From assembly GCA_051362555.1 (NCBI GenBank), contig CM120648.1, positions 10,598,587 to 10,662,586 of the forward strand: 64,000 nt of DNA. Reading direction: 5' to 3'. Below the pieces are notes generated by a model, which worked only from the letters and a program-made list of their open reading frames with translations, was not told the origin of the DNA and made no database searches. How positions within the stretch are numbered: the stretch's first letter is position 1; each line of letters opens with the position of its first letter. Position numbers and translations under genes: made by a program. The DNA comes from Lingula anatina (taxonomy: Eukaryota; Animalia; Brachiopoda). Shown here one piece after another: positions 1-64,000 of the stretch.

Positions 1-182
1 GGGTCCCTGATGAAAATGATCCTATAACGTTGTTTCTCGGTCAAGATGAAATCCATTTGAAGTAGATTAGCGAGTGTCTGGATTTTGTTCAAGTCAGTGA
101 GACCCGTTATTAGAGTTATGGACATTTGACGAATCCGCTGGTGTTTGCTGGAATTGGTATCTAGGATCAGTAGTTTAGCCAT
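1..182 (-). CDS. CARD-like single-domain protein, copy 1 (N-terminal half; runs off window start)
   Basis: Manual translation from ATG at 182: MAKLLILDTNSSKHQRIRQMSITLITGLTDLNKIQTLANLLQMDFILTEKQRYRIIFIRDP, open and colinear with 2433-2801. Confidence 0.8.
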   Translation of the reverse strand, partial: MAKLLILDTNSSKHQRIRQMSITLITGLTDLNKIQTLANLLQMDFILTEKQRYRIIFIRD

Positions 183-220
183 TTTCAGCTACTTAAGGGT
201 AGACCTGAACTGGATATTTA

Positions 221-1178
221 CTGCAAAAAAGATAGTATGTGTAATAAAAAAAAAAATAATAATTATTATTATTTTTATTATTTTTATTGAAAAAATAATG
301 AATAAATAAATAAATTAATTAATAAAATTAGACACCCTTAAAATTAAATAAATAAAGGATTCAAGTCAGTCGCTTAGAGTTAGAAAAGAATTCGTGAAGC
401 TACAGGTCTATTTAAAAATGGCCCAAGTTTAAGCAAAGAGTTATATTTATTATAAGTGTTAAGGAAAGACAGATCTTTAACCTTGATTCACCAAAAATTG
501 TCCATGCCATCAGTGTGCAAGGCAAGTGAGCCAAAGGGAAATTCCCTAATGCTACGTTTCTATTTTTAGCTAGCTCCAATAGAAACATGAAAGTAGGAAT
601 GCACGGTGCTGGCAATCAGTGACAAATATCACAGAAATGTACACAGAATTAGCTACCAGTGATCATAAATGTATGCAACCCCAGTACCTACATGTACATG
701 TGCACTCCACTGAATAGACTGAAAGTGTCAACGCCGATAATCAAAAAGTAGGCCATTTAGGCATAGCAAGGAGTTATAACATTCTGTTATAACTTCTTGG
801 GCATAGTGACCTACGTAGGCCTACATGTAGAGCATGAATTTGAAATGCTTAATGTTCATATTGTACTCAGTATTCACATGCAATAACTGCACATGTACCC
901 AAATCTTTGTCAAAGCATTGCTGCGCCTGCCTAAACATCCATAAAAATTGCATGAAACGTTTAAAATCTGCCCCAAAATTACGTCTTCGACATACAAAGT
1001 TGTAGGATGTGACAAGGATTCAGCTGGGATGCTCGCAAGGATGTTAATATATTTCGTGCAAGCTAGTTTTTCAGAAATTTGCAAATTGGCAGCTATTTAA
1101 GATGGTATGTTAAAATCTGACCTACCTAATTCAGTTCTGGCTCGCATATGTCAGTTCAAAAGTTAGTCGAATGCAGTA
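221..1178 (-). other. 5' UTR intron (221-1125) and short non-coding first exon of CARD-like copy 1
   Basis: Minus strand acceptor TTTTTTTGCAG about 40 nt before the ATG, and donor ATTAG|GTAGGT at 1125. Both are conserved at equivalent positions in copies 2 and 3. Confidence 0.6.
536..546. promoter_or_regulatory. NF-kB/Rel binding site
   Basis: GGGAAATTCCC matches the GGGRNWYYCC consensus; homologous intronic position in copies 2 and 3. Confidence 0.6.
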
Positions 1179-1274
1179 CTCATTATTTCCGACATGAAAT
1201 ATTATACGCAGCGACGAAAAACCCACGTGGTTGGAACCTACGTCATGCGTTTTTTTTTGGTCTAAATCGATGTT

Positions 1275-1310
1275 TGACGTCATTTCCAGCCCCACCGATG
1301 TTGACCAATC
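1275..1310. promoter_or_regulatory. CRE (TGACGTCA) plus CCAAT element upstream of the copy 1 first exon
   Basis: Perfect TGACGTCA at 1275-1282 and GACCAATC nearby. A paralogous block lies at about 12985-13085. Confidence 0.4.
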
Positions 1311-2077
1311 ACAGTACAGCAAATTTACTCCATTCATACTTTCACTCAACACTCAAGAAGTTCGCCAGGTAGCTTATTGACTATCTTTCTTATCGAGGAC
1401 AATGTGCGCTATTCACAAAATTATTCCCCTCCGTTAATCAACAAAATCGTTTTCCGTGATGTTGTTCAGTAGGTGTGGATAGTCTTTTGACGTTTTCGTT
1501 GGGGAGGTGGAAAGGCGAAGTGAGGATGGGGGAGCTGTGTCCGGATGACACGTCTGAGCATAAGTCTCTGTTGAATCGGCAGATCTACCCAAAGAGTGGT
1601 CGTTGCTCTAACACTTAGATAACAGAATGCATGCCCACTGCCCCGCCGCACGGTCGACTACCTCCGTAATGCAGATCGTCCCAACTTACAGTTGGCTAAA
1701 AGGGTAATTGTCACAGATATCACGTCTCTGGATAATTCAGGACACAATTCTCTGAGAAAAATACACATAATTTTTCTGCGGCCTCAGTAGAGAGTATAGG
1801 TCTATGAAGTGACTTAAGTCACAATGGACCAACACAAATTCGGGGTACGCGTTCACCACAGTTTCTCTTTCTCGTTACAGTGCACTCGTATATATCCGGA
1901 ATGTACATGTAGTCTAGTCATGAAATATACACTGAGCATTCCTTTGAGATTTTTGCAACAATTAGAGTATGCTATATAGATACGGTTTACCGGTATATGT
2001 TAATCGTGTTGCAGCTCCATCAAACTCCATTATTTGATGTGGCCATCCTTACTCCTTATAGATTCTTGTTGGCCCTG

Positions 2078-2245
2078 CAGGGGCGGATTTAGGCCGTCTT
2101 CTGGGTCTTCCGGAAGACAGCCAGGTTTTCAAGTTCACATTGACGGATATCTAATTTTTTCTGTCGGAAGATGGTCAAAAATGAAGCATGGACCAACAAA
2201 GATAATTTGGAAGACTGTCAGAAAATATCTCTGAATCTGCCCCTG
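2078..2245. mobile_element. hAT-like MITE with 6-bp target duplication
   Basis: Ends CAGGGGCGGATT...AATCTGCCCCTG flanked by GCCCTG on both sides. Related copies at about 13490-13550 (inverted) and 14052-14217. Confidence 0.65.
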
Positions 2246-2432
2246 GCCCTGGTATACTAGTTATTGATAGACGTTTAATGTTTTAAAAAACACTAAAATC
2301 TAGGCAACTTTCACACCATATTGGAAAGCTGCTCTTCTCCTTAGAAAATGAACGTTTCTCCACGGAAAGTGTTTCTAATGACAATTTGTGAGGCAACTGC
2401 AGGGGACCTGGATACACGCTTTATCAGAATGT

Positions 2433-2801
2433 TTACATCTCCGTACACTCCAGAGAGAGCCGAGGACTGACGATTCCAAATTCCGTCACCACTGCCAGGT
2501 ACGATGACACTTGGCAAAGTGCTCGCAGAAAATCCTCAAACGCGGCGCGTCGCAGTCTCTCCGGCTGAGTGTCCAAGTAGGACAAGACGCACGACAGAAT
2601 AACAGACATTTTGCGCATAGGGTCAGTGATGAAAATGATCCTATAATATTGTTTCTCGGTCAAGTTGAAATCCATTTGAAGTAGATTAGCGAGTGTTTGG
2701 ATTTTGTTCCAGTCAGTGAGACCCGTTATTAGAGTTATGAACATTAGACAAATCAGCTGTTGTTCTCTGGAGTTGGTGCCCCTAATCAGTGGTTTAGACA
2801 T
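2433..2801 (-). CDS. CARD-like (death-fold) single-domain protein, copy 2, 122 aa, intact
   Basis: Intact ORF with a helical CARD-type pattern (LANLL..FNLTEKQ..RI..ITDP..K..VIL..VL...AFEDFLRAL.QVS.YLA). Four other paralogs in the window. Confidence 0.8.
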   Translation of the reverse strand: MSKPLIRGTNSREQQLICLMFITLITGLTDWNKIQTLANLLQMDFNLTEKQYYRIIFITDPMRKMSVILSCVLSYLDTQPERLRRAAFEDFLRALCQVSSYLAVVTEFGIVSPRLSLECTEM

Positions 2802-2862
2802 TTTCAGCTAATGAAGGGCAGACTTGAACTGGATATTTACTGCAAAAATGTAAATATGTGTA

Positions 2863-2897
2863 GTAATAATAATATAATAATAATAATAATAATAATA

Positions 2898-2948
<51 letters not shown>

Positions 2949-2950
2949 AT
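2863..2950. repeat. (AAT)n(ATT)n self-complementary microsatellite
   Basis: An AAT run switches to an ATT run. The same arrangement occurs at about 11688-11752. Confidence 0.9.
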
Positions 2951-3095
2951 GAGTTTTTTAATGTGTTAATAAAAGTAGACACCATTAAAATAAAATGAAT
3001 TAAGGATACAAGCTAGTCGGTTAGTGTTAAAAGAAGAATGCGTAGGTCTATTAAAAGTCCAAGCTACGTACAAGCAGTTAATCCAAGGTAAAGAA

Positions 3096-3106
3096 GGGAA
3101 ATCCCC
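3096..3106. promoter_or_regulatory. NF-kB/Rel binding site in the copy 2 intron
   Basis: GGGAAATCCCC (GGGGATTTCCC on the minus strand). Confidence 0.6.
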
Positions 3107-3636
3107 TTATGCGATTGACTTGGTGGTTGTTTTTAGCTAGAGTAAACATTAGTGAAATTACTGGCAATCAGTGCTTATATCTCACAGAACAGAAATGTCG
3201 ACAGAATTAGTTATCAATAATCATAAACACCCCAGTACATACATGTACATGTACACTTCACTGAATAGACTGAAAGCAACGTTAACGACAGACTTAAAGC
3301 TTGGAAAGCAACGCCGAAAGCAATAATTATGTCATTAAGTGACCTATATGTTGAACATATCAATTTCAAATGCTTAATATTCATATTGTATTTAATATGC
3401 ACATGCAATTACTGCACATGTGGCTAAAACGTTGCCAATGCTTTATCTCACCTGCCTTAACATTAATGAAAATTGCGCATCGTTCGAAATCTTGCAAATT
3501 TTCTTCGCCATGTACATAGGGCCTATAGTTAAGGCATACCAGGATGCTTTGCCGATTTGTGTGCATACATAAAGTGCGAGCTAGTTTCAAAATTTCAAAT
3601 TGGCAACTATTTAAAATGGTATGTTAAATCTGACTT

Positions 3637-3890
3637 ACCTAATTCAAATCTTGCTCACAGTTCAAAAGTTAATCAAATGCAGTGTTGTAATAACGTACAT
3701 GTATGAGAAGTAAAGTTACGTACATGGCTGCATGTGTATTATATAGGGGGCCTATCTAGGTCCTGTATATTCATTCTTGTTCAGGATTGGTTAAAGGACA
3801 CTATTGAATATGGTAATGCCTTGACGTCACGTTCTTCAGGCAGTCATAACTCAGGCGCAGCCTTGCAGCTGTTAATGTTCGTAACGTCAT
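3637..3890 (-). promoter_or_regulatory. First exon and promoter of CARD-like copy 2
   Basis: Perfect donor AG|GTAAGT at 3638 (intron 2840-3638), TATATAATA at 3737-3745, CCAAT at 3786-3790 (minus), TGACGTCA at 3822-3829. Confidence 0.55.
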
Positions 3891-4153
3891 CGCAAAACGA
3901 AAGTCCAAGAAAGACAAGAAAACTGTAGTGGTGTATTTACACCAATCTTAACCTAATCATAAATTTACGCTTACAATATATGTATGTTCTGTATGTCGGT
4001 AGTACATGTATATGGCTACAAAGAGAGTGTGATAACAATTACTGCACGTAATGTGGGAAATTTGTGTAGTTATTTATTTGTTTCTTCCACAAAACTTCCG
4101 TCTGTATAACTGAGCGCAGTGGCTTGGTATATACACCAACAAGCTGTGCAGTG

Positions 4154-4194
<41 letters not shown>

Positions 4195-4480
4195 TTATAT
4201 TACTAATATTATTATTTTTATTACTATTATTTATGCTGAACTGGATGCGTGGTTTACAATCTTGGATGCTCTAATGATGCCCTGCCCTTCAACGCCATGT
4301 ATTCTTCTTAAGAGTTCGGCCTCCGTGTATTTGTAACATATACTAATTGATTATATCCGACATGAAAAATTATTATTCAGAAAATCAAACCTGCCTTGGT
4401 TACAAGTATAAGACCTATCAAGGGGGTGGAATTTTAAACTTTGTCTGTGTTAAAAAAAGGGACATACAGGTACATGTAGT

Positions 4481-4741
4481 TTGCCAAAGAAATGGTTTGA
4501 TTCGGTTTTATTTCTCGGCTCCAAAGCGAAGCGAATGTCCTCCTTTTGCTCAATTATATGCCATTTTTCCTTCGGGAAATTTATAGCGGGTATGGCATGG
4601 GATGGCAGTAGGATAGCTTTCCGAATTCCACAGATCGATCAGCTGAAAATTTTAAATACCAAAAATGTTTTCTTTCTCGTCAGACATAATAAAATTAATT
4701 TGACGCATTTACTTAAATTTCGCCTGTACTGTATGCACTGA
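4481..4741 (+). pseudogene. Possible degenerate beta-rich (US22/SUKH-like?) coding remnant
   Basis: The ORF reads WFDSVLFLG..CSIICHFSFGKFIAGMAWDGSRIAFRIPQIDQL. Pattern resemblance only. Confidence 0.2.
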
Positions 4742-5204
4742 GAATAAACCATACCTCAGTTGTTGCCAAGAGACATTGTTATGAGGGTCAAAACAAAGAT
4801 AATGAGTAATATTGTGATTGGTAAAAGAATCTTAGATAAATGACATTCCCGCCAGTTGTATTAAAATTTAAATACAGGTGTATGAGGAGGCTTAATAAAA
4901 TTTGCGACCCCTGCCCGGCACACCAGTATTTCATTTGCATTTCCAGGCCATTTCACAAAAATTCACCATAACCAAATTTATACAGTAAGTAAAACCTAGG
5001 TCACATTTGCCACTGGTGCCGCACGATGAAATTTTATACGAATTTCCGTACGATATTTTTTTTCACAGCTAGAAATAGTGAATGCATTTACAAGACATTT
5101 TACTCTACATGTAACCTTTTGTCATCAAGAGAATAGCGACTTTGCTGGCGTTATATACCTAGACAAATTTAAAATCTCTCACACTCTCAAAAATTACTCT
5201 CAAA

Positions 5205-5600
5205 AGTAAGCCGATAAATAATAACTACACGCAGTGACCTAAGAAACTCGCCCAAGAAAGACTGCTTGTTGTCGCAGAATGTGCCTACTGCAATCACAGT
5301 AGCAGATTACTTTGCTTACCCGTCCCCATAATCGAAGCGAGAAATGTGATCGCTGTGTAATCTTATTGATAATTGACGTTCCTTTTACTCCATAATGCAC
5401 CGGTACTTTTATTCATCAACTAGTTTGCCAGGTAGTTTATTGACCTGTTTTGTAACCTAGGACATTCTTTCCCACCGTTAGTCAATAAAAACACGTGCGT
5501 GATATTGACAATGTCAATAGGGCATGGGTATCAGATTTTTCCCGTTTTTACCTGTACAACCGTGCTCTGCGACACCTTTCTCAACTGTGAATGTAAGATA
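5205..5600 (+). pseudogene. Conserved ~350-bp coding-like module, copy 1 of 3
   Basis: Clear nucleotide paralogs at 18015-18305 and 25765-26110. The composite plus-strand reading is NVLTAITAAEHCAYPSPEKCDRCVILLIID..MHRYFHSSTSLPGSLLTWFVTEDI. Confidence 0.35.
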
Positions 5601-6239
5601 ATAAAAGAATTACCTAGCTGAGAAAACGATATTGAGCAAGGTGTCAATTCATAATTGTAATTTTTTTATCTGATAAAATGTACCATTTATTTCAAAGGAT
5701 ATCATAATTATACCCTAGTAGTAAAACGGATATTTTGAACAAATACAATACTCTATAAAACTATTAAAATGTCTCAATACTCGCTCTAACTGCATTTGAC
5801 AACGACGATGTTCCTCATTTACACTAACTCTTAAGATGTGATTCATTTTTAGTTTTATTAAGGGAATTGGTTGACTATTAATTGATGAATTAAATATTAA
5901 TTACTTCTAAGTGATTTATTGATAAATGAATTGCCTTATATATTCTAAAAATGTATTGTGCTCCTTTGTTTTTTTTAAATTTCACTTCAATTTTTTCATT
6001 TATATTTTATTTCATTTCATTATGTTTTATTTTATTCATATATTATTTTGATCCATTAATTAATTTATTGATTGATTTATTTAATGTCATTTATAGTTTT
6101 ACTTAATTTTGTTTTATTTTATTTCATTTTAAATTGTTTATTCATTCATTCATGTTTGTATTTATTTGTTATTTATTTTTACCGTAACTAGTGAAATTCA
6201 CCAGTCTCTATCTCCATTACTACAGTGTTTCAAAAATCA

Positions 6240-7265
6240 GCAATTTAACATTTGGATTTATAAGTCGAAATTGTGTTCCCGGTTTCGTGTATGTTCTACT
6301 GTAAATTTCAAAGATTTTGATTAAACTTCCTACTAAGTACAGTGTATACAAACAATTCGATCTAACTTATATTTTAGTCATTTTGCCTTTTGTATTTCGT
6401 ACCTTGACACATGACCAATGCACTATTATGACACGTATGATACGTGGCTTTAAGATCAGAAATATTGATCCATTTTTTTCTCTCTGAACGGGATATCTAA
6501 GCAAAAGAAGAAGTTTTTAAAGCTTATATTTTTTTCCAGACATTTGCCATTCATTGGGCATTTACTTTGTACTCTACAGTTGCAGGTTTTTATTTCTGAT
6601 ACATTATCAACAGCCCTCCAGTTATTTATCAAACTGTTGTTCTTAGCTTTAATGATTTTCGATATATTGTCCTTACAGCTATAGCTGACGTTAATGTCAT
6701 TTTTGTTAAAAATCTTATGTAACAGAGAACCTGCTGGGAAATGGAATTTAATAAGCTTTAAAAAAACTCTGCCGAAGTTAGTCTGTTGCGAGCTTTTATA
6801 GATTTTGTAGCAATGTTTGTATAATGGAGTTTGGGGTTGAAACCGACTGACTCGAGTGCTTCTGGTTCTCTTTAATGATTGAGACATGTTGTCGTCACTA
6901 GAAATAGTGGATAGCCTTGTGTTAATTAAGGTTGATATGACGTTGATGACACTTTCCGGGTGGTTAGGTTTGCGGTGTACATATACAGTAGTGCTGTGTT
7001 AGGTTTTTTGTAAGGTCAGAGGGATCCGTCGTTTAGGTTGAAGGTAACGTCTAAGAAGGTAACGTTATTGTGCGAGATGCTGGTTGTGATCTTTAATACA
7101 AGTTGCTTCATGATGGAGGTTAAATCCTTGGCTATCTTGTTGACGTTGAGTTATTTCTCAGGATAGCGAGGCCGTCGTCTCTACAGAGGCCAATTTCACC
7201 GCGAAATAATTCCTTGATTTTATCGAGTGAAAATAGACTGACAAGTTCACATGACTCAGCGCCGT
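6240..7265 (-). mobile_element. Penelope-like retroelement fragment (degenerate RT C-terminus and Cys-rich linker)
   Basis: Minus strand reads DGAESCELV, EIGLCRDDGLAIL, FLDVTFNL and TCNCRVQSKCPMNGKCL; frameshifted. Confidence 0.8.
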
Positions 7266-7313
7266 CTGTTTGACCCATTCACGTTTTTTTTTCTTTTTAT
7301 GTTTTTTTTCCTT

Positions 7314-7357
<44 letters not shown>

Positions 7358-7399
7358 TACGATGCTTTGTATGTACTTTTTTACGTATTTCGTCGAAGA

Positions 7400-8160
7400 G
7401 GGATAGACATTTCTTTTAATTTTTTTACTTTGAAGACTCTTTTGGTGATAATTAAATATTTATTTGTCAAATGTCGCTTTCGGTTATTTCATTTAAATGC
7501 ATTTATTTAAAAACATAAAATTTCATAATTGAACGTATGTACTTCTTTATGTCTTTTATATTTGAGGTGGTAGACATATTTATTTCCCTTGTTGTTATTT
7601 TGAAGACTTATTTGATGATAATAAATATTTATTTATCAAATATCGCTCTTTGTTTTCCATTAAAATGTATTCATTTTAAAACACAAATTTTTCATGATTC
7701 TATGTGTGTACTTACTACGTTTTTCATCCTTAAAGGGTAGACATGTAGGCCCATATTTTGCAATTCTTTTGGTGATAATTAAATATTGATTTGTCAAATA
7801 TCGCTTTTTGTTTTCCGTTAACATGTATTCATTTTAATACACAATTTTTCATGATTCTATGTGCGTATTTAATTACGTCTTTCATCCTTAAGGGGTAGAC
7901 ATGTATTTTGAATACTATTTTGGTGATAATTAAATATTTATTTGTCAACATGTCGCTTTCGGTTTTTTCATTAAAATGTAATCATTTTAAAACACAATTT
8001 TTTCATGATTCTATGTGTGTACTTTTTTACGTGTTTCATCCTTGGGTGGAGGTCATATTTTTTAATTTTTCAATTATTTTGAAGACTTGATGATAAGTAA
8101 ATATTTATTTGTCAAATGTCGCTTTTGGGTTTTTTATTAAAATATTTTCATTTAAAAACG
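7400..8160. repeat. Imperfect AT-rich tandem repeat, about 150-170 bp unit, about 5 copies
   Basis: Core TGATAATTAAATATTTATTTGTCAAATGTCGCT recurs near 7445, 7615, 7772, 7925 and 8090. Confidence 0.85.
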
Positions 8161-9467
8161 TTTTTATGTTTTACAGTATTCTCTTCTAAATTATTTTTAT
8201 GATTTTATCTAAGATATTTAAACTTAATTGCGCTAGCTATTCTTCAGTTTTTTTCTAGAGTTAAATCTTCATTCCCATCCATTCAAAATCATTTAAACAA
8301 ACATATTCTCTGTATTATTCATAGTAATATTATTACATTATAATATTATGTTTTCGTTTGATCTCTAGTCACTGAAAGCCTTTACCACGTGATTTCGTAG
8401 TTTAAAAGTGTGTCGAAAAAAACAAAACAAAACGCTGAATGTCCCTGTCACTGAAACCAAAAGTCTCTGAGTACTAAGCAGATTTTGCACGTTGTTGTTT
8501 CATATGAGCCCATGTCGGACGATACAGATATATCGAAATCTGAGATCCCAGCCTTGGCAGTACAGAGATGAGGCTGAGCCCCCTACACATGTAATTGCAT
8601 GCTTCAACCATGCACCCCCCCCCCCCCAAACAAAAATAGTAATAAATAAATAAATGAATAAAAAAATAAATAGATAGATTAATAAAATAAATAAAAAATA
8701 AAAAAGTTCCCTGGCTTAGTTGACTAGGATTTCTCTGATATTTTAATTTGTTTTATTTTCTTTTATTCTATTATTTTGGTAAACCGGGACCAATCCAGTC
8801 ACAAGTGCAGGAAGCAGGAAAATTAAGAGCCCAATTAAACCAGATAAATAGCTACATTAAAACAAATTAATTTACACAATGAAATGTAATAAGTTAATTA
8901 CAAGTGATTAGCTATTCCCCTTAAAACGTTCTTCCTATGAAGCAGAAAATTAACCGATAATTTTTCGATTTCTATAACGTTTATAAACCTTTGTAATATT
9001 ATTTTTGTTTTATTCTGCCACCGTTACAATAATTTAAAATAGCTTTAGACTGTAGACATAGACTACAAAACAAAATGCTATATATAACATCGATAAGAGG
9101 ATCCTTTATTGCGAGAAATCTAACATAAACTTGATAAAAATAAGCATTTAATGACCTTTACAAGGTAGGCCTACATGAAACAATACGTCTATGGTCTTCA
9201 CATCGTAATACACATGTTGAAAATAAAAATATAGAAATAATAAAACATTCAATAATTAAAATATACAATTTGATTGCAGATCTATAAAAATCTCATTCCA
9301 CTTCACATATATTTTAAAAAATGTATAACTCCGACAATAAGACAAAAATAACAAAATAAAATAATTTGGTGCCATTGAACATCAAGCCAAGCTTCAGGTT
9401 CGCGGGTACTACAACTGCATTTAACAATGATCTCCCCCCCCCCCCCAGTAAAAAAAGAAAAAAACCG

Positions 9468-9511
<44 letters not shown>

Positions 9512-9800
9512 CAAGTGCAAATTCATTAATTCATTAGAGTTTTTGGGGCACATATGCCCTACATGTATCTTACATGCAAAGTCTAAATCTGTAACGTGTG
9601 AGTAATACAGACGTCGCATGTAGGCCCAGGAATGTTGTAATCCCATCTGTGAGTCTTTGTGTATTCTTGAAATCATGTATTACATGTACAAGTGTTTATC
9701 AACTGTATGCATTCGCGCATATCACTTTTACTTTTCAAACTTGTCTTTTGGCATTGTATTGCTGACCACATATTGAGCTAACAACAGTACACCGAAGGGG

Positions 9801-9843
<43 letters not shown>

Positions 9844-9987
9844 TATTTCCGTGCACTCCACAGACAGCCGAGGACTGGCAATTCCAAACTCCGTCACCAC
9901 TGCCAGGTAGGGGGAAACTTGGCGAAGTCCTCGAAGAAAATCTTCAAACACTGCGCGACGCAGTCTCTCCGGCTGAGTGTCCAAGTA

Positions 9988-11372
9988 CACACACTGGACA
10001 AAAGAAGTGTCACCCCTACTGAGCCAATACTATGGGGGAGATAAATGACTGTGGAATGATATGCTCCTGGTATCATTTTATTTACATCAAATTTCATAAA
10101 AAATCACAAAATGAGAACAAAATATACATTCTACCAAAATATGCAGTTTCAAGTCCAAAATTAGTACTTAGTGACATAGCCACGTGACCTAATAATAGGT
10201 GCCAGTCTACGAAGCAAGGTTTCATATAATTGTCTGATGCGTTCAGGGCTTATGCTGGCCCAAGCATGAAACACTGAATATAACAGAGTTTCTCTGCTGG
10301 TTAGACGGGCATTTGTCAAAAGTTTTGACATATCATTCCACACATTTTCTATTATGTTTGCATCCGGAATCTGGGCAGGCCACATCACCCTGCGAATGTC
10401 CTGTTGGTCAAACCAATCATCAACTGCTCTGGGCCTGTGACAAGGAGCATTGTCATCCTGGTGAACATATGGATAATTCCTGTCACCAAACATGTTAGTA
10501 ATAGATGGTAGCAAGCCTGACTCCAAAACATCGATATATTTCTAGTGATTCATGTTTCCATTAACCACTATCAATTCGCCCAAGCCATGGATGCTGATGC
10601 AGTCCCACACCATGATGAATATGCTGCTCCGGGTTCGAAAATTCAGTGCATGTGGTTCAAATGCTTTACCAGCAGTTTGCCAGCATAGTACCCGTCTGTC
10701 ATCAGAGGTCAGACCAAAGCGACACTCATCAGAAAAATATATAGGACCAATTGTCATGAACTGTCCAGTTCCAGATCCTGTTGACCCTAGTTTGCTCTAC
10801 GTTGCCTGTTTTGTAACGATATAAGAGGTTTCAGTCTTGCTACCCTGCTGTACACTCTCTGAGCATGTAACCGACGCCTAGCAATTTTCACAGACACATT
10901 CTTATGTGTGAAATTGTTCCACTGTGTTGTCAACTGACAAGCAGTGTCGAACTTTGACAACCTGGACATCAAAATCAATCGTCGGTCTTCACGGCCAGTA
11001 TTTTTTCTTGGACGACCCATCAGAGGCAATTTGTCTCTTGATCCAGTGTTTCTGTACCGAGACCAGACCCTCTGCACCGTTCTGACTGAACAATTCAATT
11101 GTATCGATATTCTGACGTTGCTTATATTCCGCCTCTTCAGGTTAATAACTTGCACCTATAACCGTTAGATAATTGCCTGTATCTTGCCATATTGGAGGAA
11201 GACAGGAATAACATTTGCTGTACATGTACAAGACCAACAATACAATTCAATGGTATAGCGGTTTTATACTCATTAGTCACATTATAAGTAGACCAGGCAT
11301 TATAAATACCCATGATCTGCCTACTTTTATTACTCTGAGTTAGGGGGTGACACTTCTTTTGTCCAGTGTGTG
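9988..11372 (-). mobile_element. Tc1/mariner DNA transposon, 1385 bp
   Basis: Perfect 29-bp TIR CACACACTGGACAAAAGAAGTGTCACCCC; TA duplication at 9986-9987 and 11373-11374. Confidence 0.95.
10161..11190 (-). pseudogene. Frameshifted Tc1 DD34E transposase
   Basis: Paired-like HTH region with GRPRK, then FSDECRF, QDDNAPCH and PDANIIENVW with 34 residues between D and E. Broken across several frames. Confidence 0.92.
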
Positions 11373-11685
11373 TAGGACAAGACGTACGACAGAATTACAG
11401 ACATTTTGCGCATAGGGTTGGTGATGAAAATGATCCTATAACGTTGTTTCTCAGTCAAGATGAAATCCATTTGAAGTAGATTAGCGAGTGTCTGGATCTT
11501 GTTCAAGTCAGTGAGACCCGTTATTAGAGTTATGAACATTTGACGAATCCGCTGGCGTTTTCTGGAGTTGGTGTACCTAATCAGTGGTTTAGCCATTTTC
11601 AGCTAATTAAGGGCAGACTGGAACTGAAGATTTACTGAAAAAAAAAATAGCATGTGTGATAATAAAAAAAAAAAAATAATAAAAA

Positions 11686-11727
<42 letters not shown>

Positions 11728-12055
11728 TATTATTATTATTATTATTATTATTGAAAAAAATAATGTATAAATAAATTGATTAATAAAGTTAGACACCATT
11801 AAAATGAAATGAATAAAGGATTCAAGTCAGTCGATTAGAGTTTAAAAAGAATGCGCAGGTCTATTTAAAAATGGCCCAAGTTCAAGCAAAGAGTTATATT
11901 TATTATTAGTAAGGAAAAACAAGTCTTTAACTTTGACTCACCAAAAACTGCCCATGCCATCAATATGTCAAATCAAGTAAGCTACATCAGACCACGGAAT
12001 TATATCGGATATAATTCCCTGATCAGACTGCATGTAGTTGAACCGAAGTCAAAAA

Positions 12056-12066
12056 GGGAAATCCCC
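12056..12066. promoter_or_regulatory. NF-kB/Rel site in the copy 3 intron (intron 11635-12621)
   Basis: GGGAAATCCCC at the position homologous to 536 and 3096. Confidence 0.6.
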
Positions 12067-13411
12067 CTACCACCTGACTAACTTACATTGTACGTCATCT
12101 CAAAGGTCAACATCAAAATGATGTGTAGTCTAATTAATGCCCGAATTAAGTGACTTAGTAATCAGTGCTTAAATCTCTCAGAACAGCAATGTGGCACAGA
12201 ATTAGTGATCATGAATTATAGTACATACATGTACATGCACTCTCCACTGAATAGACTGAAAGCAACGTTAACGACAGACTGAAAGTTTGACAAGCTACCG
12301 CATAGTGACCTACATGTTGAACATGTAAATTTGAAATGCTTTATGTTCATATTGAACTCAGAATCCACATGCAATAACTGCACATGTACCCAAATCTTTG
12401 TCAAAGCATTGCCGCACCTGCCTTAACATTAATAAAATTGCACGAAATGTTCAAAATATGTCGCAAAACTATAGGCCTATCTTCGTCACATACATGTGTA
12501 GGATGTATTAAAGATTCAGCTAGGATGCCCGCAAGGATGTTTATATATGTCGTGCAGGCTAGTTTTTCAGAAATTTTGCAAATTGTTAACTATTTTAAAT
12601 GGTATGTTAACTCTGACCTACCTAATTCAGTTCTGGCTCGCATATGTCAATTAAAAAGTAAGTCGAATGCAGTAGGCCTAATAACCCAGTCGCTCTATTG
12701 AACATGATAGTATAGTGCGTGCCATCTAGGTCAGGTCACGAACAATCGTCGGGATTGGTCGAGGACAACGTTTGCGCTAGTCACGTGCAATTGTGTCTCA
12801 CATCAATTCATGAATGAAATTCACGGTTAGATTAAGCACTGTAGGCACCACGTACGTAATTGTTCGTTTGCTGATCCAAGCACATGAGCTTTGATTTCAA
12901 GGTAAAAAAAGACTCAATTACAGTGTACATTCACATACATTCCCATATTCCATTTGTCAATAAAAGAGAAAAATGAGTTTTTGTCTAAATTGATGTTTGA
13001 CGTCCTTTCCAGCCTCACCGATGTCGACCAATCACAGTACAGCAAATTTACTCCATTCATACTTTCACTCAACACTCAACAAGTTCAGTCTTTTATGCTA
13101 AGGGGCCCCAAAAATTTTTGTTGATTGGAGGGGAAACAGTACCCATTGGTACGGTTTAAAACGATTAATTGTAATTTCAAGAGGGGAATATATAGTGGTG
13201 ATATTTTTTCGGAAACCGAAGGGGGAGTCAGGATCCCCCTGACCCACCCTCTAAATAATAATAATAATAATAATAATTAAAATACGGTTCAAGTTCAAGC
13301 AATTATTAATTATTATTCTTTGCACTTAAAAAAACCCTAATTCATCAAAACATTCCGTGCCGTCAGCGTGTATAGCTATAAGTCGTACATTCCATTCGCT
13401 CTAGTTAAGAA

Positions 13412-13422
13412 GGGGAATCCCC
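13412..13422. promoter_or_regulatory. NF-kB/Rel site
   Basis: GGGGAATCCCC, just beside a relic intron/first-exon module. Confidence 0.45.
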
Positions 13423-13559
13423 TCTTGTTGACAAACGAACTGATTATCATTCTAGCATGAATTTCAGAAAAAAATAGATACCCGTCAATGTAAACTTGAA
13501 AATCTGACCGTCTTCCGGAAGACCCAGAAGACGGCCTAAATCCGCCCCTGAATATGATA

Positions 13560-13870
13560 TTATTTAAGGTTGTCCCACATCCACGTTGTATTAAGTATGC
13601 ACAATAACTGCATATGTAGCCAAGACGTCTTCGAAAGCCACATTTGCTTTAACATTGTTGCGAATTTATCGGCCAGTTTTGCAAACTTTCTTCTACAAAA
13701 GAATGCTCCCAGTAAACAGTAGGGCCCTATTTCCAAAATACGGTACCAGTATTTCCAAATATTCACAGTTAAATACTAGTTTGCAGATAACAATAAAAAG
13801 ATATGAAAACCTGACCTACCTTATTTAATTATATGTCTCCCAGATCAAAAGTGCAGCGATTACCACTATT
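13560..13870 (-). pseudogene. Orphan intron and first-exon module of the CARD-like family
   Basis: CAATAACTGCA...CTAGTT...CTGACCTACC matches 880-1170; no CDS follows. Confidence 0.5.
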
Positions 13871-16678
13871 TAATAACATGAAATCCGCTGGGGTGAATAG
13901 GCTGGTATGAATAGCATGCGACAAACGTACCTCTTATCGACCTCGGGCATGCCCATTGGATGAAATATTTGTTACTGACGACACAAGCTGCTGGCTTGGT
14001 GCCAGCATTAAAAAACTCCTGGGTGATTGAAATCATACAACATATACCATATGGGGCGGATTGAGGCCGTCTTCAGGGTCTTCTGGAAGACGTTCAGATT
14101 TTCACGTTTACACTGACGGATAGCTCTTTTTTTTGTGTCGAAAGACGGTCAAAAATGGAGGATGGATCAACAAAAATAATTTAGAAGACTGTCAGAAAAA
14201 TCTCTGGATCCGCTCTGTATAGTGTTTATTCCCAATTTTCACGGACACCATCAGAGGATCACAACTAGAGGAAGGCATGCTTATTCTGGATTACATTGAT
14301 TCAAGTTACTGTGAGTTTTTCTGGACTTTGTTCATCACTTTATTTAGGCCCTATTATTAATTACGACCTCATTATGTCAGATAGATCATGGAGATGACTG
14401 AAACGTCTCAGATCACTGGATAACATTCAGACTATCTCGGGAGAATTCCAAGATAACGGGTGTATTGGACAAAAAAAAAAAAAAAAAAAAAAAAACGGTC
14501 AATGTAACAGTGGCTACTTTCTTTTCAGTTGTGATGACTCTGGGTGTATCATGGGGTGGAATAACACAGCAAAATTTGGGCTTCAGTATTTTTGTTCATG
14601 TCTACAGAAACAAAACCTAAAATGATAGGTTAAAATACACTCTAAATGTTTGCACAACTAGGCCTAATCAGCTAATTATTTTCAAGGTCTTCTGATATTA
14701 TACCCATATATGTCAGTGAAATGCTATAAACATACGTGTAAAGTAATGTATTACTCAGAGAATTTGCAGTGTATAAATGAACATTGTTAGATGTCTGATC
14801 ATGGGTACAATCCCAGTGACATTTCATAATCATTGTGCATGTCGTATTTAGACTACTTTAGTCAGTATATATAAAGTGTATATATGTAAAAGGCAGTAAA
14901 GTTTGTGTTTATGCAAAATCTTTTTTGTTGTTATAAAGAAAATATGTTGGTCGAGGCAAGTGATTGTGCTCTGTTATAATAGGTTTTGTGATACACTTAG
15001 AAAGAAGTTCCTTGTAGAAAAAGTGTGAAGGAATTCGTTTCTATTCTAAAATTCTCAGTCCTTTATTCAAAATGCATCATACATATACATACCAGTAGCA
15101 AGGATGTGGTGAAATGCAAAAGTTACTGATTTAACCAGAAATAACATTAGAGTCCGGTGTCACAAGCATATACGGTAAAAATAATAATATTTAGTTTGCC
15201 ATGTTCACGTTCTATTCAGTAGGTACAATAAATGCGCTGACGCATATTAAAAAACAGGAGAAAGATTAAAGAAAAGTTTTTTAATCTGTGCACTAAATAT
15301 TAAAAGAGCATGCCTGTGATCTCATTTGCACCTCATTGGGTTTGGGTGACAACAAGAGATGTATTTGAGAGTCTAGCTGCTGCGGGTGCCTGATTGTACT
15401 GCAGTTAAGTTGTAAATTTTCATCGATATGGGTGACATTACACTGTAAAAACACAGTTTAGCATTTAAATACATACAACACACGTTAGGCACCTACACGC
15501 ATTTAGAAATATGTGTAAAAGCTAAACACGTATAGCTTTTCAAGCGTTTCACAGAAGAAAGAGCTAGACACGTTGGCAGTGTTACACGTTTAGCTATGTT
15601 TTTAGCTTCACCGGCATATGATTCTATAACATGTCTATCACAAGCTAAGCACATTGGCTAAGCACTTCCCATGCTAAGCGCGTGAGGCTGCTAAACATAT
15701 GGAGCTGCTATAGGTGTGGGACTTCTAAACGCGTGGAGCTGCTGAACAACATGTTTAGCTTTTCAAGCTTGTCACAGGAAAAAAAACTACACAATCCCAT
15801 GTATTGTATACGATCCCATAACAAGTTTATTACAAGACTCAACAATTTGTCTTAACACTTCCCCTTGTAGACATATGGAGCTGTTGGAGGCGTGGAGCAG
15901 CCTGCTCGAACGCGTTGTGTCCTTCCTTGCAGTAACGTGTGATTATTTAAAATTGGCCTATTAAGTAATAATCCAAGTAAGAAATTCACGACGTTATCAG
16001 CTGGTTACATGATGGTGATGGTATAGAATAACGTTATGGTAACGTTATGGGTGTTTTTAACTCCATGCAAAATGATGCCCCTGCGGTTTTATAAGCTTTT
16101 TATAACATTCTGGATAAACATTATTTAATGTTTTGAAAACCTTTTTTAAAAATAACCAAAACACGTCTTATACTGTACTAAGATCTAATATATCCGTTTA
16201 TTAGATCTTAGTGCTGTATGGACTACAGTTAGCGGCTAATTCCAAATTGAGCGTGGGGTTAGTAGGCGACTAGAGCGGTGCGGTTTGTTAAATATTAGGA
16301 CTATCGTTACCAAAATAACCAGCATGCGATGAAAGCTTAAATAAACCAATATAGTGAATACCCCACCACCATCCTGACGTTCTATTGTTCATTAGTTCCG
16401 GAAAAATAAATAGACACCATGGAATACCGTAACGCATTTTATCAAAATATGAAAACAACGTTTTTAAGTAAAAATGATAGCTGTTTTGTGTCTTTAGTGA
16501 ATTTGTGAATTTTCCTAACTTGATTTTCAGAAATATATTCCAATAAACTTCCTCGCAAGGTCAGCTAACACAAGGATGAATAAGTCCCGCTGTAACCATT
16601 CTGGTTTGAAGTCAACGATGTTGACAGTTCACGGTACCCTGTTATAGATAGAGATAGCTATAGCAGTTAAAGGCGACT

Positions 16679-16713
<35 letters not shown>

Positions 16714-17606
16714 CGCTTGTGTGACTAAAACAGTTGAAACCCTTACAACCTAAAAGTTAAGCAAATACACCCTACATTTAATAGGCGTCAAACACGTCAA
16801 AAATAGCCCTAATTGTTTTCTGCAATCACTAAACACTTAATCTTTAATAATTAGAAAGTATGAATATGACGGCACATTTTGCTGAATGCATTGTAACGCC
16901 AAAGAAAAGAGAAAAGAAGAGAAAAGTGATATATCGGAAAATTTTTAGTCCGACCCGGGAGATTGAGATATGTACATATACGATAGGCAGTGTTGACAGG
17001 TCTATATTAACTCACTTAAATCAGTTAAGTTTGGTCCTAAACGGTTATCTCTGACTCAACAAGCTTAGTTTCTGTGTTTCGAAGAGCTCAGCTGAAGCAG
17101 ATAAATTTAAATTATTATTTTAGATGGTGTGTTCACTTTTCACTTTCGGCGTAATGTTCATGTAGGACCATAGGGCAGAACACACCAATAGCATATCCCT
17201 GAAAAAGTGTATGAAAAAAATGATGCGGTGAAGCATTTTCTATCCCTATGGACACCAGACACACTGAATCAAAGACTGTAAATGTAAAAAAAAAATACAT
17301 TTACTTACCGTCATCATTCCAACCCGTGTGCACCTCTCGATCAGTTTAGTGAGGGGCCCACTGTGGGGATACTGATCACAGTTCACATGAGAAAATCAAT
17401 TCACAAATCCCAGTGAATAAAACTTCATTTATATCTCACTGATAATGCAAGTCGAAAACTTTGAAAATCACGAACCCCTGGGTATGATGACTTTCTTTCA
17501 CGAAGGGCGAAGAATAGAAAAGCTGCACGGAAATGCCCCCCCCCCCTCTTCGATTTCTGGTCCCCTCTTGAAATTAGAATTTTGACCAGCTGAATCATAG
17601 TTCTAA

Positions 17607-17829
17607 TATCCCCTTTACACTGGACGGCGTCCTTTCTGCGTCCTTTCTGCGACCATGAAATTTGGCATCGCTGTGGTCTTAAGAAGGAGACACGAGCATT
17701 GATTTTGTGTCAGAATGAATGCCCAATGAACGGCCAGTTGTCGGCACGTAAAATATAATGATTTTTTAACTCTCAAATGGGTCCGTAATGCTGGACGCAG
17801 AAAGGACGCCGTCCAGTGTAAAGGGGCCC
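17607..17829. mobile_element. Tourist/Harbinger-like MITE nested in another MITE
   Basis: Long TIR CCCCTTTACACTGGACGGCGTCCTTTCTGCGTCC with TAA on both sides. The flanks rejoin into the repeat also seen at about 57260-57330. Confidence 0.75.
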
Positions 17830-17915
17830 TAAACCGTACCAAATGGCACCGTTTGCCCTCTTAAATACCAAAAATTTTCGGGACCTATTAGCGGGCTCCA
17901 AATCCCACGCCAAGT

Positions 17916-17952
<37 letters not shown>

Positions 17953-18014
17953 AGGGTCCTCGGATACCCCTTCAAATACTACTAATATTATTATTAAGGG
18001 ACGTAAAGAAGTGC

Positions 18015-18305
18015 AAAAGTAAGCCGATAAATAATAATTCCACGCAGTGACTTAAAAAACTCGCACAAGAAAGACTGCTTGTTGTCGAGGAATGTGCTCA
18101 CTGCAATCACAGCAGCAGAACACTGTGCTTACCCGTCCCCCGAGAAATGTGATCGCTGTGTAATCTTATTGACGTTCTTTTTATTCCATAATGCGCCGGT
18201 ACTTTCATTCATCAACCAGTTTGCCAGGTAGTTTATTGACCTGGTTTGTAACCGAGGACATCCCCCCCTCGTTAGTCAATAAAAGCACGTGTGTGATATT
18301 GACGA
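18015..18305 (+). pseudogene. Conserved coding-like module, copy 2 of 3
   Basis: Paralogous to 5205-5510. Confidence 0.35.
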
Positions 18306-18475
18306 TAGAGAACTTTCACATCTGTATGTTTAGGCGTACGACTACGTTTAGGTCATCATATTTTGCTGTCTAGTGTCGTGTAGGCCTATATATAGAGAGA
18401 ACGTTTTCCGCAGCTAGAACCTTTCCGCAGTCAGAACTTTTCTGCATACAGAACTGACCTTCCGCATGTGTGACT

Positions 18476-18633
18476 CAGGGCCGTAGCCTCCGGGGGGCAG
18501 GGGGGGGGGGGGCAGCTGCCCTCCCTGGAATTTGGAATTTTACACACCACACCCACCCCCCTCGGTAGCTTCGCCCCCTCGTGTCCGCTTACTGCCCCCC
18601 CCCCCCTGGCATTTTGCTCAGGCTACGACCCTG
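18476..18633. mobile_element. hAT-like MITE with 5-bp target duplication
   Basis: CAGGGGCCGTAGCCT...AGGCTACGACCCTG flanked by TGACT on both sides. Confidence 0.6.
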
Positions 18634-18706
18634 TGACTGATTGTATAATAAGACTGTTAGGTGGTCATCATCTTGTGAGCAGTTGTTGCGAGTACACATG
18701 CTGTAA

Positions 18707-18932
18707 AGCCCCCTTTACACTGGACGGCGTCCTTTCTGCGTCCCTTTCTGCGTACGGTCCTGTATGAGGGTCGAAAACAATAATACCTTTGCGTGCCGAA
18801 AACTGGCCTATCATTGAGCATTCACTTGCACCCAAAGCGGTGGATGTGCCTTCTTTTTTACGACCACAGAGATACCAGGTTCCCGGTCGCACAAAGGACG
18901 CAGAAAGGACGCCGTCCAATGTAAAGGGGGTT
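18707..18932. mobile_element. Tourist/Harbinger-like MITE, second copy
   Basis: Same TIR as 17607-17829 with a different interior. Confidence 0.7.
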
Positions 18933-20189
18933 TTAGTGGTCTATAGACTAGCCGTCTGCACTTGACACATAGCAAGCAGGATATCCGCAAGGTAAGTGCC
19001 GTTTAGTAAGGTACTGCTAGAAGCTCGATTTTCTCCATTAGTTGATAGGAGACAAGTCTCCTAGACTTTTAATGCAAATGTTATGAAGCCTTGTTTCGAA
19101 AGTCACATGGCGTCCTGTATTGTGAATTTGAACGAATGTGTGCTCTGAAATTTTGGGATGAGAAATAGGCCTGCGGGCATCAGCTGCATGGCCGCCTGCA
19201 TTTATTAAAATCTAAAAGATTTGTATCTGTAGCTCGTTTAGAATGCCGATCGAACCTACATCTACAAGCAAATTACCCACATGTTCCAACCAAAAAACAG
19301 TGCCTATTCTTCCCTGCTCTTGAAGTTCTTCTTCTACGTGAAGTAGTAGCAGCGCAACCCTCGTCAAAAGCCACTTGGGACATTTGTGCATACAAATGTC
19401 AAAAAAGCATTGAAGAACGCGAAACCTGATAGCTTCGTCACTCTCCGAGTTTGTAAGGATTACACTCTAAATATGTGTGTTTTTAGATACAACACTTTTT
19501 AAAACACTTCTTTGTAACAGATTTTTCTGCTTACCGACCCTCATGACATACTTCGGGCGATGGGAAAATAAATTTGTGTTAAAAACATTTAGGGTGCAAC
19601 CAGAGGTTGCACGTTAGCACAGAGAGGTTTCGGATACAAATATTTCTTCCTTGATATTGGACTTTAAACAGTCTGTATGCACAAGCGATGTTTTAATGTT
19701 CCAAAAATTATCAGTTTTTTAATGAAAAGGCAATATTCAAAAAGAGATGATTTTGCCGTTCAAAAAATTAAACGTTTAAATTGTTATCAATTCTAAAGTC
19801 TATTAAAATATTCAAATTTCCACTTTTCAGTTCGTTTTTTTAATCAATAAAAATAAGTATATTATAATCAAGTATATAAAATTTTATTTCAATCGTCTAA
19901 ATCTCATGTTCTATTAATATTAATAGCTTTTTTTTACTATAATTGTAAAAGTTCGACATTTTATTGCAGTTCCCAATATATTATTGTTATCATCTTTGTA
20001 TATATCTACATGTATAACGTTTTCTTCATATACGTAGGGCCTTCATATTTTCTTTCGTATCGTCGGAGTCGCGAACGTTGCGGGAATCGAAGACAATAAG
20101 TGATTAATAAAATGAATAATATATTTAACGTAACAAAAATAACAACACAAAGATCGATTAAAACAATTTTAAACCACAGAGGGCTAATA

Positions 20190-20580
20190 ACGAGGACTGC
20201 CGATCGTCGAAGGCCGCTGAGAAGAAGACTTTTCCTGATGAAACTGCTGTCGTAGAAAAGCAGTGGGAAGACCGCTGTCGTCGAGGGTCGCTTAGAAAAC
20301 CGGTGATCATCGAGGGTCGCTGAGAAGACCGCTGTCGTCGACGGGCGCTGAAAGAAAGAGAGAACTACTGCTGATACGACCGCTGCCGCCATTGCCCGCT
20401 GAAAGAAGACTTTTGCTGATGAAACTGTTGTCGTCGAAGGCCAGTTGGAAGACCGCTAACGTCGAGGGTTGCTGAGCTGTCCGCTGCTGACGAAGGCCGG
20501 TGAGTGCAGGTTGTTGCTGCTGGTGCTGAGAGGGAGAGAGAGAGCGCAGGTGCTGTAACTGTCGCCGTTGTCGGAGAGCG
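20190..20580. repeat. GC-rich degenerate tandem repeat
   Basis: GAAGACCGCTGTCGTCGAGGGTCGCT-like subunits of about 30 bp, with a higher-order recurrence near 20222 and 20403. Confidence 0.6.
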
Positions 20581-20952
20581 AGACAATGCAGGTAGATTGA
20601 AAGAAAAAGACCAGCTTATATACAACCTGGGATAAAGGGAAAACTGCCGAACTTTGGAAGGGATTCTTCCCAAAATATTATAGTGCACAGCAATCTCCCC
20701 ACGGGTTGATCGACTTCACGTTTTTCATTAAATTAATAAATCCTAATATTTGTTATATAAACAAGGCATAAATATAAGAAACATTGGCCCCATTTTCTTG
20801 ATTAAGAAAATATAAACTCAGTTGTCAAACAAGTATATAGGAATGTTAAGGGCCAAATATATCCACTGTAACAAGTTTTCTAGCTCTTATCACTCATAAT
20901 ATACACTGCTTCAGTGTTATAAATTAACAATAGCACAGTTTTTCAAAATCTT

Positions 20953-21003
20953 TTACATCTCGATGCATTCCACAGAAGCCGAGGATCGACAATTCCAAAC
21001 TCG
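20953..21003 (-). pseudogene. C-terminal fragment of a CARD-like copy with duplicated 3' flank
   Basis: Reads EFGIVDPRL/SVECIEM-stop with one frameshift. 20590-21003 duplicates about 21010-21400. Confidence 0.75.
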
Positions 21004-21351
21004 GAACAGTGCAAGTAGATTGAGAGAAAGAGATCAGCGTATATACAGTACAACCTGGGACAAAGGGAAAACTGCTGGACTTTGTAATAGGTTCTTCGCA
21101 AAATATAATAGTTCACAGCAATATCCCCACGGGTTGATCGACTTCACGTTTTTCATTAAGTTAATTACAGCTTGAAATTCTAATCTTTGTTATATAGACA
21201 AGGCATAAATATAAAAAAAAACATTGGTCCCATGTTCATAGGAGTGTTAACGGTCAAATACATCACCTGTAACAATTTTAACCTTTAATCACTGACAAAT
21301 TACACTGCGTCAGTGTAATAAATTAACAATAACACATTTTTTCAAAATCCT

Positions 21352-21720
21352 TTACTTCTCGGTACATTCCACGGACATCCGAGGATCGACGATTCCAAAC
21401 TCTGTCACCACAGCCAGGAACGGCGATACTTTGCGCAGGGCTCGGAGGAAGTCTTTATACGCAATGCGACTCAGTCCCATCGGCTGAGTATCCAAGAAAG
21501 CAAGGACGTACAGCAGTATAACAGTCATTTTAAGTTTGGGGTCAGTGATGAAAATTATCCTACAACGTTGTTCCTCGGTCAATATGAAATATCCACGAAG
21601 ATGATTAGCGAATGTTTGGATCTTGTTCAAGTCAGTGAGACTGGTTATTAATGTTAAGAACATTTTCAGGATCCTCCGTTGTTCTCTGGAGATGGTGCCC
21701 CTGATATTTGGCATAGCCAT
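21352..21720 (-). CDS. CARD-like single-domain protein, copy 4, 122 aa, intact
   Basis: Intact ORF of identical length to copy 2; conserved acceptor TTTATTGCAG at 21756. Confidence 0.8.
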   Translation of the reverse strand: MAMPNIRGTISREQRRILKMFLTLITSLTDLNKIQTFANHLRGYFILTEEQRCRIIFITDPKLKMTVILLYVLAFLDTQPMGLSRIAYKDFLRALRKVSPFLAVVTEFGIVDPRMSVECTEK

Positions 21721-21766
21721 TCTCAGCTATTGGATTGACTGTATGTGGATCTTAACTGCAATAAAT

Positions 21767-21811
<45 letters not shown>

Positions 21812-21939
21812 GATCCTGCTAAATAAAATTGAAATAATACATATGCCTGCAAAATGGTTTGTTGTAGCATTATCTACCCCCATGGACAGCAGACAAACAT
21901 ACCGTGACCAATCACATTCTCTCTCTGTCATCAAATCAA

Positions 21940-24622
21940 CATGTGCACCCCTCGATCAAGTTAGTAAACAAGCCGGACACCGCTTACCTTCAGTAGCCCC
22001 CTGCGCCAGAGGTCGCACACTGCACCTTGATTGGTCGCATCAAATTGAAATCTCAGAAAAAAATCATTTTTTTCTCAGCACTATATTTCCGCTGCCAGTG
22101 ACGCTATACGCTATATGTCACTTTTATTTAACCCCTGAAGAGCTCAGTTTACGTCACACGTGGAGTGAGTTCCTGAAATAGATGTCCAAAAAGAAAGTGG
22201 GTTTAGCATTTTGACTTCTCTGATAGAGGTACATGTTAATATACACAAATTTGGTCGTCTGTATTGAGTATATCTGTAAACTAATACCAATTACAATTGT
22301 TTGATGCTCATTTAGGTATTTAGCTCAAAGATAAGGCCGTCATAGGGCTTTTCTAGCGTCAGTAGCGACTTGATGTAAGTGTAAGTTGTGTAAGTTTTAA
22401 AACGCCACATTTGCCGTCTTCTCTAGCACAATATATATGCGACGCTCAATTAAATTACAGAGTATCTGATATATCATATGACGTTTTTTAATTTTACCCG
22501 AAAAGATATGAATATTATTTACTGCATATCTCGCTCAGTAATATTATTATTTTAATTTATTTTCAATTAGAGTCTTTCCAAATAATTCGATTTCCTGAAA
22601 AATTCAAATATTTTAATCAAACAGTCAATGTTACTTATTGTGTCAACTGTGAAAAAGCTATTATAAAATTATGCCTTTGGATGATGATTTTTATATCTTA
22701 TTTAAGCGTATTGGTTGACTCTTAATCAATTAATTACTAATTACTTACAAATTGAATTATTACTATTGAATTTAATTAACATATTTTAAAATGCGTTATT
22801 TTATTTTAGTTCGTTTCATTTTATCATTTTCTTAAACTAATTTATATTTATTTTGTATAATATTGCATTTCATTCATTTATGTATGTACTTATTTGAAGG
22901 TGGGGGTCCACGGATGCAAAGCCGACACTTGGCGAGGGGTCTGGGTCCGATGAAGGGCCCAGATGTATATTTAAGAGGGAGACAGTGCCGTTTAAAACGA
23001 TCTAGAACTATGCTCCAGCTGGTCAAAATTCTAATTCCTCGGGAACCATTGGTGTCATTTATCTATTTGGTATATCTTTCGATTTTTCTATCTTACGCTT
23101 CTGATATTTATTCTGGTCTAATCTATGCTTTCTAATTTTTTATTGATCTATGACATTTTAATCAAACTGTGTGTAATTTTTTTTCGCATCTGTCCATTTT
23201 TAAATATTTGTGTTATCATCTCTTGGCACTAAAAGCCTTCATTCATTCTCTCGTAGTTCAAGCATAAAGAGCTCAGGAAATAACGGTCTATGTGTTTATT
23301 TGTCAGCGACGGTCAACTTTAACGATTTTCAAGAAAAAATGTCTTCACTAAGATGATCATATTTAACAAATCCCTCACATTAAAGGAAGCACATATGGGC
23401 ATATTTATTCACACACATCTGATATTCTAAGCCACTGACAGTGACTTTTTTACATTTATTTACTTTTTCTCCTTAACTAACTTCGCAACACAAACAACTA
23501 ATCTGTTGTATGGTATAAAGCAATGTGTTTTGTTTTTATTCTTTCGTTTTGATTTCTTCCTGTCTCAATCTGCGGAAAAATTAACGCATAGAGAATATTC
23601 TTCATGCAATTCTGTTCCCTCCATTGTTCGCCCAAGCACTCCCTAAACTTAAATTTGCCTTTTCACTTGTGCTAAATTAAGTTTGATTGAATATTTCTGT
23701 CACATCCTCTGACAAATTATTAGCCAACGCAACGCATATGCTTTAGATCTTCCATCTTACTTTGGTGACGATATCATCTCTCATCATCGATCTCAATGAT
23801 TTTTTAACGAGAGGTTGCAGATAAATTTCCTTTGCTTCCTAATTTTCCCTTATTCAGGTTGTTGCAATCGTTATCACTGCGAGGTGATCTCAAGTCTAAT
23901 CTTTTTAAACGTCGCCATATTATTGATTTCATTTATCTTCATTACACATATTACTTATTAAGTATAAATATCTTTCGATGAAATGCAAGCACGGGCTTGA
24001 AGCCCACGCTGAAAGGAGAGAGGATTATTTATCAAATAAATCTCCAACACCCAAGGCAGAGCAAACCTACCCTCCACCAGGGCTACAGAGTGATTTTTCA
24101 CAGATATTCACAGATATGTCTTTTTTCCGTTTTTCCCTCCATAATCTGCCATCCTGGTAGAGGGTAGAGCAAACCCAGGTTTTCTAGAAATAGAAAAGCA
24201 AATGTCTTTCAGAAATAACAAAAAAGTAATTTATCCTTGTTGAAGACTAAACGTTTCAAATCGTTATCCACCCCATACTATTAAAAATAATCGTGAATTT
24301 TTAGATTTTCAGTTTCAGTTGTTATAAATTATTATTTCAATCATTTAGATCGCATATATTTTAATATTAAATATTTTAGCACTATAAATGTTAACATGTG
24401 CACATCAAACAGTTGTCATTGGCATTTGATACCCTCTACCAGTGCGGCAGATTTCACGAGGCATTCACAAATATGTATAATACTGAGAAAAAGTGTTTTT
24501 ATTTTCTGACATCTTAATTTGTTGCGGTTAAGTACGGTGCAGTGTGCCACCTCTGGCGCAGGGAGCTACTGAAGGTGAGCGGTGCTACGTTTGTTTACGA
24601 AGTTGATCGAGGGGTGCACATG
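21940..24622. repeat. 87-bp inverted repeat pair (21940-22026 and 24536-24622)
   Basis: CATGTGCACCCCTCGATCAA...CCTTCAGTAGC.CCCTGCGCCAGAGGT.GCACACTGCACC and its reverse complement. Confidence 0.8.
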
Positions 24623-24677
24623 GTGGATTAATCACTTTTTGTCCGATACAATGTATTTTAAAATGAAGGCAGTCTCT

Positions 24678-24962
24678 TCACTTTTGAGCTGTGAGGCAAA
24701 ACTTAATGAGGTAGGCCAGTACTACATACAGTAAATGTTTAATGTTGTCTGCAGAATAGTGGTCACTATGAGAATATACGGAAATGTGCTCACAAGGTAC
24801 ACATATAATGTATACTGGTAGTGTACGTATTTGGTGTACGAAAGTTTGCGAAATTGCCCGAAAGATAACATTTTCAACGATGGTCAGGCAAGTACCACTG
24901 GGCGCTGACAGCGTATCAGAGCAGTTATTATGCATAGTGAATAGAACGTAAATATGTGACAT
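24678..24962 (-). pseudogene. Possible US22/SUKH-like short ORF (94 aa)
   Basis: TLSAPSGTCLTI..VIFRAI..LPVYIICVPCEHISVY..SADNIKHLL follows the US22 motif order. Pattern resemblance only. Confidence 0.25.
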
Positions 24963-25115
24963 TTAATAATATTAAATACTTTTTGTACCGTGTATGGTTG
25001 TGACACCGGGTTCTATTTTTAGTTCGGGCAAGGGGCAGAGGGAATTAAGTTAGGGGTTCCCCTTTTTCTGTTCAGCAAACAAAAGGCAGGGATACTTATT
25101 TGTAGCTGCATGTAT

Positions 25116-25281
25116 CAGGTTCTTAGCCAGCATTTCAAAAGGGGGGTTCGTTTTCTGAAAAAGTGGACCTTTTCTCATAAAAAACTTCACGTACCTAAAT
25201 CAAATTTTACCCAGAGAGGACCTTTTTCCCAGCAAAAGGGGTGGTTCTTTCGAAACCCCGAACACCCTGGCTACGGGCCTG
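25116..25281. mobile_element. hAT-like MITE
   Basis: Inverted relative of 58318-58485; flanks ATGTAT/CTGTAT (5 of 6 match). Confidence 0.6.
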
Positions 25282-25407
25282 CTGTATGCTATTTTACGTG
25301 CCCCGTGACATCAACGGCACATAGCAATTTTGATAAATATAGGTATTTTTTTTCCTGATTACATAAAATTATAATAGTTTCACTTTACTTCAACTTAGAT
25401 AGTATTT

Positions 25408-25443
<36 letters not shown>

Positions 25444-25764
25444 TTCTCTTTTTAAATAAAAATAATCCACCTTGTTTATTTGTTTATTTATTTTTTAATA
25501 ATCCGATAGATCGTAATATGGGATGATGGTTCATTGAACTTCAGATTGATAATCCTAGCTAATATTACTTAGAACTTTGATGTCATTTCGATTTCCTTTG
25601 ATCCTTCAGTTTTATAAATATAGGTGCTAATACAATTAGTATTGGTATTTGTTCACATAATCTTAGGACTCCGTAAAACTTTTTTTTATCGACAGTCAAT
25701 CGAGCAAACAGGCAAGCCATGCCTTCATTATCACTATTCCAATCACAGCGACCTTACACTGCCC

Positions 25765-26110
25765 CTAACTCGCCCAAGAAAGACTGCTGTAGTTGCGGCA
25801 TGTGCTTACTGCAATCACAGCAGCAGAATACTTTGCACACCCGTCCCCCGAGAAATGTGATCGCTGTGTAATCTTATTGGTGATTGACGTTAATTTTTAC
25901 TCCACAATGCACCGGTACTTTCATTCATCAACAAGTTTGCCAGGTAGTTTATTGACCTTGTTTGTAACCGAGGACATTCTTTCCCCACGTTAGTCAATAG
26001 AAACACGTGCGTGATATTGACAATGCCAAAAGGGCGTGGTTATCAGATTTCAATCGCGGTACCTGTATAATCGCGCTTTGCGACACCTTTCTCAACTGTG
26101 AATGTAAGAT
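25765..26110 (+). pseudogene. Conserved coding-like module, copy 3 of 3
   Basis: Paralogous to 5230-5600 and, like it, followed by AT-rich DNA and a Penelope fragment. Confidence 0.35.
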
Positions 26111-26844
26111 TATAAAATTAAGCGATCAGGACATATCTACTTTCGAATATATTAATTCGAGGGGTTTTAAGTCATAAAATACACATTTCTATTCTACAAC
26201 TGCAACAATTCTTTGGTTTCAAGAATTACATAGCTTAGAGAACAATATTAAGCAAGGTGTCAATTCATAATTGTCATTATTTATCTGATAAAATGTATCA
26301 TTTATTTCAAAGGGTATCATAATTATACCCTAGCAATAAAACAGATATTTTGAACAAATGCAATATTCTATAAACTATTAAATTGTCTCAATACTCGCTT
26401 TAACTGCATGTGATAACTAACGATGTTCTTCATTTACACTAAGTTGCTAACTCTTAAGATGTGTTTCTTTTTTAGTTTTATGAAAGGGAGTTGGTTGACT
26501 ATTAATTGATTAATTAATTACTTATTACTTCTAAATAATTTATTGATAAATTAATTTCCTAATATGTTTTAAAATGTATTATGCTCCTTTGTTTTATTTA
26601 ATTTCACTTTTATTTCATTTTTTCCCATTTTTATTATTTTATTATTTTTTTATTTTTATTTTGATCCATTGATTAATTCATTGACTGATTTATTTAATTT
26701 CATTTATAGTTTTACTTAATTTTGTTTTATGTCATTTTATTTTAAATTATTTATTAATTTATTCATGTTTGAATTTATTTGTTATTTATTTTTACCATAA
26801 TCAGTGATATCCACCAGTGTCTGTCTCCATTACTAGAGCTTTTC

Positions 26845-28400
26845 AAAAATCAGCAATTCAACATTTGGATTTATAAGTCGAAATTGTGTTCACGGTTTCG
26901 TGTATGTTCTACTGTAAATTTCAAAGATTTTGATTAAACTGCCTACTAAGTACAGTGTATACAAACAATTCGATCTAACTTATATTTTAGTCTTTTCACC
27001 GTTTGTATTTCGTACCTTGACATATGACCAATGTACTATTATGACACGTGGCTTTAAGTTCAGAAACATTGATCCATTTTTCTTCTCTCTGAAGGGAATA
27101 TTTTAGTAAAAGAAGCTTTTAAAGCTTTTATTTTTTTCTAGACATTTGCCTTTCATTGGGCATTTACTTTGTACTCTACAGTTGCAGGTTTTTACTTCTG
27201 ATACATTATCAACAGCCCTCCAGTTATTCATCAAACTGTTGCTCTTAGCTTTAATGATTTCCGCGATATTGTCCCTACAGCTAAAGCTGACTTTAATGTT
27301 ATTTTTGTTAAAAATTTTATGTAACAGAGAACCTGCTGGGAAATGGAATTTAATAAGCTTTATAAAAACTCTGCCGAAGTAAGTCTGTAAATTTCTACTA
27401 AATGGTGGAATGAACCATAAGATATTTCTTTTGCGAGTTTTTATAGATTTTGTAGCAATGATTGTATAATGGAGTTTGGGGTTGAAACCAACTGACTCGA
27501 GTGCTTCCTGGTACTCTTTAATGATTGAAACATGTTTTCATCGCTAGAAATAGTGGGTAGCCTTGTGTTAATTAAGGTTGATATGACGTTGATGACACTT
27601 TCCGGGTGGTTAAATTTGCGGTGTACATATACAGTAGTGCTGCGTTAGGTTTTTTGTATGGTCCGAAGGATCCGTCGTTTAGGTTGAAGGTAACGTCTAA
27701 GGAGTTAACGTTATTGTGCGAGATGCTGGTTGTGATCTTTAATCCAAGTTGCTTCATGATGGAGGTTAAATCCTTGGCTATCTTGTTGGCGTGTGACGTT
27801 GAGTTATTTCTCAGGATAGCGAGGCCGTCGTCCCTATAGAGGCCAATTTCACCGCGAAATAATTTCTTGTTTTTATCAAGTAAAAATAGACTAGTTCACA
27901 TGACTAGTGTCACTATTTGTTTTTCTTCCTCGGAGCTACTTCTAACTGACACGAAAACCAATGCGTCTGTGAAAAGCTTTTGCGTTATAGAATGGTAGAA
28001 GTCGACAATATCAAATGTCAAAAAGGTGCAGTTCTCTTATCAAATAGACTTGTAAACCAGTTAATAGCCGAAACGGTGTTTTTCCACTGGTTAACTCTCG
28101 TTTTCATCAGCAGTTCTTTGTTACTTCTATCTAGTATTTTCTTACTTATTATCCCGATATTGCCTTTGGACGGGTTTATCAGTCTGCAATTTACGTTGCT
28201 TGGAAAATTGCCTTTGTGGTCTTGATAAAAGCTTCATCCCCACCTTGGATCTCAATTCGGTCGTCCAAGTTTGCTTGCGATGAATTTATCTTCGTTGTTG
28301 ATCTTTTTTTAGTTTCATCGGGCGCTCTGCCGTATTTAGCGTCAGTGTTATCTCGAAGTAGTTTTTCATAGTCATTTGCCACATTTTTCCTAATTCAAAC
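26845..28400 (-). mobile_element. Penelope-like retroelement fragment
   Basis: EIGLYRDDGLAIL, LDVTFNLNDGSFGPYKKPN, LDDRIE..EAFI. Longer at the 5' side than the 6240-7265 copy; degenerate. Confidence 0.8.
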
Positions 28401-29838
28401 AATCAGATGAAAATGCCACACATATCTAATTCATAACTGCAACAATATTTTTGCTCACTTTTTTGAAAACTTAACACATAGCTGAAAGATCAATAATAAA
28501 TCATATGCTTCATTATACTAATTATAAATATGTAATCAATGAGCATTAAGTTACCTTCGTATCAATACGTCATCAGACATCACATCGACATAAAATTTAA
28601 ATAATGAAAATTGAAGCATGATACAGATGTAAGAGACATAAAACATTTTAAATGTCTCAATCTATGGCTTTAACGCGCAAAACAAAAAAGGAATATTGAA
28701 AATGAAGGCATGATACAGATATTAGAGACATACAGGGGTAAAACATTTTAAATGTCTCAATACATGGCTGAAAAACACAATAAAAAACACTCATTACTTA
28801 GCTTAAAATAAAACGTTTTTTTTTTTTGTTTTATGTATAAAATTATTGCCCCCTATTCTTGATTAAAAAACATTGAGTTGTCATACATGTATATTGGAAT
28901 GATTTCGGTCAAATGCAAAAATCTTTTTTTTTTTCTTCTAATCACATAAAAATGTCCTTGCAAGAGAAAAGCACCTGCCGCATCATTCAAATATGAAATA
29001 TATAGTAAGAGCCTACAGGTAAGTATCAAAACACATTGGGGGGCATCGTAAAAAATCTAATTCAGCAGTAACTCTAACAACCACAGAAAAATATGCAGTT
29101 TTCAAATGCTCATGAATGAACACTTTTTTTAAAATTACTACCAGTTGTATGGTGATGTCCCTGCCCTTTCTCCAGATGAAATGACAATGTTTGAACAAGC
29201 GCCTTGAAAACAAGAGCCTTGAAACGGCTAATATTGGCATCAAATGATAGGGTGTATATACCCTGAGAATTACCCTGACTCCAACAAGACTCATAAAATA
29301 CAAACAGACGCATACATTTTAGGGTGTATTTGCACCATTTCAGCAAAGGCCTTAGGGATCGTACGGCTGCCTTGTTTTGAAAGTACTTCTTTGGTTAACG
29401 TTCCTAATTTGTTCACCCACTAATAACATCCAGTGGTGTGAGTATCTTATACGACATACTTGTTGTAAGGCCAGACCTCCAGCTATAACCATATATACAT
29501 GTATATTTCTTTCAGATCTAAATATGACCTAAAAGATCACTGTTCACAAGATTCTCATTGTATCAAATGCATTTCTCCCTCTGTTTTTTACCGGACATCA
29601 CGTGTCACCGGTAAAACGATAGCTACTGTAAATCTTTCAATATGTCGACGAGTAAAGAAAACGATGCTCGCAACTCTCGAAATCATTTCGTCTCAGATTT
29701 AGCCTCTATAGACCTATATATGTTCTACAAATCGGGTTATGCGCGGTTTTCAACTGCCACGTTTTTATAAGTGTTTGTCATTCGTTTGGGCTACTTGCAT
29801 GATAAAAAAATAAACCACATTTTTGTACACCAGCTGTT

Positions 29839-30155
29839 ATGTTGACAATTGAATGCCAAGTAAGTGTTCTCTCTTTCTCTCTCTTATACAAACACATCTC
29901 CAATAGTCTACAAGGTGTCCCTCGATATACAGGTACTGTAGTTTCAAACCATTCCACAATCTCGAGTGTACTTTCTGTTAAAAAAAATTGTGAAAAAATA
30001 AGTAAAATTGTTAACGGATCCAAAATTAATTACTTTGGGACATCTGGAGTTCATAACACTCCCAACATTTTACATTCGCAAAAATGGAACGGCATATATT
30101 CATTTCTAGACGTATTTTCCGGTTTGACCTTATGGACTACAAGGAACCATAGTTT
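29839..30155 (+). pseudogene. Degenerate coding remnant, tail-to-tail with CARD-like copy 5
   Basis: KINYFGTSGV..ILHSQKWNGIYSFLDVFSGLTLWT. 30020-30140 is clearly paralogous to 31785-31900. Confidence 0.35.
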
Positions 30156-30156
30156 T

Positions 30157-30525
30157 TCACATCTCCGTACACTCCATGGACAGCTGAGGACTGAAAATTC
30201 CATACTCCGTCACCACAGCCAGGTACGGTGATACTTGGAGAAGTGCTGCCAGAAAGTTTTGAAATGTGATGCGACTCAGACCATCTGGCTGAGTGTCCAA
30301 GTAGGACAAGACGTACTGCAGAAGCACAATCATTTTATGCATAGGATCGGTGATGAAGATTATCTCATAACGCTGTGCCTCGGTCAAAATATAACGTTTA
30401 CGAAGATGGTTAGCAAAAGTCTGGATCTTGTTCAAGTCAGTCAGACTACTTATTAATGTTGCGAACATTAGAAGGATTCGCTGTTGTTCTCTGGAGATGT
30501 TGTCCCTGATGTTTGGCATAGCCAT
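30157..30525 (-). CDS. CARD-like single-domain protein, copy 5, 122 aa, intact
   Basis: Start at MAMPNIRD (30525) by homology with copy 4. Clearest CARD pattern: FANHLRKRYILTEAQRYEI..DP..K..LLQYV..TFQNFLAALLQVSPYLA. Acceptor at 30561. Confidence 0.8.
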   Translation of the reverse strand: MAMPNIRDNISREQQRILLMFATLISSLTDLNKIQTFANHLRKRYILTEAQRYEIIFITDPMHKMIVLLQYVLSYLDTQPDGLSRITFQNFLAALLQVSPYLAVVTEYGIFSPQLSMECTEM

Positions 30526-31090
30526 TGTCAGCTTTTGGGTCGACTTAGGCTGGCTATTCACTGCAAATAATAATAATAATAATAGAAATAAAATAATATT
30601 AATAATCATGATTGATCCTGCCAAAATAAAATGGAAAAAATTCAAACCAGTCGACTATTAAACTTAAATAAGATATATAATATTTTTAAATACGGTCCAC
30701 GTTTAAGTAAACGGTTATTTTTCTGTTTCTTCTTCTTCTTCTCCTTCTCTTTTAATTACGTATATATTGAAGAAAATATTTTGCCTTAATTCATCTAAAA
30801 TTTTCCGTGTCGTTAGTGTCCCGGGACACGAAAGAAAGCATAGCTTCTAACCAGTATGGGTGCATTTGATTTGTGCGAAATGAATTTAATAAAGGATTAG
30901 GTCTATTTTTGAAGAATTGGCCCAAGTTATTAGTTTTTAGGAAAATGCTCTTGAACATTGATTCGCCAAACATTTCCATACCATCAGTGTGTCAGGGCAT
31001 GTCACTGGTAGAGCTCGTAACACATATATTATATATACATTGTATACTATTGGCCAACATATAAATATTATCGGGGATGTGACTGGGAGT

Positions 31091-31128
31091 GGGAATTCCC
31101 CTACTGCGGTAACATGATGTCACGTGAC
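31091..31128. promoter_or_regulatory. NF-kB site plus palindromic E-box
   Basis: GGGAATTCCCC at 31091-31101 and GTCACGTGAC at 31119-31128, between copy 5 and a divergent plus-strand pseudogene. Confidence 0.5.
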
Positions 31129-31229
31129 CACCTGGAAAGTTGCTATTTTTAGTACTGGTCTACAATCTTCCAAAAGTCCAGAGTGATGACTGCAAATCAG
31201 TGCAAAAATTCTCACAGATCAGGAATGTG

Positions 31230-31920
31230 CACAAAACAGTCATGCCTAACCATTACAGTACAATTGTCCCCAGTATGCATGTATGCATGTATGTCACGTA
31301 GGACATGTACGTCTGTGTAATGATGCACTCCCGGAAAATGGTAAATTTTGGGTTGTTGTCAAGGACAAGGAATACAGAAAAGGTACCGATAAGTTGGTGA
31401 AGTAACAGAGACCAGAATGGAAGCCTCACAAGGGAGTTGTAGAGTGGCATTTTGAGTAGGGTCGCATTTTGCAACTGAACGCATTTTGCAGCCTTGACAA
31501 ACAAAGCGAATAAGGGAAAAACCCCTGGAGATGTATCGATCCTGTTAGATCTATCTAGGTATGGGAACCCAGTCTTATTTGCCCTTGGCGCTTTTTAGGG
31601 GCTTGGCTTTATTGTATGCCAGTACTCATGCACTGGCGCTCTTCTAGCTTCCCTGTGATAGTTTCGGCCAAGGTCACGGGAATGTAGTGACTGCTATTAG
31701 CTTGGGAATCACACTGATAGGAAAGAGTTTCAGGCTAAACATGTTCAAATCATGTCATATTGGCAAGGAATATGAAGTTAACGGAGTCAAAAGTAATTAC
31801 TTTGGGACATTTGGAGTTCAAACACTTATGATATTTTACAAACACAACATGTAATAGCATGCTCATTTCTAAACGTATTTTCCGGTCACACACTATGGAC
31901 TTATTTTTCTGAATATGTTC
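31230..31920 (+). pseudogene. Degenerate US22/SUKH-like candidate
   Basis: DVSILLDLSRYGNPVLFAL..GLGFIVCQYSCTGALLASL echoes family B motifs; 3' part is paralogous to 30020-30140. Confidence 0.3.
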
Positions 31921-32388
31921 CTACACGCAGCCATGCAGTTGCTATATGACCATATGTTTGATTTCGTTCTTAGGCTGCATTTTCCATCAGTTTTTTCTTC
32001 TTTTTTAGTGTGTATTTGTGTGCGTGTGTGTGTGTAAACGACAGCATGCAATAGTTTGATATTCTATGTATAACATAGGTTCACCGCCATTGATTCGCAT
32101 TCAGATCTTCACGCACATCTAATATAAAAACCATGGTGTGCATTAATACAGTGACTACACAGCAAAGTTCAAGCTGACTGTAATTTGTTCGGACGCATCA
32201 AACGAATGCAGTTAACACAGACGTCCGATCAGTAACTAATGTACATGTACTTTCGGTTCAGTCATGTACTCGCAGGCTTTCTTATGATAGTAATTGCGTT
32301 ATTTTGCATTCAATTTGATCTGCACATAGGGACTATATATCTTAAACATAACGCGGAACGTTTAAGTTTGTGGTGCGCCAGTTCTTAT

Positions 32389-35300
32389 TAACCTTTTTCA
32401 TCTTTTCCGGAAATGGAAATTGCATTGTGGGTAGGGGAGCCCTGCTATGTCGAAACACTTACAGCGGTGCTAAAAACCATGGCTGAGTTTACGTGCTTTT
32501 TGTCCCGCTGCTACAATAACAGTAAGCGAGATTGACACATGAGGTATAATAAGTTCCCAACAAACCCGTTAGAATGAAAAATATGGTAGAAAGAAAGAAA
32601 AATATAGCAGGTTTGGATCAAAAGCAGGGCACCGCGTTTGCGCTGAACATTTCGAAGGCGAGAAGGCGGGAAGAAAAACTATAATATTAGGAGATCAACG
32701 GTGCTTTAATAAAAACAGAAATGCTTAGTTAATCAACGGATATAACGAACTAGAACTCGGGGGTAAACAATGCGATAAAAACAAAGTTCTGAGGAAAAAA
32801 CTGAAGAATAGGGGCATAAAAAGAAAGAAAAGACTTTAAGTATGAGATTATGGAAAAAGAAAGTAAAAGCTGTGAGGTTTTACACGGGGATTCTACTTAC
32901 AAAAATTCAAGAACTTTCACGACTTTTTGTGTAACAACAAAGAGAAGGTTTGAAAAGTTTTGTATGTTATATCCTTTTTGTGTGTGTTTTATTGATAAGT
33001 GATCATTTTAAATGTAGAAGGCCTAACACAGGTTTTAGTCTCTCATAACCCTCAGTAGGGTGGGTTCTATTTTTTTTAACGTGAGACGTTAATAAAATTT
33101 TTATTATTATGTATCCAGTCCCGTACACCCTGTACGTATTACTGATTTGTACAAATGGGGCTCATATTATCAAGATCAACAGAGACATACGAAGAATAAT
33201 GTACATCGGCCCTTGTTGAACGCGTTACCGGCAAAATAAAAAGTTATTTATTTCTGAACTCAATGACAAGAGAATTGGAAAATTCAATGGGCATATATTG
33301 TTAATGCAGAGAAGCCTTTCTGTAAGCTACACGTGCATAATACATGTATGGTAAAGACAAAATGGATAATAAAAATAATAAAACAATTAACGTACAGTAT
33401 TTTTAAAGTAATGCAAATATGCTTAGTATAAAATTAGGCCTACGTATATTTAACTCTGTCTTAGATAGTTAAAAAGTATGAAATGTGTGGAAAACACTTT
33501 ATTTGAATGATTTTATTGTCTTTGATTGAAAACGATGAAAATACGCATGAAAACATTTACAAATTAAATAATTTGGTCTATTTCTATAATTTTGTTTTTG
33601 CCTGACGGTTTTGTTTCAGTTTGGGAAAATTTTCATATTTGTCGGTCTGAATAGGGGCATAAAAAGAAAGAAAAGACTTTAAGTATGAGATTATGGAAAA
33701 AGAAAGTAAAAGCTGTGAGGTTTTACACGGGGATTCTACTTACAAAAATTCAAGAACTTTCACGACTTTTTGTGTAACAACAAAGAGAAGGTTTGAAAAG
33801 TTTTGTATGTTATATCCTTTTTGTGTGTGTTTTATTGATAAGTGATCATTTTAAATGTAGAAGGCCTAACACAGGTTTTAGTCTCTCATAACCCTCAGTA
33901 GGGTGGGTTCTATTTTTTTTAACGTGAGACGTTAATAAAATTTTTATTATTATGTATCCAGTCCCGTACACCCTGTACGTATTACTGATTTGTACAAATG
34001 GGGCTCATATTATCAAGATCAACAGAGACATACGAAGAATAATGTACATCGGCCCTTGTTGAACGCGTTACCGGCAAAATAAAAAGTTATTTATTTCTGA
34101 ACTCAATGACAAGAGAATTGGAAAATTCAATGGGCATATATTGTTAATGCAGAGAAGCCTTTCTGTAAGCTACACGTGCATAATACATGTATGGTAAAGA
34201 CAAAATGGATAATAAAAATAATAAAACAATTAACGTACAGTAGGGGCCTATTTTTAAAGTAATGCAAATATGCTTAGTATAAAATTAGGCCTACGTATAT
34301 TTAACTCTGTCTTAGATAGTTAAAAAGTATGAAATGTGTGGAAAACACTTTATTTGAATGATTTTATTGTCTTTGATTGAAAACGATGAAAATACGCATG
34401 AAAACATTTACAAATTAAATAATTTGGTCTATTTCTATAATTTTGTTTTTGCCTGACGGTTTTGTTTCAGTTTGAGAAAATTTTCATATTTGTCAGACCG
34501 AAAGTCTGACATTTTTTACCTGTCGTAAATTTTGTACATATACTAGAGTAAGACACGGTAAACTTTAATTATCGTCTGGGAAAGATTCGGGAATTCCTGT
34601 CTCACCTGTTTAACACTTATAAATTAGAAGGTTTTAATTACAGAGGAAAGGTCGTAGTTGTGGCCGCCCCCCCAAACTGAACAATTGAATAAGTAACACC
34701 TGATATGCCTTATCAGGTACCAAACGATTTAATCAGTTCACCGACGAACAATCTGCGTGTCACTTTTAGGTACGAGTCAAACAATGCAGGGAATCTTTTC
34801 ATTTTATCATTTCAAAAATCTCTTAAGACACCCTTCAAACAAGACATAAAAATCGCAATGAATTGATACTGCCGGTAAATGAGGTGATATCGCCACAGCT
34901 TGCATATATACATGTAATATTGTGAAGACGTAGGCCTACGCACCTGTCCACACTTTTGAAAGCTGTGTACGAGTCTACTGGCTGTTTTGATTTGATATAT
35001 ATATAAAAATAACGAGTCTCTTTCGCATATCTTTATTATCGGAGGCATTTAAAAGAACTCTGAAGCTTTAGTTCGTCATCACTATTGAAAGTGCAGCCAA
35101 GGCTCGGACGCTTAGGTGAAGTCTAGTTGTACAGCGCATCGTATTTAAACTGAGAAAAAAACATTTAATTGATTGATTCTCCGTCCAAATAGCTGTTTTC
35201 TTGCCTACAGTTTACGCATTTCTGTGCTTCAGCCACCTTTTTAGTTTGACAGAAAGCAGTGCAAGCTGCAAACGACCTTTTTATATGCACACCTTGTACA

Positions 35301-35413
35301 TCATCTACACCTAGCATTGCCATGCTGGAAACAGCAGAGGACCATCATGACCCCTGTGGCGCGCGGTTCCTGTCGTGCGCACTTCGTATTTCCGGAAAAG
35401 ATGAAAAAGGTCT
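32389..35413 (+). mobile_element. ISL2EU/Harbinger-like non-autonomous DNA transposon, unit 1, with an 843-bp internal tandem duplication
   Basis: TIR core ACCTTTTTCATCTTTTCCGGAAAT. THAP remnant from 32479 (MAEFTCFLSRCYNNSKRD..KFP..HRVCAEHF), FYTG and VERV remnants. 32806-33648 repeats from 33649. Confidence 0.75.
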
Positions 35414-35419
35414 TTTATA

Positions 35420-37592
35420 TAACCTTTTTCATCTTTTCCGGAAATGGAAATTGCATTGTGGGTAGGGGAGCCCTGCTATGTCGAAACACTTACAGCGGTG
35501 CTAAAAACCATGGCTGAGTTTACGTGCTTTTTGTCCCGCTGCTACAATAACAGTAAGCGAGATTGACACATGAAGTATAATAAGTTCCCAATAAACCCGT
35601 TAGAATGAAAAATATGGTAGAAAGAAAGAAAAATATAGCAGGTTTGGATCAAAAGCAGGGCACCGCGTTTGCGCTGAACATTTCGAAGGCGAGAAGGCGG
35701 GAAGAAAAACTATAATATTAGGAGATCAACGGTGCTTTAATAAAAACAGAAATGCTTAGTTAATCAACGGATATAACGAACTAGAACTCGGGGGTAAACA
35801 ATGCGATAAAAACAAAGTTCTGAGGAAAAAACTGAAGAATAGGGGCATAAAAAGAAAGAAAAGACTTTAAGTATGAGATTATGGAAAAAGAAAGTAAAAG
35901 CTGTGAGGTTTTACACGGGGATTCTACTTACAAAAATTCAAGAACTTTCACGACTTTTTGTGTAACAACAAAGAGAAGGTTTGAAAAGTTTTGTATGTTA
36001 TATCCTTTTTGTGTGTGTTTTATTGATGAGTGATCATTTTAAATGTAGAAGGCCTAACACAGGTTTTAGTCTCTCATAACCCTCAGTAGGGTGGGTTCTA
36101 TTTTTTTAACGTGAGACGTTAATAAAATTTTTATTATTATGTATCCAGTCCCGTACACCCTGTACGTATTACTGATTTGTACAAATGGGGCTCATATTAT
36201 CAAGATCAACAGAGACATACGAAGAATAATGTACATCGGCCCTTGTTGAACGCGTTACCGGCAAAATAAAAAGTTATTTATTTCTGAACTCAATGACAAG
36301 AGAATTGGAAAATTCAATGGGCATATATTGTTAATGCAGAGAAGCCTTTCTGTAAGCTACACGTGCATAATACATGTATGGTAAAGACAAAATGGATAAT
36401 AAAAATAATAAAACAATTAACGTACAGTATTTTTAAAGTAATGCAAATATGCTTAGTATAAAATTAGGCCTACGTATATTTAACTCTGTCTTAGATAGTT
36501 AAAAAGTATGAAATGTGTGGAAAACACTTTATTTGAATGATTTTATTGTCTTTGATTGAAAACGATGAAAATACGCATGAAAACATTTACAAATTAAATA
36601 ATTTGGTCTATTTCTATAATTTTGTTTTTGCCTGACGGTTTTGTTTCAGTTTGAGAAAATTTTCATATTTGTCAGACCGAAAGTCTGACATTTTTTACCT
36701 GTCGTAAATTTTGTACATATACTAGAGTAAGACACGGTAAACTTTAATTATCGTCTGGGAAAGATTCGGGAATTCCTGTCTCACCTGTTTAACACTTATA
36801 AATTAGAAGGTTTTAATTACAGAGGAAAGGTCGTAGTTGTGGCCGCCCCCCCAAACTGAACAATTGAATAAGTAACACCTGATATGCCTTATCAGGTACC
36901 AAACGATTTAATCAGTTCACCGACGAACAATCTGCGTGTCACTTTTAGGTACGAGTCAAACAATGCAGGGAATCTTTTCATTTTATCATTCCAAAAATCT
37001 CTTAAGACACCCTTCAAACAAGACATAAAAATCGCAATGAATTGATACTGCCGGTAAATGAGGTGATATCGCCACAGCTTGCATATATACATGTAATATT
37101 GTGAAGACGTAGGCCTACGCACCTGTCCACACTCTTGAAAGCTGTGTACGAGTCTACTGGCTGTTTTGATTTGATATATATATAAAAATAACGAGTCTCT
37201 TTCGCACATCTTTATTATCGGAGGCATTTAAAAGAACTCTGAAGCTTTAGTTCGTCATCACTATTGAAAGTGCAGCCAAGGCTCGGACGCTTAGGTGAAG
37301 TCTAGTTGTACAGCGCATCGTATTTAAACTGAGAAAAAAACATTTAATTGATTGATTCTCCGTCCAAATAGCTGTTTTCTTGCCTACAGTTTACGCATTT
37401 CTGTGCTTCAGCCACCTTTTTAGTTTGACAGAAAGCAGTGCAAGCTGCAAACGACCTTTTTATATGCACACCTTGTACATCATCTACACCTAGCATTGCC
37501 ATGCTGGAAACAGCAGAGGACCATCATGACCCCTGTGGCGCGCGGTTCCTGTCGTGCGCACTTCGTATTTCCGGAAAAGATGAAAAAGGTCT
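35420..37592 (+). mobile_element. ISL2EU/Harbinger-like element, unit 2 (2173 bp), head-to-tail with unit 1
   Basis: Near-identical to unit 1. An AT duplication flanks the whole dimer (32387-32388 and 37593-37594). Confidence 0.75.
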
Positions 37593-38544
37593 ATACCGGA
37601 GTCGATACTGGGCACGCCATGCGGGGTTTTTTTGAAAAAGAAACCGTTGACTTATCATCATATAAGCTGCTACGGTGACCATCATCTACGTGATCATCTA
37701 ATTGTGGTCGAAATGTATCCAACAGACAGAGATTACCGAGATGAAAAATCCACGTTGAGGATACATTTAAAACAAATATGGACCCTTACTAAGCAATTTT
37801 AAGCCTGTGAGGATTATATACGGTTTTATTGTAAGCATCGGCAAAAAGTATATGCGGGTTATCGGTTCGTCTTTGTGGGGAACTACGACTACCATATGAT
37901 GGTGAAGAGCAGGGAGATCCAATGTGAGAGGTAAGATAAAAATGTTTGCCTTCAATACAAAAGATGGTTGAAAAGAACCTGGCCCAAAACATGAAGAGAC
38001 TGCATTTTTTGTCCCAAGATTTTCACGCTCGTGATATGAATTAATTATATCCAACATGCATAATATAAGAAGTCGCTGAAGTTAACCGATATCCAGGTAT
38101 TTTATAACAAAACATTCTTATACCACCATTGTTTCGTAACATATGAACATACAAGTACAACATCATCATGAACGTTAAACAACGTCCCCCCAAAAAAAGC
38201 AACGCACCACTACAAGCATTAACAAGTGACTAACTTAGATAACAAAGTTGAGCTGTCTGTCAATATTGGCAGACATTGTGTTGCTACGCTGTTAAAAGTA
38301 GTGCGTACGCGCAAGTAAATTCATTACCATTACAAACTTGTTTTCACAATATACTGCCTTATATTTTTTTACTTTGACGACTTTTGATTTTTAGATTGTT
38401 CTTGCTCGCAGTTTTAACTAGCTTTGGTTTCGAATTCTATAAAAAGTCAAACTAGATGCTATCAAAAGCGGTGACGTCGGGTAGGCCCTACTCATTCTTC
38501 ACCTTAGTTATATAGTGACATTCGATCGATAAAGCTGAAGTAAA

Positions 38545-39330
38545 TAGTTCTATGGGTTGTGTGCAAAGTGCATGTATTTTGCTCAAACGCACCAAAGGCA
38601 TGCAACTTATCGGGGCGTCCGCTCAGTAACTAACGTACTTTCTGTTCTGTTATATCTAAGACTATAAAATAGGCCTGTGCAGTAGAACTTGGAGTAGAAG
38701 AATGGGGGAATCAACAGTGTTTTGAACTATGAGGACATTTGATGAACCTCTTAGGATCGGGTTAACGTTATTTTATGATCCTTTGACCTGCACATAGGAA
38801 CTACAGTATATAAATGGCGTCCTACTTTTCTACCCAAGCTGACAGGTTGTATGCCATGCATGATTTAAAGAAGAAATCGTTTTAAAATAACTCATCAATT
38901 TACAGGCATGTACAGCTGCTGTGAACGTCATCTAGATTTACTTGTACTTTTAATATCTTAACCAGACAGAGTGCATGAATAAGGTATTCACGTTGAGGAG
39001 ACATTCAAAACAAATACTACCGGATCTCCTACTACGTGGTTTGAAGTCTGTTGGGATTATATACAGTTGCATTGTATACAACGGTTCAAGTATATGCGGA
39101 ATATCAACACGTCTATGTTTTATAAGTTAATTATGACTACGTTGTGATAGTAGAGAGCAGGGAGATCCAAAGTGAGAGGTTAGTTGAAAACTGTGTGTCT
39201 TTAGTATGAATGATGATTGAAAGGATTTCGAACTTAACGTAGTAATTAGTGAAGAGAATGCAGGGTTATCTGTGTGGTCCCGAGACCTCCATGACCAAAT
39301 GTACACACCACTCTTTTTATCTAACATTTA
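38545..39330 (+). pseudogene. Family B pseudogene copy 2 (US22/SUKH-like candidate)
   Basis: Frameshifted reading: MQLIG..NVLSVLLYL..RPVQ..ESTVF.TMRTFDEPLRIGLTLFYD..GIHVEETF..FEVCWDYIQLHCIQRFKYMRNI..YDYVVIVESREIQSERLVEN..KDFELNVVISEENAGLSVWSRDLHDQM. Confidence 0.6.
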
Positions 39331-39749
39331 ATTTGTAGATCACAATTTTGCCAAGGGCGTTTGATATTGCGTACCATTAATTTTATTGAAAAAAAAATTA
39401 CATGTAATATCTCGAATGTGAACAACGTATAAGGGTTCAATTTCAATTGTATGTCGTAAATCGTTTGTATCTTGCCATAGGTATATATATAATATGTACT
39501 ATTATAGTTACAGTCCAGAAATATTGATGCAGTTTTATTTCATTTCTGCGACCTTAAATTATTTAAATCATGTCATTCACGGTGCAAGAAGAAATAAATT
39601 AGGAGCCCCGATCACTTCCAAGCGTATACTATGAAATATAAACTTTTAAATTAATGATTAGCCCATCTACCTTTTAGAATTTGCTTCTTATGCATCAGGA
39701 AAATAGCTTTTAATTTTACTAATTTATACAATGTTTATAAACCAGGTAT

Positions 39750-41340
39750 TCTATTTTATTCTGTCCCCACTACAATGTTTCAAATAGTTTAAACTACAGA
39801 CATAGTTTAGAGAACAAATCACTATATACAATACACTTATCATCAAAATCGAATATGAACTTCGTAAAAGTAAGCATTCATTGACCTTTACAATGTACAT
39901 TAATCAATACGTATGCTATACCGCCTTCACATCGTAATACACATGTTGAAAATTAACATATAGGAACAATAAAACATTTATTAATTAAAGATACATTATT
40001 ATATTCAATAGAAATTCATTCCACCTCACACACCTCCAAATATTTGTTTTCAACAAGTAAAAAAGCATTTTTACTATTGAGGCAAAATATACCAATTCAT
40101 TAGGGTTTTGGAGAATACATGTGCATGTACATGTATATGCCATACATGTATCTCAAATGCAAAGTCTAAAACTGTCTAGAGAAATCAGTGTTCTTGGACC
40201 ATGGTACAAAATTCTGTAACTTTTTTGTCACGTATGAGTAGTACAGACGTCACACGTTAGTCATTTATATATGAGTTTATCAACAGTATATATGCATTCG
40301 CAAATATTGTATTGCTGACCACATATTTAGCTCCAATTGCTACGTGTACGCTGGCAGCAGTATACCAAGAAACTCTCTCTCTGTCGTCCCCGTACACTTC
40401 ACAATCAGCAGTTTTTAACGAAGCTAACATTCTTTCCCTCCACGACAGTCAATTAAACGCATGTGCGAAATTGACACTGACTATGGGGCATGGTAATCAG
40501 GTCATAATCGTTACTATAATAGTGTTTAACGACACCTTTTTTGCGTGTGAATGTATGACAACAAAGTTGCACGAGTCCATGCCCAACGATCAGGACATAT
40601 CTATATTAAAAAATAAATCCAGGATTTAATTAAGTCATGTCCTAGACCCCTTTTTATCAAATGTCTGCTATTCTTTACACCTGATTAAAATCATATATAG
40701 GTGCTTCTTTAGAACCAGCTTACTTAAACGTTGAACATTGGATGTGGTCAGAGTTAGATCTTACAATAGAATCTTACAATCTACATGGTTATACGTTACA
40801 CTAAGCCCACTTTAATTTTCATTTATCCATTTAGTAAAGTGTTATGTGCAAAAATCTCCTTGCCCTTCGGGCTAACAAGAAACTTGTTGAGTTTTTTTTT
40901 CTCTATCAATTTTAAAAGCTAAACTAAAATTTTGCTAACTGTCCATTATTTTCCCCATTAGATATTCTAAAAAACATACCATTTAATTCATTCGTTTTGA
41001 TACCCAACTTATCATAAAATCCACAACTTTCTCCTACATAGCTTTTCCATTTAAAAACCATATATACACTGTATACATGTATATATATAATACCGTTCAT
41101 GTTCAAGTAATTATTATTATTATTATTATTATTATTATTTAATTTAAGAACAGTATTTCCTCATGTATAGTATTCGTGTGCTCCAGCTGAACAGGATAAG
41201 GGGAATAACCCAGAGTCGATACAGTGTATTATATTGTCGTATTCCTGCGCTTAGCTGTGACCTGTGATTCTTTAGACTACCTCACTTAATTATATGTCTC
41301 ACAGCTCAAAGGTAAAACAATTGCTACCATTTAATTACAC
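39750..41340 (-). pseudogene. Relic CARD-like locus with nearly all of the CDS deleted
   Basis: 39750-40380 parallels the copy 3 3' flank (about 9005-9790); 40385-40410 resembles the CDS end; (ATT)n at about 41110; kB-like GGGGAATAACCC at about 41200; donor/first-exon relic at about 41275-41340. Confidence 0.55.
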
Positions 41341-42756
41341 GAAATCAGCTGCAGCGTCAGGTACGTAAAGTAGTACATTCACAGGTAAGTTTGCCTTTTT
41401 ACCTGCAGGTCAAGGTCGCTATCGCTTACCTTCTAATTGACCTATAAAGCAACTTTGGGAGACTGCATGCGTGAACGTTATCTAATATTACCCGGTACCC
41501 TTGGCCAAAAAAGTTTGGCAACAATAAATAGACATCTTAAATCGCCCCTTGGGCGGACGATTATATATAATGTGTGTCAATTTATTATTCCCTGGACAAT
41601 CAGCGTTAGAACCATGAGACGTTGTGGTCTATAGGCCACTTAACATGGAGGTTCACGCTAAATTGTTATCAGCTGAAGAGGCTTCAATTAACTTGTCAGT
41701 TTTCCCCGTAAATTTAGCAACAGATGTCGATGTTATAATTCAGGGCTCGACATACTTGTACCTGCGGGCATTGCATGCTAGCAAACACAAGAGATTTTCG
41801 TCTGGGTCAGTTGAGTAGCGCATCCGTGTAATATTCGAAATAAATATATTCATACAACCCCACCATTAAATTGATTAAGGGATAAGAACTCTTCGTATGA
41901 AATATATATTTCACAATAAAAACATTGTGAACAACTCATAGAAACATAATATATTCTGTAAGAATCGGATAAACGATTTCTTGTTTATTTTGATTAATGT
42001 AGACTTAAGCGGCCCATTTGCGTGATCTTTTATGTGAGGAGATATGATTGCGAGGAGAATTGATTGACACTTCAACAGCGTGGCTGTTTTGTAGTTAGCA
42101 TTCTGTAGAAATAGACATTTTTGCGACACTCCTTTTATGACAGTTCAGACACCTCATAGTATAATGACGTCAAGTTACATGTAGATGTTCAGTGATTTTG
42201 TTAGAGGAAATTCAGCTTTCCAGGATAAAAAGGAATAATTGACATCCACGAAAGCCAGCAATGTGAGTTTTTATGATTGTTCTGTTGTATAGGTTAAACT
42301 TTCTTAATGCAGTTAAAATTGTTTGTAAGACTTTGTTTTAAGAAGACTTATTTATGTTCCTTCTTGTTTGTGTTCGTTTTAGTCAGAACCATTGGACTAC
42401 AAGTACTGATGCGTATCTGATGCTGGTTATACTAAAATAAACATACAGAATATTTAACCAAGACTTTATTGTTTTAACTTAAGATCCGCGGGAACTTACA
42501 TATTCTGTTTTGCCACAAAAGCGTTATAGCTATTATTCTGATATCTGAGCTTGTTTTTAGGGATTATAACAAAAAATCAAACTTTTTTTAGAACAAAAAA
42601 CAGGAACTAACTTTGAATGTAAAATGTATTCATTAACTATTGGTAAGTAAAATTGATGTTTTCTCTAGGAAAATTCATTTTTTGGCCCAAACGAAGAGCT
42701 AAATTATCCTTTTAAGGATCGAGATAAATCAACTAGCATCTTATTTTCATTCCGTT

Positions 42757-43805
42757 CGGGCTGCATTTTTTCTTTCCGCTTTTGTCAGCTGTGTGTATGT
42801 GTAAGTGTGTGTTTCAACAATAGCAAACATTATGCCCCCATATAATACACATATTGATCGGGGTTGATTTTTGCATTTATATCACTAAAAGGTCATGCAC
42901 CTCTGTCTTTCTTTCTTTTTTTTTTCTTTCCGCTTTTGTCAGCTGTGTGTATGCGTAAGTGTGTGTTTCAACAATAGCAAACATTATGCCACATATAACA
43001 CACATATTGATCGCGGTTGATTTTTGCATTCATATCACTAAAAGGTCATGCACCTCTGCCACAGGAACTATGGGGTGTATAAATAAAGTGTTTACACAGC
43101 GTAGCGCATATCTTTTGCTCAGGCGCAACAGACGCCTGCAGGTTATAAAATGTCTGCTCAGTAACTAACGTACTTTAGGTTTTGTTATTCCTAAGTTTAT
43201 TAAATAGGCCTGTGCAGTGAAACTGGGAGTTGCAAAATGGTGAAATCCACAGTGTTTTGGACTTTGAGGACATTATATGGATTTTTTAGGACTGGGATTA
43301 ATGTTATCTTGTGATTATTTGACCTGCGCAGGATTGCAAATGACGTCCCAGTTTTTACCAAGCCGATAGGGTGTGTGCCATGCAGAATTATATGAAACGT
43401 CATCTAGATTTAATTTTGACTAAAATGACTTAACCAGACAGACAAGACATCATGATGAAGGTATTCACGTTGAGGGGGCATTTCAAAACAAATACGGATT
43501 CCCTTCTACGAAAGTTGAAGTCTGTTGGGATTATATACAGTGTTACTGTATACAGCGGTTCAAGTATAGTATATGCGGAATTCCGACTACGTTGTGATGG
43601 TAGAGAGCAGGGGGATCCAATGTGAGAGGTTAGTTGAAAACTGTGTGCCTTTAGGAGATTGGAAAGATTTCGAACTTAACGTAGTGAATGAAAAGAATGC
43701 AGGGTTTTCTGTTTGGTCCCAAGACCTCCATGCCCAAATGTACACATCATTCGATCTGCGTGGTATTTTTATCCAGCATTCCTTATGTGACTACCCATTA
43801 AATAT
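42757..43805 (+). pseudogene. Family B pseudogene copy 3 (best preserved)
   Basis: RLQVI..VLLFLSLLNRPVQ.NW..KSTVFWTLRTLYGFLGLGLMLSCDYL..HDEGIHVEGAFQNKYGFPSTKVEVCWDYIQCYCIQRFKY..DYVVMVESRGIQCERLVENCVPLGDWKDFELNVVNEKNAGFSVWSQDLHAQMYTSFDLRG. Contains a ~150-bp local duplication at its 5' end. Confidence 0.6.
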
Positions 43806-44192
43806 AGACAATTCCCACAATTCCCACATAAAGACAATTAATTCAATTGGGTACACTCTTGTACTGGTTAGCATGGGAGGGAGTATAAATAAATAGAAGT
43901 TTGCAAATAGGTCGATTAAGGGTAAAATTATACTGATATATAGCGCTGCAACTTTTTTACTTCTGCTGAGCCGTATGACCCAGCTCCTCAAGCACAATAA
44001 AGGTAAACTAAACCTTATATGATGTCTGGCCCAAGTCAAAGGAAAGTGGTCTTAAATTATTGTTTCTTTTTTTTAAATGAAAACGGATCTTTTACGATGA
44101 TTCTTGAACATGCTCTGCTCTGTATGTCAGGGAACGTAAGCAAGTTTAGGTATTTAGTAAGTAAAAGAGGGACAAATGGGAATCAGTTCGAC

Positions 44193-47100
44193 CATGGACC
44201 TAACTAGAGAAGGACAAGAAACGCGGCATCTTCCTTTGAAGCTATGTGCGTTCGGGTAAACATTCGCCTATTGTCTCACATAATCTGTTTTGATAGCTCC
44301 ACGGGCGTCTGAACAGCTTATTATCAAGGTAGCGCGCGCTGTGCTTCAGTGCATTTCTATTGTTTCTCTGCATTGATAACGCAATTTCTCGCAGTCCCTC
44401 GTGGTTGCTATGATACAGCATTGCCGCCATCTTGCAGTTGCGAGCACACAGGTTTCCGTCAACAGGTGGAAATTTATTGAGGGGTTTTCGGCATTTTTCC
44501 CCGTTACCTCATAAAAACGGGGTGTGAAGTTTGTCTTCAATACCTGCTGCCTTTCCCTGTCCGTGAGGTAGTCTCTGACAGGACAGGAATACGCACCCAA
44601 CGACCGGAAATCTCATTCCTACATGTACCAGTAGCTGTGACACCCCGGAAGATCAATCAAATTTACACAAGAACTGACTGCTGGTGAATCAGACAAATTA
44701 AAAATGGACCTTTTTAGCATGTTTGTGAAATTATATATTACCATTAGGGGCCACTCATTTCGCAGACAGCTTAAAGAAAAGTACCAAGAATCTGTGTCTG
44801 CATCTACGAAAGAAAAAGGATTGAGAAAGTCTCTCAAAAGGAAGAGTAGAATTACAGCTTGAATTATTACCTAGATTTTCAACGAACAGACAGTATAATC
44901 TTGTGCATTTATAACATTTGGGTTTTTTCACTTAGCAATTAAGATCTTAATTAGAAATTTCATCTAGGTTTACATTAATTTTAATTAGTTATTTAAAAGT
45001 CAGATTTGTCGTATTTGTTTGGTAGAAAATAATACACCAGGTACCAAAATATGGCTTTCTGTTTTCAGTAACTGAAAAGCAGTCATAATTCAAGAACTTA
45101 TTATAAGTATAATATTTGGTTTTTCAGTCAGCAACTATCTTTCATTTATATTTCGTTTTATTTTTCATTAAAAGTTACCCGTTTACAATATGAGATTAAT
45201 TTCACCAATACTGATCTTATGGTAATAAAAAATGCATATATTTGACATAAAAAATCTTCTTTTTATTTCTTTTCACTTCCTTTTTTTTACACAACTTAAT
45301 ATATCATAATAATAAAAGATTTGACAAATAAGACGCATTTCACTGCAAGAGGGTCAAAGTCAAATGTGAGTATGAATTTTATCAGGATCAGATTTTTTAA
45401 ACCTGTAGTTAGTGTATTCTGAGGTAATTGAATATGCAATTTCAATCAAGCAAGAAAAAACTGTCTAAACATATAATCCATGTTTTTTACATTTCATTTT
45501 TTTTTCATTATAAGATAGCAAATATAAAACAACTTGAGTACATTCCAATATTTATTATTAAAAAAGTAAACATTAAAAATGCTTGTTACAAAGCTAGTGA
45601 TGATGAATATACAATACATGTGAAGTTTTCTTGTCTTGTCTTTTTTTTGTGAAAGTCATGTTGGAGTTCTTAAAACTTATTCATAAAAGGTATAAACTAA
45701 TTTCTTATTGACCTATGTGAATTATTGTCCAAATGTTTAATTAGTGCGTCTCCTCTTGGGCAATGGTGCATTGTCTTATTTTAACTTTCCGGCATCTTGT
45801 GAAGAGAATCTGGAAGAGAATAAGAATGTTTTTATCACAAACTACTATAAATGAAAATTGCCTTTTTTACTTCTACTTGGACATTTGAGCCACAGGTTAG
45901 CCTTATCAAATGCATCTCAAGATTCTACCTATCAGGTAGATTTTCCCTATAGTTAAATTTACTTCCCTTGTTAGGCATGGACTTTCTAGATCATTATCAG
46001 CCAGGTAACTAAACCGTCTGGCCCTTTGTTGATTTGATAAAGCCAGCTAGGTGCTATCTAAAGGCATGTCTCAGGATTATTTCAAAGATTTCAAGCACCT
46101 GATAACAAGATAATGCAATGTAGCAAGGCAATTACAGAGGTGAGACTCTTATCACAAATGTGATCAAGATCTACTTTTATGACCATTACCTAAATAAATA
46201 TAATCATGAACTTTGCATGTGTACATGTCCACATATACACTTTCACTATAAGACCAATGAGGGTGTTTGTCAATCGTCTTTATTCTGTTTAGGGAATCCA
46301 ATTTAAAAATGAAAAACTATTAATTATCATTCTCAAACTGGAGCAGACTTTAGCCGGTCATGTGAATATACATATATATATGAATATAGTGTTAATGTCA
46401 ACTTTGATAAAAGGATATTTAAAGAATCACAGGTGCGTTTTTGTGTGTCAGAATTGCATGGGTGGTGCCATATTGCAATGATAGCCCATATTGAGAGTTA
46501 AAAAAATAATAATTATCATTCTCAGACCGGAGATGACTGTAGCCGGTAATGTGTAAATATATATATACTTCAGAGCAGTGTTAATGTCAACTTTGATAAA
46601 AGGATATTAAAAGAATCACAGGTGCGTTTTTGTGTGTCAGAATTGCATGTGTGGTGCCATATTGCAATGATAGCCCATATTGAGAGTTAAAAAATAATAA
46701 TTATCATTCTCAGACCGGAGATGACTGTAGCCGGTAATGTGTAAATATATATATACTTCAGAGCAGTGTTAATGTCAACTTTGATAAAAGGATATTAAAA
46801 GGATCACAGGTGCGTTTTTGTGTGTCACAATTGCATGTGTGGTGCCATGTTGCAACGAGAGCCCATATTAAGAGTTAAAAATATTAATTATCATTCCATA
46901 ATTCGGGCTCACTTCAGCAAGTAACATAAACCTATACATATAGTACACAGCGGTGTTGATGCCACCTTTATCTAAACCGTACGTAAAAAATACCAGACCT
47001 AAAACGATGTCGGCGAGTCGAATAAATCGCAGAGGAATTGCGTCATTTTAATTCAAAACACGATTTGAGGTTAAATTATTGCCGCATCTAAGGCTAATTC

Positions 47101-47544
47101 TTTACAAAGAGGTAAAATTTCGAGACTAGAAATATTTTTCTATCGGATCATAGCTAAAGACAAGTATTCGACACTGCAGTTGTACAATTTTAAACACTCA
47201 TTTTACAGCAACAAACACGATTGCCTTCACCATATTGGGCATTTTGAATTCCTCCATGAACAAACATATCCTTATTCTCATCTAGCATCCAAAATAGCAA
47301 AAGAAATTGTACTTACATTTTATCTCTATAAGTGTCTTGACTCATCCACCCGAACGTTTTCCTCGCGTTATCACCAGCTACCTGTTCAAATGACACAAAA
47401 AGTCATCAACAGCCGCGATATGCTCGCTACCTGTACGGGAGGTCACGTGATCCGAACGCACATCGTTTCGCGAAGGTCTCGCGCTAAAACGATTATCCTT
47501 TGATCTTTCTCCGCGTTACTTGTCCTTCTCTAGTTAGGTCCATG
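44193..47544. mobile_element. P-element-like non-autonomous DNA transposon, copy A (3352 bp)
   Basis: TIR CATGGACCTAACTAGAGAAGGACAAG(A/T)AACGCGG; 7-bp duplication GTTCGAC. CA termini with a 7-bp TSD fit the P superfamily. Confidence 0.8.
46320..46900. repeat. About 188-bp tandem repeat (three copies plus a partial) inside the P-like element
   Basis: TTATCATTCTCAGACCGGAG-like starts at 46324, 46513, 46701 and 46888. Same array at about 50490-51070. Confidence 0.9.
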
Positions 47545-47554
47545 GTTCGACCAA

Positions 47555-47856
47555 CAGTTAAACAATGTCAATATGACAGGCACAGACTGGTGGCGTAAAA
47601 ATAACATTAGATAATTTCATATCCATATTAGTTTGAGTATGCAAAGTAACTGCACTTGGGAGTCGAGACGTTGTTAATGCATGCTTATAGTCCCACCTAC
47701 CACAGATAAAGCCTGCATGTGTAAACATATAGTGTAAATAATTCCGAATGTTCACAGATGCATGCGCAAATGCAGTGTTTACTAGTTATAGTTTGCGAAT
47801 AAACAATTTGATATATGTTAAACCTACCTCATTCACTTCTGTGTGTAGCTCTTTTT
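47555..47856 (-). pseudogene. Orphan intron/first-exon module of the CARD-like family
   Basis: TAACTGCAC...CTAGTT...TATGTTAAACCTACC parallels 880-1130. Confidence 0.4.
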
Positions 47857-48359
47857 ATTAACCTTTTTCATCTTTTGCGGAAATACGAAGTGCGCATGAG
47901 GGGACGCGCGCCACAGGGGTCATGGTAGCTCCTCTGCTGTTTTTAGCATGACAATGCTAGGTGTAGATGATGTACAAGGTGCGCATATAAAAAGGTCGTT
48001 CGAAGCGTGCACTGCTTTCTGTCAAACTAAAAAGGTGGCTGAAGCACAGAAATGCGTAAACTGTAGGCAAGACAACAGCTATTTGGAAGGAGAATCAAGC
48101 AATTAAATATTTTCTTTCTCAGTTTAAATACGATGCGCTGTACAACTAGACTTCACCTAAGCGTCCGAGCCTTGGCTGCACTTTCAATAGTGATGATGAA
48201 CTAAAGCTTCAGAGTTCTTTTAAATGCTTCCGATAATAAAGATATGCGCACGAGACTCGTTATTTTTTTATATATAAATTATTATTATTATTATTATTAT
48301 TGTTGTTATCATTTATTTATTTATTTTTATTGTGATAATAGGTCTAGATTGTACTTAAT

Positions 48360-51300
48360 CATGGACCTAACTAGAGAAGGACAAGAAACGCGGCATCTTC
48401 CTTTGAAGCTATGTGCGTTCGGGTAAACATTCGCCTATTGTCTCACATAATCTGTTTTGATAGCTCCACGGGCGTCTGAACAGCTTATTATCAAGGTAGC
48501 GCGCGCTGTGCTTCAGTGCATTTCTATTGTTTCTCTGCATTGATAACGCAATTTCTCGCAGTCCCTCGTGGTTGCTATGATACAGCATTGCCGCCATCTT
48601 GCAGTTGCGAGCACACAGGTTTCCGTCAACAGGTGGAAATTTATTGAGGGGTTTTCGGCATTTTTCCCCGTTACCTCATAAAAACGGGGTGTGAAGTTTG
48701 TCTTCAATACCTGCTGCCTTTCCCTGTCCGTGAGGTAGTCTCTGACAGGACAGGAATACGCACCCAACGACCGGAAATCTCATTCCTACATGTACCAGTA
48801 GCTGTGACACCCCGGAAGATCAATCAAATTTACACAAGAACTGACTGCTGGTGAATCAGACAAATTAAAAATGGACCTTTTTAGCATGTTTGTGAAATTA
48901 TATATTACCATTAGGGGCCACTCATTTCGCAGACAGCTTAAAGAAAAGTACCAAGAATCTGTGTCTGCATCTACGAAAGAAAAAGGATTGAGAAAGTCTC
49001 TCAAAAGGAAGAGTAGAATTACAGCTTGAATTATTACCTAGATTTTCAACGAACAGACAGTATAATCTTGTGCATTTATAACATTTGGGTTTTTTCACTT
49101 AGCAATTAAGATCTTAATTAGAAATTTCATCTAGGTTTACATTAATTTTAATTAGTTATTTAAAAGTCAGATTTGTCGTATTTGTTTGGTAGAAAATAAT
49201 ACACCAGGTACCAAAATATGGCTTTCTGTTTTCAGTAACTGAAAAGCAGTCATAATTCAAGAACTTATTATAAGTATAATATTTGGTTTTTCAGTCAGCA
49301 ACTATCTTTCATTTATATTTCGTTTTATTTTTCATTAAAAGTTACCCGTTTACAATATGAGATTAATTTCACCAATACTGATCTTATGGTAATAAAAAAT
49401 GCATATATTTGACATAAAAAATCTTCTTTTTATTTCTTTTCACTTCCTTTTTTTTACACAACTTAATATATCATAATAATAAAAGATTTGACAAATAAGA
49501 CGCATTTCACTGCAAGAGGGTCAAAGTCAAATGTGAGTATGAATTTTATCAGGATCAGATTTTTTAAACCTGTAGTTAGTGTATTCTGAGGTAATTGAAT
49601 ATGCAATTTCAATCAAGCAAGAAAAAACTGTCTAAACATATAATCCATGTTTTTTACATTTCATTTTTTTTTCATTATAAGATAGCAAATATAAAACAAC
49701 TTGAGTACATTCCAATATTTATTATTAAAAAAGTAAACATTAAAAATGCTTGTTACAAAGCTAGTGATGATGAATATACAATACATGTGCAGTTTTCTTG
49801 TCTTGTCTTTTTTTTGTGAAAGTCATGTTGGAGTTCTTAAAACTTATTCATAAAAGGTATAAACTAATTTCTTATTGACCTATGTGAATTATTGTCCAAA
49901 TGTTTAATTAGTGCGTCTCCTCTTGGGCAATGGTGCATTGTCTTATTTTAACTTTCCGGCATCTTGTGAAGAGAATCTGGAAGAGAATAAGAATGTTTTT
50001 ATCACAAACTACTATAAATGAAAATTGCCTTTTTTACTTCTACTTGGACATTTGAGCCACAGGTTAGCCTTATCAAATGCATCTCAAGATTCTACCTATC
50101 AGGTAGATTTTCCCTATAGTTAAATTTACTTCCCTTGTTAGGCATGGACTTTCTAGATCATTATCAGCCAGGTAACTAAACCGTCTGGCCCTTTGTTGAT
50201 TTGATAAAGCCAGCTAGGTGCTATCTAAAGGCATGTCTCAGGATTATTTCAAAGATTTCAAGCACCTGATAACAAGATAATGCAATGTAGCAAGGCAATT
50301 ACAGAGGTGAGACTCTTATCACAAATGTGATCAAGATCTACTTTTATGACCATTACCTAAATAAATATAATCATGAACTTTGCATGTGTACATGTCCACA
50401 TATACACTTTCACTATAAGACCAATGAGGGTGTTTGTCAATCGTCTTTATTCTGTTTAGGGAATCCAATTTAAAAATGAAAAACTATTAATTATCATTCT
50501 CAAACTGGAGCAGACTTTAGCCGGTCATGTGAATATACATATATATATGAATATAGTGTTAATGTCAACTTTGATAAAAGGATATTTAAAGAATCACAGG
50601 TGCGTTTTTGTGTGTCAGAATTGCATGGGTGGTGCCATATTGCAATGATAGCCCATATTGAGAGTTAAAAAAATAATAATTATCATTCTCAGACCGGAGA
50701 TGACTGTAGCCGGTAATGTGTAAATATATATATACTTCAGAGCAGTGTTAATGTCAACTTTGATAAAAGGATATTAAAAGAATCACAGGTGCGTTTTTGT
50801 GTGTCAGAATTGCATGTGTGGTGCCATATTGCAATGATAGCCCATATTGAGAGTAAAAAAAATAATAATTATCATTCTCAGACCGGAGATGACTGTAGCC
50901 GGTAATGTGTAAATATATATATACTTCAGAGCAGTGTTAATGTCAACTTTGATAAAAGGATATTAAAAGGATCACAGGTGCGTTTTTGTGTGTCACAATT
51001 GCATGTGTGGTGCCATGTTGCAACGAGAGCCCATATTAAGAGTTAAAAATATTAATTATCATTCCATAATTCGGGCTCACTTCAGCAAGTAACATAAACC
51101 TATACATATAGTACACAGCGGTGTTGATGCCACCTTTATCTAAACCGTACGTAAAAAATACCAGACCTAAAACGATGTCGGCGAGTCGAATAAATCGCAG
51201 AGGAATTGCGTCATTTTAATTCAAAACACGATTTGAGGTTAAATTATTGCCGCATCTAAGGCTAATTCTTTACAAAGAGGTAAAATTTCGAGACTAGAAA

Positions 51301-51712
51301 TATTTTTCTATCGGATCATAGCTAAAGACAAGTATTCGACACTGCAGTTGTACAATTTTAAACACTCATTTTACAGCAACAAACACGATTGCCTTCACCA
51401 TATTGGGCATTTTGAATTCCTCCATGAACAAACATATCCTTATTCTCATCTAGCATCCAAAATAGCAAAAGAAATTGTACTTACATTTTATCTCTATAAG
51501 TGTCTTGACTCATCCACCCGAACGTTTTCCTCGCGTTATCACCAGCTACCTGTTCAAATGACACAAAAAGTCATCAACAGCCGCGATATGCTCGCTACCT
51601 GTACGGGAGGTCACGTGATCCGAACGCACATCGTTTCGCGAAGGTCTCGCGCTAAAACGATTATCCTTTGATCTTTCTCCGCGTTACTTGTCCTTCTCTA
51701 GTTAGGTCCATG
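48360..51712. mobile_element. P-element-like transposon, copy B (3353 bp)
   Basis: Same TIR as copy A, different 7-bp duplication ACTTAAT; almost identical to copy A. Confidence 0.8.
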
Positions 51713-51717
51713 ACTTA

Positions 51718-51720
<3 letters not shown>

Positions 51721-51787
<67 letters not shown>
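51721..51787. repeat. (TA)n microsatellite
   Basis: Direct reading; a similar tract lies at about 54365-54435. Confidence 0.95.
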
Positions 51788-51788
<1 letters not shown>

Positions 51789-54362
51789 AGTAGTTTAGAG
51801 GGCCTGCAAAATGTACTGAAACATTTTAGTGCTCAATAAAATTATTATTATTATTATTATTAAAATCAAATAGCCAGTAGACTCGTACACAGCTTTCAAG
51901 AGTGTGGACAGGTGCGTAGGCCTATGTCTTCACAATATTACATGTATATATGCAAGCTGTGGCGATATCACCTCATTTACCGGCAGTATCAATTCATAAC
52001 GATTTTTATGTCTTGTTTGAAGGATGTCTTAAGAGATTTTTGAAATGATAAAATGAAAAGATTCCCTGCATTGTTTGACTAGTGCCTACTGTGTATACAG
52101 GTAAAACTGACACGCAGATTGTTCGTCGGTGAACTGATTAAATCGTTTGGTACCTGATAAGGCATCAGGTGTTACTTGTTCAATTGTTCGGTAAGGGGGG
52201 CGGCCACAACTACGACCTTTCCTCTGTAATTAAAACCTTCTAATTTTAAGTGTTAAATAGGCGAGACAGGAATTCTCGACTCTTTCCCAGACGATAATTA
52301 AAGTTTACCGTGTCTTACTCTAGTATATGTACAAAATTTACGACAGGTAAAAAATGTCAGACTTTCGGTCTGACAAGTATGAAAATTTTGTGAATGAAAA
52401 CTGAAACAAAACCGTCAGGCAATGGAAACTGAGACAAAACCGTCAGGCAAAACAAATTATAGCAAGAGGCCAAATTATTTGATTTTTGAATGTTTTCATG
52501 CGTATTTTCATCGTTTTCAATCAAAGACAATAAATCATTCAAATAAAGTGTTTTCCACACATTTCATACTTTCAACTATCTAAGACAGTTAAATATACGT
52601 AGGCCTTCTTTAATACTAAGCATATACTGTATGCATTAGTTTACAAATACATTGTTAGATTATTTTTATTATCAATTTTGTCTTTACCATACATGTAGCA
52701 CGTGTAGCTTACAGAAAGGCTTTTCTGCATTTTTTTGTAAATAACAATATATGCCCATTGAATTTTCTTATTCTTTTGTCATTGAGTTCAGAAATAAATA
52801 ACTTTTTTATTTTGCCGATAACGCGTTCAACAAGAGCCGATGTACTTTCTTCTTCGTATGTCTCTGTTGATCTTGATAATATGAATCCCGTTTGCACATG
52901 TACAAATCAGTAATACGTATACGGGATTGGACACATAATAATAAAAATTTTATTAACGTCTCACGTTTAAAAAAATAGAACCCACCCTACTAAGGGTTAT
53001 GTGAGACTAAAACCTGTGATAGGCCTACTACATTTAAAATGATCACTTATTAATAAAACACACACAAAAAGGATATTACATACAAAACTTTTCAAACCTT
53101 CTCTTTGTTGTTACACAAATAGTCGTGAAAGTTCTTGAATTTTTTGTAAGTAGAATCCCCGTGTAAAACTTCACAGCTTTTACTTTAATTCTTTTTTCAT
53201 AATCTCATGCTTAAAGTCTTTTCTTTCTTTTTAGGCCCCTATTCTTCAATTTTTTCTTCAGATCTTTATAATGTTTTTTTCTCACATTGTTTACCCCCGA
53301 GTTCTATTTGCCGATAGTTCATTATATCCGTTGATTAACTAAGCATTTCTGTTTTTTATTAAAGCACCGTTGACCTCCTAATATTATAGTTTTTCTTCCC
53401 GCCTTCGAAATGTTCAGCGCAAACGCGGTGCCCTGCTTTTATATTTTCCTTTCTTTCTACTATATTTTTCATTCTAACGGGTTTGTTGGGAACTTATTAA
53501 ACCTCATGTGTCGATCTCGCTTACTGTTATTGTAGCAGCGGGACAAAAAGCACGTAAACCCAGCCATGGTTTTTAGCACCGCTGTAAGTGTTTCGACATA
53601 GCAGGGCTCCCCTACCCACAAAGCAATTTTCATTTCCGGAAAAGATGAAAAAGGTTAATTTGGCGTATTCTGTCTGGCAGCTCAAAAATAAGACGGTGTC
53701 TTCTATTTTCAACTGAAATGCTGATCAGAAATAATTGCAAGGGTAAATTGCCACGCCACGGGCCAAGTTGGCCCCAGGATCGGGACAAGTTGGCCCCCTA
53801 TAGGAAAATGCAATAAGTATCCCATGTAAACGCCTTGAAATACATTTTTTTATCAAATTGATTTTTGAGAGTCTTTGATGAATAAGTGGCTCAAATGAGG
53901 CAGATATATTGAGGGTTCTGTACGTTACGTTGTATGCGTTGCAAGAAGCAAAATATCTATTAGTGAAACTTTTGTTTTAATTAAGAATAAACTAATAATG
54001 GTATAAAGTAGGTTTTAAGTGAATGAGACACGAATAACATTTCTTTTTTTTTTTTTTTTTTAAATCTCACAAATTCAATCTTAAACTGTTAAATATTTAA
54101 GAAACTATTGACTTTGCTTTAACAATGAACTGTAGCTCTGTTGCGCGAAAAGGATTGTGGTCTACATAAGGGTCCAGCTTGCCCAGAGTCAAGGGAACCA
54201 ACTAGCCCCGGGTGCACATTTTTTATTTAAAAAATTGCAGCCATTATTGGTGCTAAACTGAACAACGATGAAACATTTCTGTGAAACTTGAAACAATGAG
54301 CTTTAGTTTGGTGCCCTATACATAAACCATATTAAATCAAAAGCCCATGAAAATATAAATTT

Positions 54363-54440
<78 letters not shown>

Positions 54441-56189
54441 TCTCTTTAATAAAAGTACTATAAGATGCATCATTCTTTCATTTGGACTCACTGCTTAAGT
54501 AAAATTCGGTATTATTGGGTACAGTCGATACAGTCGATTTACAAAATGATGTGATCAATTTTTTTTATTCCAGTTTATTTTTTCATAAATTGATGGGGGG
54601 GGGGGGGGACTTTCCCCGGTCTCCCGTAATTAAGTATCGATCATTCAACATCAAGCTAAGCCTAAGGTTGACCGGTTCTATTTCCCAATGCGCTTTTTTA
54701 CCCCGAAATATATCTATTATTGTCTTTCTTACTATTATAGTAAAATTCCTTATGATGTAATAAAGATAAAAGCCCACCTTAAAGAAGCAATTTCGATGTT
54801 CTTTTTTTATAGCCATCTTGTTGTGGTGGTCACGTGACACTGGTTTGAATAATTCTTGGTCACTGACCTGAGACGGGGCACAGAAAAGGAGTCCAGACAG
54901 TCTGCCAGCAAGCTTTTTTTTGTATTATAAAAGCATATTTGGGTCAATACATCTAAACTGGCAGGGGCAGATCCAAGATTATTTGAAGGGGGGGGGGGGG
55001 GGGGGTTCGCGGATGCGAAGCCGTTTCTCACCCGTGGGGTTCGTAGCCCGCAAACAGGCACTAATTTTTTTTTTGATTTTTTAGAGGGCGAACGGTGCCA
55101 TTTGGCAATATTTAGAACTATGATCCTGCTAGAGAAATTTCTTATTTCTTTATTTCAGCAGGGGGTTAAGGACCCCCCGACGCCCCTCTAAATCCGCCAC
55201 TGTACATGTATATCAACATAAGTAGTAAGTAAAATTATATCACGGATGAGGGGTCCACATTTTTATATTAATTAAGAAAAAATTAATCCACTTAGAGAGA
55301 AATTTTACTTGCCCCCTCTGCTGGCTGCCCTTAAGACTGACGTGGTGGAAAACTATATATAGACTTGTGTAAGTGCACTGTTAATGGATTGGCCATTGCT
55401 TTAGTGGTCAGAAGAGCAAACTACACGTAGGCCTACATTTCTGAGGTTTTTACGTAGACTACATATTGTTCGTAAATCTTGAAAAATTAAAAAGTGAGAG
55501 AAATCGAAGTAATTGAACCTGATCTCTTTTTAAATCCGCCACTGATATTTAATATCGTTTTTTAATAGGCCAGCCAACTTAAGATAAATGACCTTCAAAT
55601 CATTGTTTAAAAATTCAGACATAATCTTAGTCAAAAAGGGACCTACAAAAATGGACTTTGTGATAACATAAGCGTAACGCCACTCTTAAACGTTTTCTTT
55701 ATTATTTTATTGAGACAAAAAAGGATGAATTCAGTCCAAAATATATCAGTATAATCGCGTCATTAAAATTTCAGAAAGGTGTTTTTCTTTAAATTTCAGA
55801 AACTTTTTTTTGCCACAACGTTCAAGATGGCAATCAAAAACAGACTCGGTGTTAATTTTTTTTACCAATCAAATCGCGCTTGACTTAGAAAATCAACTAA
55901 TCAAAGGCGAACCGTTCCTGATTCCTCGACAGGGGTAACTAACCTTTGTCCAAGATGAGCTTGACGTACAGGAAATAAGAAACTTCTCTCCATTAACGGT
56001 GACCCACTACAAAGCCCCTAAACCATTATAATTGTTACTCCACCGGCTAAAGCTGCACCCACAACAAGGGTTGGTCAGTGTCTTGCACTAGCAGGATGGG
56101 CCCGCTGATGTCACTGGCGGTTGGGTGACAGGGGCACCTGCCTTAATTTGTAACATTAATGTAAAACTTTTGCTTTCTTCGCTTTTCCC

Positions 56190-56345
56190 TATACCAGGTG
56201 CTTTGCATGCGTATTTAATGCACGTATTTCGGATAATTTGCAAATTGGCATTTTTTTGCGCTTAAAACAAAACAGAGATCTGTTAAACTTGATTTACCTT
56301 ATTTAGTTCTGCCTCTCAGCTCAAAAATTAAGCAAATGCCGTAGC
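56190..56345 (-). pseudogene. Orphan first-exon module of the CARD-like family
   Basis: ATTTGCAAATTGGCA...TGTTAAA..TACCT...AGTTCTG..CAGCTCAAAA parallels 1075-1175. Confidence 0.5.
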
Positions 56346-56504
56346 ATTGTGTTAAGCATTGACAGAAGTAGTGTAAGCCAAGTAAATATTTTCTCGGTAT
56401 CTGATTGGATGAATTACATTATCCACATTATCTCATTCGTTCACGGGAGCACGTGGTGAGGCGAGGTCAACAATGAGAGTGATTGAATTACTCCTGATAT
56501 TACT

Positions 56505-56730
56505 TCTAGGTGAGAAGCCACGTCGGCTGTACAACTTACACCTGTTCAGTCACACCTTAGTCTATAAAAAAGTCTGTTTAGTAGAATCGGGAGTAGCAGA
56601 ATGCGGGAATCCACAGTGTTTGGACTTGGATGACATTTGATGAACTTCTTAGGTTCAGGTTAACGTTATTCTGTGATTATCTGACCTGCGCAGAAGACCT
56701 TTAAATGGCGTCTTAATTTTTTTACCCAAT
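56505..56730 (+). pseudogene. Family B fragment, copy 4
   Basis: MRESTVF/WTWMTFDELLRFRLTLFCDYLTCAED. Confidence 0.55.
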
Positions 56731-57829
56731 AATTATTATAAATAGTTAGAAGAAATAATAAAAACAGATTATGTGAAACATAAAATGAATTTTATCAATC
56801 ATGAAGCTTATTGTCGGACATATCCACAGATATTACTGCAATATAACCCTGCTGGTATACAGATCTGAAGATCTCAAATGCGGTACCGAGTACCTTTCAG
56901 ACACCGACTGTTAAGATGTTGATAGTAATATGTATAAAGTACCGGTAATAAAAACATCACTAAACTTGTGTGTCAGCAACGGTTTACCCTACCCCCCTCC
57001 CGTTTTTGAACTCTTCCGAAGCAGAACGATTTTTACCTGCAGCACATATATGAGCTGGGCAGTTTTACTATCATTTAAAAAACACGTCGACAATATAGTG
57101 AAAAGAGCCAGGAAAAGAACTGGGCTCCGTATCTCGAAAGGTTCGCTATGTTGCGCACATGCGCAAGCGTCTCGATTCCATAACCGATTCTATTTCGAGA
57201 TACGGGGCCATGGAATCGAGACGCTTGCACACGTAAAATTTTGGTATAGGAGGTATAGGAGGCAAACGGTGCCATTTGGTACGATTTAGAACTATGATTC
57301 TGCTAGTCAAAATTCTAATTTCAAGAAGGGCCAATTAATGTGAATTTTTCAGAAATCAAAAGGAGTCAGGACCCCCTGACACTCCTTAAGTCCGCCACTG
57401 ATTTGCCAATGATATATGTTACATTCAGAGTTATTCTATTCTGTTCTGTCTACCCTTTTATTGGTTTTTAGGAATTTTAATTAAATTGTGTTGCATTTTT
57501 GTCGATTATATTTCACCTCCAGTTGTACCCAGTACATAGAAATTAACATTTTCATCCATACATGGTATTTCAGACAAATGAATTATTAACTATATGTATG
57601 GATTTATTCATTTATTCCTATTCCAATTTTTTTCATATTTCTAATAAGAATAAACTAGTATCTCTCTCTTTAGAAGAAAAACTGCAGAACAGCAATATTC
57701 ACCCAAACATAACAGTCTAAGCCTACAGCACCCTTTCCACTAATTAACTTTTGCTCCTCGTGATACTTTCTTTCCTTCAAACAACTCGACTGTCAACTGA
57801 GATATACCAACTAGCTATTTATTTGATTC

Positions 57830-58835
57830 GTTCTTAGATTGCACTTTTCGCTGCATTATCTTTCAGCTGCAATAGCATACCCCCTGTAGGTAAATGCTCC
57901 ACACAAAACATCTATTGACCGATATTCTTTATTGCATTCATGCCACTTACGGGTAATGTAGTAACTATTGCATGTACAAATATAGTGTTTACACAGAGTT
58001 TGACGACATTAAATGGATTTATGAGGATAGGTATTCACGCTATTTTCTGATTATTTGATCTGCACAGAGGGACTATAAATGGCGTCCCAGTTCTTTTACC
58101 CGAGCCGATAGAATTTAATTTATGAAGTATCTAATTTTTTTTTTTTACAAATGGACTCATCAACAGGCGTGTACAGCTGCTGTAAACGTCATCTAGATTT
58201 ACTGTTGCTTCAAATACTTTAACCAGAGAGACAAAACTGCATGATGAAGGTATTCACGTTGAGGAGACATTTCAAAACAAATATGGATCCTCACGTAGCT
58301 ACCGGTACATGTACTGGCAGGCCCGTAGCCAGGGGGGGTTCGGGGGGTTAGAAAGAACCGCCCCTTTTGGTGGGAAGAGGTCCCCTCTGAGTGAACTTTG
58401 ATCTAGGTACATGAAGTTTTTTTGGGAAAAGGTCCACTTATTCAGAAAAAGAACTCCCCTTTTGAAATTACTGGCTACGGGCCTGTACTGGTGTTAAAAA
58501 GTTTAAAAGCATAACAGTTTAACCCTGGTATTATAGTATATATATAGCGGTTTAAGTATATACTGAATATTGGTGCTATATACTTGTAGGGAACTACGAC
58601 TGTGGTAGGGTGGTAGAAAGCAGAGAGATCCAGTGTGAGAGGTTAGTTGAAAATGTTTGCCTTTTGTACGAGAGATAATTGAAAAGATTTCGAACTTAAC
58701 CCCAGTAATCAGTAAGTGAGGAGAATATGATGGTTTTCTCTCTGACCCAAGATCTTCATGCCCAAATGTTCACATCCCTCTTCGATTTCGTGGCATTTTT
58801 ACCTTACGTTCATTGTGTGACTACCCATTACATAT
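57830..58835 (+). pseudogene. Family B pseudogene copy 5, interrupted by a MITE
   Basis: LHDEGIHVEETFQNKYGS..NYD..VESREIQCERLVENVCL..KDFELN..QDLHAQMFTSLFDFVAF. Confidence 0.6.
58318..58485. mobile_element. hAT-like MITE with 6-bp target duplication
   Basis: TIR CAGGCCCGTAGCCAG...CTGGCTACGGGCCTG flanked by TACTGG on both sides. Confidence 0.8.
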
Positions 58836-59647
58836 GACCTTTATTATGTCATTCTATATCAAACTCATTCTTATACCTCATTTAATAACTTAATTCTTAT
58901 CATGAACCTACAACATCATCATCTACTTCATCCAACGTGCCACAAAGAAACAGCTTGTTGAAACCAGCGTTAATGATTGAGTGACACATTTCAACAACAA
59001 AGTTTTGAACTGACAAATAACTGGTATTGCTACGTTGCAATCTGTCATGTAGGAGATGAGGGAGGCAATTCATGATTGACTGACTATGCTTCAAAAGGCT
59101 TCAAAGTTGTTCATTTTTTTAAATCAACACGCTTTCAAGAGCATAGCTATTCGTAACCATTTTCCTAAATATTTCAATTGCTGTGTAATTTAATATCTGT
59201 CTAGTTTTTAAATGGATCCAGTTTTAAATTTGAGCCCCCAGAGCATTTTTTAAATTCAGTTTATAGGGGTTGAAGGCTTTATTGCAAAAGGCGAAATCTT
59301 CTGCACCTTTTACAATATTTTTGGAAAGTGAATTGTGGCTAATTGTGTGACCCGTGAGCTATTTTGAAATGAGACCAGTGCAATTTTGGATTTATCGTGC
59401 ATTGGAGTTTTCCATTTTCAACATTACAGCTGACTTTTTAATACCAGTGATTTCAAAATGCTGTAGAAAGGTCTATTTCCTGGCGTTTGTTATAGAATCC
59501 AATTTAATCGAGTTAATTATGGAAAGTTAAATTCTATTATGTATCAATCGAGTAAGTAATATCAAGTATGCTATTTGTTTTTATAGTTTCTAATAATAAA
59601 AAAACTATCACCTATTTGTTTTTTTCATTAGTATTAATTGTTTAATT

Positions 59648-59980
59648 TTAGATAGTCGAGTGTTGACCTAAAGCATTTGTAAATAAATGTTTATTTCCCC
59701 ATATAGATTTCGCAGCGCTCCGTATGAATTCTAGTCCTTTACTTTGTTTTAAAAATCCACATTTAGGAAACCATCTGGCGTGTTCTCTCGAAGGTTCATC
59801 TCCCACTTCCCAACTCTTCAACCCGCCGTTGCAGAAAAAAACACACTTCACGTTGTCGTTAAAACCCGCGTAGAAAAAGCCTGCCTCTGCGAGCGACGCC
59901 GGCGTCTTATCTTTTTCGGGAGGCCACTATTCGAAGGTTGATATTCTGGCGTGAATTCACATTGTCATTAAAACCCGCGT
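59648..59980 (-). pseudogene. BIR-domain (inhibitor of apoptosis) pseudogene, no intron in the visible part
   Basis: [67 protein letters not shown]: a complete BIR signature with an in-frame TAG and one extra residue in CxxC. Confidence 0.9.
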
Positions 59981-59986
59981 TAAAAA

Positions 59987-60017
<31 letters not shown>

Positions 60018-60020
60018 AAA

Positions 60021-60592
60021 TGTAACAGACGGACTCTCTGGTTGTGTAAAATTTTATTGCTACAACTAAAATTTTCACCCTGTAATAAAGGTGAGATATA
60101 ATTAAATAAAATGACATACAACAAATAACTTATAATTCTAAAGTTTACCTCTATGATAAGGAAATAATAAATTTGATATAGATAATTACGGTTTATAAAA
60201 GCTATAACGGCTTACCCTGATCTTATTCAAGGGCGTTTATAAAGAGTGCTGGATATACGTCTTGGTCTGAAAACTAAAGATTAGAAAACGATGTAATACA
60301 GTATAGTATAGTGAAGTTGGATACGCAAAAGACAAGATAAAATATAACTAGAATTAAGTAGACGACATCCAACTTACCACATAGAAACAGACAGATGAAC
60401 AGCAACTTCAGCACTATTAGAAAATACCGCGTCAATGCCTTTTATAATGTGAAGTCACGTGGCAAAGACGCGGGAAGACAGAACAAAGGGACATAGACAA
60501 AAGAACAGACAAAGGAACAATTAGAGGGCGTCAGTGCTACATCAAGTCACAAGACAAGACGAGTGACGAGTTCATATTTACACATAGTTACA
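60021..60592 (-). mobile_element. 3' LTR of the Ty3/Gypsy element (572 bp)
   Basis: TGTAAC...GTTACA termini; polypurine tract GGAGGGGGGAGAG (minus) immediately inside at about 60593-60605; abuts a (TAAA)n tract. Confidence 0.85.
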
Positions 60593-60739
60593 CTCTCCCC
60601 CCTCCAGTGAAATGTCGTCCCGACATACACCAATACATACAAAAAAAAAAACACAAATATAAATACACAAATATTTACATTCAAAATGTTCCTTTATTAA
60701 ATAATATATTTATGTAAGATTATACAAATGAGATATATA

Positions 60740-63700
60740 TCAATTACTCATCAACCGTAAAATATCTTCGCAAATCCCCGCAACCTGAGACATAACTAAA
60801 TAATCAGGCGGTTTGCGATGTCGCGTACTCCTTCTGGGGATTGGAATGGGTGTGCGAGGCACAGGTACTGGAACCTTTCTCACATCTCGGGAAATTTGAT
60901 CTTCAGTACCATCGGACACCAATGATTCACTGGCAACTGACTCCTGTTCAGCTGTCTCAACTGTGTCCGGTGCTGCAACTTCTTCCACTGTATGCTCCGT
61001 CTCACTATCATTTCTACCAGCATTCTCTTTAAGTTCTCTGTCCACACTATCACCTACAAACACATATTCATCTTCCTCATCTACACTACTGCTACTACTA
61101 CTACTGTCTTTCCTCACTCGCACTCTCTTTTCTCTCATTTGATTACGAAGTCTCAATGACTTTCTCTCCCTCGGCTTTGGTCTCTCTATGGTAGTTTTCT
61201 CTGAAATAGGAAGTTGCGATATTGGTAATAACAGGTTCCTGTGAAGCACACGTTTTTCTCCCAACTTGTTTTCTTTTTCTACAACATAAACTGGTATATC
61301 ATGATTAGGCTGGGCACGAACAATATATGCATCTTGTTCCCAGCGATCAGCTATTTTGTGCTTGCCCTGAAATGCTACAACCTTAACCAATACCCGATCT
61401 CCCACTTCTAAGACAGAACCTCTCGCTCGTTTATCATATTGCTTCTTTTGTTGTGTCTGGCTAATTTCTGTTTTGCTCTGTGCTAACCTGTAAGCCTGCA
61501 AAAGACGTTCTCTCAGATTATCAACATATTCACAATAATCAGAAAAACTCTGGTTATCCGGTGTTAAGCCAAATACTACATCTATAGCCAACCTCGGCTT
61601 TCGCCCAAACATAAGCTCGTATGGAGTAAAACCTGTAGTTTCATGTACCGTACTGTTGTAAGCATGAATAAGAGGCGCAACGTATTTTTTCCAGTCGATC
61701 TTCTGATCTGGTTCTAGTGTCCCTAACATGTCTAAAAGTGTACGGTTAAGTCTTTCGGTAATGCCATTACCCATAGGATGATAACTAGTCGTACGTGATT
61801 TCTCCATCCCACTTAATTGACATATTTCCTTGATCATTTTCGATTCAAAATTTGTACCTTGATCACTATGAATCCGTTTTGGAAAGCCGAAATAGTAAAC
61901 AAAATTTTGTAAAAAGGTATTAGCTGTTGTTTTTGCTGTTTGGTTTTTTGTAGGAATAGCTACTGCAAATTTTGTAAAATGGTCAGTTATGACTAAAATG
62001 TTTTGATACCCACCTTTTGATGATTCCAAAGTCAAAAAATCCATACAAACGAGTTCTAAAGGCTGTGTACTTTGTATATTCACTAAAGGAGCTTTTGAAT
62101 TTGATGGGGACTTACGTTTCAAGCATCGTTCGCATGTTCTAATCCAGTTTTCTAAATCAACTGCCATACGTGGCCAATAAAATCTTTGCCTCAAGTTTAA
62201 CATTCCCCTTTCTTTACCTAAATGGCCAACGTCGTTGTGTACTCCTTTCATTGCTGTCGCTCTGTGACTTTTCGGTAGGACTAACTGGAATCTTGTTTCT
62301 CCAGCTATTTCTGCCTTCCTGTACAAAATACCGTTTCTCACCTCTAATCGTGGAAATTCTTTACAAAATGCTTTCATCTCTCCCTCTTGCAATTCTGAAA
62401 CAACTGGTTTCTGCTTATTCTCAACTCCTTTTAGAAAAAAACTTACCACTTCGTCCTTCATTTGTTCTGATCTCCAATCCACTGGAGTGAAGTCACTAGA
62501 GTCTAATACTTGCTCATCTACAATCTGTGCTGACATACAGATGCTTTCTAAATAACCAGTGTCGGTTTTCTGGCAAATAGATCTTATGACATCTTTAGAA
62601 ATTTCGTCATACTCACCTTCACTGTTTTGAGGTTTTCTTGAAAGTCCGTCGGCATCGGCATTAGCCTTTCCAGCACGATACCGAATAGTGAAGTCATAAT
62701 TACTCAAGGCAGCAATCCAGCGGTGTCCTGTAGCATCCAGTTTTGCAGTTGTAAGAACATATGTTAATGGGTTGTTGTCTGTGTAGACTACAAATGTGTT
62801 ACCATAAAGATAATCATGAAACTTTTTAGTAACAGCCCATTTCAATGCTAAAAACTCTAATTTGTGAACAGGGTAGTTTCTTTCACCTTTCGTGAGGCCT
62901 CTAGAAGCAAAACTAATGACTCGTTCCTTACCTTCATTTTCCTGGTATAACACAGCTCCTAGACCAGTCTGACATGCATCGGTGTGTAAAAAAAATGGCT
63001 TGCTAAAATCTGGGTAAGCTAACACAGGTGGTGATGACAAAATGCCTTTCAACGTATCAAAAGCTAGCTGCTCATCATCTTTCCACTGCCAACATGCATT
63101 CTGCTTAGGTGACTTTTTACCTTTTCTTTTCTTTACAGTTTTGGCATCTACCGGGTCAGTAAGTAAGTTGTACAATGGTCTAGCAATTTTTGAATAGTCC
63201 TTTACAAACTTACGGTAGTAGCCCGTGAAACCCAAGAATATTCTCAATTCATCTGCAGTTTTCGGGACAGGCCAGTTCTTTACCTTTTCAATCTTTGCTG
63301 GGTCAGCTTCAATGCCTCTTGAAGATACAATGTAACCAATAAAACATACCTTTTCCTGGAAAAGTTTGCATTTCTTTGGAGATAGCTTAAGACCTGCTTG
63401 TCTAAAGCGCTCAAAGACCAAGCTGAGATGATCCAAATGTTCTGAGAAAGATTTTGACGCTACAATCACATCATCCAAATAAATGTGACAAAACCTCTCA
63501 CCTGAGTCATGAATACCATCCAGCGTCTCCTCCATCATACGCTGATATGTTGCTGGAGCATTGCATAGCCCAAAAGGAAGTTTGTTATATTCATACAAAC
63601 CCAATGGTCCAACAGTAAATGCAGTGTACTGTTTATGTGCTTCTTCAATGGGGACTTGATGGTAACCACTCTTCATATCTAAAACGCTATAAAACAGCTT

Positions 63701-64000
63701 ACCTCCAATATCATCAAGGAGTTCTTCAGTCCGTGGTAATGCAAAGGCATCCTTCACAGTACGTTGATTCAGCTGTCTATAGTCAACACACAATCTCAGA
63801 CTACCATCTTTCTTCTTTACAAGTACAATATTTGAAGCCCAAGGACTTTGGCTTTTTCTTATTACACCGGAGTTAAGAAGTTGTCTGATGTGATTTCTTA
63901 CCTCTTGGTACATAGAGGGTGGAATCCTCCTATGTCTCTGCTTAAAAGGCTCATGATTTGACAAGACTATCCTGTGTTTAACCAAACTGGTGAAACCTAC
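60740..64000 (-). CDS. pol: Ty3/Gypsy pol polyprotein (RT, RNase H, integrase); partial, 5' part beyond the window
   Basis: More than 1080 uninterrupted codons with LDMKSGYHQV, YLDD, TDACQTGLGAVL, HHCC (HNDVGH..CERC), MDF, HSDQGTNFES and ERLNRTL in RT-RH-INT order. Confidence 0.97.
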   Translation of the reverse strand, partial: VGFTSLVKHRIVLSNHEPFKQRHRRIPPSMYQEVRNHIRQLLNSGVIRKSQSPWASNIVLVKKKDGSLRLCVDYRQLNQRTVKDAFALPRTEELLDDIGGKLFYSVLDMKSGYHQVPIEEAHKQYTAFTVGPLGLYEYNKLPFGLCNAPATYQRMMEETLDGIHDSGERFCHIYLDDVIVASKSFSEHLDHLSLVFERFRQAGLKLSPKKCKLFQEKVCFIGYIVSSRGIEADPAKIEKVKNWPVPKTADELRIFLGFTGYYRKFVKDYSKIARPLYNLLTDPVDAKTVKKRKGKKSPKQNACWQWKDDEQLAFDTLKGILSSPPVLAYPDFSKPFFLHTDACQTGLGAVLYQENEGKERVISFASRGLTKGERNYPVHKLEFLALKWAVTKKFHDYLYGNTFVVYTDNNPLTYVLTTAKLDATGHRWIAALSNYDFTIRYRAGKANADADGLSRKPQNSEGEYDEISKDVIRSICQKTDTGYLESICMSAQIVDEQVLDSSDFTPVDWRSEQMKDEVVSFFLKGVENKQKPVVSELQEGEMKAFCKEFPRLEVRNGILYRKAEIAGETRFQLVLPKSHRATAMKGVHNDVGHLGKERGMLNLRQRFYWPRMAVDLENWIRTCERCLKRKSPSNSKAPLVNIQSTQPLELVCMDFLTLESSKGGYQNILVITDHFTKFAVAIPTKNQTAKTTANTFLQNFVYYFGFPKRIHSDQGTNFESKMIKEICQLSGMEKSRTTSYHPMGNGITERLNRTLLDMLGTLEPDQKIDWKKYVAPLIHAYNSTVHETTGFTPYELMFGRKPRLAIDVVFGLTPDNQSFSDYCEYVDNLRERLLQAYRLAQSKTEISQTQQKKQYDKRARGSVLEVGDRVLVKVVAFQGKHKIADRWEQDAYIVRAQPNHDIPVYVVEKENKLGEKRVLHRNLLLPISQLPISEKTTIERPKPRERKSLRLRNQMREKRVRVRKDSSSSSSSVDEEDEYVFVGDSVDRELKENAGRNDSETEHTVEEVAAPDTVETAEQESVASESLVSDGTEDQISRDVRKVPVPVPRTPIPIPRRSTRHRKPPDYLVMSQVAGICEDILRLMSN

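What the first reader, a model, noticed from the sequence alone, without database searches (positions are those of the whole stretch)
1..59980. Candidate undescribed immune or virus-derived cluster: CARD-only genes interleaved with US22/SUKH-like genes and a BIR gene
Seen: once transposons are removed, almost the whole window is a repeating patchwork of minus-strand CARD-like genes or their relic modules and mostly plus-strand beta-rich pseudogenes, ending in a BIR gene, with kB sites throughout. Established: stand-alone CARD proteins and US22 proteins are encoded by ranaviruses, BIR proteins by baculoviruses and malacoherpesviruses, and US22-like genes also form lineage-specific expansions in some animals. 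Inference: this is either a captured accessory-gene block of a large DNA virus or Polinton-like element, now amplified under host NF-kB control, or a host birth-and-death cluster of death-signalling modulators. No viral hallmark gene (capsid, polB, packaging ATPase) is visible in this window.
Basis: partly seen in the sequence, partly recalled or inferred. Interest (0 to 1): 0.85.

Follow-up and report, generated by a model that had tools for sequence, protein, structure and literature searches.

The report
Orphan CARD-like-only gene cluster, brachiopod
This is an animal chromosome stretch, likely from a lamp shell (Lingula), with five copies of a small gene that had no database match and is predicted to fold like a cell-death signalling domain, likely switched on by NF-kB as a brake on immune signalling; the proposed viral origin and US22 genes were not confirmed.

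Summary
Part real, part over-read. Real: five minus-strand copies (three intact) of a 122-aa ORF in 1-30.6 kb, kept by purifying selection (dN/dS 0.28-0.39, no indels), with no sequence homolog found (0 hits in 1.84 billion proteins) but a predicted death fold (top 13 Foldseek rows are CARDs; low-confidence model). The BIR is a broken single-domain relic, 84% identical to a Lingula anatina IAP. The plus-strand family C is a decayed repeat with almost no coding signal and no US22 match; it forms a separate block (32-59 kb) and is not interleaved. Recognisable modules make up 15% of the span. No viral hallmark was found, and the two other individuals laid on 29.9-44.2 kb carry long collinear pieces at about 94% identity. 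Best reading: a host birth-and-death cluster of CARD-only-like decoys, analogous to primate COPs, likely NF-kB-inducible. RNA shows an expressed relative, not these copies.

The parts
1..182 (-). A1: 5' part of death-fold ORF, runs off the window edge
221..1125 (-). A1 predicted intron 1 (905 bp), with kB site at 536-546; acceptor at 221, donor after 1126
   Evidence: motif conservation; no spliced reads tested here
1126..1400 (-). A1 predicted exon 1 and promoter (CCAAT, CRE-like and E-box motifs); 1255-1363 is 94% identical to 12978-13086
   Evidence: inference
2433..2801 (-). A2: intact 122-aa death-fold ORF
2840..3638 (-). A2 predicted intron 1 (799 bp), with kB site at 3096-3106
5201..7256 (-). 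Decayed mobile element, second copy at 25767-27905 (87%); Penelope-like by my recall only, no Pfam hit
9842..9988 (-). A3 3' piece
9989..11371 (-). Tc1/mariner-like transposon with terminal inverted repeats, inserted in A3
   Evidence: DDE_3 and HTH_Tnp_Tc3_2 hits; ends
11372..11596 (-). A3 5' piece (pseudogene)
11635..12621 (-). A3 predicted intron 1 (987 bp), with kB site at 12056-12066
13412..13857 (-). Orphan B relic: donor after 13820, kB site 13412-13422, no A exon
20938..21004 (-). Duplicated 3' end of A4, part of the tandem duplication 20583-21002 / 21006-21402
21352..21720 (-). A4: intact 122-aa death-fold ORF (the copy that was folded)
21756..21987 (-). A4 predicted short intron (232 bp, donor AAG|GTAAGC), no kB site
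   Evidence: inference
24669..25062 (+). Inverted orphan B relic with donor near 24710 and kB site at 25053-25062
30157..30525 (-). A5: intact 122-aa death-fold ORF; the only copy whose frame is open back through the acceptor
31087..31305 (-). Diverged B module of A5 with kB site at 31091-31101; donor not found
32101..38031 (+). C1: decayed family-C copy split by a high-copy DNA-transposon array with inverted ends (32385-37592)
   Evidence: the two halves are contiguous in one X6 contig
38499..39400 (+). C2: decayed family-C copy with several frameshifts and stops
43043..43844 (+). C3: decayed family-C copy
44193..53659 (.). Nested repeats: two 99.9%-identical 3.35-kb elements with inverted ends (44193-47544, 48360-51712) beside and inside an inverted copy of the 32385 element
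56134..56344 (-). Orphan B relic (donor after 56298), head-to-head with C4
56477..56753 (+). C4: partial family-C copy
57949..58857 (+). C5: family-C copy interrupted by a short inverted-repeat element (about 58296-58500)
59693..59956 (-). BIR pseudogene fragment (in-frame stop, one extra codon, no UBA or RING part in the window), 84% identical to Lingula anatina XP_013393218.1
60740..64000 (-). LTR retrotransposon pol (RT, RNase H, integrase; Gypsy-type order), open frame of 1086 aa

Best explanation
Family A is a tandemly amplified host gene family under purifying selection whose 122-aa product is predicted to be a single death-fold (CARD-like) domain, and it likely acts as an NF-kB-induced decoy that binds CARD-bearing caspases or adaptors and dampens their assembly. 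Shown: repeated ORFs, codon-level constraint, a conserved kB motif, conserved donor and acceptor motifs, loss of copies to transposons, and RNA from a relative. Predicted: the fold. Inferred: the two-exon structure (non-coding exon 1, kB-bearing intron 1, single coding exon), NF-kB induction, and the decoy role (by analogy with primate COPs and POPs; the six CARD-bearing caspase-Y paralogues reported for Lingula are candidate targets). The unit promoter-exon 1-intron-ORF was duplicated repeatedly; partial duplicates left orphan B modules. Family C and the BIR fragment are dead neighbours in the same duplication-prone region, not parts of a working system.
For: dN/dS 0.39, 0.39 and 0.28 over 122 codons among A2, A4 and A5, with no indel at 75-78% DNA identity; 0 stops in 493 in-frame codons against 2-27 per window in the other plus frames. 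Fold: five helices in the model; Foldseek ranks 1-13 are CARDs or a CARD-templated design; 44 of 50 VIA rows are death-fold chains by my reading of their titles, best Z 6.8, rmsd 4.4, 101 aligned, to cIAP1 CARD; the highest-probability viral row is also a CARD (E=2.2). An in-frame TAG three codons before the ATG in 4 of 5 copies makes the domain stand-alone. The kB motif aligns in A1, A2, A3 and A5 although the A5 flanks are diverged. A donor AG|GTA is kept in 6 of 6 B cores aligned. The BIR is host-type. Long collinear contigs at about 94-95% identity in two other studies; up to 9 distinct contigs overlap single A5 positions, pointing to more copies elsewhere. RNA run X14 has 10-25 reads per listed site across the A5 ORF.
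Against: The model is weak (pLDDT 51.7, pTM 0.42, 4-row alignment). No Foldseek row has E<=0.001, and Z under 8 is in the range the tool calls common. Pfam CARD, Death, DED and PYD do not hit. CARD versus DD, PYD or DED is unresolved: FADD DD scores Z 6.5. Three RNA runs show essentially no reads on A4 or A5 at >=90% identity. The X14 reads carry non-window letters at the listed ORF sites (25 of 25 reads at 30283; 12 of 12 at 30329, these with 14 or more other differences), so at least some come from a paralog, and expression of these copies is not shown. No splice joint for A is among the listed joints (161 were not shown). A4 has no kB site. A2 versus A3 gives dN/dS 0.74 (74 codons). No binding partner was tested, and a lone CARD could nucleate rather than block signalling.
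Confidence: 0.6

Rival explanations
1. A is a host stand-alone death-fold family but works as a positive adaptor or filament nucleator that amplifies NF-kB or caspase signalling, or has a non-immune role.
For: All sequence and fold evidence above fits equally. From my own knowledge, human CARD16 can polymerise and activate, and viral CARD protein E10 activates NF-kB.
Against: A single domain with only a short tail has no second interaction module; described CARD-only and PYD-only proteins mostly inhibit (PMC7555848, passages seen).
Confidence: 0.17
2. The block, or family C at least, descends from accessory genes of a large DNA virus (CARD plus US22), later amplified and placed under host promoters.
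For: A is a sequence orphan with one coding exon. US22-like genes in Branchiostoma and other animals are attributed to integrated herpesviruses (PMC3113570, passage seen). C keeps a faint plus-strand coding trace in one segment (2 stops in 149 codons, pN/pS 0.48). B and C sit head-to-head twice (31.3/32.1 kb and 56.3/56.5 kb). By eye some C fragments resemble US22 motifs that I recall; that is not a test.
Against: No US22 or SUKH hit in 12 read-through frames or in 29 C fragments; no homolog among 713 candidates; no PDB match below E=0.8; no viral hallmark; none of 187 viral-contig stretches is a relative of A; the BIR is host-derived; A has splice motifs; A and C are not interleaved.
Confidence: 0.1
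3. A is the terminal CARD exon of a larger multi-domain gene (receptor, adaptor or IAP), and the window's copies are exon duplicates, most of them truncated.
For: All copies start with an acceptor 35-38 nt before the ATG, and A5 is open through that acceptor. Primate COPs are thought to have arisen by exon duplication (PMC7555848, passage seen).
Against: A TAG precedes the ATG in 4 of 5 copies, including two under constraint; a donor with promoter-like motifs lies 0.2-1 kb upstream; a profile search that has no length limit found nothing. The 'longer' word search was not run for A.
Confidence: 0.1
4. The death-fold call is an artefact of a poor helical model, and A is an unrelated helical protein.
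For: pLDDT 51.7, no significant E-value, no Pfam hit.
Against: Two different aligners return almost only death-fold chains at the top.
Confidence: 0.05

Closest known systems
Primate CARD-only proteins (CARD16/COP, CARD17/INCA, CARD18/ICEBERG) and PYD-only proteins
   Same: Small single death-fold proteins, lineage-restricted, arisen by local duplication (PMC7555848, passages seen).
   Different: COPs resemble the caspase-1 CARD and lie beside the caspase cluster. A has no detectable parent in any library searched, so homology with COPs is not claimed, and no caspase gene is in the window.
Viral CARD proteins (iridovirus CARD-only, equid herpesvirus E10)
   Same: Lone CARD; they appear as weak fold matches (lymphocystis virus CARD, prob 0.51, TM 0.45/0.55, E=2.2).
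   Different: No better than cellular CARDs; 18% identity; A has splice motifs and no viral context.
Lingula anatina BIR-RING IAPs (XP_013393218.1, XP_023930975.1)
   Same: 83-84% identity over 88 aa of the BIR.
   Different: The window holds only a broken BIR; the N-terminus, middle and RING are absent from it.
US22 / SUKH-5 family (PF02393)
   Same: By-eye resemblance of C fragments only.
   Different: No profile, homolog or structure support; C shows almost no coding constraint.
Lineage-specific expansions of death-fold and IAP genes in sessile marine invertebrates
   Same: Duplication and turnover in brachiopods and molluscs (PMC8195603, PMC13159474, passages seen).
   Different: The passages I saw concern multi-domain or IAP proteins, not a stand-alone orphan death fold with an intronic kB site.

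Membership tests
Death-fold superfamily | Helical Greek-key bundle superposable on CARD, DD, DED or PYD | tested here: met
   44 of 50 VIA rows and the top 13 Foldseek rows; low-confidence model, best Z 6.8; the sixth helix was not modelled as a helix
CARD (PF00619) | Sequence-profile match at the gathering threshold | tested here: not met
   No CARD hit at E<=1 for A2, A4, A5 or the two A3 pieces
CARD (PF00619) | Structure closer to CARD than to DD, PYD or DED | tested here: inconclusive
   Foldseek favours CARD; in VIA, cIAP1 CARD 6.8 and FADD DD 6.5 are tied
CARD-only proteins (COP type) | Whole product is one death-fold domain | tested here: met
   122-aa ORF, residues 7-114 covered by the fold matches, in-frame stop before the ATG in 4 of 5 copies; A5 is open upstream
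CARD-only proteins (COP type) | Derived from, and similar to, a caspase or adaptor CARD | tested here: inconclusive
   No parent found; the species' proteome could not be searched directly
CARD-only proteins (COP type) | Binds a partner CARD and modulates signalling | not tested
   No partner sequence in hand; no complex job was run
US22/SUKH | PF02393 or SUKH profile match | tested here: inconclusive
   No hit, but only frameshifted fragments of 22-77 aa and single-frame read-throughs could be scanned
US22/SUKH | Four-helix, six-strand SUKH fold (PMC3113570) | tested here: inconclusive
   Only a 56-aa fragment was folded; it came out all-helical, pTM 0.34, and is uninformative
US22/SUKH | Intact protein-coding gene | tested here: not met
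   All copies broken; 22 of 100 indels are multiples of three; no codon periodicity
BIR / IAP | PF00653 match | tested here: met
   69.7 bits against a cut-off of 22.9
BIR / IAP | Intact gene with start and downstream domains | tested here: not met
   In-frame stop; no tblastn match to the rest of P0005 or P0008 in the window at E<=1
Endogenous large DNA virus / Polinton | Capsid, polB, packaging ATPase, terminase or element integrase | tested here: not met
   No such family in the frames scanned; only transposon genes. Holds for this window only; frames under 58 aa and the flanks were not examined
NF-kB target gene | Conserved kB site near the gene | tested here: met
   Aligned in A1, A2, A3 and A5; absent in A4
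NF-kB target gene | Rel binding and induction on challenge | not testable with these tools
   Run treatments are not given; no binding data

The most novel reading that the evidence does not exclude
A brachiopod independently evolved an NF-kB-driven battery of CARD-only decoys from a death fold with no detectable parent, possibly captured from a large DNA virus together with a US22-like gene (family C) that was once transcribed divergently from the same promoter: a domesticated viral immune-modulator pair turned into a host feedback brake.
Probability: 0.1. Interest if true: 0.8.

Novelty: new member of a known kind. Interest (0 to 1): 0.42.

Why it matters
CARD-only decoys are described mainly from primates and viruses. 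A constrained, multi-copy family of this kind in a brachiopod, with no match in the protein libraries searched, would show the same regulatory solution arising again in a lophotrochozoan, and would give a ready test: does a lone death fold under an intronic kB site damp the CARD caspases of Lingula? It also shows that profile-based immune-gene surveys can miss such families.

Tried and rejected
Sequence homologs of A: word search, 4 candidates and none scored; profile against 1.84 billion representatives, 0; PDB sequences, only GGA1 at E>=0.47; viral contigs, 0 of 187; hhalign to IAP P0002, nothing. The ESM Atlas gave no answer. Family C: Pfam, homolog search with a chained fragment alignment limited to proteins of 147-2000 aa, PDB profile (best E=0.84 to herpesvirus gB, treated as chance), viral-contig scan not possible, fold of a 56-aa fragment uninformative. 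No US22 reference set could be obtained for a profile-profile test. One search listed no RNA holder; I did not count that as evidence. B as a coding exon: no codon signal. Self-tblastx was too noisy to use. In one search the rows for A1 and the A3 3' piece were out of frame through my coordinate error and are dropped; A1 was redone. No whole genome is held, so co-occurrence at other loci and the flanks are untested. No complex prediction was run, because no partner was in hand. Earlier scan notes: nothing. Literature searches that found no description of this family: Lingula anatina+CARD+immune, US22+Lingula (0 papers). The library lacks most subscription papers, including a Lingula immune-gene survey that I recall (Gerdol et al. 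2018, not seen). No supplements were read.
Full report
Setting. The window is AT-rich animal DNA (GC 30-42%) with microsatellites and transposons; no whole genome is held. The BIR at its right end is 84% identical over 88 aa to a Lingula anatina BIR-RING IAP (XP_013393218.1), so the host is likely Lingula; this is an inference from one gene.

Map. Self-comparison and profile searches give three local families. A (minus strand): five copies and a 3' relic, all in 1-30.6 kb. B (same strand as A except one inverted copy): seven copies, four directly upstream of A1, A2, A3 and A5, and three orphans (13.6, 24.7, 56.1 kb). C (plus strand): five full or partial copies, all in 32.1-58.9 kb. A and C are adjacent blocks, not interleaved; they meet only where B sits head-to-head with C (31.3/32.1 kb and 56.3/56.5 kb).

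Family A is a real gene family. A2, A4 and A5 are intact 122-codon ORFs, 66-71% identical to A4 in protein, with no indel and dN/dS 0.28-0.39. A3 is split by a Tc1-like element, and A1 is cut by the window edge. No homolog was found by word search, by profile against 1.84 billion proteins, in PDB sequences, in viral contigs or in Pfam. The AlphaFold model is poor (pLDDT 51.7), yet Foldseek ranks 1-13 are CARDs or a CARD-templated design (E 1.0-3.9), and 44 of 50 rows of an independent aligner are death-fold chains by my reading of their titles (best Z 6.8 to cIAP1 CARD, 6.5 to FADD DD). No single match is significant; the enrichment is the evidence. Death fold is well supported, CARD specifically less so.

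Gene layout. Every A copy has a pyrimidine-rich acceptor (CAG) 35-38 nt before the ATG, and four of five have an in-frame TAG three codons before it, so the domain stands alone. B carries a donor AG|GTA in 6 of 6 cores aligned, which gives predicted introns of 905, 799 and 987 bp for A1-A3; A4 has its own candidate donor 232 bp upstream. B shows no codon signal and has CCAAT and other promoter-like motifs upstream of the donor. I read B as promoter, non-coding exon 1 and intron 1. This is inferred from motifs; no spliced read was seen.

kB sites. Seven distinct loci against 2.1 expected (0 of 200 shuffles reach 7). Four align at one position in the introns of A1, A2, A3 and A5, two follow orphan B relics in the same order, and the seventh is at the end of a G-run. 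They are therefore copies of one ancestral site, and the shuffle test overstates their independence; the informative point is that the motif survives in A5, whose flanks have diverged. A4 has none.

Family C. All copies are frameshifted; 22 of 100 pairwise indels are multiples of three and substitutions show no codon periodicity. Of 30 frame-by-window tests, one plus-strand segment has few stops (2 of 149) and pN/pS 0.48: a faint trace that fits an old pseudogene, but one minus-strand window has a ratio as low (0.46, with 14 stops). No US22, SUKH or other family matched 12 read-through frames or 29 C fragments; no homolog among 713 candidates; no PDB match; the one fragment folded was uninformative. 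C has low contig depth at >=80% identity compared with the neighbouring transposons, so it is not a high-copy repeat.

BIR. One domain with an in-frame stop and an extra codon; no other part of the Lingula IAPs is in the window. It lies about 300-800 bp from an LTR retrotransposon. It is a host IAP relic, more like the last BIR of the three-BIR Lingula IAP (66%) than its first two (47-48%). No viral BIR was compared directly.

Viral origin. No capsid, polB, ATPase or terminase family appeared in 34, 37 and 139 frames scanned; the only significant hits were the BIR and transposon genes. Runs X3 and X6, from other studies than X1 and X2, hold collinear contigs at about 94-95% identity over 29.9-31.8 kb (X3) and 39.2-40.7 kb (both), and one X6 contig (84-87% identical, allele or paralog) joins the two halves of C1 without the 5.2-kb insert. 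The region is thus ordinary, polymorphic host chromosome. An ancient viral source for A or C cannot be excluded.

Expression. Three RNA runs from three studies gave essentially no reads on A4 or A5 at >=90% identity (6-25% of each run read). At >=80%, run X14 gave 10-25 reads per listed site across the A5 ORF and none in the bin upstream; the reads differ from the window and some by 14 or more letters. A relative is transcribed; these copies are not shown to be. C has about one read of depth or less.

Mechanism and comparison. The closest working analogy is the primate COP/POP set: small single-domain proteins that arose by local duplication and bind caspase-1 or ASC (PMC7555848, passages). 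Lingula is reported to have six CARD-bearing caspase-Y paralogues and CRADD (PMC11463336, passages), which are plausible partners. I therefore propose an NF-kB-induced decoy (confidence 0.6), with activator, viral-capture and exon-of-a-larger-gene rivals. Papers seen as passages only: PMC3113570, PMC11463336, PMC13159474, PMC7555848, PMC8195603; all others as search listings.

Verdict. A new, unannotated member of a known kind; the trio 'CARD + US22 + BIR' as one viral or functional unit is not supported. Interest 0.42.

Noticed in passing
window 44193-47544 and 48360-51712: Two 99.9%-identical 3.35-kb elements with inverted ends and no Pfam hit in their frames, 815 bp apart, one nested in another transposon: recent local jump or assembly duplication.
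   Followed up: partly
window 32385-37592: Head-to-tail partial repeats (99%) of a high-copy element with inverted ends that splits C1; absent from one X6 contig.
   Followed up: partly
window 60740-64000: LTR retrotransposon pol with an uninterrupted 1086-aa frame, probably young.
   Followed up: no
window 59960-59985: A short duplicate of part of the BIR coding sequence sits directly upstream of the BIR relic, in place of the IAP N-terminus.
   Followed up: partly
window 8851-9329 and 39601-40049: A 70%-identical AT-rich module (E) follows both A3 and C2; role unknown.
   Followed up: no
window 21937-22085 and 24476-24625: Inverted 81%-identical pair that covers the predicted A4 promoter and the region upstream of the inverted B relic, suggesting a local inverted duplication.
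   Followed up: partly
window 41877-42700: Very high-copy repeat with hundreds of RNA reads of depth in X14, nearly all running on into unlike sequence.
   Followed up: no
runs X16-X19: Runs with the same species label hold next to none of the words of 29900-31300, while X3 and X6 proved about 5% diverged: high polymorphism or a species complex.
   Followed up: partly
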